The notes: generated by a model not told the origin, from the sequence alone. A DNA stretch of 64,000 nt from a virus (IMGVR_UViG_3300044635_000318:7901-71900); one strand, 5' to 3'. Counted from the first letter of the stretch, positions 1 to 64,000 are shown. Program-made: numbers and translations.

Positions 1-1
1 T

Positions 2-235
2 ACTATTGCCCCATGCAAGATTAACTGCTGTATTGCAAAACTTGCGCAATCTGGATTGGAATGTGATTGCAATTGTGGGAAATGTGCTGACGATTTAATG
101 AGGGCCCAAAAAGCATTCTTGATGCTTAAAGGAGCTTACTATACAGCTGAGAATAAAAAAGATGCAGTTAATGCAGAAAAGCTTTATTTAAAAGCTGCAC
201 AATTGTGTGAAGAAGTATGCGCCTGTGGGTGCTAA
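2..235 (+). CDS. 3' end of a Cys-rich protein (partial, runs off the window), structural module
   Basis: Frame 2 is open from the window edge to TAA 233-235: ...PCKINCCIAKLAQSGLECDCNCGKC...LCEEVCACGC*. Confidence 0.75.
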   Translation, partial: TIAPCKINCCIAKLAQSGLECDCNCGKCADDLMRAQKAFLMLKGAYYTAENKKDAVNAEKLYLKAAQLCEEVCACGC

Positions 236-247
236 ATACTTACTACT

Positions 248-634
248 ATGGAATTGATAAGCACTAATACAGAGTTTAAACAATACTTAGAAAGTATTAA
301 ACTATGCTTATCTACTAAAGATATTACCCTGTATGCTAAGATTACAGGGGGAGTAGATTGTTCTACGCTAGAGAATTTAAAAGCAGAATTAGCACTCTAT
401 GTACTCAGGAATGCTGGGTTAGAGTGTTTAGAAGATACAATCCCCGATGGGGATTTGTCGTATCTAGAAAGATTTAAGCAGTATTTAGATCAATACTGTT
501 TAGATTGCACCCCATTAACTGTAACCAAATTAACAGTTCAAGAAGGACAAGGTCGTCCTGCAGCCGCATTATTATTAGAAAATGGGGAAGATATTGGGAC
601 AGAGAATGATGGCATCATAATTCAAGAATCATAA
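248..634 (+). CDS. hypothetical virion-module protein
   Basis: 128 aa ORF; stop overlaps the next start (TAATG). Confidence 0.7.
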   Translation: MELISTNTEFKQYLESIKLCLSTKDITLYAKITGGVDCSTLENLKAELALYVLRNAGLECLEDTIPDGDLSYLERFKQYLDQYCLDCTPLTVTKLTVQEGQGRPAAALLLENGEDIGTENDGIIIQES

Positions 635-1638
635 TGGCAACTAAAATATCAGCATTAACAACTATTGCTAAGAACAGTGTAGGAACACATCATTTGTTAA
701 CTGCAGCAACTAGTCAGAACTATAAACTCTTAGCATCTGATCTATTCCCATCTCTAACGGTTAGTGGAACTACAGGTCAAGAGTTATTGAGTTTAGCTAA
801 TCAGAATGTATTTACTCAGAAGAAAATCAATTCAGCTAGTAACTTATTGAGCATTGCTACAGTAAGTAATGAATTGGTGTTTACAGTTAATGCTGCTAAT
901 ATCGATCTTAGCCTGTGTAACAACGCTACTTCATTGTTTCTTACAACAGTCAATTTAGCATCTAATGTTACTGGGACTCTCCCTGCAACCAATGGGGGTA
1001 CAGGATTAAGTAGCTTTGCAGTTAAATCAGTATTCATCTCTCACCCAAGTACTGCAAATACTATGCAGGCTGTTTCATTAGCATCTAATGGACAGTTATT
1101 GATTGGGGGAACATCTGGACCTTTAGCAGCTACATTAACTGCTGGGACTAATGTTACGATTACAAATGCAGCTAACGCTATTACAATCGCTGCTCCTACC
1201 CCAGCTAATGTTGTGGTTAAAGAGAACAGTACTAATGATATTGTAGCTACAGGTGCTAATGTAAGAGCTGATAAAAATGTTGTATTTGAAAATACAACTT
1301 ACGGGATTACATACACTACAAAAGCTTCTGTAACTCAAAGTACTAGCTTATCAACTGCAGTAACTATTAACGCTACTGCTGGAAAGATTGTAACATTCCC
1401 AGCTTCATTGAGTACATCTCAAGCAGAATTTGTAGTCAATAACAATACTGTCACAACAAACTCATTAATCTTCTTGACACTAGTAAGCCCAGGGATAGCT
1501 ACAGAAGCTGATAACGCTAATATTATAGCAACTGTATCTGGAGTAAATACTGGAAGCTTTAAAATTGTTCTGAGCAACCCATTCGGGCATACATCAGATG
1601 CTGCAGGAAGAACAGTACAATTCTTAGTAATCAACTAA
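634..1638 (+). CDS. putative tail/head fibre-like structural protein
   Basis: Thr/Ser/Ala/Asn-rich; fibre-type motifs VTGTLPATNGGTG, NGQLLIG, LTAGTNVTIT. Confidence 0.65.
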   Translation: MATKISALTTIAKNSVGTHHLLTAATSQNYKLLASDLFPSLTVSGTTGQELLSLANQNVFTQKKINSASNLLSIATVSNELVFTVNAANIDLSLCNNATSLFLTTVNLASNVTGTLPATNGGTGLSSFAVKSVFISHPSTANTMQAVSLASNGQLLIGGTSGPLAATLTAGTNVTITNAANAITIAAPTPANVVVKENSTNDIVATGANVRADKNVVFENTTYGITYTTKASVTQSTSLSTAVTINATAGKIVTFPASLSTSQAEFVVNNNTVTTNSLIFLTLVSPGIATEADNANIIATVSGVNTGSFKIVLSNPFGHTSDAAGRTVQFLVIN

Positions 1639-1647
1639 TCAAACCAA

Positions 1648-2073
1648 ATGTCAAAGTTAAAAGCGTTTCAATTAACCAACCGGGAGTTTGTAGAAATCTA
1701 CAAAGGACTTACAGCAGTTAAGGATATTAAGAATTCAAGATTTGCTGTAGTTGTAGCTCGTAACATCAAAGAGCTAACGACTAAACTTGCTTATATTGAA
1801 TCAATGGCTATTCCATCAGATGAGTTTAGGACATTGTCTTATCAAGCTTCTAAGTTCATTGAGGAGAATAACTCTGAAGAATTAGAGCGATTGGAGCAAG
1901 AAAATGAAGCGTTAATCAATGATCGTAAACAACAGTTAATTGATATTGAGGAAGAGCTAGATGCAGAAGCAACTATCTATCTAGAGGAAATCAGAGAGGA
2001 CCAACTCCCTGAAGACCTTAGTCCAGATCAAATCTTCCCATTACTTAAAATCATTAAGAATGACTCTGAATGA
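1648..2073 (+). CDS. hypothetical acidic helical protein (possible fibre chaperone)
   Basis: 141 aa ORF directly after the fibre gene; overlaps the next gene. Confidence 0.6.
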   Translation: MSKLKAFQLTNREFVEIYKGLTAVKDIKNSRFAVVVARNIKELTTKLAYIESMAIPSDEFRTLSYQASKFIEENNSEELERLEQENEALINDRKQQLIDIEEELDAEATIYLEEIREDQLPEDLSPDQIFPLLKIIKNDSE

Positions 2074-3178
2074 AATCAAAGAGTTTTTAAGGAGTAAGAA
2101 TAGTTATTTGAAATGTAGTCCAGAAGTAATCGCAAATCGTCTGAATTGTAGTAACAATGATGCAAGAGTAGCGCTTACAGAAATAAAAAATGAACTCAAA
2201 AACGTCAATACGAATAGTAATGACAGTGAGTTCGAAGTGTTCATTGACAGAACGGGAATTAAACCAGAAGAGATTCGATCAGTCAAATTCTGGCAAACTC
2301 AAAAGGGGGATGCAAGATTCTCAGTTGTTACAGCAAATAAGAGTAACAACATAGAAGATCTAAAGCTAGAGATAGAATCATTCGCATCTCAGTACTCCCC
2401 AGTAGTTGTAAGGAGAAATTACCCAAAGTATAATTACTCTGAAGTGGCGTTAGAGATATCGCTCCCAGATGTACACTATGGGAAGATGAATGATGAGTCT
2501 AATGCAGAACTAGAAGACTTGTACATAGCTACAATCTCAAGTTTAGTATCTAAAGCATCTCATCTTCCTATAACTAAGATTCTACTCCCAATAGGGAATG
2601 ACGGATTAAACTCTGAGGGATTACGTCAAACAACTACAAAGGGTACTCCTCAACAAGACAATATGACTTGGATGGAGAGCTTTAGAGGGTACTGGGGATT
2701 ACTTGTAAAGACAATCAATTATCTGCAAACAATCGCTCCTGTAGATGTTATTGTAGTCAGTGGGAATCACGATTACGAAAGAATGTTCTACATCGGAGAT
2801 GTGTTAGCTGGATGGTATAGGAACAATGAGAATGTTAGTGTAGATAATTCAATGCACCCAAGAAAGTATTGGGAATATGGGAATGCAATGCTAATGTTCA
2901 CTCATGGGGATAAAGAAAAAGCTTCTGATCTCCCATTAATAATGGCTACTGAACAACCTGAAATGTTTGCAAAGAGTCTATTTAGAGAAGCTCATTGTGG
3001 GCATTTACACAAAGAAATGGTCAATGAATACAGGGGAATTAAAGTCAGGTTCATACCTTCTATATGTGCTAGTGATGACTGGCACAAGCAAATGGGCTAT
3101 GAGTCTAAGAGATCAGGGCAAGCATTTGTATGGACTATCGATAAAGGACTCGAAGGATACTTTCAAGTTAATATCTAA
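2060..3178 (+). CDS. calcineurin-like metallophosphoesterase
   Basis: Full motif set: PDVHYG, GNDG, GNHD, THGD, GHLH. Confidence 0.85.
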   Translation: MTLNEIKEFLRSKNSYLKCSPEVIANRLNCSNNDARVALTEIKNELKNVNTNSNDSEFEVFIDRTGIKPEEIRSVKFWQTQKGDARFSVVTANKSNNIEDLKLEIESFASQYSPVVVRRNYPKYNYSEVALEISLPDVHYGKMNDESNAELEDLYIATISSLVSKASHLPITKILLPIGNDGLNSEGLRQTTTKGTPQQDNMTWMESFRGYWGLLVKTINYLQTIAPVDVIVVSGNHDYERMFYIGDVLAGWYRNNENVSVDNSMHPRKYWEYGNAMLMFTHGDKEKASDLPLIMATEQPEMFAKSLFREAHCGHLHKEMVNEYRGIKVRFIPSICASDDWHKQMGYESKRSGQAFVWTIDKGLEGYFQVNI

Positions 3179-3194
3179 ACAAGAGAAAGAAGAT

Positions 3195-3503
3195 ATGGAA
3201 GATGATGCAGATGATCTTATGGATGATGGAATGTTTGACTTAGTATTTGGGGGACATGATTCTGACTTAGACATTTTAGATGATGCATATTATAACATCT
3301 ATCTAATTGCTACGAAGAAGAAAACATTAGAAGAATTACTCATTGAATCAGTATCAGATGGAATGATACTGTTTCTCCCCTATGACCCATCAGACCCTGA
3401 AACATTAAACATGGTGATTCCCGATGCTATTAAATATTTTGAAGATACAGAAGAATACGAATACTGTGCTGAATTAACTAAGGCTTTAAATACAGATACA
3501 TAA
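3195..3503 (+). CDS. acidic hypothetical protein with C-terminal UVR-like helical hairpin
   Basis: Likely start ATG 3195 rather than 2967; ends AIKYFEDTEEYEYCAEL. Confidence 0.6.
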   Translation: MEDDADDLMDDGMFDLVFGGHDSDLDILDDAYYNIYLIATKKKTLEELLIESVSDGMILFLPYDPSDPETLNMVIPDAIKYFEDTEEYEYCAELTKALNTDT

Positions 3504-3508
3504 CTACA

Positions 3509-4207
3509 ATGACTTTAGATGAGATTGCTTACAACCTATTAAATCTTTTCAGAGGAGGTAGATCTAATCAAGACGAAGGAATATCATTAGACCAGATTAA
3601 GTTTAATGTTAAGCACTATCGTGCAATGTTTATTAGACGAGATTTTGCTCGTAACGGATTAGTTACTAGACACTTAGAGCAAGATCTTGGGTGTATTAAT
3701 CTCATTAAAGTAGACGCATCTAAGTGCTGCGATCTCCCAATCAATTGCCCTATCTACAGAACAGATCGTAAGATCCCTAAAACTGTAAGATTCAACTTCT
3801 CAGAAGCTATTACATATACTGGGGATGTAACAGGATTAGGGAGAATCCCAATGGTTGAACCCTATGAGGTTCAATTTTTAATGTACGATAAGTTTACTTC
3901 TCATAAACCTAAGACTTATATGATTGAAGATTACTTGTATGTCTATAATCCTACAGGTATGTCTTTAATCAATGTTAGAGGGATATTCGAAGATCCTGAA
4001 AAAGTACAAGAGTTTAATACTTGCAATGGGGAATGCTATAATGATAAGATGGATTTCCCTCTCCCAGCTGATATGTTAAGTGCTATTAATAGTGGATTGA
4101 TTAATGGGGAATTAAAACTATTAGCATTAACTTTGCAAGATTCAACAAATAATAGAATGCAGGATACCTTTAATGGGGAGATTCCTAGCACTAATTCTGC
4201 AGAATAA
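3509..4207 (+). CDS. crAss-like tail ring / tail tubular protein
   Basis: N-terminus MTLDEIAYNLLNLFRGG..DE.IS; C-terminal VRGIFEDP and DFPLP resemble crAss-like ring proteins; context fits. Confidence 0.65.
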   Translation: MTLDEIAYNLLNLFRGGRSNQDEGISLDQIKFNVKHYRAMFIRRDFARNGLVTRHLEQDLGCINLIKVDASKCCDLPINCPIYRTDRKIPKTVRFNFSEAITYTGDVTGLGRIPMVEPYEVQFLMYDKFTSHKPKTYMIEDYLYVYNPTGMSLINVRGIFEDPEKVQEFNTCNGECYNDKMDFPLPADMLSAINSGLINGELKLLALTLQDSTNNRMQDTFNGEIPSTNSAE

Positions 4208-4224
4208 TATTAAAATTAATTACT

Positions 4225-4506
4225 ATGGGTTATAATACAAACGAAGAGAGATTACTCAATTCATCAAAATTAGTACTTGAAGAAAGTCTTGGGAAGTGTG
4301 GGGGACAACTTGTTACTAATAGTACTCCTATTACTGGGAAGTTCATTGCTATTACTCCATTAAGTGTATCTAACAGTTTTACTACACAAGGTAATTTAAC
4401 TCTATCTTCTGGTACAACTTTAGGAGCTGGATTAACTGTATATGGTTATTTTACTAGTGTAACAGTTGTTACTGGGAGCGCAATCGTATACAAAGCTTGT
4501 GAGTGA
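4225..4506 (+). CDS. small beta-rich structural protein
   Basis: 93 aa; GKFIAI...GLTVYGYFTSVTV pattern. Confidence 0.6.
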   Translation: MGYNTNEERLLNSSKLVLEESLGKCGGQLVTNSTPITGKFIAITPLSVSNSFTTQGNLTLSSGTTLGAGLTVYGYFTSVTVVTGSAIVYKACE

Positions 4507-4775
4507 TGGCTACCCCAGCATGGCAAAGAAAGGAGGGTAAGAATCCGAAAGGTGGACTAAATGCCAAAGGAAGAGCATCTTATAAAGCTGCTAATCCTGG
4601 GAGTACACTTGCTGCTCCTCAACCAAAAGGAGGATCAAGACGAGACTCTTTTTGTAATCGTATGTGTGGAATGAAGTCTAAGCAAACCAGCTCAAAGACA
4701 GCTAGTGACCCTAACTCAAGAATCAACAAATCACTTCGTGTATGGAATTGCGGATCCTGCAGCAACTGGAATTAA
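4503..4775 (+). CDS. DUF6321-like small basic protein
   Basis: PAWQRKEGKNPKGGLNAKGRASY...RRDSFC.RM.GMK...DPNSRINKSLR.W.C signature. Confidence 0.75.
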   Translation: MMATPAWQRKEGKNPKGGLNAKGRASYKAANPGSTLAAPQPKGGSRRDSFCNRMCGMKSKQTSSKTASDPNSRINKSLRVWNCGSCSNWN

Positions 4776-4778
4776 ACA

Positions 4779-4949
4779 ATGACACTCAAAGAACACATCA
4801 TAGGTAACTCTGCTACAGTGCTTGGACTTGTAATGTCGATGGCGCAAGTCAATCAGATATTAACAGCGGTATCTCTATTAGTTGCAATTGTAGTTAACGT
4901 ACAATTGTTCAGACATAGGGTAAATAATAAATCTAACAAAGACTTTTAA
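4779..4949 (+). CDS. small membrane protein, holin-like (absent from the ORF track)
   Basis: 56 aa MTLKEHIIGNSATVLGLVMSMAQVNQILTAVSLLVAIVVNVQLFRHRVNNKSNKDF; hydrophobic segments plus basic tail; fills the intergenic gap. Confidence 0.55.
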   Translation: MTLKEHIIGNSATVLGLVMSMAQVNQILTAVSLLVAIVVNVQLFRHRVNNKSNKDF

Positions 4950-4953
4950 TACA

Positions 4954-6393
4954 ATGAAATCTAAAAAAGCTAACCTCAAAAAAGAGGTTAAAGGCCCGAT
5001 GAAAATGAAAAAGGGCAGATATTTAGAACCGGAGAAAGAATTAATGTTTGGGGGTCCTAAAAAATATCAAAGTGGATCAAGACCGGGAATGGGGCCTACA
5101 GCAGGTAGACAGGCTAGTTATGGATCAAGAAACCCACAAGTGGAGGCAGAAAATAAAGAGTTATACTCATATTTGACAGCGCTTGAGAAAATGTCAAATA
5201 TGACCCATAATGAAAAAACAAAACTTGCTCAACAACGACAAGCCGCAGCCAATAAAGGCAAGCAAGAATCGCCTGTACCGACTGCGCCTAAAAATAATCT
5301 GCCCAAAGCGTCAGCAGCCCCTGCTCCTAAATCACAAACTGGATCTGCTGATTATCCTAGAGGCGGAATTGGAACCTCCAGCAACGCCTACTACAACGCA
5401 GAAGCTAAAGCGGCAATAGCAAGAACAGAGGCAGCAAAAGCGTCTAAACAATCATCGGTCACTCCGACTTTTAACCAAGCATTTGCCGCAGCTAGAAAAG
5501 AAGGTAAAACTACATTTACTTTTGAAGGAAAATCTTATGGAACACGAAGAGCAGATGAAAATCAGGAACAGTACAAAGCTGCTATGGCTCGTGCTGCAGG
5601 TTCCGCTACACCAGCTCCCGCAGCTAAACCTTCGGAGGCAAAAGCTTCAGAACAAGCACCACAAAGAGCTACAACTTTATTAAGAAATACTACTCCAAGC
5701 CTTATTCCAGCTTCTAAATCAAGACCTTCAATTTCTACGTCTCGTCAAACATCTCCTGGAAAAGTCACTCCACGTGAGTTTGCTAATCCAAATTTAAAAA
5801 CCTCCAAAGTTGAAAGCTCAAGCATGGAAGGGGCTAACAAAGCTCGTAAAAGCGATATGAAGAAATCTAAGCTGATGAGAGGTGGTTACTTAGAACCAGA
5901 CAAAGAATTAATGTTCGGAGGCAAATCTAAGTATCAAGCAGGTGGAATGACTAATATGCCTATGAAGCCTAAAAAGAAAATGGAGATGCCAGCATCTATG
6001 CAAACCCCACCTAAAAAGAAGAAGCCTATGGGTTTGATGGATAAGCTGGAGAATGCTATGGGTAAATCCAAGTACAAATCTGGGGGATTCCCTGATTTAA
6101 CTGGGGATGGAAAAGTAACTAGAGCAGATATCCTCAAAGGCCGTGGAGTTATCAAAGAAGCTGGGGGTATGATGGAAGAGTGCGGTCCAGGAAGACCTTG
6201 CCATAATGCTAAAAAAGCTGCTAAGACTGCACGTAAACAAGAACGTAATCGTAGAAACCCTAATGCTTCTAGAAGAAGAGCTGCAAATGCAGGAAATGGT
6301 GGAGGTGGAGCAGGAATTGGGGGCGCTATGAAAACTATAGCTGGATTGGGTGCATTAGGTTTTATGGCTAAAAAGGCTAAGGATAGTATGTAA
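4954..6393 (+). CDS. basic low-complexity modular virion (internal/cargo) protein
   Basis: K/A/G/M-rich; modules TFNQAFAAARKEGKTTFTFEGKSYGT and FPDLTGDGKVTRADILKGRG; repeated xxGG motifs. Confidence 0.7.
   Translation: MKSKKANLKKEVKGPMKMKKGRYLEPEKELMFGGPKKYQSGSRPGMGPTAGRQASYGSRNPQVEAENKELYSYLTALEKMSNMTHNEKTKLAQQRQAAANKGKQESPVPTAPKNNLPKASAAPAPKSQTGSADYPRGGIGTSSNAYYNAEAKAAIARTEAAKASKQSSVTPTFNQAFAAARKEGKTTFTFEGKSYGTRRADENQEQYKAAMARAAGSATPAPAAKPSEAKASEQAPQRATTLLRNTTPSLIPASKSRPSISTSRQTSPGKVTPREFANPNLKTSKVESSSMEGANKARKSDMKKSKLMRGGYLEPDKELMFGGKSKYQAGGMTNMPMKPKKKMEMPASMQTPPKKKKPMGLMDKLENAMGKSKYKSGGFPDLTGDGKVTRADILKGRGVIKEAGGMMEECGPGRPCHNAKKAAKTARKQERNRRNPNASRRRAANAGNGGGGAGIGGAMKTIAGLGALGFMAKKAKDSM
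5020..5937 (+). repeat. imperfect ~50 bp direct repeat (5020-5070 and 5887-5937) encoding YLEP[ED]KELMFGGxxKYQ
   Basis: tatttagaaccggagaaagaattaatgtttgggggt vs tacttagaaccagacaaagaattaatgttcggaggc. Confidence 0.85.
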
Positions 6394-6875
6394 TGCACTC
6401 TCTTAAAGAGATATATAAAAGTTATTGCGTAGATTCAGACTCACCTCTGAGTAAAGAAGTCTTCAAATCATTGTGTGAAGAATTTAACATGATGGTTGTA
6501 GACTTCATCTTGGAAGGGGGAGTTCTGAATCTGCGTAATAATTTAGGGTATATGTCTATTCGTAGGATAGAACGAAATCCTAGTGCCCCTACAATAGATT
6601 GGTGGGAGAGTAATAAGTACAAACAAGAGTTGTTAAAGGAAGGTAAAAAGCTGTATGATGCTGAGACGGGGGAAGGAGAAAAGTGGTTTATCTATTACAC
6701 TGATAAGTGGTATTGCAAGTTTCACTGGGAGAAATCAAAGTGTAAAATCCCAAACAAAACAGCGTATAGGTTTACCCCATCTAGAGGATTAAAAGGGAAT
6801 AAAGAGAAGTTAATCAGTCTGTTAAAGAGTGATGATTTAGCATATCTAAGGTTTAAAAGTCATGGCAATATATAA
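6393..6875 (+). CDS. crAss-like IHF/HU-related protein
   Basis: EFNMMVVDFILEGGVLNL.NNLGYMSI...IDWWES...YRFTPSR pattern; sits next to a ring protein as in crAss-like phages. Confidence 0.65.
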   Translation: MHSLKEIYKSYCVDSDSPLSKEVFKSLCEEFNMMVVDFILEGGVLNLRNNLGYMSIRRIERNPSAPTIDWWESNKYKQELLKEGKKLYDAETGEGEKWFIYYTDKWYCKFHWEKSKCKIPNKTAYRFTPSRGLKGNKEKLISLLKSDDLAYLRFKSHGNI

Positions 6876-8274
6876 GACTACATCTAGTAAAGTAATTATT
6901 AGGAAGATATTTAGAGACTTAAACCCTAGTGGAGATAACTGGGTAGATGATGCTATTGAGTGGATTGGGGAAGCTTTAGAACATATTGGATCTGCAGCAC
7001 AGCTTGAAAAAAAGACTTGTGTTATTTCGATTAAAAACTTCAAAGGTTCTCTCCCAGCTAACTTATCTTATATCAATCAAGTAGCAGTTAATTCTGCATC
7101 ATCCCCAGCTATTAGTAGTGAATTAGATGTACTTCTTAGTCAGATAGATGATCTTAATTATCTCATGGCTAATGATCCTACAATTAACTTAACTAGTCAG
7201 ATTAGAGACTTTAATGTTCGTGCAGCTATTCTTGAGAATATCTACATGACATCAGCTCAAGGATTGCTCCCATTATCATACTGTACTACTAATTTCCCAG
7301 AAGCAGCTGATTGCCCTACTTGCTCTCAAGAGTTTATTGTAGGGAATGAATGTTATTACGTAGAGAATGGGAGAATCAAAACATCATTTGCTAATGGACT
7401 AGTGTGTTTAAGCTACATGTCATTCCCAGTAGATGATGATGGTTATCCATTAGTCCCAGATGATATCAGCTTCAAAGAAGCTATGTTCTGGTATGTATAC
7501 AAGAAATTACTCTTAGGGAATACAAACGTATCAGCTATCAATATTGATTACACATTTGCTGAAACTCAGTGGAAATACTACTGCACTCAAGCTAGAAATG
7601 CAGCTAACTACCCAGATATTGATCGGTATGAATCCTTCTTGGATCAGTGGGTTAGACTTATCCCAAATATCAACAGACATGCTGAACTGTTTGGGACACT
7701 CAATGTACGTGAGAATCTGTATCGGGGTAAACACAATAGAACCAATATTGAATCTCTCCCATCACAGAGTACACTTGCATCAGGAAGTTCAACAACTACA
7801 GGTTATAATTCAGTGCAAAAAGTATCAGTCGCATCTTGGGTAACTAGTACAACAGCTACAGTTAATATTACAGCAGGTTCAGGGTATCAAACTCTAAGCC
7901 TCCCACAAGCAAGCGAAGTAAATTACATTAATGGGGCTGTTCAAATCACAAATCAACAAACATATTGGAGCATTATAGGACTATTAGCTGGGAAAACGAT
8001 TCAATATTCATTCGTTATCGAGTCAAATGCTAACGGAGCTACAACCGATAATGACATCAGTGTACAGGCAATATTAGTTGATACGAGTAACAATACTCAG
8101 TATGTTATCTCTAACTACGATTACAACACATCTAGTGGGGCTACAACATTCTCAGGTATTATTACTCACATCAATACGACTATTACCAATGCTCAACTGC
8201 ATCTGAAGATTAAATCTGATACAGTTCTATTAAACTCAACTAGATTACTCTCAGGACAAGTTAGAATTCAATAA
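6862..8274 (+). CDS. crAss-like tail ring/tubular protein with C-terminal beta-rich extension
   Basis: DAIEWIGEAL..IG, PVDDDGYPLVPD and WKYYCTQAR motifs; ~170 aa S/T-rich tail. Confidence 0.7.
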   Translation: MAIYKTTSSKVIIRKIFRDLNPSGDNWVDDAIEWIGEALEHIGSAAQLEKKTCVISIKNFKGSLPANLSYINQVAVNSASSPAISSELDVLLSQIDDLNYLMANDPTINLTSQIRDFNVRAAILENIYMTSAQGLLPLSYCTTNFPEAADCPTCSQEFIVGNECYYVENGRIKTSFANGLVCLSYMSFPVDDDGYPLVPDDISFKEAMFWYVYKKLLLGNTNVSAINIDYTFAETQWKYYCTQARNAANYPDIDRYESFLDQWVRLIPNINRHAELFGTLNVRENLYRGKHNRTNIESLPSQSTLASGSSTTTGYNSVQKVSVASWVTSTTATVNITAGSGYQTLSLPQASEVNYINGAVQITNQQTYWSIIGLLAGKTIQYSFVIESNANGATTDNDISVQAILVDTSNNTQYVISNYDYNTSSGATTFSGIITHINTTITNAQLHLKIKSDTVLLNSTRLLSGQVRIQ

Positions 8275-11200
8275 TGTACACGTATAGAATATACTTAGAT
8301 GGGGGAAACCTAGTCATTGGAACATATGAAAGTAATGTTCTTAAAGGAGAAGCTAAACATCTCCCAAGAGGATTAGTGGCTATTGCTGGGAGTACAAATA
8401 CGAATATTACTCTTAATAGAGTAGTAAACAATCTCCCAACACTAGCTAATATTGAACACCCTAATCTAAGAGACAGCAATGGGAATGTATGGGGAGCAAA
8501 TAGAACAGCTGTAATAGCTGCTATTAATAGCTTTATTCAATCCACAGGAGGAGGTAATGTTATCAGTGTAAATGGACAGACTGGAACAGTATCGTTAGGA
8601 TTACAGAATCTAGTTAATGTAACAACTATTACCCCTACTCAAGGAGATGTATTAAGCTATAATACTTCAGGTAACTGGGTATTAAATGGAGGGCTGCAAA
8701 CATTACTATCTAAAGTTAAAACTCCAGCTAATCAAACAATTGTTGAAGCTGACACGAGTAATAAAATAACTATTGATACTACAGCTCAAAAAGTTATAGT
8801 TACTACTAACGGAACTACAGCAGCTACATTTGGGAGTACAAACTTATTACCTAATCTAAGAGTAGGACCTTCAGGAAATACATATGATCTCCCAGCAACT
8901 AGGGGTAATGCTACAGGTCAAGTTCCCATATTTGATGCAATTAGTAATACCACTACGTTTAAAGAGTTAGACTTAACTCAAGTAACTGGGAATACAGATG
9001 ATATTACTGAAGGGACTAATAACCTCTTTAACGTTAATGCTGACTGGAATGTAAATGACCCTACCTCTGGGGCATACATAGCTAACCGTCCGAATATCCC
9101 TGCTGAATATGATGATGCAGATGTAGACACACATCTTAATACTGCTACTGCTACTACAGGTCAAGTATTATCTTGGAATGGGACAGACTATGATTGGGTA
9201 GATGATCAAGGAGGATTACCTGCAGGGAATAGTGGGGAGATACAATTCAACAATGCTGGGAGTTTTGGGGCATCGTCTAATTTGTTCTATGATGCAGTTA
9301 ATAATAGGTTAGGGGTTGGGACTAATACCCCGACAGAATCTATATCTGTGCATGGAAATATTTTATTAGGTCCAATACAAAGTAACGCAACAGATAGAAA
9401 ATTAACTATAGCTGGGTATAACAATGCGCAGATAGAGTTTAATTTACATGATGGTTGGGGGAAACCTACAATAGCAGCAGGATTTGGGGGAAGCGTAAAA
9501 TTTGTAAATTACGGAGTTCAGTCTACTAATTTAGATTTTGTTTTTGGGGAAAGTTCTAGTAGACAAGGTTCCATGAGGTTTTACTCAAATTCAAATGAAG
9601 CCATAAAATTTGGAACAAACGCTGGATATCCAATAAGTTATTTAGGAGTATTTGAACAAGGTTCAAACTATCAAGGAGGACTTATTATAAAAACTAGATC
9701 TTCTCCAACAGTTACTAATGATTTCGTATTTGATAGGTATGGATATTTAGGAATCGGTACAACAACTCCAGCATATAAACTAGATGTTAATGGTACTACT
9801 CGTATTCAATCTGATCTAACAGTAACTACTACTAATGCTACAGGTGATTTTGCTACAATAGATGCTAGTAATATTCTTAGGAAAAGAACAGCCGCTCAAG
9901 TATTAACTGATATTGGGGCTCAAGCTGCATTAACTAATCCTATTACTGGAACAGGAGCTAGTGGACAAGTAGCTTTTTGGAATGCTAGTAATACACAGAC
10001 TGGAGATAATGGTCTGTTTTGGGATAATACGAATAAGAGATTGGGGATAGGAACTATTACTCCCTTAAGTAGTTTAGGAGTTATAGGAAAAATAGCATTA
10101 AATGATGGTAATAGTAATTTAGCTATCGGGGATAGCGCTTTAGGTAGTTTATCTACTGCCACAAACGTAATAGGTATTGGAGTAAACGCTGGCACAAACC
10201 TTAGTACCAGCAGCACAAACGTGTTTATTGGTAACAATTCGGGCTCAAATAGAAACTCGGCTATTATTATTGGTCATGGGAGTGGAGCGCAATCAAGTGG
10301 TTCGGGACTGATTTGTATTGGACATAATAGTTTTACTGGAGCTAATAGTCAACCCACAAACATTGTAATTGGTAATAACCTTTTACAAAACGCAAGTCAT
10401 TCGTTATATAATAATATTTTTATTGGGGGTGGCGGTTCAAGCTGGAACAGCGTAGCAAACAGCAATACGATTATAGGTATTGGTTCTGCCACTCATGCCC
10501 TTGCCCAAGTTGAAAGCATAACTATTGTTGGGGCAAGTATTAGTTTTCCAACAGTTTATGGAGAGTCAGTTTCTGTTGGAGCGTATGCGAAAAGTGGTCG
10601 GTACAGTGTTATGGTTGGAAAAAGCGCAGGAATAACGAATAGTTCAAGCAGTGTTGCAATAGGATTTGAGGCGGCTGGAACAAGTAATTCTGTCTTTGTT
10701 GGCTATCAAGCGGGAAAAGGTGCATCTTCTACAGGTACAGGAAATCATGGAGTAGGTTATCAAGCATTATTAAGCTATACTACAGGCGCAAACAACACAG
10801 CTATTGGTTATCGAAACCTTGTAGCTTTAACTACGCAAAACAATAATACTACTTTAGGTCACGGCGCGGGAGAAAGTTGTTTGAATGACGGTAATGTATT
10901 TATTGGACAAGGTGCAGCGCAAACTTACAATCGTAGTGGGGGTGGGTATAATGTAGTTATTGGGCAAAATGCAAGCATAGATAGCGGAAGCCAACAGAAT
11001 ACAACGGTTGGACACGGAACTAGTGCCTTTGGAAATGCTGTTGCAATTGGATTAAGAGCTTCGGCACAAACAAGCTCGGTCGCAATTGGAATGGACGCAA
11101 AAGCATCGGGAATACAAAGTGTTTCTATCGGGCTTGAGGCAAATCGTTACACCACGGGCACGAATAATGTGTCAATAGGTAACACAGCCGGGCGTGGCGC

Positions 11201-12641
11201 TTCAGGCGTTTCAACCTTTGATAGTAGTATTGCTATTGGAGCAGAAGCTTTACGGGATAATACGACTGGCAATAATGTGGCAGTAGGGGCGCAAGCCATG
11301 ACTGTCAAAACAAGTGGAACTGCAAACACCGCAATTGGAACACGGGCGCTGGGATTGTTGGCAAGCACTAATTACAACACTGCTGTTGGGCATGAAAGTT
11401 CCTATAGAACAACTGGGTCAGACAACACTTCTTTGGGCTATTATGCAAATCGAAATAGCACTGGCAGTTTCAACGTAGCAATTGGGTCTGAGGCGTTAGA
11501 AGGAGTAAGCGGAACTTCAACTTTTAGCAACACAACAGCAATTGGTTACCAAGCTCTTACAGCTCTTACAACAGGAACAGATAATACGGCTGTTGGTTAT
11601 CAATCGGGAGCATCGCTAACAACGGGAAGTAGTAATACCTTTATAGGTCGTAACGCTGGCGGCAACTTAACAACTCAGGGACAAAATGTTGCTGTTGGAG
11701 CTTATGCGCTGCAAAACAACATAAACTCATTTAATAAAACTGCGGTTGGATATAACGCTGGTCAAAGCGGCATGGGGTCGTATGACATTGCAATTGGTTG
11801 GTATGCTGGGGCGGGAGCAGCAAATACTGGCGGGTTCAACATTAAAATTGGAGAAACCGCTGGCAGATTTCACACAGGCGGAAGTAGTATCATTATCGGC
11901 AACGCAACTGTACTGAATAGTACAAAAAGTCAAATAATTGCAATTGGCGGTACAACTGAATCAGGGGCAAATTCAGTTGTGATAGGGGTAGCAGCGGGTA
12001 ATGCAGCTGCCGATAATAGTGTTATTATAGGTCATAATGCAGGTAGAAACAACACAAGGCCAAATACACTTTTTATAGAAAACAGTAATTCAGCAACCCC
12101 ACTTATCTACGGAGAGTTTGATAATGACTTAGTTACAATCAATGGAAGATTAGAAGTAGCTAATGAAAATACTCTTAGGTTATATGAATTAGCTACTAAT
12201 GGAACTAACTACATAGCACTTAAATCTCCTACAGCATTATCTGCAGATGTAACTTATACATTACCTGTAGAAGGAGTTAGTGGACAAGCATTAGTAACTA
12301 ATGGTTCGGGAACATTATCTTGGGAATATCCTAAAGCCCCAGTAAAGAGTGAAGCAGGAACTGCATATACATTAGTAGTTGGGGATGCAGGAAAGTATAT
12401 TAGAATGACAGCTACTACAGCTATTACAGTTACTATCCCAGAGAATACATTTGCAGTTGGAGATGAGATTATGTTAGAACAAAATAATACTGGGCAAGTA
12501 ACTATCGCAGCAGGAACAGGAGTAACACTTAGAAATACAACAGCATTCTTAAGTAAGACAGCAGAACGATATGCTATTGTAGGATTGAAATGTGTAGCTT
12601 CTAATGAGTTTGTATTAACCGGAGAAAGAGAGTTAGTATAA
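8274..12641 (+). CDS. tail fibre / receptor-binding protein with long beta-roll repeat region
   Basis: RLGIGTTTP modules, dozens of ~14 aa NxAIGxxA repeats, C-terminal YTLVVGDAGK...VTIAAGTGVTL module. Confidence 0.85.
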   Translation: MYTYRIYLDGGNLVIGTYESNVLKGEAKHLPRGLVAIAGSTNTNITLNRVVNNLPTLANIEHPNLRDSNGNVWGANRTAVIAAINSFIQSTGGGNVISVNGQTGTVSLGLQNLVNVTTITPTQGDVLSYNTSGNWVLNGGLQTLLSKVKTPANQTIVEADTSNKITIDTTAQKVIVTTNGTTAATFGSTNLLPNLRVGPSGNTYDLPATRGNATGQVPIFDAISNTTTFKELDLTQVTGNTDDITEGTNNLFNVNADWNVNDPTSGAYIANRPNIPAEYDDADVDTHLNTATATTGQVLSWNGTDYDWVDDQGGLPAGNSGEIQFNNAGSFGASSNLFYDAVNNRLGVGTNTPTESISVHGNILLGPIQSNATDRKLTIAGYNNAQIEFNLHDGWGKPTIAAGFGGSVKFVNYGVQSTNLDFVFGESSSRQGSMRFYSNSNEAIKFGTNAGYPISYLGVFEQGSNYQGGLIIKTRSSPTVTNDFVFDRYGYLGIGTTTPAYKLDVNGTTRIQSDLTVTTTNATGDFATIDASNILRKRTAAQVLTDIGAQAALTNPITGTGASGQVAFWNASNTQTGDNGLFWDNTNKRLGIGTITPLSSLGVIGKIALNDGNSNLAIGDSALGSLSTATNVIGIGVNAGTNLSTSSTNVFIGNNSGSNRNSAIIIGHGSGAQSSGSGLICIGHNSFTGANSQPTNIVIGNNLLQNASHSLYNNIFIGGGGSSWNSVANSNTIIGIGSATHALAQVESITIVGASISFPTVYGESVSVGAYAKSGRYSVMVGKSAGITNSSSSVAIGFEAAGTSNSVFVGYQAGKGASSTGTGNHGVGYQALLSYTTGANNTAIGYRNLVALTTQNNNTTLGHGAGESCLNDGNVFIGQGAAQTYNRSGGGYNVVIGQNASIDSGSQQNTTVGHGTSAFGNAVAIGLRASAQTSSVAIGMDAKASGIQSVSIGLEANRYTTGTNNVSIGNTAGRGASGVSTFDSSIAIGAEALRDNTTGNNVAVGAQAMTVKTSGTANTAIGTRALGLLASTNYNTAVGHESSYRTTGSDNTSLGYYANRNSTGSFNVAIGSEALEGVSGTSTFSNTTAIGYQALTALTTGTDNTAVGYQSGASLTTGSSNTFIGRNAGGNLTTQGQNVAVGAYALQNNINSFNKTAVGYNAGQSGMGSYDIAIGWYAGAGAANTGGFNIKIGETAGRFHTGGSSIIIGNATVLNSTKSQIIAIGGTTESGANSVVIGVAAGNAAADNSVIIGHNAGRNNTRPNTLFIENSNSATPLIYGEFDNDLVTINGRLEVANENTLRLYELATNGTNYIALKSPTALSADVTYTLPVEGVSGQALVTNGSGTLSWEYPKAPVKSEAGTAYTLVVGDAGKYIRMTATTAITVTIPENTFAVGDEIMLEQNNTGQVTIAAGTGVTLRNTTAFLSKTAERYAIVGLKCVASNEFVLTGERELV

Positions 12642-13366
12642 TGTTTTTTCAAGCAGTAAGCGCAACAGTTAAAAGATCAAATGGTGGACCACCCCCATCT
12701 AGTCCAATCGCATTTAGAGGATTTACAGCTACTTGTCTTCCTAATATAGCATTCGCACAAGGATTTCCAGCTACAGTTAATTTGCCCTCAACAGCAGTAT
12801 CTGGAGATTTTGTAGTTTTAGTATTAGCATATGACTCAACTATTACAGCTGATTCAGTATCTTCTACAGGATGGACAAAATTAATACACGTTGGGGATGC
12901 AGATCCAGATGCTCAATTTGATGTATTCTACAGAATATTTAATGGAACTGAAGGAGCTACAGTAACGTTTGAAACTAACTTAACCTTAGGAACTAGAGAC
13001 GTACATTCTTACGCGTTTATTGTAGATAACATCGATACCTCAAATCCATTCTCAATAATCGGAACTCCAGCAAAATGTATTTCTTGTACTACATTAAGTA
13101 CAACAGGGATTACAGCTACATCTGATGGAAGAGTAATCGGATTAATGGCTTATGATGGAGGAGATGGGGAACCATTTACAATCAGTTCAGGATGGACATT
13201 ACTTGTAGAAGCAGAATGTGATTCTACAGGTAGTGGATTAGGAGTAAACTATTCTTATAAAGATCTGATTAATGGGCAAGCTAGTGGACAATTAGATTTT
13301 ACTGTTAGCCCAACATCATTTGCAGATGGAATGGCTGCAATTCAATTGTTTATGAAACAAGCTTAA
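12641..13366 (+). CDS. tail-fibre-associated beta-sandwich protein
   Basis: Translationally coupled to the fibre gene; SGDFVVLV...GWT repeats. Confidence 0.6.
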   Translation: MFFQAVSATVKRSNGGPPPSSPIAFRGFTATCLPNIAFAQGFPATVNLPSTAVSGDFVVLVLAYDSTITADSVSSTGWTKLIHVGDADPDAQFDVFYRIFNGTEGATVTFETNLTLGTRDVHSYAFIVDNIDTSNPFSIIGTPAKCISCTTLSTTGITATSDGRVIGLMAYDGGDGEPFTISSGWTLLVEAECDSTGSGLGVNYSYKDLINGQASGQLDFTVSPTSFADGMAAIQLFMKQA

Positions 13367-13373
13367 ATTAAAT

Positions 13374-13383
13374 TATCTTTGCA
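13374..13383 (+). promoter_or_regulatory. Bacteroidota-type -7 promoter element (TAnnTTTG)
   Basis: tatctttgca in the intergenic gap upstream of 13419. Confidence 0.55.
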
Positions 13384-13418
13384 CACAATAATCTTAAATC
13401 TTAAATATTAACTAAAAA

Positions 13419-13694
13419 ATGGAGTACTTAACTAAAAAATGGACAATTGCAGGTGAGTTCACTTTCCCTGACAATTACTTGAAGTTGTTGAATCCGTCAA
13501 TGACAGTATCTAATGTGACTATTACTCAAACGAGCATGTTGTCTTTGAACTTGATGATCAAAGAAAACAACGGAGTATACAATCACATGACTAATGTCAA
13601 TTGGACAATCCCAGCTGAATTGACTGATGTCAATGATATTGTAAATGCAGCTATGCTTGCTACATTCCCCACTGCCACTGTGTCTAACATCTAA
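13419..13694 (+). CDS. hypothetical protein (possible tail assembly chaperone)
   Basis: 91 aa ORF with AT-rich leader. Confidence 0.6.
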   Translation: MEYLTKKWTIAGEFTFPDNYLKLLNPSMTVSNVTITQTSMLSLNLMIKENNGVYNHMTNVNWTIPAELTDVNDIVNAAMLATFPTATVSNI

Positions 13695-13706
13695 TAAATC
13701 AAACCA

Positions 13707-13826
13707 ATGTACAAAATCGATGAAAAAACCGTTGAAGCTCTTCTGAACTATCTCGTACAGCGTCCTTACTATGAAGTTAGTGAGGGAATCAAAGCTTTAC
13801 AGAGTTTAGAAAAGATTGCTGAGTAA
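13707..13826 (+). CDS. small protein (absent from the ORF track)
   Basis: 39 aa MYKIDEKTVEALLNYLVQRPYYEVSEGIKALQSLEKIAE; leader aatcaaaccaATG nearly identical to that of gene 1648 (aatcaaaccaaATG). Confidence 0.65.
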   Translation: MYKIDEKTVEALLNYLVQRPYYEVSEGIKALQSLEKIAE

Positions 13827-13840
13827 TCAATTTTAAACTT

Positions 13841-13885
13841 TTACGCAAGTGGTTAGCTAGTTAATTCTAGTTACTACTTGCGTAA
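13841..13885. promoter_or_regulatory. intergenic stem-loop (terminator or processing site)
   Basis: ttacgcaagt...acttgcgtaa outer arms with inner ctag/ctag. Confidence 0.6.
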
Positions 13886-13900
13886 TAATTATTACCCCAA

Positions 13901-16900
13901 ATGAAAAAGTTCTTAAAAGGAATGTTCAAGGACTCTGAAAGAGTTGACCAATTAGATGGGACTTACAGAGATGCTTTGAACGCAAATATCAATTATCTTA
14001 AAGGAGCAATAGTTAACGAACAAGGGAATGCTATTGTATCTGTTGATGCTAATAAGATTGATAATATCATTGGGGAATGTACTGATGAAGCTGGGAGATT
14101 ATATGTCTTTGGGTTAAGTAAGTACAACAATGAAACATACAGTATCATAGCTGTAATGTTCCCTAAAGAGAAGATCTACACTGTATTATTTGCTAGTAAA
14201 GAACTTAACTTTCAACCTAACTACACCATTGAAGCAACTGTAAAAGTTAATTCAAAAGGAGATACTATTCTATACTTTACTGATAACTATATAGTTAAAA
14301 GTATAGATGTTACAGGGATTGAATATGTTGCAGCTTATAATCCCCCTAGAACATTTAATGTAACTAGACAGCTAACTAGTGCTTACATCCCAGAAGATAT
14401 CTTTAAACTTTATGGGAGTGATGAATATACTGTTCAAAAGTTAGATTTGTTTATGAACACTGGGGATATTCCTCAGTTTAAAGAAGTATTAATCAAAGAA
14501 GGGGGAGGGGTAGTATCAGGAACATATCACTTAGCATTAGCATATAGTGATGAAGACGGGAATGCTACAAACTATATGGTTACATCTAATGCTGTACATA
14601 TTGTAACAGCTAGAGAAGACTCAATCCCAACTGAAACAATTACAGGGGATCCTCAAGGCTCTCAGTCAAATAAATCAATCTATTGGGAGGTAACTATCCC
14701 TGCAAAGTGTAACTACTCTAGTATTAGACCTGTAGTTATTCAAAGGTTTGGGGGACAGAATCAAGAATCTAGTGAGTTTGCATATCAACTCCCTGATATT
14801 GAACTTCCTAAGTATAATGGATTAGAGAGACAACTTTTAATTAGTTACTCAGGATTAGAGACTGTATCTCAGTCGTCTATATCTGAAGTAGTAATTGACA
14901 ATGTAGTTTATCAAACATGTAAGACATTACATCAATTAGATAATGTGATGTATGCTGCAAACTTACAATCTAGAGGAGACTTAGGGTTTCAGAGATTTGC
15001 TAATAACATCAAAGTAGACGCTGTAACTAAGTCTATCAGTAAGTTTGACCCTAGGATATTTACTTGGAGTAGTTTAAACTTTGGGTATAGTTTTTTTGAT
15101 AAAGACGATTCATTCGACGAATTACTTTTTACCACATCTCTGTACCCAAATCAACTCAATGAAGGAAATAACACTGATGACTTTTCTGGGAGAGTAAGAA
15201 AAGGGTATAAAGACCCTAAGTTATTTTATAAGAACAAATCATTTAGAAGATCTGAAGTATATGCATTCTACATCTCATTCGTATTAAAAGATGGGACAGA
15301 ATCTTATGCATATCATATTCCAGGAAGAGCAGCTAAAGAACTTAGTAGGTTAAAAGATGGAGTATATGAAAATAGTAACTTAAGTGCACTTGAAGGTAAT
15401 CACTACTACGAAGAAGTCAAGGATAATTACTCTGCTAAGCTGTATCAGTTATATGATACTGACTTATACGCAGAGAACACTACAATGGGGTTTTGGGAGA
15501 ATCAAAATGAGACCTACCCATTCACTGAAGACTTTAATGTGCATGGAGTAGAAGTTGACGGGTCTTCAAGTGTAGTCCCGATAACATCTATTAGAGGGCA
15601 AAAAGTTAGACATCATAAGATGCCTAGCAATAAGAATAAAGCTTTTAGCTATATCTATAAGAATCCTAATGATACTTGGAATGGGGCTGAGGATAAATTT
15701 TATCCTCAAATATCTGAAGCTATTGGGGATGATAGCTCTTTTCAAATGAATGAGAGGATTAATCTTTTAGGGATTAAACTCAGTAATCTTAAGATCCCCA
15801 AGTTTATTCTAAATCAAGTTCAAGGATATAAGATTTATTATGCTAAAAGAACTCAAGAGAATAAAACCATAATTGGGCAAAGCATCCCAGTCCCAGCTTG
15901 GTTATTAAATAACACTGTCCCTACAATGGATAGTGAAAAAGCAAAGACTGGCCCATTCTACAAAGCATGGATGATGTATGGGGGTATCCCAGAATCTACT
16001 TTAGCTTATCCTGTAAAAAGAACTGTATCAAATAAATTAGAGTGGAATGTATCCCCAGTATTTGGGTTTCATGACTTTAATCTTTTAAAGAATAAACATA
16101 CTCTTACTGGGGTAACCCACATCAACATTCAGAATGTAATGGTGATGAGGCATTACAAAGGAGGCCCTAGAGCTAAAGCTCCATTAGCTGCAGGTTTAGA
16201 TGCATTCTATAATGTTGATTGGGTAAACACAGATATTGGGAATACGTTTGATCCTGAATATGAAGGAACAGACCCTATCCCAGAAAACCTTAGAATTAGA
16301 GCGTTTAGGACTTCTGCAATGCTTGCAGCAGCTTATTACTCTCCAGATGATGTCCCACTTAATATTTACTCTAAAGCTAATCTTCTTACAAGTGGAACTA
16401 CAGTAAATTCTTTCCCCACATTCTTTGATAACTTCAAATCTGTGCTCTCAGTTAAACCGAATAGCACAACTTACATTGGGAATAACATTAATGTTAAAAC
16501 AACTGATGGGGGAGAATTTCATGGAGTAGATTACATCTACAATGCTGCAGGAGAATCTAAAGCTGTCATTGGATTAAGCACTGGTCTCCCAATGCTTGTA
16601 GGGTATACATCAAATTCTTCAGGATGGTTACAAGATGCAAATAACTATGGAGATGCAAGATTTAGCTGGTATCACCCCGATGGGTATTTGAGTTTACAAG
16701 AAGATGCGCAAACTCAACCTCCGATATATAATGATTACGAATCATTACGTCCAGGACAACCGGCTGTAGAAGAACTTGGGGATAAAAAGATAGGGGGTCT
16801 CCCAGCTACTTATTTAGTTAATCTATGTTCACTGAAATCAGATGTGTTTAACTCATTTGATGAGCAATTACTTGTATGGACAGGGTATTATAAACCATTG

Positions 16901-18757
16901 AATAATGTCAATATAGCAACAGGAACAGATGGGGATGGGGTAAATTACTACACTGGAGCTCAATCAGATGACATCTTTGGGGGAGATACATACATTAGCA
17001 GGTATGGGTTTAGATCAACTAATCATACTTATGGGAATGTATTTAGAGGAGATCAGAATAGTTCAGATTTGATTAATGCAAATGGGGCATTAAATATCCC
17101 AAATACAAAAGGGAATAACACCCCAACATCTACTCTATTCTACTTTATGTGTGAGTCTGATGACTTACTAGGATACAGACATATAGCTGATAGTTTAGTA
17201 GGGGTTAATGCATCTAAGAGTATATTCTTTGATGCCGCTACTGCACATGCTGTAATCTTTAATTCCCCAATCAATGATAATACTCATATGGATAACTTAC
17301 TCTATATGAATAACTACTCATTGAATCAAGATATTAGAGTTGCAGTCCCATATCCTAAGTATCTTAACAATGTTACAAGGTTCCCTAATAGAGTTATTAG
17401 ATCAGCTAATGATGAGGGATCTGTAAGTGATAAGTACAGAATTTATCAAGCATTAGATTATAAAGATATCCCTAAACATAGAGGAGATATTTGGAAACTA
17501 TTCTCTATTGGATCAGTGCTTTACATTCACGCTGAAAGAACAGTTTATGTAACCAAAGGAGATCAAGAGATTCAATTATCAGACAACAGTCAAGCTTATG
17601 TAGGGAGTGGGAATATATTCGCTATCGACCCTGATGAGATGATTACTACAAAAGAAGGGTATGGAGGAACAGATAGTCAATTCTCATCTATTACAACTAG
17701 GTATGGGCATTTTTATCTTAATCGTAAGGATAAGAAAGCTTATATGATTTCTGAATCCATTGAAGAAGTAAGCTCACTGGGAATGGAGAAATGGTTCATA
17801 GATAATGTCCCATATCAGTTAGAAGAACAGTTCAATATTGACTTAGATGCATACCCTAAGTATTATGTAAACTCTGATTCCCCAACATCGGATTTTGGGT
17901 TTACTACAGGTTATGACCCAGTATACAAAAGGTTACTGATTACAAAACGTGAACGTATCCCAAAACCTATATTCACAAATGGATGGAATAACGGAAATAT
18001 TAAACGTGGGAAGAATAGATACGCTCATGTATTCTATGATGGAAATACCGCAATCTTATTAAGTGATGATAAGTATTTCCAAACTAAAACTTGGACAATA
18101 TCTTATTATCCTGAGATAAAAGTATGGGGTAGTAGACATTCTTATGCCCCAGTACTGTTCTCAAATACAGCTGAAAACTTATACAGTTTAGTAAACAATA
18201 ATCAGACTACTAATATCTGGGAACACTCAGCATTTAATGCCCCAGGTAGATTCTTCAATCAGACTTATAACTTTGAGTTTGAGTACATTGATAATACAGC
18301 TCCTGGTTCCCCAAAAGTGTTTTCATCTATTTACTACTGGGGAGATGTAACAAAAGTTCAAGCATTAACTTCTGAGGTAACTAAGTACATTTCCCCAGGA
18401 TTTGATGAGTTCTATGTATACAATACAACTCAAATCTCTGGATTAAAGAGTATTAACTATCTGTCTAACTCTAGATTGGTTGATAGAGTATGGTATATCA
18501 ACGATTTTAGAGATATGAGTAGAACTACTGAGTTAACTTACTTAGATACTAATACTGTTGGACCTCAATTTCAACAATTAATGTTTACTTCAGAAGGTAA
18601 CATTAACTCTAACTATATCAATATCAATAAATCTTGGTTTGAACAGAAAAGATTTGTCGATCATTACTTAGGAGTTAGACTTATTAGTAACAATAATGAC
18701 CAAAATTTAATATCTTTGTATGCTGCTGGAACTAAGCACAGACAAGCGTTTAGATAA
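13901..18757 (+). CDS. crAss-like muzzle / tail stabilisation protein
   Basis: 1618 aa; N-terminal KGMFKD...YRDALN, FRRSEVYAFYI, VRHHKMP, FGGDTYI, WTISY...WGSRHSY motifs; lies just before the cargo genes. Confidence 0.75.
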   Translation: MKKFLKGMFKDSERVDQLDGTYRDALNANINYLKGAIVNEQGNAIVSVDANKIDNIIGECTDEAGRLYVFGLSKYNNETYSIIAVMFPKEKIYTVLFASKELNFQPNYTIEATVKVNSKGDTILYFTDNYIVKSIDVTGIEYVAAYNPPRTFNVTRQLTSAYIPEDIFKLYGSDEYTVQKLDLFMNTGDIPQFKEVLIKEGGGVVSGTYHLALAYSDEDGNATNYMVTSNAVHIVTAREDSIPTETITGDPQGSQSNKSIYWEVTIPAKCNYSSIRPVVIQRFGGQNQESSEFAYQLPDIELPKYNGLERQLLISYSGLETVSQSSISEVVIDNVVYQTCKTLHQLDNVMYAANLQSRGDLGFQRFANNIKVDAVTKSISKFDPRIFTWSSLNFGYSFFDKDDSFDELLFTTSLYPNQLNEGNNTDDFSGRVRKGYKDPKLFYKNKSFRRSEVYAFYISFVLKDGTESYAYHIPGRAAKELSRLKDGVYENSNLSALEGNHYYEEVKDNYSAKLYQLYDTDLYAENTTMGFWENQNETYPFTEDFNVHGVEVDGSSSVVPITSIRGQKVRHHKMPSNKNKAFSYIYKNPNDTWNGAEDKFYPQISEAIGDDSSFQMNERINLLGIKLSNLKIPKFILNQVQGYKIYYAKRTQENKTIIGQSIPVPAWLLNNTVPTMDSEKAKTGPFYKAWMMYGGIPESTLAYPVKRTVSNKLEWNVSPVFGFHDFNLLKNKHTLTGVTHINIQNVMVMRHYKGGPRAKAPLAAGLDAFYNVDWVNTDIGNTFDPEYEGTDPIPENLRIRAFRTSAMLAAAYYSPDDVPLNIYSKANLLTSGTTVNSFPTFFDNFKSVLSVKPNSTTYIGNNINVKTTDGGEFHGVDYIYNAAGESKAVIGLSTGLPMLVGYTSNSSGWLQDANNYGDARFSWYHPDGYLSLQEDAQTQPPIYNDYESLRPGQPAVEELGDKKIGGLPATYLVNLCSLKSDVFNSFDEQLLVWTGYYKPLNNVNIATGTDGDGVNYYTGAQSDDIFGGDTYISRYGFRSTNHTYGNVFRGDQNSSDLINANGALNIPNTKGNNTPTSTLFYFMCESDDLLGYRHIADSLVGVNASKSIFFDAATAHAVIFNSPINDNTHMDNLLYMNNYSLNQDIRVAVPYPKYLNNVTRFPNRVIRSANDEGSVSDKYRIYQALDYKDIPKHRGDIWKLFSIGSVLYIHAERTVYVTKGDQEIQLSDNSQAYVGSGNIFAIDPDEMITTKEGYGGTDSQFSSITTRYGHFYLNRKDKKAYMISESIEEVSSLGMEKWFIDNVPYQLEEQFNIDLDAYPKYYVNSDSPTSDFGFTTGYDPVYKRLLITKRERIPKPIFTNGWNNGNIKRGKNRYAHVFYDGNTAILLSDDKYFQTKTWTISYYPEIKVWGSRHSYAPVLFSNTAENLYSLVNNNQTTNIWEHSAFNAPGRFFNQTYNFEFEYIDNTAPGSPKVFSSIYYWGDVTKVQALTSEVTKYISPGFDEFYVYNTTQISGLKSINYLSNSRLVDRVWYINDFRDMSRTTELTYLDTNTVGPQFQQLMFTSEGNINSNYININKSWFEQKRFVDHYLGVRLISNNNDQNLISLYAAGTKHRQAFR
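18711..18720 (+). promoter_or_regulatory. Bacteroidota-type -7 promoter element
   Basis: tatctttgta about 65 nt upstream of ATG 18786. Confidence 0.4.
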
Positions 18758-18785
18758 CAAACGTGCTATTTAAAAATTTAATATA

Positions 18786-21593
18786 ATGCCTAATAAAAAT
18801 AAGAATTGGATCCAGTCTGCAATCAAAAGACCTGGGGCATTTACAGCTAAAGCTAAGTCTAAAGGAGTATCAGTCCCTAAGCTTATAAGTCAAGTCAAGA
18901 AGAATCCTAGCAAGTACAGCACTAGAACTGTGCGTCAAGCTAATTTGGCTAATACATTACGTAAATTCCAAGCAGCTGGGGCTACAAATGCTCAGATGTA
19001 CTCTACAAAAACTCCTGAAGGGTATTATGATCAGCTCAATCAAGAGCTCTTAGAACTTAATAAAGGATATGCTGAAACTCAAAAGCAACGTCAAGAACAA
19101 CAATCTGCAGCCAATCAAGAAGCTTTAACAAATACAGTACAAACTAGTGCTACTCAGATTGGGAAAGGACTGCAAACAGCTTTAAAAGGGAGTGAAGCAA
19201 CTAACTTAAAGGGTATAGCTCAAGGATTAAAAGGGACATCAGCTGGGACAGGACTTCTTGGGGCAGGATTATCATTAGCAGGAGCTGGGATTCAGAAAGC
19301 GTCTGATGACAAAGATTCTACAAAGTATAACGCTGGGGAAATTGGGGGTGGTTTAATGGGAGGGATTGGGAAAGGATTAGGAGCAGCAGGAACATTAGGA
19401 ATGTTAGCACCTGCATTAGCTGTCCCTGGAATTGGGTGGGCAGCAGCAGGTATTGGGGCTGCAGCAGCTGGAGCTAAGATGCTTATTGATAAGCGTAAAG
19501 CTGTTAAAGAGAAAGAGAAGAATGATGAGATGTTTGCTAAAAGCCGTAGAAGTATTGTAGATGCTCAACAAAAAGCTTTTGAGCAAGAGCGTACTATGGA
19601 AGGTATGGATCAAGGATTTAATATCGGGATGTCTCAAACCAATTCTTACGTTCCTAGCAATCAAAGAATGTACATGAAGAAGGGGGGAGAAATGATCAAG
19701 CGGGCTGATGGTTCATATTCTCAGAGAGGATTGTGGGATAACATTAGAGCTAACAAAGGATCTGGGAAGAAGCCTACTAAGCAAATGTTAGAGCAAGAGA
19801 AAAAGATTAAAGCTGAGATGATGGCCGGAGGCCAAGCTTTAAAAGGGGGTGCTATGCTCCCAATGTCTAACACAGCTGTAGAGTTTGTGGGAAATAAGCA
19901 TAACAAAGGTGGAATTATGCTTGACAGACAAACTGAAGTTGAAGGAGGAGAAACTATGGATAAGGTAATGTTCAAACAAGGAGGAGCTCAAGATTATATC
20001 TTCTCAGATTATCTTAAGCTTGGGGGTAAAACATTTGCTAGTCGTCATAAGAACTTAGTTAAATCAGGGGCATCTAGAGCTCAGATTCAAGAACTAGCTA
20101 AGCTTCAAGAGCAAGTAGCTAAAAAGAAAGGGCGAGATGAGAATGGACCTAGAGACCCTAATAAAATTGCACAAGCTGGGGGAGTAAGGAAATATCAGAA
20201 TGCAGGTGCTCCAGCAACTACTACTGCTTCAAATACCCCACCACCTGAACCGCCTTTTAACCCCTGGGCACCGAGTCTTACAACTACATTTGCCATACAA
20301 GGAAATAGAGGTATTGATAAAGAAACTACTATAGGAGGCCAACCTACAGGTAATTTATCTGGTACAGGGTGGGGACAATATTATTCCCAGTATCCTCTTT
20401 TTGAAGAAAGTCCCGAAAGGTTCTATGATGAGGTGTATACACCTGGAGTAAGAGAATACTTTTCGAATAATCCTGATCAAGCATATGCACAACTGCAAAA
20501 AATGGTAAGAGGAGATGATCCTAATGCAGATAACTTTAGAAAGATACTTCTTGATAAAGATGGGAAGATGCTCCCAAAAGAACAGGCACTTGCAAAAGCA
20601 GAAGAATTAGCAACAGATAAAAATGTTGGATCATTTCATATGCTTCTTCCTCTTGAGAAGCCTAAAGATATGATACCTATACCTATAATACCACCTGGTA
20701 CCATACCTACAAAACCTCCTGGTGGTACCATACCTGGGGATGAAGATAAACCAGGAGATATACCTAAAATACCACCTGGTATTACCATTCCTGAGAAACC
20801 CCCAATTATTCCCCCTTATCAAACTATTGGGCCATTAGCTGCATTAGCAACTAAATACCCTAAAGTTCAAGGGGCAGCTGCTATCCCATCAGGAAGATTA
20901 AATCTCCCTAGAGTAAACTTTAATGCTGAAAGAGCTGCTAGTGCTGCAGGACTTAGTGCTGCTAATAAAGCTTTAGAGAATCAAGTAGCTGGACCAGCAT
21001 CTATTGCCGCTCGTATGGCTCAAACAAATTCTGCTAGAGAAGCTAACTTAAGAACTTCAACTGCTGAAGCTCAAGCTAATAAAGAGTTAGCAGCTAATGA
21101 AGCACAGATTAATGCTGGGATATCATCTCAAAATGCTCAGAGAGGATTACAAGCTAGTATGTTTAATGCTCAGAATGTTAATGCTAGAAATCAAGCAGAG
21201 TATGAGCAAAACTTACTAGGAGCACAAGGGTTAGGGACAGCATTAGCTCAGTATCAGAATGACCTTATGAGTTATAAGTTCACTGAGAGATTAGCACGAG
21301 CTAATCAAATTGATGGGGAGTATGATCGTGCTAAGATGATGGAGAATATGGAGAAGGATGCTAGAAGAAATAAAACTTCCCCATTTAGAGACATGTCCTT
21401 CTACGATAGACGTATGAATGCTGCAGCACTGTATGACCGTACTAGAACATTAGAAGAACAAGAGACTCAGCGTAGAACAGCAATGGTTGAAGGGATGAAA
21501 GCTCAAAACCAACAGCAACAACAAGAAACAGAGCAGAAAAAGAAGGGTGGTAAGTATATCAAGAGGTCTAACAAAATTAACAGAAGAAGATAA
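18786..21593 (+). CDS. virion cargo/ejection protein, modular
   Basis: Gly/Ala-rich hydrophobic segment, GNKHNKGG...EVEGGET...YIFSDYL module, coiled-coil NAQ repeats, xxGG motifs. Confidence 0.7.
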   Translation: MPNKNKNWIQSAIKRPGAFTAKAKSKGVSVPKLISQVKKNPSKYSTRTVRQANLANTLRKFQAAGATNAQMYSTKTPEGYYDQLNQELLELNKGYAETQKQRQEQQSAANQEALTNTVQTSATQIGKGLQTALKGSEATNLKGIAQGLKGTSAGTGLLGAGLSLAGAGIQKASDDKDSTKYNAGEIGGGLMGGIGKGLGAAGTLGMLAPALAVPGIGWAAAGIGAAAAGAKMLIDKRKAVKEKEKNDEMFAKSRRSIVDAQQKAFEQERTMEGMDQGFNIGMSQTNSYVPSNQRMYMKKGGEMIKRADGSYSQRGLWDNIRANKGSGKKPTKQMLEQEKKIKAEMMAGGQALKGGAMLPMSNTAVEFVGNKHNKGGIMLDRQTEVEGGETMDKVMFKQGGAQDYIFSDYLKLGGKTFASRHKNLVKSGASRAQIQELAKLQEQVAKKKGRDENGPRDPNKIAQAGGVRKYQNAGAPATTTASNTPPPEPPFNPWAPSLTTTFAIQGNRGIDKETTIGGQPTGNLSGTGWGQYYSQYPLFEESPERFYDEVYTPGVREYFSNNPDQAYAQLQKMVRGDDPNADNFRKILLDKDGKMLPKEQALAKAEELATDKNVGSFHMLLPLEKPKDMIPIPIIPPGTIPTKPPGGTIPGDEDKPGDIPKIPPGITIPEKPPIIPPYQTIGPLAALATKYPKVQGAAAIPSGRLNLPRVNFNAERAASAAGLSAANKALENQVAGPASIAARMAQTNSAREANLRTSTAEAQANKELAANEAQINAGISSQNAQRGLQASMFNAQNVNARNQAEYEQNLLGAQGLGTALAQYQNDLMSYKFTERLARANQIDGEYDRAKMMENMEKDARRNKTSPFRDMSFYDRRMNAAALYDRTRTLEEQETQRRTAMVEGMKAQNQQQQQETEQKKKGGKYIKRSNKINRRR

Positions 21594-23971
21594 TGCCTGT
21601 ACAGTTTGCACAACCGATATCACAGTTTGTAAATCCTAACTCTGTTGAAATATCTCAAATATTAAGAGATAGATATTTGAGAAGTTTTGCTGCTCAAGAT
21701 GAACTACAGCAAAAGTTATTAGAGCTACAGACTGCCCCATTTGCTGGGGATGTAGCTGCTAGAAACGCTTTGATAGCTGATACAAATAAAAAGTTAGGGG
21801 AATTTGCTGAACGTGGGGACTACGAAAACTTAACAGTTCCTATCGCCAATGTAGCTAGAGAAACATCTAAAAAATTTACCCCATTAGCTCAAAACTATGC
21901 AGCTTATGAAAAAGCTAAACAAGTTGAGCAAGAACGAATGCTGCGTGGGGATATTACAAGAACCCAATACGATAGATGGTTAGAGCGTAGTAAATACACT
22001 TATGACCAAGCATCTGGGGATTACTCTGCATACACTGGAGTACAATTTGATGATACGGGAAATGCAATACAATCTTCATTTTACACTCATACCCCAATCG
22101 CAGCAGCAGTAGATGTTGATAAAGAGATCTTAACTGCACTTAATACATTAGAAAGGGAAAAGACGGGAGGAAGTGTAAGTAGTGGATATGATGAACAAGG
22201 AGGATTAATATTTTACGTTCAAAGAGAAGGTCAAATTGTAGAACGTGTATCTCCTGAAAGAGTAGATGCAGCTGTTAGAGAAGTACTTAATCGTAGTAAT
22301 GTTAGATCTTATTTAGATCAAGAAGCTGAGTTCCAAATCTTTGATTTAAATGACCAAGAATTAAGCGTACTTTTAGGGCAAAAGGCTCAATCACGTAATC
22401 AAAGCATTCGTGGGTTAGCTGCAGATGCTATGCGAGGTTCTACAGGAGATAAAAGATCAGCTTTAAAAGAGATTATGGATGTTGAAAATACTTCTAAATA
22501 CTTAACCTACGGAAGAAACATTGTAGGTCCTGGAAGTAGATATGGGGGAGGAGTAACTAGAAGGTTTGAAGCTGATTTTACTGAAGCTGTGTATGGATCT
22601 GCCCCAACAGCTCCGCCTCCAGCCCCAGTAAATCCTTCTACAAACGGACAACCACTTTCAGTCCCAAGCGCATTTTATGATACAAATGAAAAAGCTATTA
22701 CGCAAGAAAAGTTAGATCAAACATTAAAAGAGAATAGACAACTTGCTACAACTTCTGTAGGATTAATTAAAAATAACTATGGAAAAGTATTCGATCATTT
22801 AATGGGACTTGCTGGAATTACTGAACATCAAAGACATAGACTAGCAGGTAATGACCCTCAAGCTTATAGCAATATTATGTTACAAGTTGGGAGACAGTTA
22901 CAAGGAATGACAAATCAACAACTTATAGAGGCAGCAAATAAAAGTGCTGATCCAAATGGGGCGTTTACATATCTACAAGCTCAAAGAGCACAGTTTAATA
23001 AACATCAAGCTATTATCAAAGCTGGGGAAGACTTTAATGCTACAGTAAGAAATGATGTAGGATTAACCTCAGATAAATTGATTGATGGGGCATTAGAAAT
23101 GTATGCTACTGGATATCAAGAGAGTGGAGTCAATAATCCTATTGCAGTCGATGATGTACCAGATGTATTAAATGCACAGACATTTGTAAACACAGTTTAT
23201 AGAATGCGTAAAGCATTAGGAGTAGATGATACTTTGATAAGAAGAGAGATTACATCTTCACTTTCAACACATTATGGATTAGATGCTACTGAAGCTGATC
23301 AACTTCTTAAGAATAAGAATACTGAGGCCATTGACCATAGATTAGTAGACTATTACGAACAGGTAAGAGCGGAAAGATCAGAACTTTTTAATGAAAAGTT
23401 AGGAACTTACTCTAATGCTACATTAACAATGAAAGAATTTGTTAATGCTCCTGGGGATAGAAGTAAAAACTTTGCAGATTCTGAGGCGATGAGGAAAACT
23501 GCGGTAGGTAATACTACATCTGGAATGAACATGGCTGGATTAACAGATATGCAGGGAGTAACTATCCCAGACTCTAAAATAACTAGATTAGCATTTACCA
23601 CAGTTCTTCAAAATGGGACAGCTATCCCAGCAGTATCTTTAGTGTTAGAAGATAAAACTCCAGTTATTGTTAGATATGAGGAAATCTTTACAAATGAAGG
23701 ATTTAAAAATCATATTTTAAGTCCAAAAACTGCAGATATATTAGGGGAAGCGTATACTTACACATACAATAACCCTGCATCAAGTGCTAAAGGAGCTCCT
23801 GCAGTAATCACTAGAAGTTTTTCTGACGGAGTATTGATAGCTAGACTATATCCAGTTGTTGGGGGTAATAACTCATTTGCAGGGTATGGAAAGGTAGAAA
23901 CTGAGTTTAATGGACAAAAAGCTGAAATGAGTTTTGATGAGTTTTTGTATTACTATAATACTATGGAATAA
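21593..23971 (+). CDS. virion cargo/ejection protein
   Basis: 792 aa; coupled to neighbours by TAATG on both sides; crAss-like position. Confidence 0.65.
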   Translation: MPVQFAQPISQFVNPNSVEISQILRDRYLRSFAAQDELQQKLLELQTAPFAGDVAARNALIADTNKKLGEFAERGDYENLTVPIANVARETSKKFTPLAQNYAAYEKAKQVEQERMLRGDITRTQYDRWLERSKYTYDQASGDYSAYTGVQFDDTGNAIQSSFYTHTPIAAAVDVDKEILTALNTLEREKTGGSVSSGYDEQGGLIFYVQREGQIVERVSPERVDAAVREVLNRSNVRSYLDQEAEFQIFDLNDQELSVLLGQKAQSRNQSIRGLAADAMRGSTGDKRSALKEIMDVENTSKYLTYGRNIVGPGSRYGGGVTRRFEADFTEAVYGSAPTAPPPAPVNPSTNGQPLSVPSAFYDTNEKAITQEKLDQTLKENRQLATTSVGLIKNNYGKVFDHLMGLAGITEHQRHRLAGNDPQAYSNIMLQVGRQLQGMTNQQLIEAANKSADPNGAFTYLQAQRAQFNKHQAIIKAGEDFNATVRNDVGLTSDKLIDGALEMYATGYQESGVNNPIAVDDVPDVLNAQTFVNTVYRMRKALGVDDTLIRREITSSLSTHYGLDATEADQLLKNKNTEAIDHRLVDYYEQVRAERSELFNEKLGTYSNATLTMKEFVNAPGDRSKNFADSEAMRKTAVGNTTSGMNMAGLTDMQGVTIPDSKITRLAFTTVLQNGTAIPAVSLVLEDKTPVIVRYEEIFTNEGFKNHILSPKTADILGEAYTYTYNNPASSAKGAPAVITRSFSDGVLIARLYPVVGGNNSFAGYGKVETEFNGQKAEMSFDEFLYYYNTME

Positions 23972-26900
23972 TGGAGCCAGAAAACGTAGAACTAAATCCT
24001 ATTACTAATCTTCCAGTAAGAAAAGCTCCAGTTAATCCTATTACTGGGAAACCATTAACTCAATCTCAGCTAAGTTCCCCATTCACTGGGGATCCAATGG
24101 CTTATGGGTTTACTCGTGATATGTCAGAATATACTGACTATGGAGTAAAAGTTACCCCTTATCAAGATATTGAAGAAGCTAGAGCAGAAGCTCAACCTGG
24201 GTATGAACAAGCTTACAGAGGAACTCTAAAAGCTCTTGGTACATTCGGAACGTCAGTTGGGATGGTAATAGCTGGCTCCGTCGAAGGTCTTTTAAGATTA
24301 GAAGATCAATTTGCAGTTGGGGGATTAGATAACGTAAATATTAGTAGAGCATTTGGGGAAGAAAATGAGACAAATAAATACTTAAATCAGTTAAATGAGG
24401 AACTACGTGAATCTATCCCAAATTATAAAACTCAAGAAGAGATTCAATCAATTGGGACATTTGGGGGAATGTTCAATACAAATTTTATTTTTGATGATGC
24501 TTTAAATGGATTTGCATTTTTAGGGGGAGCAGCAGCAACAGCTTGGTTAACTGGAGGGGCCGGAATATCAGGAGCTGTAGGAGGTGCAGCTGGATCGCTT
24601 GGGAGATTTGCAATGTTATCCCCTAGAGTTGCTGCTGGTGTGAATGCTTTAAAAGCTTCTAGAGCTGCTCAAGCATCTTTTTCTGCTGCAAATGCAGCTA
24701 AAATGAGGGCTGCAGCTTTTGCAACAGCAGTTAAAGCTACCCCAGCACTTAAAGCTGCGAGTAATCTCCCAGGAGCTGCTGCTGCAGGTAGAGTTGGGAG
24801 TAAATTATTTAGTGTAAATTCAATTCGAGGTCTTGAGACTGGGTTTTTAATGTCTACTTCAGAAGCTGCAGTAGAAGCATTTGAAGTTAAAAACCAGTAC
24901 AAAGAAAAGTTAATTCAAGAAGCTTTAAAAAAGTACAACGTAGAATCAGAATATGATCTTCCTGTTCAAGTTCAACAGAACATTAATCAGTTAGCTGAAA
25001 ACGTAGGAGCAGTATCTTTCTCAGCAAACCTCCCGATGTTAATGGCTACTAACATGTTTGCATTTAGACAGTTACTTCGTCCTGTATTAGCCCCAAGAAT
25101 TGCAGGGTTAAGTATGAAAGCAGGAAAAGCTGTTTATGCTCCTGGAAGTAAAGCATTAAGAGTTGGGAAAGTATTGGGGGCAGAATCTCTTAGTGAAGCC
25201 ATTCAAGAAGGATATCAGTGGGGAATTCAAGAAACATTAATCAATCAAGATCTTAATAAGTATAATGATTTTGGGTCAGCTGATATGTTCTATGGATTAG
25301 CTAAAGCAAGAGAGAATGATTTTATAGACGCTTTAAAAAAGACCCCAGAATTAGTCGGGAAACTTGCTGAAGCTCCATTCAATCCAGAAGGAAGGCACGC
25401 AATGATTTTAGGGGGATTGATTGGGGGAATAGTGTCTGGAATTAGATTATCTACTGGAAATCAATTTGAACAAGAAGATAAAAGAGGTGAAGCTGCTAAA
25501 GAGTTTTTAAACTCTGAGTTCTTTGGGAATTTACAGCAACGAGCTGCTCGATCTAATCGTGTATCAACTCACCTTAAGAACAAAGAAATCTTTGAAAAAG
25601 AAGGGAATACTGAGGCAGCTGAAAGAGAATTAGCAGCTATATTCCAAGAAGAAGCTTTATTTCACGTACAAAACGGATCTTGGGATGTCTTCTTAGAGCG
25701 TTTAGCGTTAGAAGCTGAAAAGCCATTAGATGAGTTTAAGAAGGATTTTGATATCCAAGATGATAACTACACTGCAGAAGATCAAAAGAAAACGGTTAAG
25801 AAATTAGCTGAGCAGTTAACAGACTTAGCAATATACAGTGATTCATTATCCTTTTTATTTCCTACAATCGAACGTCCTACAGGGTTAAAAAGAACACTAA
25901 CCTCTAAGAAAAGAATGCAGGAGATTGATGATCAGATTAAAGAACAAGAAATAATTAGAGGAGCTATTCTTAGGTCTCACTTTACAATTGGGAATCTTAA
26001 TGAGAAGATTACTGAGACTGCAGAAAGAATGAAACAGGAAATTCCTGAGATAGCTAATATGATTGATGACATTGTCAATACACGTAGAAGCTTATTTGGG
26101 GAATTGTTTTCTAAAGCTGAACGAGCTCAAAAAGATATTAAAGATGAAGAGCTTTATAACAGCATTAAGATTAAGAGCGATGAGTTAGTAGATAAATTAA
26201 ACAAGGCAGCTGAAGGAATACAAGATCCTGTACATCAAGTACTGTTTAATATCTATGCTCAAAAATTAGTTGATTTAACTCAAGAGCGAGATAACTACGA
26301 ACTTGCTAAAAACAATTTGGTTCGTTCCCCTAGTAAGAGAGATTTATTTGTAAGTAGAACAAAACTTGCTGAAGAAAATAAAATTTTTGAGGCTAGGGAA
26401 AAGGTATTAAAAGAAGCTATTGAATCAGCTAAAACATCTAAAGAACTTGCAGATCAAAAAGCTTCTTTAGGGAAAGAAATCGATAGCCACCCAGAACTTA
26501 AACTTCAACTTTCGAATGCTATTACAGCTAAGCTGAAAGAAGAGAATGATATTAATGAAAGATTTAATGGATTAACTCTAACAGAAGTAAAAGCTTTAAC
26601 AGGACTTTCCCCACAAGAAGAGTACGTTAGAAAGCTGCATTTAGCTAAAAGAGCTCAAGAATCCCCTATTACCCCTAAGAAAGAACAAGCTAAAAAAGAA
26701 CCCCCTAAAAAGCCAGAAGAGAAAAAAGAAAAGGAGGAAAAACCAGAAGGGAAAAAGAGTACAAAAGAAAAACTTAAATCACGTCGTAAAAAACAAGGGG
26801 AGCAATTACGTAAGAAAGTTGGGAGTTTAATATCTCTTCGTAATCATAATCGTACAACAATCAATCAGCAAACTTTTGGGGAGTTTGAAGTTGAAGAAGT

Positions 26901-29403
26901 TGATGGTAAATCTTATGTTGTTGTAGATAGTAAAGGTTCCCCAAATGAAGGGAACAGTAGAAGGCTAAATGGGGCCCCAATAATCAATCATGGGCTAATG
27001 AATAGCCCTAATATAAAGATAGGAGACACTGTAGAATTAAAAGTTATTGAAGATGATTGGTGGACATCAAATCCTAATGTTCCTAGAGATCATATTCAAG
27101 CTCCTATATATATCTTAGTTAAAGGTGTCCCTATTGGAATTCTTCAAAGTGGGGATCATCCAGTACGAGAAGCTGCATGGAATGCACATATCAACAAGAC
27201 AGGGGAAGTAATCTCAACCACAATTACTGAAAAGAATAGAGGATACATATTTAATGCTGTTCAAGCAGATGGAGAGAGTAGAGAAAAGTATTTCTATAGC
27301 TTAAAAACTGTAGAAAATGATTTACTAGCTTCTGAATACAATGTCCCTAACGTATTAGGGGTAGTAAAAAATGATGGGGAGATTGAGTTAAATATTGTCC
27401 CTAAAGAAGAAGATGCTTTTGAACTACAAGATAAAATTGCTGCAGAATTAAAAGCCGATGGATTAACTCCTGGACAAGTCTTCATGGTGCAGGTATCCCC
27501 TAATGGGAAGATAACAATTCTCCCATTACAAACCGCTACTTTAAATCAAATAGCTAGAGACCAGGCTGCACAGTTACTCGATAACTTAATTGAATTTGAA
27601 AAAGTTGTCGGGACAACTAACTTGTCAACTATACTTAATGTTGCTGACGAAGGTTTAGGGGAATTATCCCCATTAGCAGTAGAACCAACTTCTGGGGATA
27701 TTATATTTAAACCTGTTGGGGACTCAGTACCTGCTGAATTAATGCAGGCTGCTGAAGCAATGGGAGGAAATCTATTCATTAGAATTCCCGCAAGCTTATT
27801 AAAGCAAATGTGGAATAGGGAGGAAGTTAAGTTTGATCAAGCTACATTCTTAGATTTATTAGTTTATGTCCAAACAAAGGAAAACGATGATGGGACAACT
27901 AAACAAGTGTTTGAACAGTATCATCAAAAACTTTCGGGGGAAGAATATTCGAAATTAATTGGGATGTTAAAACCTCAAATCGCTTACATATTTAATGATC
28001 TGTTATTAGTTAAGAGGTACAATGTAAACATTGCAACATTATCAAACTCTAAAGCTTACACTGAAGAGTACACATCTAGCTTTACTGGGAATACATATAA
28101 GAATTATTATGAGTACTTAACTGCTGAAGAAGAAAACGCTTCTGAACGTAATGGGACTGCAGCAATATTAGGAGCTTCATTCACTAACGTAAACAAAAGT
28201 CTTGATGGATCTGGGGGATCTGTATTCTATGATACAGAAATTAAACTAAATCCTGAGTATAGTGTCAATGGGGTAGCTGTAACAGCTCAAGTAGAAGATA
28301 CTCCTGCAGAGACATACGAAGAAGAAACAGAAGAAGCAGAAGAAACTCAAGCTCCTGAAACTAAAACTGAGACTGAAGCTAATTTAGATGCTTTATTTAA
28401 TCCTGAAAGTACTCAACCAACTACTGTTCCCACAAACGCTACCCCCATTCCTGTAGTTAAAATTATATCTGGAGGACAGACAGGAGCTGATAGACTAGGA
28501 TTAGAAATTGCCAAAGAATTAGGGATTGAGACTGGAGGAGTAGCTCCTAGAGGGTACAAAACTGAAAGTGGGAGTGATGCAAGTTTAAAAGATTTTGGAT
28601 TAAGTGAAGACAGTTCTTCTGATTACAATCCACGTACAGAGAAAAATGTAAAAGCATCTGATGCTACAGTAATTTTTGGGGACATCAACTCTGCAGGATC
28701 TAAACTTACTGTAAAGCTTTTAAATCAAAATAATAAACCCTACGTTGTTAACCCTTCGGCAGAAGAACTTTCCAACTTCTTAAAAACGAATAATGTAAAG
28801 GTACTTAACGTAGCAGGGAATCGAGGAAGTAAATTAACTCCTTCACAAATAGAAAGCTATAAAAATACTTTACGTACAGCTCTACAACCTACACAACCAA
28901 CTACTGTTACTAAAGATGCTAAGATTAATGTAAAAGGCGCTTTGGTGTCACAAGGTACGTCTATAGAACTCGAGATAGTAGGAGATACAGGTAAGCCATT
29001 TTTACTAACTGTAGATAGAAAAGGTAAGATTACTCTATTTTCTGAGAAACAACTTGATGGTAGTTATATTGCAGGAGAGTATGCTCCAAAAGAAGCAGTG
29101 GATAAGTTATACAACAAATATGTTCCTGAAAAAACAAGAGAAGCTATAACTAATTGGGTAAATGCCTTTACTGGTTCTTGGGCTGCTCCAGAAACAGAAG
29201 ATGGTAAAAGATTCGATAAAGTAGAAAAATCACTTAATGCAGAACTATCTGCCTTAGAACCTACTCAACCTACTGAACAACAAAAAGAAGATAAACCTAA
29301 AAAAGAAAGAAGGGGCCCTAAAAGTTTTAATGATTTTAATGTTGAAGAAGAAGAAGGAAGGGATATTGCTAACCATTGTAATAATGATGATCCTCCGTTT
29401 TAA
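23971..29403 (+). CDS. giant virion protein (precedes RNAP) with C-terminal SLOG/MoCo-carrier-like domain
   Basis: 1810 aa; hydrophobic G/A-rich N-terminal part, coiled coils; IISGGQTGAD...RTEKNV...VLNVAGNR near the C-terminus. Confidence 0.75.
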   Translation: MEPENVELNPITNLPVRKAPVNPITGKPLTQSQLSSPFTGDPMAYGFTRDMSEYTDYGVKVTPYQDIEEARAEAQPGYEQAYRGTLKALGTFGTSVGMVIAGSVEGLLRLEDQFAVGGLDNVNISRAFGEENETNKYLNQLNEELRESIPNYKTQEEIQSIGTFGGMFNTNFIFDDALNGFAFLGGAAATAWLTGGAGISGAVGGAAGSLGRFAMLSPRVAAGVNALKASRAAQASFSAANAAKMRAAAFATAVKATPALKAASNLPGAAAAGRVGSKLFSVNSIRGLETGFLMSTSEAAVEAFEVKNQYKEKLIQEALKKYNVESEYDLPVQVQQNINQLAENVGAVSFSANLPMLMATNMFAFRQLLRPVLAPRIAGLSMKAGKAVYAPGSKALRVGKVLGAESLSEAIQEGYQWGIQETLINQDLNKYNDFGSADMFYGLAKARENDFIDALKKTPELVGKLAEAPFNPEGRHAMILGGLIGGIVSGIRLSTGNQFEQEDKRGEAAKEFLNSEFFGNLQQRAARSNRVSTHLKNKEIFEKEGNTEAAERELAAIFQEEALFHVQNGSWDVFLERLALEAEKPLDEFKKDFDIQDDNYTAEDQKKTVKKLAEQLTDLAIYSDSLSFLFPTIERPTGLKRTLTSKKRMQEIDDQIKEQEIIRGAILRSHFTIGNLNEKITETAERMKQEIPEIANMIDDIVNTRRSLFGELFSKAERAQKDIKDEELYNSIKIKSDELVDKLNKAAEGIQDPVHQVLFNIYAQKLVDLTQERDNYELAKNNLVRSPSKRDLFVSRTKLAEENKIFEAREKVLKEAIESAKTSKELADQKASLGKEIDSHPELKLQLSNAITAKLKEENDINERFNGLTLTEVKALTGLSPQEEYVRKLHLAKRAQESPITPKKEQAKKEPPKKPEEKKEKEEKPEGKKSTKEKLKSRRKKQGEQLRKKVGSLISLRNHNRTTINQQTFGEFEVEEVDGKSYVVVDSKGSPNEGNSRRLNGAPIINHGLMNSPNIKIGDTVELKVIEDDWWTSNPNVPRDHIQAPIYILVKGVPIGILQSGDHPVREAAWNAHINKTGEVISTTITEKNRGYIFNAVQADGESREKYFYSLKTVENDLLASEYNVPNVLGVVKNDGEIELNIVPKEEDAFELQDKIAAELKADGLTPGQVFMVQVSPNGKITILPLQTATLNQIARDQAAQLLDNLIEFEKVVGTTNLSTILNVADEGLGELSPLAVEPTSGDIIFKPVGDSVPAELMQAAEAMGGNLFIRIPASLLKQMWNREEVKFDQATFLDLLVYVQTKENDDGTTKQVFEQYHQKLSGEEYSKLIGMLKPQIAYIFNDLLLVKRYNVNIATLSNSKAYTEEYTSSFTGNTYKNYYEYLTAEEENASERNGTAAILGASFTNVNKSLDGSGGSVFYDTEIKLNPEYSVNGVAVTAQVEDTPAETYEEETEEAEETQAPETKTETEANLDALFNPESTQPTTVPTNATPIPVVKIISGGQTGADRLGLEIAKELGIETGGVAPRGYKTESGSDASLKDFGLSEDSSSDYNPRTEKNVKASDATVIFGDINSAGSKLTVKLLNQNNKPYVVNPSAEELSNFLKTNNVKVLNVAGNRGSKLTPSQIESYKNTLRTALQPTQPTTVTKDAKINVKGALVSQGTSIELEIVGDTGKPFLLTVDRKGKITLFSEKQLDGSYIAGEYAPKEAVDKLYNKYVPEKTREAITNWVNAFTGSWAAPETEDGKRFDKVEKSLNAELSALEPTQPTEQQKEDKPKKERRGPKSFNDFNVEEEEGRDIANHCNNDDPPF

Positions 29404-29436
29404 TTCTAATTGCTATATTTACAAATAATTTAAGTT

Positions 29437-32400
29437 ATGAAAAAAGCACCTTTTTGCCCAGTAAATAAAAATGATCCTGACTTTGTAAAACTTGTAAATA
29501 GATACGGGGAAAATCAAGCCTATTACATATGGTCTGAATACGAAGGAGTTGTTCCTTTACAAATTGTTAATGGGAATAAAAGGGCTAAAACTACAACATC
29601 ATTAATAGGTGTTGAAGAATACAGAGAGACAATTGATACAGTAAAAGCTGTATTCATTAACTTATTAAATACTTATCAGCAGAATAAAAGTATTAATGGG
29701 GAAACTATTAGCAGTAAAAAACTTACAGATTTTGTAAATGGTCTTCTTGGGGATGCAGAATTTAAAGGACATATCCCCAGATGGTTTCTAAAGAATTCAG
29801 TATCTATAAATGGGGAAAGATTATCCGCAGAACTGTTCAATGAATATGCTGCACTGTGGGATAAATATGCGCAAGCAAGTTTTAATAAAGCTCTTGAAAA
29901 TCAAATCCGTGAGGAACTAATAAATTTTCAAGATGCTTACAACATTGATAATATTCCCCCAAATAGCTATGCTACTCCTGAAGGTATGGATAGAGAGCTT
30001 ATTGCTGAAAAGTTTGAGATGGTGTATCAGCTATGGGGCAGTAAACTTGATGAGGCTGGGAATCCAGCATATCAGGGTTTACAAGAAGCTTTGGTTGGGG
30101 AGTTAAAATCACTAGGATATAAAACATTTGGGAAACAAGTTACTAGAGACCAAGAAGAGTTTGGGGAAATAGAAGAAGGTAACGTAGGGATCACTGAGAA
30201 AATTTACGCTCTGTCTTCTTTTGAGACTAATGTTAATAGATCTAAGGGCGCTACATACAATAGACTATTAAGTAGAGTACTAAGCTTAACCACAAACTCT
30301 TTTGGGTATCAAACCTATAGAGGACCTAGAAGAGTACACCAACAGCTATTAAGAATACTTGAGGGGGTTAAAACAAAAGAGGATGTTTTTAAGAGATTAG
30401 AAGGTAACAAAAGTGCAATTGTTAGATCCACTAATCTTTTAAGGGTTATTGAGAATTTTAATGAAGAAGAGTTTACTCAATTCTTAGGATTGTTTACTAC
30501 TATCAAACAGAAATATGTAGCTATCAGTAATAAGTTTGATGCGAAAGGAAATAAAATAGCTCTGTTTTATAATCCTGATAGGAGAAATGCAGTTAGCCTT
30601 GGGTTAGATACTTTAATCAATCAAGTAGTTGGACCAGGAGAAGATTCTCTTACGTTATTAAAACTTAAAAATGGGAAACTTACATACAATCCTAAGTTCT
30701 CCCCAGACATTATCAATAAACTTAACGTTCTATTAAGAGAACATGATGACGCTCGTAGAACGTTTGCACAAGATGATGCAACTTCGTATTTAACTTCTAT
30801 CGGAAAAATATTATATGAGCTCGGAATTGACTTTGGGGAAGGAAGTATCGAAGAATCTGCTGAAGAGTTTGTTCTCAGAGTTAAATCTTATATGGTTAAG
30901 AATGGGACTTTTGGGGGTAAAGCAATTACTGACTTTAAAAAACAGTTTGCAGCAACGTTTTTATCGTCTTTGAAAGATGTTTTCAAAGTAGAACAGATAG
31001 GGAAAACAGGGGATTTCAAAATAACCGGGGTAAAAGTTGCCCCTAAAAACTTTGTAAGTAATAACAAAACCCCATTCAAATGGTTAGCTGAGGTTATGTA
31101 CTCTGAGAATGAGAACATAGCAGATTCATTCATCAATGCTTCTGGGAATAATCAATATGCATGGACATATTCTAGTACGTTAGATGAGTTTTTCAAAGAA
31201 ATTGAAAAAGATGAAAAGACTGAAGCTTTTCTAAAAGAGTTTGAAAATATGTATTCTGTAGGTTCCCCAGGTCATCCAGAATACGCAAGTCTACTTTTTC
31301 AGTTAATTAAAAAAGGAGGGGTAAAACATGCAGAAGCTACATTCTTAGAGACCGAAGACGGAGATAAATTCCCAGTCAAATCTTTACCTGAAAGAGATAG
31401 ACTGATAATGCAATTAGATGCATATATCAATGAAGGTAAAACAAATGCAAGAATTAACTTAATTGCAGATGGGGATAGATTAAACAGACTCCCATTACTA
31501 GAACTCCCTAGACTTTACTCACAATCTCAATTAGATACCGTAACAAATAACCTCCCAACTAACGTTAAGAAAAATGTTGATATTATTCGCAATATCTTAA
31601 TTAGGGATTTAAGAAGAATCTATATTGAAAATCAAAACTTAGAGGCTCAAAAGTTTTTAAGAGCAGATGCAAGATTCAGTCTTTCTAAAATGAAAGATAC
31701 TGAAATAGATGGGGTTACATTATCAGCTCAAATTGAGGATATGCTAAACAGTGAAAGGGATAGCATTGTGTATTCTAAATTTTGGGAGGAAATCGATAGG
31801 CAAGCTCAAGAGTGGGTGGATATTACTTTAGAGGAAATGACTAATCAGTTTTATCAAAAACTGATAGACTATAAGATTGTTAAAGTATCTAGGAACCCAA
31901 TAGGGAAGAGTAAATTAGGGTTAAATCAAGATGAAAGAGAACAACTTTTAACCTCTACTGAACCTGTAGTATTAGAACTAGAGGATAAAAGATTACGGTA
32001 TCTAGAAGACAAACAGCTTGGGGGGGTAGCAAGGTATCAAGTTGTTTCTACCCAAAGAGGAGATGCATACTTTGAAATCCAAATGAGTGGGGGAAATGAA
32101 GTTACTTTCACTAGAGTAAAAGATGAATCTACTATTGAGTTTGGGGAAGAAACTACAAAGAGTAGACTTTCAGGCTTTGCAAAGATTATTGAAAAATCTG
32201 CAGAAGAAGATTCTACAAAAACATTAGTACGATCATTCGTGTTTGATCGAGCTGTTTATAAAGTAGAGTATGTAGATATGTTCTCTGGGGGTAAGAGTAG
32301 ATTCAAATCTGACTCTGAGATTTACAAAAGATGGTCATTGTTTTCTACTCCTGGGGAACCCCCTGTTATTGAAGACTTAGAAGCTGAGGACCCAATTGGG

Positions 32401-35400
32401 ATGCCTGAGACTTATAATGAAGCTAGTTTAGAAGACTTAAAAATCTTTGATGATGCCCACAACCAAATCGCAGATGAGATTGTAGAGGCTTTAAAGCGTC
32501 AAAGAAAGAAATTACTTGCGGAAGGGGAAGAGCTAACCAAAGAGGATATAGATGAAATAGAATCTATTGGAAATTCACTTAGAACAGGGAAAGCTGACAT
32601 TGCAGACGCATTGGGGATAATCAGTGAGGAGATGGATGTAAACCTCAGAAAAGGGTATTATCGTACTTGGACACAAGAAGAGAAAGAAGCTTTTGAATTC
32701 TACAAGAATACTGGGAAGTATATATTCGATATTATCCCACACAAGTTTATTTATGTAGCTACTAGAAATACTGCAAATCCTGGGCAAGGGAATTCAGGGA
32801 ACATGCAACAAGTATTTGATGCTGATAAAAACTCTTACTTAGTAATGACTAAAGAATTAGCTGCAAAGTCTGAACTCTTTCAGTATCTATATGATCTGAT
32901 GAAGGAGGGGAACATTCAAGTTTTAAACTTTAGGAGTGGAAAGAAAGGGATTAAGGATAACCTCAATCGAGTTCAAGATCCTCAAACAGGGGAATTACTC
33001 CCTATAAAACTTACCCCAACTGTACAGTACTCTAAGGATCTTAGAATGGTTCAAAGAGTTACTACCCCAACAAGGTTTAAAACAAAAGTAGGGAAACAGG
33101 TTAGGAATAATCAGCTAACCAATATCTTAAGCGATGATGAAATTATTCTTAATAGTAAATTCCCTGATAGAGCTGTAAAGCTAACTGGGAGAGAGCTTAA
33201 AAAATTGTATGCAGCATTATACTACAGATACTTTGAGATCAAAGATCAAGTATTGAATAATACGTTCTCATTTAATACTGCTTTGGAGGCTGATCCATTA
33301 ACTGCATTTTTTGGGAAGAATGAGTTAATGGAGGCTTATAGAGAACATTTCTTAGAACAAGAGGAATCTAGAAATGGGTATATAACTCCAGATGTAGCTG
33401 AATCAGCTGAGCTTATTAATACAGTTCAAGGGGTGGATTTTAATCTCCCAATGTCATTCCCAGGAAGCAGAGAGTTTGAATCTTTTGTAACTAAATTAAT
33501 TTCAAAAAAGGTTTTAGATTTAGAACTCCCAGGAGCTAACTATGTAGTTGCCCCAGGATCTGGGAAGTTTAGTATTATTGGACAGAACGGGGAAGAATCT
33601 TACAGAGAGCTTCAAATGTATGGAGTAAAAGATGGGGAGATTCAATATGCTGAGATGGCTGTTAGCCCAGAATTCTTAACTAAGTTCGGATATCAAATTG
33701 GGGATAACATTGATTTAAATACTCTTCTTAAAGTAATCCCAGAAGAAGCTAGAGTAGGGTTAACATACAGAACCCCACACACTGGAAAATCTTCAACTGT
33801 AGTATTCAAAATAGTTTCTTTACTTCCTGATACCTACAAAAAACACATCTTTGTCCCAGGTAACATTGTTACGGTTACTGGTATGGACTTTGACTTTGAT
33901 AAGCTATTTGCTTTGTTTTATAATCTTGAGGTAACTACTAACGAGGAAGGAGAGCAAGAAGTTTACAGAATCCCAGGGGTATACACTTTGGAAGATCTCC
34001 AAACTGCTAGTGTTAAAGAAATTGAGAATACAATGCTTGAGATCTTAGAAGCTATTCAGTTTCAAGAAAAGCATTTTGAAGAAGCTATTACTCCCTTGAA
34101 TACGGAAATGTATGAAGACTTTATCGAAAAATACATCGTTGATGACTACAGAGCTAGTGATATTCTTTTTGAATCTCCATTGTATGATGTCCAAGTTGTT
34201 ACTCGATATCAAGTCGCTCAAAAACTTGTTGGGATATACGCAAACGCTTACACTGGATTAGGGATATTGACAACATCTTCTGAGCAAATCGACAATGCTA
34301 AAGAGATTGGGGCATACATACATACTAGTAAATCAATTCAATACGAAGATTCTAACTCTTCTCTGGTTGTTAATGGGGTTACAATTTATGATGAGTTAGT
34401 TGGGAAAAGAGGAACGTTTCAATTAGATAGAGTCGTTAGTACTTCCCCTATTACAGGGAAACCTATTACTTATTACTTAACTAAAGACATTTCAGGAGCA
34501 GTTGACGCGGGGAATAATCCTTATCAAGCTTCTATCAATGAAGGTCCTGAAACTGCAAATGCTAAAGTATTTCTAGAGTCTTTGGGGATTGATGGGAGAA
34601 TTGTGAGTTTGTTAATCAACTCGCATAAAGTTAGAGCAGTAACTACAGCATTTAGGAATAACCAAAAGGAGGGAATGAATACAGCTTTTATGTATCCTGA
34701 TGGAGACGTAAGAGGATTAGACTATGTATTCTTAAAAGATGTTAGGAAGCACTCCCCCAATCTAGCTCTCCCTACATTTAATGTCACTGATCTATACTTT
34801 ATAAATGCTTATAGAACAGGGAAATTAGATCAATTAATTGCTTCTCTCCCTCAAACTTCTCCTGTAGTACAAACAGCTCGTGATATTGCTGGGGTAAAGC
34901 TTGAAACCAATCTACAGATTGTTCCTGCAACTACTTACAAAGGGATAGACATTGATGAGAGCAATACAAGATCTGCAGAAGGGACATTATCATTCGTGTT
35001 CAAAGCTGATAATAACACTAAGAAGATTAAACAGTTTGCTGAAAAATACGAAAGAGGATTTTTAGAGATAGATATTAGCTCAGGGTATGTAGTAACTGAT
35101 GAGATGGTTGATAGTATCGTAGATTTTATTAACTCTAGAGATATCAAAACATTACATATTACTGGGAATAACGTATTTGGGCTGTTTGACAAAAATCAAA
35201 CTGTAGCAAACGAGTTTATGCAAGAGCTGTTATCTAAAGTCAAAGATGCTGGGGGAGAGATTTCAACTCTTATAGCTAGAGGGGAATCTGGGATTCAAGA
35301 AGCAGCTATCAAAGCTGCTGATATGTTAGATATTACAACCACAATACGTGCCCCAAAGAATTATAGCTACACTACAAAGCTTAATACTATTGTTGAAGGG

Positions 35401-37104
35401 GAAGAAAACTTCCTTAGAAGATTTGGGATTGGGAGTGTAGAGACTGAAACTGTAAGTCCTAAACAGTATGAGTTTGATTCAGTGGAATCTCTTGAGCGTA
35501 AAGTAGAAGAAATTGAAACCAGTGCATTAAAGTTATTTGCTGCAGCTCACTTTGCTGGGAAAGAACTTATGAATGATTATGCGCTTATTACCCCGGATAA
35601 ATTAGATGAAGTCACTGATTTATTTTTAATCTTAGAGTATCTAGGAAAGTTAGATGCTATGGATAGAGGGACTGAGCAAAGATTACTCGATAAGGGTATA
35701 CTGCAAGATATTATATCTAATGGAAAATCTTTGCAAGGGGCTTACGTAAACTCTTATAGAAGAACAATTCAAAAAGAAGGATTAACAAATATTGCTGCGT
35801 TTGACTCAATGCAATCAATGATTGATCACATTAGAACTATTGTAGGGAAAGATTATTTGCAAGCAGCAGAGTTAAAACTCTTAACAAGGGTATTAAACTA
35901 TTGGATGCTCACTAAAGAAGGTTCCCCAATCTCTAGTTGGTATAATGAAACAACAATGAAGAGATTATACTTTGAGGAGGAAAACCTAAAAACTAGATTA
36001 GACCTATTAAAACAAAATCCTGCTTTGAGGAATAATCCTCTGATTCAAAGATTAGACACTTTAGAGGTAGGATCAAAAGAAGAACAAGCAGGAATTAATG
36101 TTGTGGTTCTTAGTGGGGTAGATGAGATTAGTGCAGAAGATACAAAAGAGCTAAAAGATGCTCTGGCTGAAATGCTGTATAGTCCATCAAAGATTACAAA
36201 AGACTCAGAATCTAGAAAGAGGATTCAAAGATTTGCTGAAGACTTAATTTATAATGCATTTTTTGCAACTGCATTCCTCCCAACTTACGGGGGATACACT
36301 AATCTTATCCCAGAAAGATTCCTTACAGAACCTAGGAAAGAAGAGACAAAATCTTTAGTTAAGTTTTATCGTGAAGAACTTGATAAAGCTTCAAAAGATC
36401 CTACATATTTCTTATCTGGGAATGCATTATTTGATGTAATACGAGCTATTGGGCATACAAATCCAGGTAAGTTTTCTCCTCTAATTCCTAGATATACAGG
36501 TAAAGTTTCCGAAGCAACAATCGATGAGGTAGTATTAGAAAGAGATGTAAAAACATACATCAAAGAGAAGATCCAAGCTAATAAAGACTTTGAGGGATTA
36601 TCTACAGCAAAGCAGGAAGAACTAGTTAAAGCTTTAGAGGCGGAAGCTAGAAAAGAGATAAATGCTTGGAATTCAATAATCATAAACCCTAGACAGTTTG
36701 CTGTAGATGAAAACCAACTAGAGGATTATATGGATTCAGAAATCATTTACGATAGTAAATCTCAAGTAGATGGATTTATCGAACTTAATCTCCCAGTGTT
36801 TATCACTAGAAAAACAAAACTAAAGAGCTTCCCAGTAATCACATACATGAGAGTCGGGGAAATTGAATATGCCCCAATCCAACCATTGGGGATGGGGAAA
36901 AACTTCTTCGAGTTAAACTTAAGAAGTGTTACTGGGAAAATAAAAAATGATAGTATTTTTACTACAGACTCTAGACAAAGAACAGATAAAGGACTAAAGA
37001 AGATACCCCAGGCTTCAATTAAATATCTTAAACAAGCTAGAGAAATAACTTTAGACTTAAGAGAAAGCTCTAACACGAAATCAACAAAAAAATGTAACTC
37101 ATGA
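29437..37104 (+). CDS. virion-packaged single-chain two-barrel RNA polymerase (phi14:2 gp66-like)
   Basis: 2555 aa; YRTPHTGKSS followed by the catalytic-loop-like TGMDFDFDKL (33886-33900); AVDAG downstream; crAss-like context. Confidence 0.85.
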   Translation: MKKAPFCPVNKNDPDFVKLVNRYGENQAYYIWSEYEGVVPLQIVNGNKRAKTTTSLIGVEEYRETIDTVKAVFINLLNTYQQNKSINGETISSKKLTDFVNGLLGDAEFKGHIPRWFLKNSVSINGERLSAELFNEYAALWDKYAQASFNKALENQIREELINFQDAYNIDNIPPNSYATPEGMDRELIAEKFEMVYQLWGSKLDEAGNPAYQGLQEALVGELKSLGYKTFGKQVTRDQEEFGEIEEGNVGITEKIYALSSFETNVNRSKGATYNRLLSRVLSLTTNSFGYQTYRGPRRVHQQLLRILEGVKTKEDVFKRLEGNKSAIVRSTNLLRVIENFNEEEFTQFLGLFTTIKQKYVAISNKFDAKGNKIALFYNPDRRNAVSLGLDTLINQVVGPGEDSLTLLKLKNGKLTYNPKFSPDIINKLNVLLREHDDARRTFAQDDATSYLTSIGKILYELGIDFGEGSIEESAEEFVLRVKSYMVKNGTFGGKAITDFKKQFAATFLSSLKDVFKVEQIGKTGDFKITGVKVAPKNFVSNNKTPFKWLAEVMYSENENIADSFINASGNNQYAWTYSSTLDEFFKEIEKDEKTEAFLKEFENMYSVGSPGHPEYASLLFQLIKKGGVKHAEATFLETEDGDKFPVKSLPERDRLIMQLDAYINEGKTNARINLIADGDRLNRLPLLELPRLYSQSQLDTVTNNLPTNVKKNVDIIRNILIRDLRRIYIENQNLEAQKFLRADARFSLSKMKDTEIDGVTLSAQIEDMLNSERDSIVYSKFWEEIDRQAQEWVDITLEEMTNQFYQKLIDYKIVKVSRNPIGKSKLGLNQDEREQLLTSTEPVVLELEDKRLRYLEDKQLGGVARYQVVSTQRGDAYFEIQMSGGNEVTFTRVKDESTIEFGEETTKSRLSGFAKIIEKSAEEDSTKTLVRSFVFDRAVYKVEYVDMFSGGKSRFKSDSEIYKRWSLFSTPGEPPVIEDLEAEDPIGMPETYNEASLEDLKIFDDAHNQIADEIVEALKRQRKKLLAEGEELTKEDIDEIESIGNSLRTGKADIADALGIISEEMDVNLRKGYYRTWTQEEKEAFEFYKNTGKYIFDIIPHKFIYVATRNTANPGQGNSGNMQQVFDADKNSYLVMTKELAAKSELFQYLYDLMKEGNIQVLNFRSGKKGIKDNLNRVQDPQTGELLPIKLTPTVQYSKDLRMVQRVTTPTRFKTKVGKQVRNNQLTNILSDDEIILNSKFPDRAVKLTGRELKKLYAALYYRYFEIKDQVLNNTFSFNTALEADPLTAFFGKNELMEAYREHFLEQEESRNGYITPDVAESAELINTVQGVDFNLPMSFPGSREFESFVTKLISKKVLDLELPGANYVVAPGSGKFSIIGQNGEESYRELQMYGVKDGEIQYAEMAVSPEFLTKFGYQIGDNIDLNTLLKVIPEEARVGLTYRTPHTGKSSTVVFKIVSLLPDTYKKHIFVPGNIVTVTGMDFDFDKLFALFYNLEVTTNEEGEQEVYRIPGVYTLEDLQTASVKEIENTMLEILEAIQFQEKHFEEAITPLNTEMYEDFIEKYIVDDYRASDILFESPLYDVQVVTRYQVAQKLVGIYANAYTGLGILTTSSEQIDNAKEIGAYIHTSKSIQYEDSNSSLVVNGVTIYDELVGKRGTFQLDRVVSTSPITGKPITYYLTKDISGAVDAGNNPYQASINEGPETANAKVFLESLGIDGRIVSLLINSHKVRAVTTAFRNNQKEGMNTAFMYPDGDVRGLDYVFLKDVRKHSPNLALPTFNVTDLYFINAYRTGKLDQLIASLPQTSPVVQTARDIAGVKLETNLQIVPATTYKGIDIDESNTRSAEGTLSFVFKADNNTKKIKQFAEKYERGFLEIDISSGYVVTDEMVDSIVDFINSRDIKTLHITGNNVFGLFDKNQTVANEFMQELLSKVKDAGGEISTLIARGESGIQEAAIKAADMLDITTTIRAPKNYSYTTKLNTIVEGEENFLRRFGIGSVETETVSPKQYEFDSVESLERKVEEIETSALKLFAAAHFAGKELMNDYALITPDKLDEVTDLFLILEYLGKLDAMDRGTEQRLLDKGILQDIISNGKSLQGAYVNSYRRTIQKEGLTNIAAFDSMQSMIDHIRTIVGKDYLQAAELKLLTRVLNYWMLTKEGSPISSWYNETTMKRLYFEEENLKTRLDLLKQNPALRNNPLIQRLDTLEVGSKEEQAGINVVVLSGVDEISAEDTKELKDALAEMLYSPSKITKDSESRKRIQRFAEDLIYNAFFATAFLPTYGGYTNLIPERFLTEPRKEETKSLVKFYREELDKASKDPTYFLSGNALFDVIRAIGHTNPGKFSPLIPRYTGKVSEATIDEVVLERDVKTYIKEKIQANKDFEGLSTAKQEELVKALEAEARKEINAWNSIIINPRQFAVDENQLEDYMDSEIIYDSKSQVDGFIELNLPVFITRKTKLKSFPVITYMRVGEIEYAPIQPLGMGKNFFELNLRSVTGKIKNDSIFTTDSRQRTDKGLKKIPQASIKYLKQAREITLDLRESSNTKSTKKCNS

Positions 37105-40100
37105 GTTGTAAATATACTGTAAACGGGAAAGAAGATGCATTGGTTAATGACTTTATGCAATATCTAGAGGATAATGGGAAAGAAGGAACTGCTGATGGAC
37201 TCTATGAAATATTAATTGAAGCAGATGTTCTATCCCCAGATGGGGTTATGACTAATACTGGAGCAGCTTATCCATTAAACATTGATGTTGATATGGCTAA
37301 GGAAGTCATTGATACACTTAATGAGGTGTACATTGAGTATTTCACAAACACTTCTTTTCCAGGAATTGGGATTGCAGAATTAAAAGTTATTAATGAGCCT
37401 GAGTTTCAGGGGGCTACAATCCAAATTGTAGATCAGATTGTTAAAACATCTGTTCTAATTGATAGATTTACAAACTCTGCAAAGACTGGGATACCTACTT
37501 CTACATCTAATGAAGGTCAAAATAAGCTAAGAGAAGCTATCACTAAGCTAAGAGCTGACAGAGGATGGAGACTGACTGAAGACGAAACCAGGTATGTCAG
37601 AACAGTAAATGGGATAGAGGAATATGGGGAGAGAGTTACAACAGTTATCAAGGGAAATAAAAATGCCCCTAAACTAAGTGGGGTAGCCAAAAAGCATGCA
37701 AATAGAGGAACAATCATTGATGATATGCTTCGTGCTAGTATCTCAATGAAATCGTTAGAGGATAGATATCCTACGTTTGAGGAGTTCATGGATATTTACA
37801 ACAACCATCAGTACAAAAATGAAACTTCAGTATTTGACCCAAGATTCATTAGAAATCTTCATCAAGTAATTACTACACAGATCCTCCCAAAGTTTAAAGA
37901 GTTTACTCTTATGGCTGATATCCCAGCTCTATCAGGGATTATCCGAGGAGAACTTGTTGTTGGGACTCCAGATATTGTTGGGTATACCCCAGATGGGGAG
38001 TTTATCATCATTGACTTAAAGACTGCTACTTATGATAGGAGAGAAAAGTACAATGGGGCAGATAACTATGATGTTCAACTCACTGATGCACTTCAGTTAG
38101 TTTCATATCAAGAATTGATTAGGCAAATAACTGGGATATCCCCAAAGCTTGCTATTCTCCCACTTCAAGTAGATTACAACTCTGAGACAGATACTTATTA
38201 TTCTGCTATACTAAACCCAGCTAAAAGCGGGAGTATACTCTTAGAAAATACAAAGTTAGATCAAGCTAGAAATAAGTTACGTCTTACTCCTAAGTATGCC
38301 CCTAAAGTCAAAACAGCGAGGGAGATTAAAAAAGATAAAATCTTTTCACATAAAGAAGCAGCTTCTGCTGCTCATGTTCGTATTACAACCGCATTAAAAA
38401 CTCAGTTAGAGTATCTTAATAAAAGGATAGATTCTGACCCCAAGGCTAAATCTAAAATTAAACAGATTCTATCTCAACTTAGGAGAGTTGATGAGGGTAA
38501 TGACGCTATTGAAGATTACATGAGCTTTTTAGAGTACATTGTCGATTTAGCTAACGAAGCTGAAAAGACTCTAGAAAGTATTAAATATGACTTTTCAGAT
38601 AACATAGATAGTATATCTAGACAAGATAAGTTTAAACTTCTTAATAAGATTATTGAGTTAAAACTTAATCTAGACAACTTTTATAACAACAAAGCTGATA
38701 ATAAAGTTTTAGAGCTTATTAGAACTAGGGTTAGGGATTTAGAAGGAGATAAGAATGAGATCTTAGAGTTATTAGATGAAGTTGAAGTTACATTTTCTAG
38801 AGTTAATAGTGACTATCTAAATACTGCACTCCCAATCTTAGCTAAAACATTATTGTCTTATGCCCCGATTAAAGTAAATCAGGACTTAGATAATATGATT
38901 AAACAGATTAAAGATAGTATTGCAGAAGGAAAGCCAAGGGTTATAGGATTAGATCGAGATGATAATAGAGTCCCAGCACTTTTTTCGATTTCAGGGTTAA
39001 AAAACATACGTAGTAAAGCTAACCAAATTAAACTTTCAGAGATTAATATCCAACAGTTAGAAGAACGTAAAATTGGGTATGAGCAAATTCTGCATTCTCT
39101 GAGAGAAACTCATAAGGATGCTAGTGCAGCATCTTTGTTTTTTGATCCAGTAATTTACAGCAATGATACTGTACTACAGTTAATTGCTCAGATGATTAAA
39201 GATCAGTATGTCGGAAGCGCTGAACAAACTAGAAGTTTAATCTACGATATGCAAGCCCCATTTGAAGAGTATAGAGCATATATGAAATCATTAGGGGTAT
39301 CAGAAGATACGACTGCTAAGTTCCATGAGCCATTGATGGAGGAGATAACTCTAAATGTAGAAAATGAAAATGGGGAAATTGTCCCAACTAAAGTATTAAG
39401 CTTTGTATCAGAAATTGATAGGGACAAGTGGTACAGAACAAAAGATGAATTCATCAAAGCTGCTAGAAAGAAATATGGATATCCTGAAAATGGGGATAAA
39501 GCAGCAAAAAATGAATTCTTCAAATCTGAAAAAGGGAGACTGTATTGGGAAGAAATAGACTTAAAATTCTGGAAGATTCATGGGGAAAAGACAGAAGATG
39601 CAGATCAGATTTTAAGTGATATGGATACTGAGATTGCTAATCTTAGAAAAGATCTTACTAAAGCATACAATACCCAAGATAATGCTGCAGTAGCTGAGAT
39701 ATGGGATCAGTTAAATTACTTGAATCGAGAGAGAAATAAAATTTACAGAAACGGGGTATTTATTGGGAGGTTAGTTAAACCTAAAATGTCTATGTATGCT
39801 AACCCAAAGTATACTTCTATGCCAGCTGAAGTAAAAAAATACTATGATGTACTCCTAGAAATACATAAAAACGCTCAGAAGATTACTGGGAAGACTGGGA
39901 TGCAGAAAGATTCTTGGATGGATTATTCATTAATAGTTCCATCAATTGAATCTGGGGCAGTAGATGATGCTATGAAGTATGGATTTGTTGATGCAACTAA
40001 AAAGTTAATCTCTCGAGGTACTCAAGCTCAAGTAACTGATACTGAGTTCTTAAGGTTAGTAGATGCTAATAACGAGCTTTACAAATATATCCCACTGTAC

Positions 40101-41804
40101 TTTACAAACAGAGTAGATGCTAATCTTGTATCTAGGAACTTGACTAATAGTATGATCATGTTCTCTGATATGGCACATAGATTTAGAGCTAATTCTAATA
40201 TCTATGGAGCTGTGACATTAGTACATTTAGCTATACAGAATAGAAAAGTTAAAGAGATTCAACCTAATCTGTATGGGAAAACTAAGAACTTCATAGCTAA
40301 TAAAATTGCTAAAACGTTAGGTTATCAAATAGATGACTACATTGAAGGAGGTCTCCATGCTAAACAGTTAGAGTCTTTTATAGACAATGTTTATTATGGG
40401 GAGACTCATGAAAGAGCTAGAAGAAAGGTTCTGAATACAATTGCAACTAGAAAAGGGGTATCTATATTAACTAGTTTCACATCTTTAGCTCAGTTAGGAT
40501 TAAACGGATTGCAGGCTACAAATCAGTTACTAGTAGACTGGACAGTAGGAGCACAAGAATCATGGGCTGGAGAATACTATAGTAGATTAGACTGGTTATG
40601 GGCTTCAGGAATTATTTCAGCAGAAGGAGGAACAGTTCTTAGGAAAACAAGAACTACAGTTGAAAGTATTATTGGGAAAAGGTTTACCCCAAACCAAAAA
40701 CTATCTAAGTTTTTAGACTGGAGTGAAACCAGCAGAATATTTCAACCTGACAGGGTGGGAAGTGGGAGTATGGTAAAAAAAATAGCAGAGCGAGGATTAG
40801 GGAATTTACACGTACTGCAAGAAATCCCTGATGTCTATATGACTTCAAAAAAAGCTCTCGCCTTACAGCGTAGTTACAAAGGACAACTGTTAGATAAAAA
40901 CGGGAGTGTAATTCTCAATAATAATAATGAACCTGCAGACTTGTATGATCTACTCAATGTAGATAAAACAGGGAATTTAGTATTAGACCCTAGAGTAGCT
41001 AACTTTAACAAGACTGAGTATGTATCTAGGATGCAAGCTATGCTTACTAAAACTACTCAGTTAAAGGGAGCATTTAACAGACCTTCTCTTGAAAGGAAAA
41101 CCTTTGGGCCATTGGTAACATTGTTTAGAACATGGATGGTTCCTAACTATAGAAAAAGATTTGGGTATGGGGGAGGAATAAGAATTGATGTAGAATCTGG
41201 GGAATTACAAGAAGGGTACTACTCTACACTATACAATGTTCTTCGGTCAGCTTTAGGGGGAAACTATGGGTTATTAAAACTTAATCAGTTAACTGAGTTA
41301 GAGAAAAGAAACTTAAAAAGATTCTTGCATGGGTTTATTACAATTCAAATTTCAGGGATAGCAGCTACACTGTTTGGGTTAATGCTCAAAAACTTAGATG
41401 ATGACGATGATGAGCAGTATTGGATAGCGTTTGCTACATATCAAGCTATGAGATTAAACACTGAATACAAAGCTTATAGCAGCTATGAAGAAGCAATTAG
41501 AGTTGTTCAATCCCCAACAGCTACTACAAGACCTTTAGAAAATATCTTTAACTTAGTAGACATTCTAATTCAGTACGGAGTAGATAATGAGTTAGATAAT
41601 AAGACATTATACTATCAAAGAAAGACAGGACAATACGAGAAAGGGGATGCTAAAGTTTACAAGTATCTTAAAAACATTTCTCCTGGTATTGGGGGTCTAA
41701 CTAAAACTGAAAACCCCAAAGATGCTATCAAATACTACGACATGTTCATGTCAACAGATGACTCGAATATTGGGGAGTTGATTTATGAAAACGCTTCAAA
41801 TTAA
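37101..41804 (+). CDS. giant virion protein with N-terminal PD-(D/E)XK nuclease domain
   Basis: RGTIID...GTPDIV...IIDLKT...QLVSY Cas4/RecB-like motifs; long helical remainder. Confidence 0.75.
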   Translation: MSCKYTVNGKEDALVNDFMQYLEDNGKEGTADGLYEILIEADVLSPDGVMTNTGAAYPLNIDVDMAKEVIDTLNEVYIEYFTNTSFPGIGIAELKVINEPEFQGATIQIVDQIVKTSVLIDRFTNSAKTGIPTSTSNEGQNKLREAITKLRADRGWRLTEDETRYVRTVNGIEEYGERVTTVIKGNKNAPKLSGVAKKHANRGTIIDDMLRASISMKSLEDRYPTFEEFMDIYNNHQYKNETSVFDPRFIRNLHQVITTQILPKFKEFTLMADIPALSGIIRGELVVGTPDIVGYTPDGEFIIIDLKTATYDRREKYNGADNYDVQLTDALQLVSYQELIRQITGISPKLAILPLQVDYNSETDTYYSAILNPAKSGSILLENTKLDQARNKLRLTPKYAPKVKTAREIKKDKIFSHKEAASAAHVRITTALKTQLEYLNKRIDSDPKAKSKIKQILSQLRRVDEGNDAIEDYMSFLEYIVDLANEAEKTLESIKYDFSDNIDSISRQDKFKLLNKIIELKLNLDNFYNNKADNKVLELIRTRVRDLEGDKNEILELLDEVEVTFSRVNSDYLNTALPILAKTLLSYAPIKVNQDLDNMIKQIKDSIAEGKPRVIGLDRDDNRVPALFSISGLKNIRSKANQIKLSEINIQQLEERKIGYEQILHSLRETHKDASAASLFFDPVIYSNDTVLQLIAQMIKDQYVGSAEQTRSLIYDMQAPFEEYRAYMKSLGVSEDTTAKFHEPLMEEITLNVENENGEIVPTKVLSFVSEIDRDKWYRTKDEFIKAARKKYGYPENGDKAAKNEFFKSEKGRLYWEEIDLKFWKIHGEKTEDADQILSDMDTEIANLRKDLTKAYNTQDNAAVAEIWDQLNYLNRERNKIYRNGVFIGRLVKPKMSMYANPKYTSMPAEVKKYYDVLLEIHKNAQKITGKTGMQKDSWMDYSLIVPSIESGAVDDAMKYGFVDATKKLISRGTQAQVTDTEFLRLVDANNELYKYIPLYFTNRVDANLVSRNLTNSMIMFSDMAHRFRANSNIYGAVTLVHLAIQNRKVKEIQPNLYGKTKNFIANKIAKTLGYQIDDYIEGGLHAKQLESFIDNVYYGETHERARRKVLNTIATRKGVSILTSFTSLAQLGLNGLQATNQLLVDWTVGAQESWAGEYYSRLDWLWASGIISAEGGTVLRKTRTTVESIIGKRFTPNQKLSKFLDWSETSRIFQPDRVGSGSMVKKIAERGLGNLHVLQEIPDVYMTSKKALALQRSYKGQLLDKNGSVILNNNNEPADLYDLLNVDKTGNLVLDPRVANFNKTEYVSRMQAMLTKTTQLKGAFNRPSLERKTFGPLVTLFRTWMVPNYRKRFGYGGGIRIDVESGELQEGYYSTLYNVLRSALGGNYGLLKLNQLTELEKRNLKRFLHGFITIQISGIAATLFGLMLKNLDDDDDEQYWIAFATYQAMRLNTEYKAYSSYEEAIRVVQSPTATTRPLENIFNLVDILIQYGVDNELDNKTLYYQRKTGQYEKGDAKVYKYLKNISPGIGGLTKTENPKDAIKYYDMFMSTDDSNIGELIYENASN

Positions 41805-41816
41805 AGACCAGCTAGT

Positions 41817-41852
41817 AAAAAAAAGGCTACCTTGCGGTAGCCTTTTCTTTTT
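41817..41852. terminator. bidirectional intrinsic terminator at the convergence of the two gene blocks
   Basis: aaaaaaaa-ggctac-cttgcg-gtagcc-ttttctttt. Confidence 0.9.
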
Positions 41853-42520
41853 CACCCAATCCAGTCAATCTTAGTTTCAAGAATATCATTGGTCTTGAGA
41901 AAATGTCCACACCCAAAGAATCCTGCATTAAGTCTATAAGCTTCTGCAGCAGGATGGCTTGCTTTGAGTATAGTGTGTTTCTCTTGGTCAACTAACCAAC
42001 CGTAAGATTGAGCTGGTTTACCCCATAGCATAAATACTGCTTTTGGGGATCGTACATTAATCAACTCGATAGTGGGTTTAACTAGAAAATCCCACATTCC
42101 TAAATAACTACCTGGGGAAGATTGACGAACTGTCAAGCTTGTGTTCAATAAGAATACTCCTTGATCTACCCAATGAGCTAGAGTAAAGTCAAAATCATCC
42201 ATAGAAACATTGTGATTAAACTGATCACAAACTTCTTTATAGATATTACGTAATGAAGGAGGGACAATCTGATTTGTAGCAAATGCTAATCCTATTGCCG
42301 TCCCATTATGATACGGATCTTGTCCTAAAATAACTACTTTAACATCTTCAGGTCTTGTCTTATAAACATTACAGATATCAGTAGGAGCAGGGTACACTTT
42401 GTACCCCGCCCCTATATCTTTCTGTTGCTGCTTTAAGATCAATTCAAATTCAGGAGTTTCTAAGTATTCGTGTAGTTCTTCCCACAAGTTTTCTTTCAGA
42501 ATCTCTTTGAATCTACTCAT
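41852..42520 (-). CDS. ung: uracil-DNA glycosylase (family 1)
   Basis: GQDPYH, GLAF, PPSLRNI, GVFLLN, SHP motifs. Confidence 0.95.
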   Translation of the reverse strand: MSRFKEILKENLWEELHEYLETPEFELILKQQQKDIGAGYKVYPAPTDICNVYKTRPEDVKVVILGQDPYHNGTAIGLAFATNQIVPPSLRNIYKEVCDQFNHNVSMDDFDFTLAHWVDQGVFLLNTSLTVRQSSPGSYLGMWDFLVKPTIELINVRSPKAVFMLWGKPAQSYGWLVDQEKHTILKASHPAAEAYRLNAGFFGCGHFLKTNDILETKIDWIG

Positions 42521-43281
42521 CGTAACTTTTTAATTGTTCGGTAATAATCTTCGTTGTAACGTTCAAACTCCATATCTGGGATACTATGTAACTCAACATC
42601 CCCAAGCTCTATCCCAAGACGCTCTTCGAGTTCTTGTTTTAGAGTAGGATCTTTGTACAGTATTTTCCCAGTATGTCCAGTAGAACTAAAGTTGTGAAAA
42701 TCAAGTATACATAGTTTGCACAGTCCATCTATTTCAGAATATTCCCCAGCTCTAATGTGATTATAAGCTGACTGAAAATGAGACGGGACATTAAAAATAT
42801 ACAGACTATGATATGGGTCAGGGTCAGTACGCTCAATGAATTCTTTGTGATTTGTGAGTAATGTTTCATACTTCCCAAACTCTACAGAACCCTCGAACTT
42901 GTACAACAACGCAATGCTTACATCATGTTTAGGGGTTGACATAAATGCATTAACCAAAGAACCCCAGAACATATCATTCTTACTAGGAAACCCTAGTAAT
43001 GGGGTGATAAACAATGTGGATATTGTAGGAATCGCACACTTTAAATCATAGCAATAAACTCTTCCTTCCACCAATCCTTTGAGTATGATATTTACTTTGT
43101 GAATGTCTTTCCCAAACTTGAGAACACTCCCGATTTCAATACTCACATCAGTTTCCAGACGTTGTAACTTTATAATCTCCTTAGAATTCTCCCCAGGGGT
43201 TTCAATAAATTTAGGGTCTAGGAGCCTCACTGTTCTGCAATCTACTCTATAAAGTTTGAGTTTATCTGCTGTTACAATCAT
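42517..43281 (-). CDS. conserved crAss-like hypothetical protein
   Basis: 254 aa; coupled to neighbours by ATGA overlaps. Confidence 0.65.
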   Translation of the reverse strand: MIVTADKLKLYRVDCRTVRLLDPKFIETPGENSKEIIKLQRLETDVSIEIGSVLKFGKDIHKVNIILKGLVEGRVYCYDLKCAIPTISTLFITPLLGFPSKNDMFWGSLVNAFMSTPKHDVSIALLYKFEGSVEFGKYETLLTNHKEFIERTDPDPYHSLYIFNVPSHFQSAYNHIRAGEYSEIDGLCKLCILDFHNFSSTGHTGKILYKDPTLKQELEERLGIELGDVELHSIPDMEFERYNEDYYRTIKKLR

Positions 43282-44015
43282 GAAGTTTCTACTACACAGA
43301 TATCTTGTGGGATATCTTCTATTTTTAACCCAATTAGCTCTAGGTCATATTTACTTCTAAGTAGTTTAACCAATGAGTAATTCTTATAGAACTCTGTAAC
43401 CCCTTGATGAGGGTCATCATAGTACTCCATATACTTACTCAAAGCAAACGAACCTAGGTTTTTAGACCTACTTTTCATCCAGTTCTCAGCGGTTTTCACC
43501 CCTACTCCTGGGATACCTTTGATGTTATCAGTTGCATCCCCCATCACAGTTTGTACCCATAGAAATTTATCAGCTTCTTCAACTGTCGTAGTTACAAATA
43601 CTGCCTTCTGATAATTGTAATGCGTCCCAGAGCATTGCTGAAGTACATCTTTATCAGGAGAACAGATTACTGTAGGTCTAGACAGGTTAGAGCTCAAGAT
43701 GCTGACAACATCATCAGCCTCTAACATAGGGACATTGTAAAAGTTTAAAGTAGTTTTAGCAAAATCCTTTAAGTCATAGAATATCTCACTACGACTAGAT
43801 GCTTTCCTCTTCGCTTTATACTCAGGGTAGATATCATATCTAAAGCACTTACCTTCAGTAAGATACCCTAAATATGAATCAGTTCCACAAGCTTCTAGAA
43901 TAGAAGAAAGACGCTGAGAGAGACCTTCAATGGCCTCTCCCAACGTTTCTTTCCCCATTTCGTAATAAAGTAAAGAGTCTGCGTCTATTAGACAAACTAC
44001 TTTATCTTGATCCAT
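43278..44015 (-). CDS. 5'-3' exonuclease / flap nuclease (T7 gp6 / T4 RNase H-like)
   Basis: LIDADS, YKAKR, EADD, SPDKD, GDATDNIKGIPGVG. Confidence 0.9.
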   Translation of the reverse strand: MDQDKVVCLIDADSLLYYEMGKETLGEAIEGLSQRLSSILEACGTDSYLGYLTEGKCFRYDIYPEYKAKRKASSRSEIFYDLKDFAKTTLNFYNVPMLEADDVVSILSSNLSRPTVICSPDKDVLQQCSGTHYNYQKAVFVTTTVEEADKFLWVQTVMGDATDNIKGIPGVGVKTAENWMKSRSKNLGSFALSKYMEYYDDPHQGVTEFYKNYSLVKLLRSKYDLELIGLKIEDIPQDICVVETS

Positions 44016-45195
44016 ATAGTTTCTTAGGATCTAACTTATCCTGAAAGTCACTCTTTAACTGTTCAGTAGAAGCTTTAGTTGCGTTTTCCTGTCTGATATC
44101 TTCACGCATTCTTTCCCACTGCTTATCAGTGAGCTTAGCATAATCAGATGAATGATACATACTCCCGTTTACCCCAACCAAGCTAGAGTGAACGAAGTAT
44201 TGCAGACATCTGATAGCCCCATCAGAGAAATCAGGGATAGCCCCAATATGCATAGGATCTACAAAAACATTATGGATCTCTCCTCCATAGTTATTGATGT
44301 AGTACAATCCCCCGATGTGCAATCCAGGAACGCATATATCATTGTCATTACAATTTACTTGCTCCCAAGATTTGAGTCTATGCTCTTTCCCTACACGAAT
44401 AAAGTGCCCAAGAGTATCCCCACAGTAGAATTCATCTCCGTTCTGTCCTTGAACAGCAGGTTCAAAGAGACGCTCTTCCACAAACTCAGGGAATCCTTCA
44501 GACTCAATTTCCCCAGTATTCACATTGAATGTACGAGAATAACGAGGGACTTTTTCCCCAGTCTCTGCATCATACTTGTGAAGAATCTCTCTAGACACTT
44601 TGTACCCGTTCAGCAAACCCTCATTGGTGATTTTAATCTGATAGATTGTACTCAATCGAGTAGCAACTTCATCACTAAAACCCTTCTCTAAGAATTTAAG
44701 CTTCATCTTAGGGTGTACATACTTCATATTAACGAAGTCTGCAAACCTTTTAGCAAAATCCTCTCCCTTAGTAGCAAGGTTGGGGTTACGCAAGAATCGA
44801 GTCCAAAGCTTAACGATTGGGAGAAAGCTAACACTCTTATCAATCGAATCCATAATCCGATCAACCAAAGATTGAGGGATTGCAATATCAGAGATTCGAT
44901 CAAACTCTTTTGTATTACCTCTAACAGTCAGATAATACTTTTTAGTAATCACATCTTGAACAATGAATGGGCATTCAGTATTGATGTAATCAGCAACTGC
45001 CCCAACTTCAACCTCTTCAAGATACTCATACAATGCTTCTTCTACTTTCATGTACCCTTCGATACTTGTAGCAGCATCAGCAGTATTAGCATAGTCACAA
45101 ATCTCAGTGTATACTTCAGGAGTATACTTAACAACTTTTACGATCTCTCTCATAGAGACGTAAATAAAACCTTGATCAGCATTTACTGTAATCAT
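44002..45195 (-). CDS. rIIB: rIIB-like protein
   Basis: F.RNP, ITNEG...GYK.V, C.PGLH motifs; directly downstream of rIIA. Confidence 0.7.
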   Translation of the reverse strand: MITVNADQGFIYVSMREIVKVVKYTPEVYTEICDYANTADAATSIEGYMKVEEALYEYLEEVEVGAVADYINTECPFIVQDVITKKYYLTVRGNTKEFDRISDIAIPQSLVDRIMDSIDKSVSFLPIVKLWTRFLRNPNLATKGEDFAKRFADFVNMKYVHPKMKLKFLEKGFSDEVATRLSTIYQIKITNEGLLNGYKVSREILHKYDAETGEKVPRYSRTFNVNTGEIESEGFPEFVEERLFEPAVQGQNGDEFYCGDTLGHFIRVGKEHRLKSWEQVNCNDNDICVPGLHIGGLYYINNYGGEIHNVFVDPMHIGAIPDFSDGAIRCLQYFVHSSLVGVNGSMYHSSDYAKLTDKQWERMREDIRQENATKASTEQLKSDFQDKLDPKKLYGSR

Positions 45196-45198
45196 CGA

Positions 45199-47850
45199 TT
45201 AAAATTTTGAAAGTGTTTCAGATTTAGGAACTTCAATCAGATGCTTACCGTGGGTAGCAATGATATGATTCCAGATAGGATCCCATTGTTGGATAGTGTC
45301 AGAGCCAAGATTCTTATGCGCTTCCACAAAGTATTTTGTAACTCCTTCCCCCAACTCTTTGAAGTGATCGATAACATCGAATAAATCATCTCTAATGATT
45401 TCGATATTCCCCAAAGATACGACAAATAACTCATAAGATGTTTGTGCAATTAGTTCATTATCATTGGTTTTAAGTATTTCATGATACCGTTCTAAGTTTT
45501 TCAAGTAAGAGACTAAAGCTTTAGCATTTTCACGTTCTTCATCTGCAATATCCCCAAGCCATGTTGAGGTATAATAAAAACTCCCATTGGTTTGAGTGTA
45601 TCTCAATAGCTTTTCATACAGATTATGAGCTTCAGGAAAATAATTCTTAAATGAATGCATCCAGTTGTAATCACCCCCAGTTAAGTTAACTTCTCTTTGT
45701 ATTTTCTCAGCTGTTAACCAATCTTTGATAATTTCTGTAGGGACTAATTGAGAGTTGTCTTTTAGTTCAAAGAAGAATTCATCTACGTGTTTCCAATTAG
45801 GGTTACTCTCTGCATACTTCATATTAGCTTTTGAAAACCCTATGATTTGAATTTTATCCCCAGAATTAGTATGCCCAACTCTAGAATTATTTTTCAAATA
45901 CTCACTTGGTTCTTCATGAAATAATACTCGTTTCCCATTGTAATCGTCGTAATGAGGAATCATAGTTGAAGTAAACTCCCCAATGTACATAGCTTGTTTG
46001 TAGCAGATATTAGCTGCAACTTTAAGCTTATACCCATCCTCATCTAAATTCCCATAGTAAGTAGTTACTTTAGAATCAAGTATCTTAGAGATTTTGATTA
46101 TAATCTTATCCCATATAACTTGACTTCTAAGTCTTGAATACCTAATCGTATGCCCAACTACTTCCCCATTTGCTTTACGTAATGCAGCTAAATCGTTGTC
46201 TTCAACTTCAGTATTATCAGCAGTATCAACTACAGTTTTGTAAGTAGCTGGGAGATTAACTTCAGAATACTTTTGAAGCTCAGTATTCAGGAACATGTCG
46301 ATATCTGTACTCTCAATTAATTGTGAAGGAGTAATCAGATAAAAACTAGTGTGGGTATCAGTTAAGAATCTATCAATGTAATAGTTAGCTGTACCTTCCC
46401 CTACATACAGTTTATCAAAATCTACATCTGCCCAAGAACTTACTTCAATTCTATCAAACTCAGCTTTTTTACTCTTCCCAGGCTTACGTGTAATCTTTCT
46501 AAGAGTAAGATATGGGAACATAAGCTGAGGAGATTCAAACTTCCTCCCATTAAACTTAGGTTTGATTTTACTTGGGTTAACCATCTTAGCAATCTCATAG
46601 ATTGCATCCTTGTTCTTAATCTCAGTACTATTATTCTTAGGTTTAAATAGAACAGCAGTACACAATCTTAACCACTTGGAGAAATCTTCTTCTGACAGAG
46701 CTTCTTCGACAATATCTGAACAATCTTGAGAAGCTTTCTCAATCATATTCAACAGATACTTCTTAGTATTCTCATTCCAAATTACTTTCTCTCTAGATGG
46801 GGTAACATCTACACCGTCTTGAATCAAGACTTCTACCCCATCCTCTAGATAAGATTGCCTAATCGGGCATTTGATTCCGACATTACCTCTAAGCTCTTCT
46901 AGCTCAAGTTCTTTGAAGTCAATAGCTCCGTAGTTAATCCCTGTAGTATCCCCAGGATGCTTTACAATAACAATGTGAGGACGAGCAAAATAGCTCCCTA
47001 CCCCAACAATGATGTTATCTGTGTTGTACAACGATGGGGATGAACAAGGATACCATCCATTATTGTAATAGAACTCAACGTTATCAAAGTAAGTTAACTG
47101 AGACTGAACAGCTTCTTTGAATGCGTTACGGTTATGCTTCTTGACTTTAAATGTAATCTTAGTGTAATTGTAGTTATCATCTGAAGTAGAAACATCATTG
47201 TAATAGACAACATCCCCATTACTTAATTCTATCTCCCCATCAGCTGTAAACTTAGAGACTACAAAATCAGTCTTGTAAGGGTAACAGTTCATAATAACTT
47301 TCTTGTAGTTATGAACAGTCTCAATCGTATAATAAGGTACCCCAGTAGACAATGCTACTTTTGACCCCAATCCGAAAGCCCCGAAATTCTCAGATGTATT
47401 ACGCTTCGTAGAGAAACCTAGCTGAGAAATTCCTTCAAGTCTCTTACCCCCAATCCCTACTCCGTAATCAATGATTTCAACTGTATCACAGAACCCAACC
47501 CCATCATCGTCTTCAAAGTAATTGATACGAATATTGTTCTTGTACCTGTTTAAACAGTTTAAATCATAGTAACTAGGATCAAAGTTTGAATCATTATACT
47601 CTTCCCCATCTCTGGAGATATAGTAATCTTCAACCTTATTAACCCCAGTCAAGATGTTAATAGCAATCTCCTTCTCACGTTGAGAATCACAAGCGTTTGT
47701 GACCAATTCTCTAATCGTAGAAGGGATGGGGGTAGAGTACTGAGTTGATTGCAGTACATCAAAGATTAATCGTTTTGCCCCAACGTTAATCTCTTTTTCC
47801 AATCCTTTTGTGTTGGATTGAACGTTACTCCCAATGGTCTTGATACTCAT
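45199..47850 (-). CDS. rIIA: rIIA-like protein with GHKL ATPase domain
   Basis: IRELVTNACDS, DYGVGI, STKR, GAFGLGSK, VTPSRE. Confidence 0.8.
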   Translation of the reverse strand: MSIKTIGSNVQSNTKGLEKEINVGAKRLIFDVLQSTQYSTPIPSTIRELVTNACDSQREKEIAINILTGVNKVEDYYISRDGEEYNDSNFDPSYYDLNCLNRYKNNIRINYFEDDDGVGFCDTVEIIDYGVGIGGKRLEGISQLGFSTKRNTSENFGAFGLGSKVALSTGVPYYTIETVHNYKKVIMNCYPYKTDFVVSKFTADGEIELSNGDVVYYNDVSTSDDNYNYTKITFKVKKHNRNAFKEAVQSQLTYFDNVEFYYNNGWYPCSSPSLYNTDNIIVGVGSYFARPHIVIVKHPGDTTGINYGAIDFKELELEELRGNVGIKCPIRQSYLEDGVEVLIQDGVDVTPSREKVIWNENTKKYLLNMIEKASQDCSDIVEEALSEEDFSKWLRLCTAVLFKPKNNSTEIKNKDAIYEIAKMVNPSKIKPKFNGRKFESPQLMFPYLTLRKITRKPGKSKKAEFDRIEVSSWADVDFDKLYVGEGTANYYIDRFLTDTHTSFYLITPSQLIESTDIDMFLNTELQKYSEVNLPATYKTVVDTADNTEVEDNDLAALRKANGEVVGHTIRYSRLRSQVIWDKIIIKISKILDSKVTTYYGNLDEDGYKLKVAANICYKQAMYIGEFTSTMIPHYDDYNGKRVLFHEEPSEYLKNNSRVGHTNSGDKIQIIGFSKANMKYAESNPNWKHVDEFFFELKDNSQLVPTEIIKDWLTAEKIQREVNLTGGDYNWMHSFKNYFPEAHNLYEKLLRYTQTNGSFYYTSTWLGDIADEERENAKALVSYLKNLERYHEILKTNDNELIAQTSYELFVVSLGNIEIIRDDLFDVIDHFKELGEGVTKYFVEAHKNLGSDTIQQWDPIWNHIIATHGKHLIEVPKSETLSKF

Positions 47851-48103
47851 TCACGTATTCTTTTGAAATTTCCTTATACAATTCAAGGCCCTCAGCATCT
47901 AAATGATACTTAGGATCTAGTTTAATAACTCTATCCATGTACCTACCTCCGTAGATGTAATTTTTTCCAGTATAAGAATTAAACCCTTTATACTGAAAAG
48001 TAGTTCCTGTATCTGCAATAGCTATCCCATAAGTTATCCAACTTGAATAACTCACCGCAACTAAATCCCCAGGATTTATAGTCTGATCTTTAAAATATCT
48101 CAT
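47825..48103 (-). CDS. hypothetical protein
   Basis: 92 aa ORF; overlaps the rIIA start. Confidence 0.6.
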   Translation of the reverse strand: MRYFKDQTINPGDLVAVSYSSWITYGIAIADTGTTFQYKGFNSYTGKNYIYGGRYMDRVIKLDPKYHLDAEGLELYKEISKEYVNEYQDHWE

Positions 48104-48109
48104 TTGATT

Positions 48110-48141
48110 AAAAATAAAATAGCCCCTATTTAGGGGCTATT
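48110..48141 (-). terminator. intrinsic terminator, minus strand
   Basis: minus strand aatagcccc-taaata-ggggctatt followed by ttattttt. Confidence 0.75.
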
Positions 48142-48617
48142 AAGTTTTGTATTTCAGCTATCGTTGCTAGCACTTGATTCTGATTTCGAGGGACAAATAG
48201 TAGAGGTAGAGGTTCCCCATTCTTCATTAGATGTTCCATAAACATCTTCCACTTCATAGGGAATCTCTCATTAGCATATCCCTTACACTCTATAATCCAT
48301 CTCCCTTTTGGGTCAACGAAATCAGGAGTATAAGTAATATCTCTAACTTTCTGCTCAGTTCTATTTATGTACCCTGTCTTCCCATTATCCTCAAATCTAG
48401 CTTCAGGGTAATGAAACCCTTCTAGTAGTAAAAACTTCTTTGTTTCGTACTCAGCTGTAATATTAGCAGCTTTGAGTTTACTATAACAAAACGCTTCTAA
48501 CGTACTTCTAAAGTTAATCCCATCTACTTGTTTTGGGCGTGCATTTCTCACTCGTGATTTTGAGGTACGAGGGTTCTGTAAGTTTCCGGATCCAGTTCTT
48601 TTATTTCTTGAAGCCAT
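48126..48617 (-). CDS. PD-(D/E)XK endonuclease, T7 endonuclease I / DUF1064-like (putative resolvase)
   Basis: DGINFRSTLE, YTPDF, IIECKG. Confidence 0.8.
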   Translation of the reverse strand: MASRNKRTGSGNLQNPRTSKSRVRNARPKQVDGINFRSTLEAFCYSKLKAANITAEYETKKFLLLEGFHYPEARFEDNGKTGYINRTEQKVRDITYTPDFVDPKGRWIIECKGYANERFPMKWKMFMEHLMKNGEPLPLLFVPRNQNQVLATIAEIQNLIAPK

Positions 48618-48739
48618 TCTTTTTCTAGTTCGTTTGCTCTCTGTTTACTCCCTACATCCAATGGTGTTTTCATCCCAAGATTAGAGTATAATGAGGCACA
48701 CTTCCTAAGAATCGCGTCAATTTTTTCTTTGTTAGACAT
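48548..48739 (-). CDS. hypothetical protein
   Basis: 63 aa ORF overlapping both neighbours. Confidence 0.55.
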   Translation of the reverse strand: MSNKEKIDAILRKCASLYSNLGMKTPLDVGSKQRANELEKEWLQEIKELDPETYRTLVPQNHE

Positions 48740-49715
48740 TTTTCAGTAATTCTTTGATTAGTTGTTCCCCCACTTCGAATCCATGAGTATCAACTAAATC
48801 TGAAATGTCTTTGCATTCATATGCATCTGGGATAACTAAGTTAGCTAAAGAATATTTATCACACATTCTTTTAGCTGCTGTCTGCCCAGGGTTTATTTCA
48901 GAGTTGAAATCATTATCATAGAGAACTACAATATTACGAAATCTGTCCTTTAATTTAGAAACTAAATCTTCACTCATAACTCGCTCAGACTGAGGGGCTA
49001 CAGCATTATAACCCATAGTTGTTAACACTAGAACATCTTTCAATGAGCTAGTTATAATCAACATTTCCCCTTTATCTGGGAGCTGAGAGTATCCTTGAAT
49101 CACATCACCCCCAATATTTGAGAACCACTTTGATTCTACTTCATAAGGTTGATAGATTTTATACCCAGTTTCAGAAAACTTAAATGCATACCCGAAATCA
49201 ACTTTAAATCTAGCATTGTTAACCCAGAAATAAGATATTGGGATAACGTTATACTTGATTAATAGTTTCTTAGATACTTGATACCTAACTCCCCAATAGT
49301 AATAATCATTATTACCCCACTCTCTAGATTTAATTTGAATCTTAGAGTGTTTTTTGGGGTATAGTTTACTGATTTCAGTATGACTTGTTACTACAGGTGC
49401 TGAACTAGTTAGTTTTAAGTTAAAATCACTAGCTATAAGTCTTAGAGCTTCAATAAACGAAATGTTGAATTTTTGCATTACATACCCAAAACAGTTAAAC
49501 GTATGTCCATCATACCCAAAGTCTTTGTAGAGTAAGTTATTCCCTATCAAAGCAATACTGACAGATGGACGAGAATCTTTACGTAAATCACTGCAAAATT
49601 TAATTCCCAAACCCTTGAAGTTAGAACAATAGAATTTAAAGATATCTTCTTCAGATACCTCACTAAGTATTACATCTGAGTGTAAATACGCATCACTACT
49701 TCTAGCACTTATCAT
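48732..49715 (-). CDS. DNA primase (crAss-like, Toprim)
   Basis: LRKDSRPS..YKDFG, KIYQP, ITSSLKDV, YDND, KDISD; probable start ATG 49715 (MISARSS). Confidence 0.85.
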   Translation of the reverse strand: MISARSSDAYLHSDVILSEVSEEDIFKFYCSNFKGLGIKFCSDLRKDSRPSVSIALIGNNLLYKDFGYDGHTFNCFGYVMQKFNISFIEALRLIASDFNLKLTSSAPVVTSHTEISKLYPKKHSKIQIKSREWGNNDYYYWGVRYQVSKKLLIKYNVIPISYFWVNNARFKVDFGYAFKFSETGYKIYQPYEVESKWFSNIGGDVIQGYSQLPDKGEMLIITSSLKDVLVLTTMGYNAVAPQSERVMSEDLVSKLKDRFRNIVVLYDNDFNSEINPGQTAAKRMCDKYSLANLVIPDAYECKDISDLVDTHGFEVGEQLIKELLKNV

Positions 49716-49727
49716 TAGGGTTAATAG

Positions 49728-49782
49728 GACAACAAAGGGGGCCAAAGATAACGAATTACCCTTGACCCCCAAGTATGTTGTC
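49728..49782. promoter_or_regulatory. intergenic imperfect stem-loop between SSB and primase genes
   Basis: gacaaca/tgttgtc and ggggg/ccccc arms. Confidence 0.45.
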
Positions 49783-49791
49783 AATTAAAGT

Positions 49792-50571
49792 TTATCCCCA
49801 ATCAGAGTCCATATCATCCTTAAATGGGGATGCATCTGGGGCTTGATCTTCATCAGGGGCAATCAGTGATACAGAATACTCTTCAAGAAGTAAAGACTTG
49901 TTGTATTCAGCTTTGAACGCTCCGTAATCATCATTCAAAGACTTGATGAACAGATCATCACGCTTTGGTTTGATTCTCCCGAAGTGCTTGTCATAGACTT
50001 GCTGATACTTCTCATCCTTTACCCCAAGAAGAACACGTACTTTGTTATCTCCCAGTTGATTTACAAGAGCACGAAGCTCAGTTACATCCCCGTTAGAGAT
50101 TTTCTGAAACCCTTCAAAGTAGCAATCATCTCCGTTGGCTACGTTAGCAAATGCTTTGATAAAGCTCATCAGCTTTTCTTCCCCGACAAATGCTTTACGT
50201 ACTCCTTCATCCTTGAACCACTCATAAGCTTCAGAAGCTTTTGCATCAGAGAATGCAAACTGCCCAATGTTGTTAACCCATTGAGCTTTCCCACTCTGAG
50301 ATACACGAGGCTGTGGTTGAACCAAGAACTCAACCTTTGTTGCAAACTCAGGATTATAGTTCTTAACCCAAAACACAATCTTGTTGTAAACCTCTCCCCC
50401 AATCTCTACATTCTTGTACTCAGGCTCATTCTTGAGATTTACCCCAATAGCATTGAGCTCACTGAGAGATGGGTTAACAGCTACAACATTTACAGCTGCA
50501 ATCCCTACATAGAGTTTTACTCCCCCACCCCCTGAAACTTGTGTTTCAGAACTATTTGATGTAATAGCCAT
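49792..50571 (-). CDS. crAss-like single-stranded DNA-binding protein (putative)
   Basis: LYVGIAAVNVVAVNP N-terminus, acidic C-terminal tail ending DDMDSDWG; adjacent to primase. Confidence 0.6.
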   Translation of the reverse strand: MAITSNSSETQVSGGGGVKLYVGIAAVNVVAVNPSLSELNAIGVNLKNEPEYKNVEIGGEVYNKIVFWVKNYNPEFATKVEFLVQPQPRVSQSGKAQWVNNIGQFAFSDAKASEAYEWFKDEGVRKAFVGEEKLMSFIKAFANVANGDDCYFEGFQKISNGDVTELRALVNQLGDNKVRVLLGVKDEKYQQVYDKHFGRIKPKRDDLFIKSLNDDYGAFKAEYNKSLLLEEYSVSLIAPDEDQAPDASPFKDDMDSDWG

Positions 50572-50582
50572 TGATTAATTAA

Positions 50583-50897
50583 TTAGTCGTTGATGTTAAA
50601 CAAATCTTCGTTAGCATTCTCAGCTACACTGTCTTCTACCTTAGCTTGTTCTTCAGGAGTAATATCCTCAATCAAAGTAAAAGTAACTTTCTTAGTTCCA
50701 CGCTTTGCTCTCTTACCCTTCAACATAGGGTTCTCAAACAAAACTTTGACTTCAGCAATAGAGAGATTGTACTTCTCACGGATTGCTACTCGATCGAGAC
50801 CTGCATTGAGGTCTTCAATGATTTGTGATACGCGGATCACTTTTACTTCAGAAGATACTTGCTCTTCTTGAACGATAGGGGTTTGTGCTTCAATCAT
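50583..50897 (-). CDS. hypothetical protein, possible HTH
   Basis: IIEDLNAGLDRVAIREKYNLS. Confidence 0.6.
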   Translation of the reverse strand: MIEAQTPIVQEEQVSSEVKVIRVSQIIEDLNAGLDRVAIREKYNLSIAEVKVLFENPMLKGKRAKRGTKKVTFTLIEDITPEEQAKVEDSVAENANEDLFNIND

Positions 50898-50905
50898 TTT
50901 GATTG

Positions 50906-51364
50906 TTATTTAAGAGTGTTAAAGAGTTGTTCAATGGTGTAATCTCCAGATACTGTAAAGTCTAAGTATCCTTCAGATTGTGCGAAACGAATTCGAGTGA
51001 CGACAAATCCTACAAAATCAGTTGGGTCAGCTACGTACAGTGATTCAGCTGTAGTATTGCATTTGATATCAGCAATATCTTCTGTCAGAGTAATCTTATC
51101 TCCTTCAGCATTCATGAGAATAACATAGTTTTTCCCTGATCCACAGCATCCTTGATCTGTTGTACTCCAGAATGAAATCCCATAGTGACTATTGATTCTA
51201 CGTACTGAACAGTACAGTTTACTAACTGTAGCTTTCCCAACAACGTAATCTTTCGTCACCTTAACTGTATCCCCATCAAATTCGTCAATACGATCAATAA
51301 TGAGAGATTGAGCTGATACAAACATTGCGCTACTGATAAGTAGCATTGAAAATAAATACTTCAT
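50906..51364 (-). CDS. exported protein with Bacteroidota-type signal peptide
   Basis: MKYLFSMLLISSAMFVSA/Q (predicted cleavage before Q). Confidence 0.7.
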   Translation of the reverse strand: MKYLFSMLLISSAMFVSAQSLIIDRIDEFDGDTVKVTKDYVVGKATVSKLYCSVRRINSHYGISFWSTTDQGCCGSGKNYVILMNAEGDKITLTEDIADIKCNTTAESLYVADPTDFVGFVVTRIRFAQSEGYLDFTVSGDYTIEQLFNTLK

Positions 51365-52077
51365 TAGTCGATAAAGATTTTATCCCATTCTAGTGGGAAA
51401 GTTTGTCCTTTAAGATGGTCACAACGCGAACCAGCTTGAATATCTCCATGAGAGTCAAAGCTGATCATTGTCTTATCATCTTCCCTAAATACATACCCGA
51501 TAGCATCAGCATTAGCGCAAGTGATGTTCTTGATTTTCCCAGTCAAATCCAAATCTTTGACTGCTACTTCTTTCCCTTTCTTATCAATCTTAGCTTCTTT
51601 CAAGTGCCCTACTAAGATGATATGATCTGCTAATGTATTGAGTCTATCAATCCATTTCTTATACGCCATTCTCAGATACAGATAGCCTGCACCTTGAGGC
51701 AATGAGAGTACAGATACTCCTTTGTTCTCAGCATCAAAGTTTTTCCCCATAGGGGTATTCTGATACAGCTTCTTTGCTTCACCCTCACACCATACCTCAA
51801 GTTGAGTTACAGTATCAATAGCAATGTACTTGTAAGGCTTCTTTGCATTGATAATCTCTTTCCCTACTTCAGCCAGTTCTTTGAGATTATTGACTTTGAT
51901 CTTCAACGCTTCGATCATATCAGTCCCGTCCTCAAGGTCGATAATTAAGCAATTATCTAATTGAGCTAACGATGTCGTTTTCCCAATCTTTGGTTGCCCG
52001 TAAAGAACAAAATTCTTTGGGCTCTTCCTAACAGCTTGAACTTTAGCTGTAGGAAGATTAATTTTTACTTCGCTCAT
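51364..52077 (-). CDS. AAA_24 / Sak4-like ATPase
   Basis: YGQPKIGKT Walker A, DLEDG, IAIDT, GAGY, LTGK. Confidence 0.85.
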   Translation of the reverse strand: MSEVKINLPTAKVQAVRKSPKNFVLYGQPKIGKTTSLAQLDNCLIIDLEDGTDMIEALKIKVNNLKELAEVGKEIINAKKPYKYIAIDTVTQLEVWCEGEAKKLYQNTPMGKNFDAENKGVSVLSLPQGAGYLYLRMAYKKWIDRLNTLADHIILVGHLKEAKIDKKGKEVAVKDLDLTGKIKNITCANADAIGYVFREDDKTMISFDSHGDIQAGSRCDHLKGQTFPLEWDKIFID

Positions 52078-53011
52078 TAATTGTAAATGTTGATAAATCA
52101 GTTTGAAATGGGATCATCCCTAACAACCCATCACGATTCTTCTCGATATGACAAGCCATTAACCCTACTGGGTCTTCATCACAGTACTTCTCAGTAATCC
52201 CATACAAATCATATGGGCGCTGGAACATCATAACAACGTGAGCATCTTGCCCTATTGAATCACCCCCAAAGAGGTCAGTCAATAGAGGTTGATACTGTTG
52301 TTTAGCACGAAACTCTTGTTCGATATTCCTGTTTAACTGAGATAATAGAATCGTAATCGATTGCATCTTTGATTGCATCCACATACACCCCTTTGACAGA
52401 GTATTCAGCTTTTGCAATTCTAGTTCCTCAGATCCAAGCACAAGTCTAGAGTGGTCAATCAAGTTAATGATTGTCTTTGAGGGATATTTCTCAAACACAT
52501 ACTCATTGGTTAGTTTGATTCTCTCTACATCTTGTGGGATATTACAGAAGTAAATAGGGTATTTCTTATACTTCTGTACACTGTCAGCATACTTCTTAAC
52601 TAATACTGGGCTAAGAGGTTGATCTACAGATAATAAGTCAAATGTTTGAATCTTAGTATCCTTAGAACCTGCACGAAGAATTTGCTGTTCCCCAGGCATC
52701 TCAAAACTCCAATACAGTACTACTAAATCGTTCTGTCTTGATTGGTTTACATCTAATACATCGAATAATAATTGGTTAGAAAATGCTGATTTCCCTACCC
52801 CAGGACGTCCTGCAATGACATACATCTTTCCTGGGACTAAACCCCCCATCAAGTTCCTATTCAATCTAGGCCATGATGTAGGGTACACTCGTCTTAATCC
52901 ATGATGAGCATTCTCAACATCAGCAATAGAGTTATCTACTGTCTGACTAATGTGAATGAGCTTAGGGATTTTCTTATAACTGCCTTGTGACTCTTGTGGT
53001 TGCTGTGACAT
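52058..53011 (-). CDS. DnaB-like replicative helicase (C-terminal ATPase domain)
   Basis: AGRPGVGKS, SFEM, IDH, LSQLNR, QDAH, KNRDG. Confidence 0.9.
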   Translation of the reverse strand: MSQQPQESQGSYKKIPKLIHISQTVDNSIADVENAHHGLRRVYPTSWPRLNRNLMGGLVPGKMYVIAGRPGVGKSAFSNQLLFDVLDVNQSRQNDLVVLYWSFEMPGEQQILRAGSKDTKIQTFDLLSVDQPLSPVLVKKYADSVQKYKKYPIYFCNIPQDVERIKLTNEYVFEKYPSKTIINLIDHSRLVLGSEELELQKLNTLSKGCMWMQSKMQSITILLSQLNRNIEQEFRAKQQYQPLLTDLFGGDSIGQDAHVVMMFQRPYDLYGITEKYCDEDPVGLMACHIEKNRDGLLGMIPFQTDLSTFTINERSKN

Positions 53012-53525
53012 CCGGTTTGATATCTATGTACTTTTCCCAAGTACGTTGATTAACCCAAGTGCTGAGCATTTGCATAAAGAATAGATTATTAGACTGCTTT
53101 CTAATCTCTAATTCATTCTTTAACGCTTCTACTGCCTGACGATGAACAGCCATATTACCCTTAATATGAGCAAGATACTTCTTCTTCGCAGGAGCATTGT
53201 TCAAAGAGTCTGCATCCTTACTTCTTAATACTCTAACTTCCCTGTTATTCCCAGTTACTTTTAGAGGAAAATAGGAGAGTAGTTCAGCCCACATTTGGTC
53301 GTCAGGGATTCGATTGTGATTAACGAACTTATCCCTAACAATGTGAGATTCTAAACTCTCTCCTATTTTTATTAAGCCTTTGGTTTGCAGCTCTTCTAAC
53401 TCAACATTTAAATTTAACTCAACTATTACTTCGTAATACTTATTACTAACTAAGTACAAATATAAGAAATCATTTGCAGATATCCCAAATTCTTTAAGAG
53501 TTTCTGTAGAGATTTCTACAATCAT
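52974..53525 (-). CDS. putative replication initiator / helicase loader
   Basis: wHTH-like N-terminus, W..FPLK...TWVNQRTWE C-terminus; directly upstream of the helicase. Confidence 0.55.
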   Translation of the reverse strand: MIVEISTETLKEFGISANDFLYLYLVSNKYYEVIVELNLNVELEELQTKGLIKIGESLESHIVRDKFVNHNRIPDDQMWAELLSYFPLKVTGNNREVRVLRSKDADSLNNAPAKKKYLAHIKGNMAVHRQAVEALKNELEIRKQSNNLFFMQMLSTWVNQRTWEKYIDIKPDVTATTRVTRQL

Positions 53526-53542
53526 TGAGTTAACTATTAAGA

Positions 53543-53791
53543 TTATTTAAACACAATAGTCACATCCACATTGTGAATACTGAATGAAATTTGCTTAACT
53601 TCTTCATTCTGAACAATTTTAGGATCAGTTTTAAAGACTTTAAGTAGTCTAGCTTTTTGATAGATAGACTCTTTAGATCTCCCAAGTTTGCTAGCAATTT
53701 CTTCAACATTGCAATGTCCGTAGTTCTTTCGAATGTACTCTACATCAGCATCTGTATACCGGATAAGAGCTTTTTGTTTTACTTTTCCCAT
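53543..53791 (-). CDS. small HTH/Myb-like DNA-binding protein
   Basis: YTDADVEYIRKNY...EIASKLGRSKESIYQKA. Confidence 0.65.
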   Translation of the reverse strand: MGKVKQKALIRYTDADVEYIRKNYGHCNVEEIASKLGRSKESIYQKARLLKVFKTDPKIVQNEEVKQISFSIHNVDVTIVFK

Positions 53792-54942
53792 CTTACGTTT
53801 GATAGAGGTTTAACTGCATTATTTAACCATTTCTCTTCTTGAGAATCTTCGACATACAAGATGTAAATCTTCCCGATTTTATCTTCTTGAAGTCTCAACA
53901 ATCTCCCTACCCTTTGAATCATAGGGAGAGACTTACTATCCAATCCAGCAATAATCCCAATAGATGCATCAGGGACATTAAACCCTTGATTTAATGCTTT
54001 TGTACTACAGAGAATCTTATTGTTATTGGATAGAAAATCATTCAGAATAAGCTCTCGTCTTTTCTTAGTCAACCCAGAATGATAGACAAGAGCATTAAGC
54101 TCATACCCCATACTGTTAGTAAATGCATTACTCCCAGTAAAGATTAGAACTTTCTCATCTTCAAGCTCAGATACAATATCCTTTGCTTTTTCGATTTTAG
54201 CTGTACTATGCTGGATAACAAGCTTACGCTCTCTGATAGCATCAAAGAACATCTTAGCTCCTGCTTTATCCCCATTGATAGCCCCACTAAGAATCAATTT
54301 AGCATCCTCAAAAGAGTTGAATCCCCCGATACGATACTTAGCTTGAACAAACTTATTGTTTGCCTTCTTGTAAGCAATCTTATCTGCAGCATTCAATTGA
54401 ACTGGGATACAGATAATTTCATAAGGACTAACCAACCCTAGAGTAACACATTCATCTAAGCTCAAGTGATACCTAACTGGGGCAAGCTTATGAAGATAGA
54501 GTCTGTATTCTTCTTCTTCAGGGATAGTAGCAGTCATACAGAGTAACTTATCAAACGTATTGTTCTCAAAGAATCTTCTGTAGATTGAGCTCAACCCAAG
54601 ATGTACTTCATCACAAACTGCAATATCATAGTGTTCATTAGTGAGCTTATGAGCTGACTGATAGCACACAATATCTGTTTGAGATAATACAGATTCATAA
54701 CCCCACTTCTTAAATTCCTCAGCAAACTGATCTTGAAGCTGTGTGGTAGGGACTAACAGAATAGCTTTTTGATTCTCTTTCAGAAGTTTCCCAATAGCTA
54801 ATACTGCACATCTAGATTTCCCAAATCCTGTTCCTGCAATGATAGAGCCTACATATCCATGTTTAGCCCAAGCATTCAATGCTTTACGTTGTTCAGCATC
54901 TTTTACTTCATTCACCGTCATAGTCATATTCAAGGTCTGCAT
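53779..54942 (-). CDS. superfamily 2 helicase
   Basis: GTGFGKS, DEVH, TAT, QGFNVP, QRVGR. Confidence 0.9.
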   Translation of the reverse strand: MQTLNMTMTVNEVKDAEQRKALNAWAKHGYVGSIIAGTGFGKSRCAVLAIGKLLKENQKAILLVPTTQLQDQFAEEFKKWGYESVLSQTDIVCYQSAHKLTNEHYDIAVCDEVHLGLSSIYRRFFENNTFDKLLCMTATIPEEEEYRLYLHKLAPVRYHLSLDECVTLGLVSPYEIICIPVQLNAADKIAYKKANNKFVQAKYRIGGFNSFEDAKLILSGAINGDKAGAKMFFDAIRERKLVIQHSTAKIEKAKDIVSELEDEKVLIFTGSNAFTNSMGYELNALVYHSGLTKKRRELILNDFLSNNNKILCSTKALNQGFNVPDASIGIIAGLDSKSLPMIQRVGRLLRLQEDKIGKIYILYVEDSQEEKWLNNAVKPLSNVRWEK

Positions 54943-55129
54943 AATGTTCGTAAATTTTCTCTAGTAATCTTTCAATAGTCCCTGTACTCAATAAATCGTA
55001 CAGGTCTGCTCCTTTGTGATAAACTCCCTCAATTACTGGGTAAGCCAGTTCATCCCCAGTAGTGTGTTCAAAGTAATACTCTACAGTGAACGTGATCTCA
55101 GAAAGATCGATATCCAGTATAAGTGTCAT
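54908..55129 (-). CDS. hypothetical acidic protein
   Basis: 73 aa ORF within the operon. Confidence 0.5.
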   Translation of the reverse strand: MTLILDIDLSEITFTVEYYFEHTTGDELAYPVIEGVYHKGADLYDLLSTGTIERLLEKIYEHYADLEYDYDGE

Positions 55130-55496
55130 TGATTATGGTTTTTAGGTTTGTTTCAGCTTCTTCAAGTCGTTTCCTAAAATGTTTGTCTACAGCTAATAGA
55201 TCTTTAGCTGTATTTCTAGAGTGAATCCCACTAGTACGATGTCTTTTGAGATGTCTACTTAATTCATCCATAGAAATCTCAGTGTACTTATACCCTAAGA
55301 AAAAGAAACAGTGCCTGGCTTCAGACACTGTTCTTAATCTAGTTGGGGAAATCATCTCACTAACTCTAACCTCAAATGCGTCAGATACACATTCGGATAA
55401 GTTCTTAAGTAGCTTACTACTTTGTCCTTGAGCTCTCCAATATGTAATCTCTTTTGCTTCTTGAGGTATTCCTGGAAATACCCAATAGTTCATCAT
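55098..55496 (-). CDS. DnaA C-terminal-like HTH protein
   Basis: SPTRLRTVSEARH...LKRHRTSGIHS resembles the DnaA domain IV R...V..AR...RDHTTV.H pattern. Confidence 0.7.
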   Translation of the reverse strand: MMNYWVFPGIPQEAKEITYWRAQGQSSKLLKNLSECVSDAFEVRVSEMISPTRLRTVSEARHCFFFLGYKYTEISMDELSRHLKRHRTSGIHSRNTAKDLLAVDKHFRKRLEEAETNLKTIINDTYTGYRSF

Positions 55497-55795
55497 TCTT
55501 TGATAAATACTCCGTTAACTGTTACTCCTTTGCGATTAGAGATCTCAGCATAAGCTGATTCTAGACACTGGACAGGGTCAATCCCTAGTTGCTCACTTAA
55601 GATAATAAGTGTAACTAGAACATCCCCCATCCCATCAACGATAGCTTCTTTGTTGTTTTTAGCTACCCCTGATGCAAGTTCCCCAACTTCTTCAATAACC
55701 TTTAGAAACTGCTTATTAGCATTCTCAGGTTTCATCAAATTACGCTCAGTTCCCCAAGAAATAACTTCATGTTGTAAGTGTTCAAACGTTTTCAT
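55493..55795 (-). CDS. MazG-like nucleotide pyrophosphohydrolase
   Basis: KVIEEVGEL...DGMGDVLVTL...AYAEISNRKG...GVFIKE. Confidence 0.88.
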   Translation of the reverse strand: MKTFEHLQHEVISWGTERNLMKPENANKQFLKVIEEVGELASGVAKNNKEAIVDGMGDVLVTLIILSEQLGIDPVQCLESAYAEISNRKGVTVNGVFIKE

Positions 55796-56460
55796 GTGTT
55801 AGGTTTTAAAGATTCTAATGCTTTTGCAATCACAGGGAGCTCAGCGTAAAACAATTTCTTGACTTCTTTAGCTAATTCTTGCATCTCTAATTGAGCATGC
55901 CCATCAGTACGAATATCAATGAAATGAATCCAGCTTCTTACACTCCCAGTCATTCTAATTACAGTCTTAGTAGCCATAGGGAGAATCATTCTAGCTGTTT
56001 CTCTAGCTACTCCTCCTTCTAATAAAGTGTTGTACAGGTCTTTGGTTTGATTAAGATGAATCTCCACCAATTCATACAAGTACGCTTCTTTAGAACTAAT
56101 CTCTTCATCAGAGGACTGACGATTGTTTTTAGCTTGTTTACGTAATTGAATATCCTCAAAGATTGATTCCCCAAGAATATTCACATCTTGATACCTCTGA
56201 CTAAACTCTTGGAATGTAAAACTTCTGTGCCTCAGAAGTTGAATCCCAATAGCTTTACTTGTCTCAATGTCAAAGGTCATAAATGAATGCTCAAATGGGG
56301 ACCAATGCCTATTCTTAATCAAATAAGTAATCAGCTTTTCAAAGTCCTCTGATTTGTTTTTACGAGAAGAGGATACTCGTGCAATGTGAGCAATGTTTAG
56401 CTCAGCATTTGGGGTGCTTGATATTAATGAAACTTGCATTTTTGTTTGATTTATAAGCAA
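55792..56460 (-). CDS. thyX: FAD-dependent thymidylate synthase
   Basis: ARVS, HWSPFE, RHRSFTFQEFSQRY, ETARMILP, HAQLE; true start may be MQVS (56439). Confidence 0.95.
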   Translation of the reverse strand: MLINQTKMQVSLISSTPNAELNIAHIARVSSSRKNKSEDFEKLITYLIKNRHWSPFEHSFMTFDIETSKAIGIQLLRHRSFTFQEFSQRYQDVNILGESIFEDIQLRKQAKNNRQSSDEEISSKEAYLYELVEIHLNQTKDLYNTLLEGGVARETARMILPMATKTVIRMTGSVRSWIHFIDIRTDGHAQLEMQELAKEVKKLFYAELPVIAKALESLKPNT

Positions 56461-56467
56461 AATTTTG

Positions 56468-56558
56468 TAGGGATGGTGGGAGTCGAACCCACGGTGTGAT
56501 CATTAATCAGTACCAGATTTTAAGTCTAGCGCGTTTCAACCAGCTTCGCCACATCCCC
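56468..56558 (-). tRNA. tRNA-Leu(TAA)
   Basis: GGGGATGTGGCGAAGCTGG...CTAGA-CTTAAAA-TCTGG, long variable arm, GGTTCGACTCC...CATCCCTA. Confidence 0.9.
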
Positions 56559-56562
56559 ATAC

Positions 56563-56596
56563 GGCAAAGATACTATAAAAATTTACTATCTTTGCC
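56563..56596. promoter_or_regulatory. inverted repeat forming divergent Bacteroidota -7 promoter elements
   Basis: ggcaaagata (56563-56572) and tatctttgcc (56587-56596); each reads TAtcTTTG on its own strand. Confidence 0.7.
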
Positions 56597-56611
56597 ATAA
56601 ATAAAATTCTA

Positions 56612-57043
56612 ATGAAGAGAAAATACAGAAACTACAATGATTTAGATATAATTAAAGCTTGTAAAGAATCTACATCTTACGCTCAGGTTCTTAATAAACT
56701 TGATTTAAGATCTGCAGGAGGCAATTACAAAAATTTACAAATAAATATTAAACGGCTAAGCATTGACATATCTCATTTTAAACACCAAGCGGCGAATCAA
56801 GATAAAGAATTTAAATCTTTTGAAACTTTAATTAAACCTGCATCTATTAAAAGTCGATTAATTAAATATAGATCTGCAACTTGTGAAATATGTAAATTAA
56901 ATGTTTGGATGGGTAAAGATATAGCTTTAGAATTGCATCACATTGATGGGAATAATCGAAACAATGATCAAAATAATTTACTATTGATCTGTCCAAATTG
57001 TCACGCTCAAACTGATACCTACAGAAATAAAACTAGAAATTAA
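56612..57043 (+). CDS. HNH homing endonuclease (free-standing, opposite strand to its neighbours)
   Basis: CEIC...LELHHIDGNNRNN...NL.LICPNCHAQT. Confidence 0.92.
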   Translation: MKRKYRNYNDLDIIKACKESTSYAQVLNKLDLRSAGGNYKNLQINIKRLSIDISHFKHQAANQDKEFKSFETLIKPASIKSRLIKYRSATCEICKLNVWMGKDIALELHHIDGNNRNNDQNNLLLICPNCHAQTDTYRNKTRN

Positions 57044-57058
57044 TTTCACCATCCGAGC
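57042..57058 (-). pseudogene. 5' remnant of a tRNA-Leu-like gene
   Basis: minus strand GCTCGGATGGTGAAATT, ending at the HNH stop codon. Confidence 0.55.
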
Positions 57059-57068
57059 AATTGAGGGA

Positions 57069-57365
57069 TTACTCCCCCAAAGGTATAAAGCCTTTATTGA
57101 ATAACTCTTCTAAAGATGTATCCAATATCTCATGTGTAGCTCTAGCAATAGAGATGTAAGTTTCCTCTTTCTCTTTATCATCTACAAACTTGTAGTGATT
57201 CTTTAATCCGTGTTCTAATACTTTCGTTGTAGAATTAACTGACTTTTTAATTTCATGTCTATAATACGGAGTAGACTTAAGTTCATCAAGCAACTCTAAA
57301 GATGCTTGTAAGCAGATAACTAACTTAATGAAGTTGTACTGCGCTTGGTGTAGATTATCATCCAT
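57069..57365 (-). CDS. hypothetical protein
   Basis: 98 aa ORF. Confidence 0.6.
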   Translation of the reverse strand: MDDNLHQAQYNFIKLVICLQASLELLDELKSTPYYRHEIKKSVNSTTKVLEHGLKNHYKFVDDKEKEETYISIARATHEILDTSLEELFNKGFIPLGE

Positions 57366-57379
57366 TGTTTGAAAATTAG

Positions 57380-57453
57380 TGATCCCGATAGGATTCGAAC
57401 CTATGACCTAATCATTAGAAGTGATTTGCTCTATCCAACTGAGCTACGGGACC
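57380..57453 (-). tRNA. tRNA-Arg(TCT)
   Basis: GGTCCCGTAGCTCAGTTGGATAGAGC, AATCA-CTTCTAA-TGATT, GGTTCGAATCC. Confidence 0.93.
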
Positions 57454-57463
57454 AAAGAGGGTA

Positions 57464-57742
57464 TTAAACCCTCAATAAATCTCTTTGTTCCTTAAGATAC
57501 CTTTGCCATTCATTGAATGACATTCTCTCAGGTTCAACTGAGCTCTTTACGCAAGTGTAAATAACAAACACTTCATACCTCTGCAGTTTACGATTATAGA
57601 TAACTCTAGAATTAGAATTACTCTTTCGTAAACAAACTTTGATTTCCTGTGCTGTTATTGGACTTTTCGTATGAGTCAGTAAGACTTCTTTAAACGTTTC
57701 AGTCATTCTCATGGAGTAGAATCGTTGAACCCCCTTCCCCAC
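57464..57742 (-). CDS. hypothetical protein (true start probably downstream, near MRMTE)
   Basis: ORF between tRNA-Arg and the membrane protein gene. Confidence 0.5.
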   Translation of the reverse strand: MGKGVQRFYSMRMTETFKEVLLTHTKSPITAQEIKVCLRKSNSNSRVIYNRKLQRYEVFVIYTCVKSSVEPERMSFNEWQRYLKEQRDLLRV

Positions 57743-57920
57743 ATGCTACAATGTACTCCTTCCCATCATACGGGTAAATAAACACAATGGGCTCAACTTC
57801 TTTAGCTTCTTGACGAGCTAATCCTACTAGAACAAGACACAATCCAACAAAACTAATAACTGAGATCGCTGTAAACAGCATTGCATACCCACGTAGGGTA
57901 ATTCTTGGGAATTTAACCAT
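57699..57920 (-). CDS. small membrane-anchored protein
   Basis: TM segment YAMLFTAISVISFVGLCLVLVGL. Confidence 0.6.
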   Translation of the reverse strand: MVKFPRITLRGYAMLFTAISVISFVGLCLVLVGLARQEAKEVEPIVFIYPYDGKEYIVACGEGGSTILLHEND

Positions 57921-57984
57921 TTGGTTTGAAAATTAAGATTAATCCACTAAACAAATCACAAATCCAAGTATTGCTACTGCAATA

Positions 57985-58089
57985 CTAAGTACTTCCATTA
58001 TTTCCATTATCATCATTTAGCATGAATGAAGCTAGGACAATGAAGAATACACATATTATTGTCCCAAAATAAACTGTTACGAAATTCAT
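57985..58089 (-). CDS. micro membrane peptide (34 aa)
   Basis: MNFVTVYFGTIICVFFIVLASFMLNDDNGNNGST with AT-rich leader. Confidence 0.4.
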   Translation of the reverse strand: MNFVTVYFGTIICVFFIVLASFMLNDDNGNNGST

Positions 58090-58106
58090 TGTATTAAATT
58101 AAATTG

Positions 58107-58179
58107 CGCGACGGGTAGGACTCGAACCTACAACCTTTGGTTTTGGAGACCAACGCTCTACCAATTGAGCTACCGAAGC
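58107..58179 (-). tRNA. tRNA-Trp(CCA), acceptor stem with two mismatches
   Basis: GCTTCGGTAGCTCAATTGGTAGAGC, TTGGT-CTCCAAA-ACCAA, GGTTCGAGTCC. Confidence 0.85.
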
Positions 58180-58182
58180 AAA

Positions 58183-58262
58183 TGAGGGTAAGCATTTGCA
58201 ACTACCTACCCCCGTAATGACTCACCCTGGGACGCTGTTCTTATGGGTAGCGTGATGAGTAC
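58183..58262 (-). ncRNA. candidate structured ncRNA (pseudoknot plus hairpin) between tRNA-Thr and tRNA-Trp
   Basis: ACTC/GAGT, ACGCT/AGCGT, crossing ACCC/GGGT, then GGGGGTAGGTA/TGCTTACCCTC hairpin. Confidence 0.5.
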
Positions 58263-58268
58263 TGTTTG

Positions 58269-58341
58269 AGCTCCCGAAAGGAATCGAACCTTCAACCTGC
58301 TGATTACAAATCAGCTGCTCTACCAATTGAGCTACAGGAGC
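58269..58341 (-). tRNA. tRNA-Thr(TGT)
   Basis: GCTCCTGTAGCTCAATTGGTAGAGC, GCTGA-TTTGTAA-TCAGC, GGTTCGATTCC. Confidence 0.93.
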
Positions 58342-58356
58342 ATCCGACAAAGATAA

Positions 58357-58698
58357 CTATTGTGGATCATACAATTCGTTATCTTCATCTAATCTCATCA
58401 TATCCTTTAATACTTCTTCTCTTTCTTCAAAGCTTGGTTGATACAAATCAATTAACCAATCTTCTTTAGGGAAACCGGGCAAGTCAAGATTATTTTCAGG
58501 ATGATCTTTGAATCTTTGATAGTCTTTAATTACTACATCGTCAATCATAAGATTCCACTCAGGGTATAGCTTTTTGTAAGTCTTTATTGCATCTCGAACT
58601 ACATACGGAGCATAAGTGTGTCTACCATTGGCATACCTGATTGCCATCCAAATCGTGTTTTCAAAACACTTCTTGAGTTGAAATTCTGTTTCAGTCAT
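58357..58698 (-). CDS. hypothetical protein
   Basis: 113 aa; WMAIRYANGRHTYAP motif. Confidence 0.65.
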   Translation of the reverse strand: MTETEFQLKKCFENTIWMAIRYANGRHTYAPYVVRDAIKTYKKLYPEWNLMIDDVVIKDYQRFKDHPENNLDLPGFPKEDWLIDLYQPSFEEREEVLKDMMRLDEDNELYDPQ

Positions 58699-58718
58699 TA
58701 GTTTTTAATTAGTTAGTT

Positions 58719-59267
58719 TCACATAGGGGCGTTGGTGTCACTCTGTGGGGGTTTTAAGCAACGGACGGAGAAGCCGTATCGTAGGTAGTCGTAGTACCGA
58801 CCGACATCGTCATAGTCGGAGTAGAAGTAGCGGTACCAAGCGAGGCTGGTACCATTGGCTGAAGAAGACCACCAACCGCCGTAGTCGCCTACACTGTAGA
58901 AGGCGCCATTGTAGTTGTTTCGGTCGCCACCGGGCAACGCGGAAAACCCGCTGCTGTTGGTACCCTTCCACACACTGGTTTTCATCTTCTCACCCGCGAC
59001 CTCCTCTCCTCCTAAAAAATCAATGAGTTCCGTCCACTCCGCATCTGTAGGCACATGGAAACCTTCAGGAGCAAGCCCGCGCGGGTCGTTCACGGCGTAC
59101 CAATTATACAGATAGTGTCCGTTGGGTGAGATGCAATAGGCAGCTGTTTCAAGTTTAGCCCATTCTTCTTTATCTGTCACCAATGGGATGTCCTCACCGT
59201 TCCGGAACTTGGTAACCTTGAGGTCTTCACTTGCCCATTCTTGCAAGCCAATTTTTACTATTTTCAT
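58719..59267 (-). CDS. Fib_succ_major (FISUMP, C-lectin-fold) domain protein
   Basis: IGLQEW..DL, LYNWYAV, LAPEGFHVPTDAEW, NSSGFSALPGG.R, WWSS, GFSVRCLK. Confidence 0.9.
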   Translation of the reverse strand: MKIVKIGLQEWASEDLKVTKFRNGEDIPLVTDKEEWAKLETAAYCISPNGHYLYNWYAVNDPRGLAPEGFHVPTDAEWTELIDFLGGEEVAGEKMKTSVWKGTNSSGFSALPGGDRNNYNGAFYSVGDYGGWWSSSANGTSLAWYRYFYSDYDDVGRYYDYLRYGFSVRCLKPPQSDTNAPM

Positions 59268-59441
59268 TTGGTTTTTGTGTTAAAGGTTTTGACCATTTTG
59301 TTGACGTCAACGAAATGATTCATACATCCGCACTGCGGGGTGTCGTACCAGTCCGGGCGAGGCCACGACTAATAAGCGCAATCATTGGCAGTATTAACCA
59401 ACCTTTATCTTTTTTCATTTCTCGTTGGTGTTAAAGGTTTT
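59264..59441 (-). repeat. direct repeat AAAACCTTTAACAC..AAATGA at gene junctions (59264-59290 and 59415-59441)
   Basis: aaaacctttaacacaaaaaccaaatga vs aaaacctttaacaccaacgagaaatga. Confidence 0.7.
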
Positions 59442-59613
59442 CAACCTCTTGTTTTACTTCAGTCCAATAGTCAATCTGACCTTGAGTGTTGAGCAAAGCA
59501 ATTTTCTTAGCAATCGTACTGCATAAAACTTCATTCCCGCAATCTGTGTCTTCATCCATTAAAGTCATTTTGACTTGGAGAACCAACATCTCTGCTTTTG
59601 TTTTTGGGGTCAT
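59431..59613 (-). CDS. hypothetical protein
   Basis: 60 aa MTPKTKAEML...YWTEVKQEVENL. Confidence 0.65.
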   Translation of the reverse strand: MTPKTKAEMLVLQVKMTLMDEDTDCGNEVLCSTIAKKIALLNTQGQIDYWTEVKQEVENL

Positions 59614-59773
59614 TGTTTAACTTGATTTATTGATTTAACTTGTAAACTCTTGGGTTGACTCTGTGTCACAGAGTGGGGGCAATTTTCCCTGTTTCGTGTC
59701 ACAAAGTCGGGGTTAATACGCTTTTGCATATAGTTTAGTTTGTTTGAACTGAATTATATCTTTAAGCATATTG

Positions 59774-59809
59774 TAGTCAAGGCAAGATTTGAATTCCCCC
59801 ACTTGACTA
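59774..59809 (-). pseudogene. collapsed tRNA-like element (acceptor stem plus partial T arm only)
   Basis: minus strand TAGTCAAGTGGGGGAATTCAAATCTTGCCTTGACTA; related to the two neighbouring elements. Confidence 0.55.
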
Positions 59810-59900
59810 TTTTTCTTTTAAATGTCTAACAACAGCGATTACACCTAACACACAAATACTTCCGTAAAATAAAATCCAAAACATAACTTTTGTTATTTAG

Positions 59901-59970
59901 TAGTCACGACAGGATTCGAACCTGCATCTCCCGTACAATTACGGGGCGTTACCAATTACGCCACATGACT
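59901..59970 (-). ncRNA. tRNA-like element with non-canonical anticodon arm
   Basis: AGTCATG TG GCGT AATTGGTA ACGC CCCGTA ATTG TACGGG AGAT GCAGG TTCGAAT CCTGT CGTGACT A. Confidence 0.75.
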
Positions 59971-60045
59971 GGAGGGAGTTGAACCCTCGTAAAACAAAGC
60001 GTAACATAAAACTGACAACCACTCAGTTTTTAGTTTTAAGCATCG

Positions 60046-60131
60046 TAGTCAGGACAGGAATCGAACCTGTAAAGGACTTACATTTGCCTTAGCGTTGTTT
60101 CCGCTTGCGTCTACCATTCCGCCACCTGACT
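60046..60131 (-). ncRNA. tRNA-like element with non-canonical anticodon arm and long variable arm
   Basis: AGTCAGG TG GCGGAATGGTAGACGC A AGCG GAAACAA CGCT AAGG..CCTT TACAGG TTCGATT CCTGT CCTGACT A. Confidence 0.75.
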
Positions 60132-60202
60132 AATTAGAAATTGAATGAAAAACCCATCATTAAGTATTCTTTTTAGACTTAATGAATGATATTTCCTTCA
60201 TG

Positions 60203-60276
60203 TGCGCCCTGTAGGACTTGAACCTACGACCTACGGATTATGAGTCCGCTGCTCTAACCGACTGAGCTAAGAGCGC
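60203..60276 (-). tRNA. tRNA with CAT anticodon, probably Ile2 (lysidine) rather than Met
   Basis: GCGCTCTTAGCTCAGTCGGTTAGAGC, GCGGA-CTCATAA-TCCGT; resembles ileX-type tRNAs. Confidence 0.85.
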
Positions 60277-60289
60277 ATCAGTAATTAAA

Positions 60290-60526
60290 TTACTTAACTA
60301 TGTACGTAGGACTAATAGGTTCGTTTGGGTATTCAAGCTCCATCAGTAGTTTAAGATAATGAATGGCTTTTTGAATATCCTCTTTCCCATTCTTCTCCTT
60401 GTGTCTACAGATGTACTTAATTGCACATCCCTCCATATAAGGGATATCATTAACGTGAATAAACTCAACAGGTTGAATCTTAAACTGTTTGTAATGATTA
60501 CCCCCAACTTGCTTATTTAATTCCAT
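60290..60526 (-). CDS. DUF3310 (T7 gp1.7-like nucleotide kinase family) protein
   Basis: QVGGNHYK...IQPVEFI...G.AIKYICR...KNGKEDIQKAIHYL. Confidence 0.85.
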   Translation of the reverse strand: MELNKQVGGNHYKQFKIQPVEFIHVNDIPYMEGCAIKYICRHKEKNGKEDIQKAIHYLKLLMELEYPNEPISPTYIVK

Positions 60527-60545
60527 TTGATTTGATTAAATTAGA

Positions 60546-62441
60546 TTATTTACTCCAAGTCTCTGAAATGAATGTTTCAGCTTTTAAGAGTTTATTCTTG
60601 ATAATCACATTAGCTGCTTTCTCCATCAACTCTGTTAAAGTCTTCTCCCATTCTTTAGAGAGTTCTCTACGACAAATAGTATCTATCTGATCATGAACAG
60701 TCATCACAATTTTTATACTATCGTGAAGATTGTTAGAGTCAATATAGTCATAAATGTAATAGAGCCCTAATTTAAGCATATCTGCGCTAGAACCTTGAAT
60801 ACTTGTGTTTTTTGATGCACGTTCTATAACCCCTAATTCTTTTGGGGGTGTGTAGTCCTTATCCCATTCAGGGAAGAACCTTTTACGCTTAAACGGGGGA
60901 AGAGTAGTAATAAACCCATTCTGTTTCCCAAACTTTCCTCTTTGATCTAAGAACTTTTTGATTGATGGGAATGCATTAAAGAACTTATCAATAAGATCTT
61001 GTGCTTCAGTTAAACTAATATCTAACTGATCACTTAACTTGTGAGGTCCCATCCCATAAGATAATCCAAAATTTACGGACTTAGCTTTATTCCTATAAAT
61101 CTTATGTTGTGGGCAATCACACTTAGATTTATTCAGATTGTACATGCAATTGTACTCACTGACTTCCCCCCAATCACTAAAGATCAATTCAGCACATACA
61201 GAATGTAAATCCTCATTGTTCTGAAGAGCTTGAATGAATATAGGGTCATTACTCCAGTAAGCTAAGACATTCAACTCTTGACTAGAGTAATCAGAGCTTA
61301 CAAACACATACTCAGGAGATGGGGGAATAAAGCAATTACGATAAAGATTATTGCTAGGGATTTGTTGCATATTGGGGTTAGATGAACTAATCCTCCCAGT
61401 GTTTAGGATTTGATTAAAATCTGTATGAACTCTTTTGTTCTTCTTAAAATGTTCATAGAAGCTATCCCCATAAGTTGAAGCGAGTTTTGATACCTCTTTG
61501 TAACTAAGATACTTCCCAACTAACTCATTATTCTTGAACTTGTACAGCTTCTTCCCATTAACATCTTCTAAGTTTGGGAATAACACTTTGAACAGTTGAA
61601 GCATCTGAGATGGGGAATCCCAATTGATATTCGTCTTTCTCGATACTGGGTTAAACAGATCTTGTTGAACTGGGATATGATACTTACTCTTAAGCTTAGG
61701 GTGATTGATAACTAGCTCATCTAACTGTAATTTGATTTCTTGTTGTTTCTCCTTATTCGTATGTGATAGTTGACTCCAAGCTTTTTGATCAATATCTAAC
61801 CCTTGATACTCAATCTCAGCAAATATCTTAGTTACTTTATTCTCTAGTTTAACTACTTCTTCTAAATCTTTCAGTTTGATCTCTTGTTCTTGCTTTTGCT
61901 TGATCTCAATCAAATACTCAACATCTTTAGCCCCGTAAACTATTTGATTCTTAGTGAATGGGAGTGAAGATGTTTGTTGATTAAACGATGCCCTAGCTTG
62001 TTTACTTAAATCAATATCTAGATATCGTTTAACACACTTGCTTAACGAGTACCCATGCAATTCATCCCCACAGTGTAATATCTTCTCAACCAAGTACGTA
62101 TCGTAGATATTGTTTGTTTGAATATTGTAGTTCTTAAGAAACTTATAGTCAAACTTAGCGTTATGAAATATCTTAACGATAGACTTATCCTCAAAGATAT
62201 CTTTCAGCTTATCAATCTTTGTATCCCTAACATCAATAACAAATTGAGTGTCTTTATCCCCAATCTGTAACATCAACATTTTAAGAGATGTGAAGTCTAA
62301 CCCTTCAGTCTCAGTATCAACTGCAATCTCTTTCTTGTTTTTGAGATATTCAACTACCTCCTCAATTGTTGTCTCTTCGATGTCATTGAACATCGAGATT
62401 TGATTCCCTACGAATTTTAGCATCTTTTTGTAGTATTTCAA
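60546..62441 (-). CDS. polA: family A DNA polymerase with 3'-5' exonuclease
   Basis: DTET, HNAKFD, YGAKD exonuclease motifs; TGRISSSNPNMQQIP, DYSSQE, KSVNFGLSYG, IQGSSAD, VHDQI. Confidence 0.95.
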   Translation of the reverse strand: MKYYKKMLKFVGNQISMFNDIEETTIEEVVEYLKNKKEIAVDTETEGLDFTSLKMLMLQIGDKDTQFVIDVRDTKIDKLKDIFEDKSIVKIFHNAKFDYKFLKNYNIQTNNIYDTYLVEKILHCGDELHGYSLSKCVKRYLDIDLSKQARASFNQQTSSLPFTKNQIVYGAKDVEYLIEIKQKQEQEIKLKDLEEVVKLENKVTKIFAEIEYQGLDIDQKAWSQLSHTNKEKQQEIKLQLDELVINHPKLKSKYHIPVQQDLFNPVSRKTNINWDSPSQMLQLFKVLFPNLEDVNGKKLYKFKNNELVGKYLSYKEVSKLASTYGDSFYEHFKKNKRVHTDFNQILNTGRISSSNPNMQQIPSNNLYRNCFIPPSPEYVFVSSDYSSQELNVLAYWSNDPIFIQALQNNEDLHSVCAELIFSDWGEVSEYNCMYNLNKSKCDCPQHKIYRNKAKSVNFGLSYGMGPHKLSDQLDISLTEAQDLIDKFFNAFPSIKKFLDQRGKFGKQNGFITTLPPFKRKRFFPEWDKDYTPPKELGVIERASKNTSIQGSSADMLKLGLYYIYDYIDSNNLHDSIKIVMTVHDQIDTICRRELSKEWEKTLTELMEKAANVIIKNKLLKAETFISETWSK

Positions 62442-62592
62442 TTATACCTTCAGCTTGTTCTGTAGTTAATACATCCCCTTTGAAGATAACATAATTGAGA
62501 TTGTTATCTTTTGCTTTCTTAAGAGCATGTTTCATCATAACAAGATTTTGATCATCTTGTGCTAGAAACGCAACATATTTCATCCAGCTCAT
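62383..62592 (-). CDS. hypothetical protein
   Basis: 69 aa ORF overlapping the polA start. Confidence 0.55.
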   Translation of the reverse strand: MSWMKYVAFLAQDDQNLVMMKHALKKAKDNNLNYVIFKGDVLTTEQAEGIIEILQKDAKIRRESNLDVQ

Positions 62593-62626
62593 TGTTCGAG
62601 ATTGTATGGATTATAATTTTAAACAA

Positions 62627-62699
62627 AGCTAAAAGAGGCTAGTGAGTACTATACATAGCACGTTAATGCTATATATAGTACTCATACTAACCTCTAGCT
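62627..62699. promoter_or_regulatory. long imperfect intergenic hairpin
   Basis: agct/agct, agagg/cctct, gagtactata/tatagtactc, atagca/tgctat, loop cgttaa. Confidence 0.7.
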
Positions 62700-62701
62700 G
62701 A

Positions 62702-63274
62702 TTATGACATCAGTTCGTTCAAGTCGAACTCAATGTTCTTAGAGTGTTGGATCGGGGCAAACTTTGTAGTTTGAGTCTTATCTGCCTCTAAGAACGTGTG
62801 CTTGGGCTCACCGAGAACCATGTCAGTCATAGTGAAGATGTGATACCCTTTGTGGGTAATGAAATCTCCATCCTTCCCTTTGCGCTTTGCAGCAGCTTCG
62901 ATGTTCTCAGTGTCCCATTCTGATCGTGGGGTAATAGTCTCCGTAATTTGAAGGCGGAGATGCTTCCCGTTGATAGTAGGATTGAGAATCCCGATAGCAA
63001 CGACTTCTTTCCCAGAGTCGTTAGTTGTCCAGTCAGCATCATCCATAAGGTTGATGTTGAACAGATTGCTTGCAGCTGCAGGTTCTGCAATTTTCCAGCA
63101 ATGACGAGCTTTCCCACCTTGTGCGAAGCGGTCATCACCTGCGTTAAACATTGCAAGAACGTTTGGTTCACGTTCTTGTTCGAGCACTTCAGCAAAGTGA
63201 AGCTGAATTTTACCGTTGGCTACCTTGATAGCCTCGATGAGTAGGGTTTCCCCTGGTTGGAGTTGGTCTAGCAT
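62702..63274 (-). CDS. hypothetical protein (possible ssDNA-binding/early protein)
   Basis: 190 aa with acidic C-terminus. Confidence 0.65.
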   Translation of the reverse strand: MLDQLQPGETLLIEAIKVANGKIQLHFAEVLEQEREPNVLAMFNAGDDRFAQGGKARHCWKIAEPAAASNLFNINLMDDADWTTNDSGKEVVAIGILNPTINGKHLRLQITETITPRSEWDTENIEAAAKRKGKDGDFITHKGYHIFTMTDMVLGEPKHTFLEADKTQTTKFAPIQHSKNIEFDLNELMS

Positions 63275-63319
63275 GGTTATGCTAAATCTGAATTGAAGTT
63301 TTGGGTAGGTTTTAAGGTA

Positions 63320-63529
63320 CTACCCGATAGACCTGTTTAAAAGCATTTTGATATAATCTATGTTAAGGTCTGCAACATTGTCAAACAATTCAATAGCAGC
63401 AAACTGCAATTGTTTGTCGTTGCATTCTGCCCCAACTAAGTACATCATTACCGCAAGATTGTAGTCATTCATGTTTGAAAGTGGTTGCATCCCAGGAATT
63501 GATTGGGATAATTTGTTTCTCATTCTCAA
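63320..63529 (-). CDS. hypothetical protein (start likely MNDY, 63472)
   Basis: short ORF in the early-gene region. Confidence 0.45.
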   Translation of the reverse strand: MRMRNKLSQSIPGMQPLSNMNDYNLAVMMYLVGAECNDKQLQFAAIELFDNVADLNIDYIKMLLNRSIG

Positions 63530-63647
63530 ACTGATGAACTAACAAGATATCATTAGACTGATATGCATCAATCATATGTTTGATAACTTTTGTAGACTTT
63601 GACGAGATAATCTTTACTTCATCAATTGTTTCTAATCTGTATAGCAT
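63465..63647 (-). CDS. hypothetical protein
   Basis: 60 aa ORF. Confidence 0.5.
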   Translation of the reverse strand: MLYRLETIDEVKIISSKSTKVIKHMIDAYQSNDILLVHQFENEKQIIPINSWDATTFKHE

Positions 63648-63709
63648 TGTGAGTTGATTCGAGTGAGAATAAAAAGCAGTTTAATGTCAATGCTTAGGAC
63701 ATGTTGTTA

Positions 63710-63946
63710 TTACTGAATTAATCCCCAGTACACAACGATGAGAAGGAGGATAGAACTGGCTGCAATCCCAACCCAAGAAAGAATTACTTTTTCTTCTTCG
63801 GTTTCTGTATTGGTTATTGCTAGCATTACTCCTCCTAATATGCAAATGCTGATTAAACCTGATACTCCTGCAAAGTCAGGGTTAACGAATAGCATTGCAG
63901 CAAGGATTGACCACAATACTGTTGCGAAAGCGATTTTAACGTTCAT
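63710..63946 (-). CDS. small membrane protein (3 TM)
   Basis: three hydrophobic segments in 78 aa. Confidence 0.65.
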   Translation of the reverse strand: MNVKIAFATVLWSILAAMLFVNPDFAGVSGLISICILGGVMLAITNTETEEEKVILSWVGIAASSILLLIVVYWGLIQ

Positions 63947-64000
63947 AGCGTTATATTGTTGGATGTGAGTGTGATTGTTAGGATTGGGTATGTGGGCTAA

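Follow-up and report, generated by a model that had tools for sequence, protein, structure and literature searches.

The GGG and CCC triplets of a freshwater phage of 37% GC, assigned to the crAss-like phages, occur at about twice the frequency predicted from base composition, because the base that follows TGG tends to become G on both strands. The excess is real and highly significant, and it looks like the outcome of a strong neighbour-dependent mutation bias, not of codon preference or of a selected DNA motif. The data directly demonstrate a DNA-level force that is strand-symmetric, acts on one position, varies among lineages and operates in the phage but not in the contigs of its candidate host.

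Extent of the GGG/CCC excess

We analysed a window of 64,000 nucleotides (positions 1 to 64,000) of a 71.9-kb contig, in which the excess is present on both strands and concerns a single position, the base 3' of (T)GG or, read on the complementary strand, the base 5' of CC(A). An earlier note, made on this DNA between positions 248 and 62,441, had called the bias genome-wide, and it does span the entire contig. The codon count on which that note rested, taken from a plus-strand gene of 1618 aa with a match to a PHROG virion structural protein (13901 to 18757), was reproduced exactly, with 13 GGG, 8 GGA, 1 GGC and 0 GGT among the first 22 Gly codons. Over all 108 Gly codons of this gene, GGG accounts for 50 (46%), GGA for 45, GGT for 10 and GGC for 3, and C precedes 63% of its 67 Pro codons.

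Both gene blocks of the window show the GG[G] and [C]CC forms (brackets mark the responding base) with similar strength. In the plus-strand block, encoding structural, tail and giant virion proteins (56 to 41804), GGG makes up 393 of 1011 Gly codons (39%) across 21 genes, and in the minus-strand block of replication and early genes (41852 to 63946) it makes up 195 of 362 (54%) across 32 genes. The enrichment of C-ending codons before Pro that the note had described was likewise recovered: C stands immediately before 44% of Pro codons in plus-strand genes (n = 500, 3.85-fold baseline) and before 53% in minus-strand genes (n = 210, 3.52-fold), and CCC itself accounts for only 31/502 and 16/210 Pro codons, respectively. 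At four-fold degenerate sites of the window, the probability of G after GG is 43%, against 4-8% in most other codon boxes and 15% in CTN, and that of C before CC is 56%, against 2-9% elsewhere; the corresponding values are 0.37 and 0.51 in the plus block and 0.54 and 0.63 in the minus block. As log-odds, the enrichment of the two forms amounts to 2.19 and 2.91 in the plus block and to 2.48 and 2.95 in the minus block, the form that places the G run on the template strand being stronger by 0.5-0.7 per block, a difference confounded with selection on Gly codons.

The enrichment survives control for protein sequence and codon usage, both of which were held fixed in 200 within-gene synonymous permutations of the coding strand. 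Under this null, CCC occurs 498 times against 209.6 expected (z = 24.7), CCCA 223 against 78.8 (z = 19.7), CCCCA 81 against 12.1 (z = 21.4) and TGGG 468 against 345.1 (z = 10.8), in keeping with the reported abundance of TGGG and CCCA in both blocks. In a Markov test with strands pooled, CCC/GGG reaches 1658 against 958.8 (z = 28.3; 2.07-fold the mononucleotide expectation) and CCCA/TGGG a z of 12.8; CCCCA/TGGGG stands at 6.18-fold the mononucleotide expectation, and no 6- to 8-mer exceeds a z of 4.5. GGC/GCC, CATG and GATC are under-represented in this genome.

The assignment of the phage to the crAss-like group, already proposed in the note, is based on Pfam matches to Crass_capsid (4.6e-75), CrAss_Ring_1 (3.1e-52) and Ring_2 (1.1e-34), and its capsid protein is 28-31% identical to those of named Crassvirales; giant ORFs of 1455-2555 aa with intact frames and a two-block gene layout complete the picture. 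Four gut crAss-like phages and Flavobacterium phage Fpv2, which has a related capsid protein, served as references, and all five are at baseline, with 1-10% GG[G] and 1-11% [C]CC. Among freshwater relatives the strength of the trait differs by lineage and tracks phylogeny, from no effect up to 57% GG[G] and 79% [C]CC, and dozens of independently assembled relatives carry it. The bias has no counterpart in bacterial contigs totalling 115 kb from a MAG into which a relative was binned, the binning being the only link between the two; these contigs are at baseline (7% GG[G], 11% [C]CC).

Position, direction and context of the effect

The core context is T-GG[G]-R, the complement of Y-[C]CC-A, and the strand symmetry extends to the flanks. 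In genome G004, mirror contexts yield closely matching frequencies:.61 and.57 for TGG[G]A and T[C]CCA,.51 and.54 for TGG[G]G and C[C]CCA,.38 and.40 for TGG[G]C and G[C]CCA, and.11 for both AGG[G]G and C[C]CCT. The bias is not confined to the coding strand.

Other free positions of the same words do not respond. In position tests of C[C]CA, CC[C]A and T[G]GG on three pooled trait-high genomes, C occupies 43.5% of sites before CC in the Thr, Ala and Ser boxes (n = 570) but 5.9% in xC[N]CA (n = 748; baseline 6.0-7.8%) and 8.5% in CC[N]A (n = 978; baseline 8.1%), and G in xT[N]GG is at baseline (7.9%, n = 444). In the window, [G]GG (0.14) and CC[C] (0.07) lie approximately at baseline, so that G runs after the site and C runs before it have no comparable effect, and E_CC[C] averages -0.03 over 48 loci. 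T precedes Gly codons at a frequency of 0.515 against a baseline of 0.473, and CCA makes up 0.408 of Pro codons, similar to other boxes; selection for the whole TGGG word would, by arithmetic from the observed frequencies, drive T before Gly to about 0.6. The free flanking T and A are context, not target.

After T and a run of two G, the probability of G is 0.53 (n = 2010), falling to.39,.18 and.03 for runs of three, four and at least five G; these are equilibrium frequencies and not rates, and a rate that rises with run length could be hidden by selection against long homopolymers. The influence of the 5' T persists across a run of three G. The bases replaced at [N]CC are mostly purines, with A passing from.39 to.12 and G from.047 to.009 in the pooled trait-high genomes, while T passes from.50 to.44. 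Expressed as equilibrium odds computed from frequencies, the shift toward G is about 16-fold against T, 13-fold against C and 6-fold against A.

Mutation, repair and selection as sources of the bias

We examined substitution turnover at four-fold sites in eight related pairs, assuming equilibrium and without multiple-hit correction; on these terms the loss-rate ratio at GG_ is 0.73 ± 0.09 (0.46 predicted by pure selection, 1.0 by pure mutation) and the gain ratio 2.98 (predicted 1.87 and 4.1), and at _CC the loss ratio is 0.79 ± 0.14 (0.32 under pure selection) and the gain ratio 5.5 (predicted 2.27 and 7.0). Turnover values fall between the pure-selection and pure-mutation models, and raised gain fits the substitution counts better than reduced loss; some fixation bias may contribute at GG_, the loss ratio of 0.73 lying 3 SE under the pure-mutation value. 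Polarised changes comprise 17 gains and 21 losses at GG_ and 5 gains and 13 losses at _CC, small counts that are prone to mis-polarisation. In the five appreciably diverged pairs, differences are more frequent at GG_ and _CC sites than at the remaining four-fold sites, and A/G differences between related pairs are raised 2.6-fold per A site despite the smaller odds shift against A.

The GGG/CCC excess probably reflects the equilibrium reached under a bias of mutation or error correction that depends on neighbouring bases and acts on double-stranded phage DNA. On a strand reading 5'-TGG-N, N would change to G at a much higher rate than at other sites, with T and C replaced most and A less, and the complementary strand would pass from N-CCA to C-CCA. 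G runs would be lengthened only at their 3' end, optimally where the run begins after T and a purine comes next, and selection against long homopolymers appears to halt the extension, since runs of at least six G are almost never made. The bias may arise during synthesis by the replisome of the phage family-A polymerase, which carries a 3'-5' exonuclease domain (60546 to 62441, minus strand; GGG in 81% of its 21 Gly codons), for example through slippage and realignment of nascent G runs as proposed for a bacterial G-run T->G hotspot, and it may bring the phage no benefit, being neutral or slightly costly. Trait-high and trait-low lineages both occur among PolA relatives at 50-58% identity, and the trait does not follow the distribution of any accessory gene in the replication block.

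Of the three candidates named in the earlier note, a polymerase or mutational signature fits best, and a modification or binding motif and escape from host defence fit poorly, because free positions are not favoured, the flanks are not enriched and the focal G or C is lost almost normally. Selection on DNA words, by which TGGG/CCCA (or GGG/CCC) would be favoured as a modification, protein-binding or Chi-like site, or TGGH/DCCA avoided through a host defence, is considered unlikely. The enrichment is strong, strand-symmetric and lineage-dependent, as host-specific pressures are; the depletion of GGC/GCC, CATG and GATC indicates that word-level selection does act on this genome; both loss ratios are below 1; and the contig, estimated by CheckV to be 84% complete, contains many ORFs without a family. 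Yet selection for an oligomer should be able to complete it at each free position, and the other free positions remain at baseline (5.9%, 8.5% and 7.9%), T before Gly is neither raised as selection predicts nor depleted as avoidance predicts, and the loss ratios lie far over the predicted.46 and.32. In agreement with the note, no modification enzyme was recognised within the Pfam families searched: PF01702, PF01555, PF00145 and PF02086, covering TGT/DpdA and N6/N4, C5 and D12 methylases, had no match in any of three genomes (G000, G004 and the 100% complete relative G001), control families being matched in 9-14 of 14 genomes, and no methylase or TGT/DpdA family was found among 54 scanned ORFs. 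G000 contains zero canonical G-quadruplex motifs, which argues against a G4 role.

Biased correction, in which a mismatch glycosylase or nickase of phage or host recognises CCA/TGG and resolves adjacent mismatches toward G:C, would resemble very-short-patch (VSP) repair in E. coli and would in effect amount to a mutation bias with a dedicated enzyme. Such an enzyme would explain the position specificity, with a fixed TGG/CCA and a variable neighbour, as well as the unchanged free flanks and the mutation-like turnover, and the phage encodes a uracil-DNA-glycosylase-superfamily protein (41852 to 42520, minus strand), a possible player in this process, together with an HNH nuclease match. We nevertheless hold this explanation to be doubtful: trait-low relatives L134 and L136 also have UDG homologues, the C5 methylase family (PF00145) is missing from G000, G001 and G004, correction specific for T:G would deplete T where purines are the bases replaced at [N]CC, and an effect of the 5' T across three G points to the boundary of a run more than to a fixed recognition site. 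It is more speculative, and rather improbable, that an enzyme docking on 5'-TGG/CCA-3' rewrites or hypermodifies the adjacent pair to G:C, as an undescribed family of programmed mutators or base-exchange enzymes with lineage-tuned strength, serving for instance in defence escape.

A translational cause, with GGG preferred through host or phage tRNA supply and C-ending codons before Pro favoured for decoding, is very improbable, even though the signal lies mostly at Gly and Pro codons, the only ones at which synonymous GG[N] and [N]CC can be read. As the note had argued, the force operates at the level of DNA and not of translation. In intergenic DNA, the base after TGG is G in 35.5% of cases in trait-high genomes (n = 155) and in 16.1% in trait-low genomes (n = 112), and after the TGG of Trp codons trait-high and trait-low genomes differ in the same direction (G 37.4% vs 32.4%; C 6.6% vs 14.9%). 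The GG[G] and [C]CC forms co-vary across 48 related loci (r = 0.88), and the mirror symmetry of their flanks has no translational rationale. In the major capsid gene, the most expressed, the bias is almost missing (GGG 4%, GGT 70%), whereas replication and giant virion genes reach 43-81% GGG; translational selection for GGT would thus oppose the bias in the most highly expressed genes. As the note had stated, the window lacks a tRNA-Gly: its seven tRNA calls (56467 to 60276, minus strand) are Leu-taa, Arg-tct, Trp-cca, Thr-tgt, one odd call, Val-aac and Met-cat, and a tRNA-Gly was found neither in the whole 71.9-kb contig nor in G000, G001 or G004. The codon pairs preferred here are moreover ones avoided in most organisms, (G/C)UC-Cnn and nCC-CCn pairs being avoided in most of 138 organisms according to one survey (Tats et al. 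2008, PMC2585594). Together, the flank mirror symmetry, the intergenic and Trp signals and the avoidance of GGG in the capsid gene contradict a translational cause, and no comparable codon usage is seen in the bacterial contigs of the MAG to which a relative was binned. An artefact of sequencing or assembly, for instance through recurrent errors after GG of the kind that GG-containing motifs trigger on some platforms, can be dismissed almost entirely, contradicted as it is by the recovery of the same sequence in public-run contigs belonging to 17 studies (of which 13 contain at least half of the sampled words), by dozens of independently assembled relatives, by frames intact in genes of up to 2555 aa and by a trait strength that follows phylogeny.

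If the reading as mutation bias is right, a single neighbour-dependent mutation process prevails over AT pressure in a phage of 37% GC, turns the rare codon GGG into the commonest or second commonest Gly codon and makes the usually avoided pairs nCC-CCn and (G/C)UC-Cnn preferred ones. The related phages would then offer a graded natural system for tracing the cause of G-run-extension mutagenesis, which may lie in the family-A replicase. Mutation context effects can dominate the codon-usage and k-mer signatures used in phage-host prediction, as well as the motif enrichment from which modification or defence escape is deduced, and asking which free positions respond provides a test that separates mutation context from a selected motif.

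Comparison with known systems

Avoidance of restriction sites and defence motifs in phages generates word biases that are strand-symmetric and lineage-specific, and lowers whole words from any free position. This genome resembles such cases in its depletion of CATG, GATC and GGC/GCC, but the GGG/CCC effect is an enrichment at one position. VSP repair shifts oligonucleotide abundance in E. coli, where CCAGG-like words are raised and CTAG is lowered; it requires Dcm and Vsr and acts on T:G mismatches only. As in the phage, a process with a fixed context changes one position and shifts words on both strands without word selection; unlike VSP, the phage and its relatives (G000, G001 and G004) have no PF00145 match, and it is purines that are lost before CC, T remaining nearly unchanged. 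In another type of genome, neighbouring bases and not translational selection set synonymous codon choice, as they do in the phage, although the available part of that account claims no isolated effect of 6- to 10-fold magnitude at one trinucleotide.

The closest known case is the bacterial G-run-directed T->G hotspot, where a G run before a T makes its change to G much more frequent, A->G and C->G respond less, a G run after the site has little effect, and a C run before it does not raise T->C (Cherry 2022, bioRxiv 10.1101/2022.10.28.514265). The hotspot concerns rare sites, requires at least three G and strengthens with run length; its strength varies among organisms, and replication-linked slippage and realignment have been proposed as its origin (bioRxiv 10.1101/2022.10.28.514265). 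The accessible part of that text mentions neither phages nor codon usage or composition. By analogy, the base directly 3' of a G run becomes G in the phage too, the effect is directional, the equilibrium odds shift is largest against T, and the strength depends on the organism. In contrast to the bacterial hotspot, two G suffice in the phage, a T is needed at the 5' edge of the run (a requirement not described in the accessible part of the report), A is also replaced, and the equilibrium probability of G drops with run length; and the phage effect reshapes Gly codon usage and codon pairs across the whole genome.

The phage and its GGG/CCC excess

The viral record from which the window is taken (G000; 71.9 kb, of which the window covers bases 7901-71900) is 84% complete as estimated by CheckV. 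Open reading frames of a greedy ORF set cover 96% of the window, which has a G+C content of 36.8%, and fall into a plus-strand block extending to position 41804 and a minus-strand block starting at position 41852. Pfam searches identified a major capsid protein of crAss type (4.6e-75), together with tail ring proteins 1, 2 and 3/4. The minus-strand block encodes a family-A DNA polymerase with a 3'-5' exonuclease (PolA; 60546-62441, minus strand), a DnaB-like helicase, a primase, an SF2 helicase and a 5'-3' exonuclease, as well as ThyX, a MazG-like protein, a UDG-superfamily protein and rIIA/rIIB-like proteins. Named relatives are distant, with a capsid protein 28-31% identical to that of gut Crassvirales and a PolA sharing at most 33% identity with any record of the phage collection, in which the protein encoded at 634-1638 had no match. 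In IMG/VR, 363 stretches encode a related capsid protein, and the 80 retained from this set are 84-100% identical. PolA alone as query retrieved no IMG/VR relative, and such relatives were found only with an alignment of the PolA sequences of G000 and its complete relative G001. Window DNA is present in contigs of public sequencing runs from 17 studies, under the labels lake water, freshwater or lagoon metagenome.

Two unusual minus-strand genes were called by ARAGORN, a tRNA-like gene whose anticodon loop is called with two bases, 'tt' (59900-59970), and an 87-base tRNA-Val(aac) (60045-60131); either could be a mis-call, an intron-bearing gene or a degenerate tRNA. Public contigs are interrupted at a short repeat (28316-28344), and 660 bases (28610-29271) within an 1810-aa gene are missing from one X14 contig, suggesting that this giant protein gene is either polymorphic in length or affected by a repeat-mediated assembly gap.

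The excess of GGG and CCC in this genome is real, strong and unusual. GGG makes up 39% of Gly codons in the plus-strand block and 54% in the minus-strand block, G-ending codons accounting for only 4-10% of the other four-codon families (Pro, Ala, Thr, Val); the Gly codon count reported for gene 13901 in the earlier note was exact on recount. The codon preceding Pro ends in C in 44% (plus) and 53% (minus) of cases, or 3.5-3.9 times baseline, and CCC represents 6-8% of Pro codons. In 200 synonymous permutations of the coding strand, with amino-acid sequence and per-gene codon usage held fixed, observed counts exceeded expectation for CCC (498 vs 210, z 24.7), CCCA (223 vs 79), CCCCA (81 vs 12) and TGGG (468 vs 345). 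With both strands pooled, a maximal-order Markov test yielded z scores of 28 for CCC/GGG and 12.8 for CCCA/TGGG, with no outlier longer than five bases. The two-strand bias put forward in the earlier note hence outlasts control for amino-acid sequence and codon usage, and is not confined to the coding strand.

At four-fold degenerate sites (n=8014; focal base in brackets), G follows GG in 43% and C precedes CC in 56% of cases, with CC[C] (7%) and [G]GG (14%) both at baseline. Log2 enrichments were +1.7/+2.8 for GG[G]/[C]CC, -1.0/-2.1 for GG[C]/[G]CC, -1.4/-1.9 for GG[T]/[A]CC and approximately 0 for GG[A]/[T]CC. The probability of GGG depends on the preceding base (T 0.61, A 0.30, C 0.37, G 0.21), an effect of T that is mirrored by C preceding CCA in 66% and CCT in 33% of cases, and a purine 3' of GGG likewise mirrors a pyrimidine 5' of CCC. 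In a comparison of 16 contexts, mirror pairs in G004, a relative with a strong excess, were.61/.57,.51/.54,.11/.11,.22/.17,.10/.08 and.38/.40, and in G000 they correlated with r=0.90 across 9 usable contexts. A flank profile of the G-form in full and of the C-form on its upstream side revealed that the only influential flanks are T at one and two places 5' of GG and the one to two bases 3' of the focal site, defining the core context (T)T-GG[G]-R. The equilibrium probability of G declines with G-run length (.53,.39,.18,.03), from which we infer selection against long homopolymers, and the 5' T effect persists across a run of three G (.39 vs.22 and.10).

A bias at the DNA level

In 7.9 kb of intergenic sequence from three genomes with a strong excess (trait-high), G is the next base after TGG in 35.5% of 155 instances, versus 16.1% of 112 instances for three trait-low relatives and a mononucleotide G frequency of 17%. 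After the Trp codon TGG, where a change of the next base alters the protein, trait-high genomes have C in 6.6% of cases instead of 14.9% and G in 37.4% instead of 32.4%, a shift absent from trait-low genomes.

In the major capsid gene, which lies just upstream of the window at positions 2921-4360 of the G000 contig (L001:2921-4360), 70% of the 46 Gly codons are GGT and 4% are GGG, versus 43-81% GGG in the replication genes and those of giant virion proteins. C still precedes Pro in 32% of cases in the capsid gene, and expression therefore counters the Gly-codon side of the bias more than its Pro-context side. GGT likewise predominates among the Gly codons of five reference phages (48-66%), and no tRNA-Gly was found in G000, G001 (complete) or G004. 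The codon pairs (G/C)UC-Cnn and nCC-CCn, which G000 favors, are among those avoided in most of 138 organisms according to PMC2585594. Together, the capsid GGT usage, the lack of a tRNA-Gly and the preference for disfavored codon pairs indicate that translational selection opposes the bias and does not cause it. With the intergenic and post-Trp signals and the avoidance of GGG in the capsid gene, these results demonstrate that the earlier note was correct in proposing, from sequence alone, a force acting on DNA.

A 7-mer scan also detected an excess of AAGGAGG, for which a Shine-Dalgarno origin was rejected, as the excess is not located at gene starts. GGAG, GAGG or AGGA occurs within 20 bases upstream of only 5/61 ORF starts on the 71.9-kb contig, compared with 7.2 in random 20-mers, and the phage seems to make no use of Shine-Dalgarno sequences, in line with the expectation for a Bacteroidota host.

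Word selection, a proposed mutation bias and distribution among relatives

Pooled over three trait-high genomes, the share of C-ending codons among Thr, Ala and Ser codons is 43.5% before Pro (n=570) and only 5.9% before His or Gln (n=748; baseline 6.0-7.8%), where C would also complete CCCA. In the same genomes, Pro codons with A as the next base are CCC in 8.5% of cases (n=978) vs 8.1% otherwise, and Val and Leu codons before Gly are G-ending in 7.9% (n=444). By frame, xxC CCA occurs 604 times vs 174.5, and the other two frames contain 76 vs 73 and 50 vs 64 instances of CCCA. Free synonymous flanks are likewise at baseline, with T before Gly codons at.515 vs.473 and CCA at.408; by our arithmetic, T before Gly would approach 0.6 if TGGG were selected as a unit and fall below 0.1 if TGGH were avoided. 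Because the word is completed from one position only and free flanks remain at baseline, the GGG/CCC excess probably does not reflect selection for or against a word. The pattern is conditional, in that the presence of TGG determines G as the next base, which is the behavior of a neighbor-dependent mutation or correction process.

Turnover at four-fold sites with conserved neighbors, in eight pairs of related loci, lies nearer to a mutation model than to a selection model. For G after GG, the rate of loss is 0.73±0.09 and the rate of gain 2.98 times that of G elsewhere, for predictions (loss/gain) of 0.46/1.87 under pure selection and 1.0/4.1 under pure mutation bias. C before CC presents a loss of 0.79±0.14 and a 5.5-fold gain, for predictions of 0.32/2.27 and 1.0/7.0, respectively. 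A minor fixation bias may act in addition to mutation bias. Outgroup-polarized substitutions were few and prone to mis-polarization. All-site pairwise differences, confounded by codon position and informative only when trait-high pairs were set against trait-low ones, revealed gains about 1.8 times higher and similar losses by our arithmetic. Among strain-level transversions in X14 contigs, all contexts together, 87/127 were A:T<->C:G, 19 A:T<->T:A and 21 G:C<->C:G. Strain-level differences at 591 differing places in 22000-41900 (runs X7, X10, X14 and X17, all four represented by contigs) were mostly transitions.

Among the three candidates of the earlier note, these analyses favor a polymerase mutational signature, and the position-specific tests disfavor both a modification or binding motif and escape from a host defense. 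We hence favor the view that the trait is a genome-shaping form of context-dependent mutagenesis. A role for G-quadruplexes was rejected, with 0 canonical motifs in G000. Separately, CATG is depleted in the window (Markov O/E 0.43) and in five of six related records (0.42-0.58 of mononucleotide expectation), G003 presenting no such avoidance (1.01); GATC (Markov O/E 0.56 in the window), AATT and TATA are depleted too. The CATG and GATC depletion looks like ordinary restriction-site avoidance.

Across 48 capsid-centered loci of at least 9 kb, which share ancestry and do not constitute 48 independent points, log-odds enrichments of GG[G] and [C]CC are correlated (r=0.88; CC[C], r=-0.09). In whole records, GGG and TGGGG reach 1.6-2.0 and 4.3-5.8 times mononucleotide expectation in the trait-high G000, G001 and G004, and 0.66-0.88 and about 1.2 times in the trait-low G002, G003 and G005. 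Trait-low genomes keep a weak form (.15 after T vs.08 after A). PolA-centered loci range in GG[G]/[C]CC fractions from none (L122,.05/.03) to extreme (L152,.57/.79), and the trait follows clades of the PolA tree, on which G000 and G001 occupy long, poorly placed branches. The most extreme locus, L152, spans 11.2 kb and encodes a PolA of 51% identity, with GG[G] in 57% of 136 and [C]CC in 79% of 42 cases. The trait is absent from four gut crAss-like phages and from a Flavobacterium phage with a related capsid. The comparison with crAss-like relatives envisaged in the earlier note reveals a lineage-dependent strength.

One related phage contig of 81.6 kb, in which the trait is moderate (.15/.22), belongs to a Bacteroidia metagenome-assembled genome (G006). 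The bacterial contigs of G006, sampled over 115 kb that included the contig with rpoB, gave baseline values (.07/.11), which speaks against codon usage of the host or mutation throughout the host as the source, the link between phage and bacterium being one of binning only. In 20-kb pieces of two G006 contigs (C3 and C6; L110 and L113), C before CC reaches 0.19 and 0.15 vs 0.07 and 0.06, with no rise in the other four pieces; the two could represent additional mobile or viral sequence binned with this genome.

Candidate sources and comparison with bacterial G-run mutagenesis

Searches for TGT/DpdA and for N6/N4, C5 and D12 methylase families returned none in G000, G001 (100% complete) or G004, with controls positive in 9-14 of 14 genomes, and no methylase, TGT/DpdA or glycosyltransferase family was detected by Pfam among 54 ORFs. 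These negative results agree with the earlier note, which had recognized no modification enzyme in the window. Across 29 PolA-centered records, no replication-block gene of G000 is confined to trait-high relatives, a comparison that excludes the long trait-low fragments G002, G003 and G005, which stop short of the replication module. The phage's own replicase would be the obvious suspect as the source of the bias. A Pol IV signature was rejected on its different context, with 5'G and/or 3'C around the A:T site, as was the MutT/8-oxo-dGTP pathway, since mutT strains are reported to lack a G-run preference in a 2022 preprint (10.1101/2022.10.28.514265).

Our literature search found no report of such a pattern in phages, and the words phage, codon usage, composition and equilibrium are absent from the text of this preprint. 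The preprint describes a similar effect in all bacteria examined, with only small effects of G runs 3' of the site, no effect of 5' C runs on T->C and only weakly affected A->G and C->G changes. It also describes a leading-strand bias, with slippage plus realignment as a possible mechanism (10.1101/2022.10.28.514265). The bacterial G-run hotspot and the phage bias share the same directionality. Unlike in the bacterial hotspot, however, two G are enough in the phage, T is needed at the 5' edge of the run, A is replaced too, and the equilibrium probability of G drops as the run lengthens. We classify the phage bias as a new, genome-shaping variant of a kind of process, context-dependent mutagenesis, that is already known.
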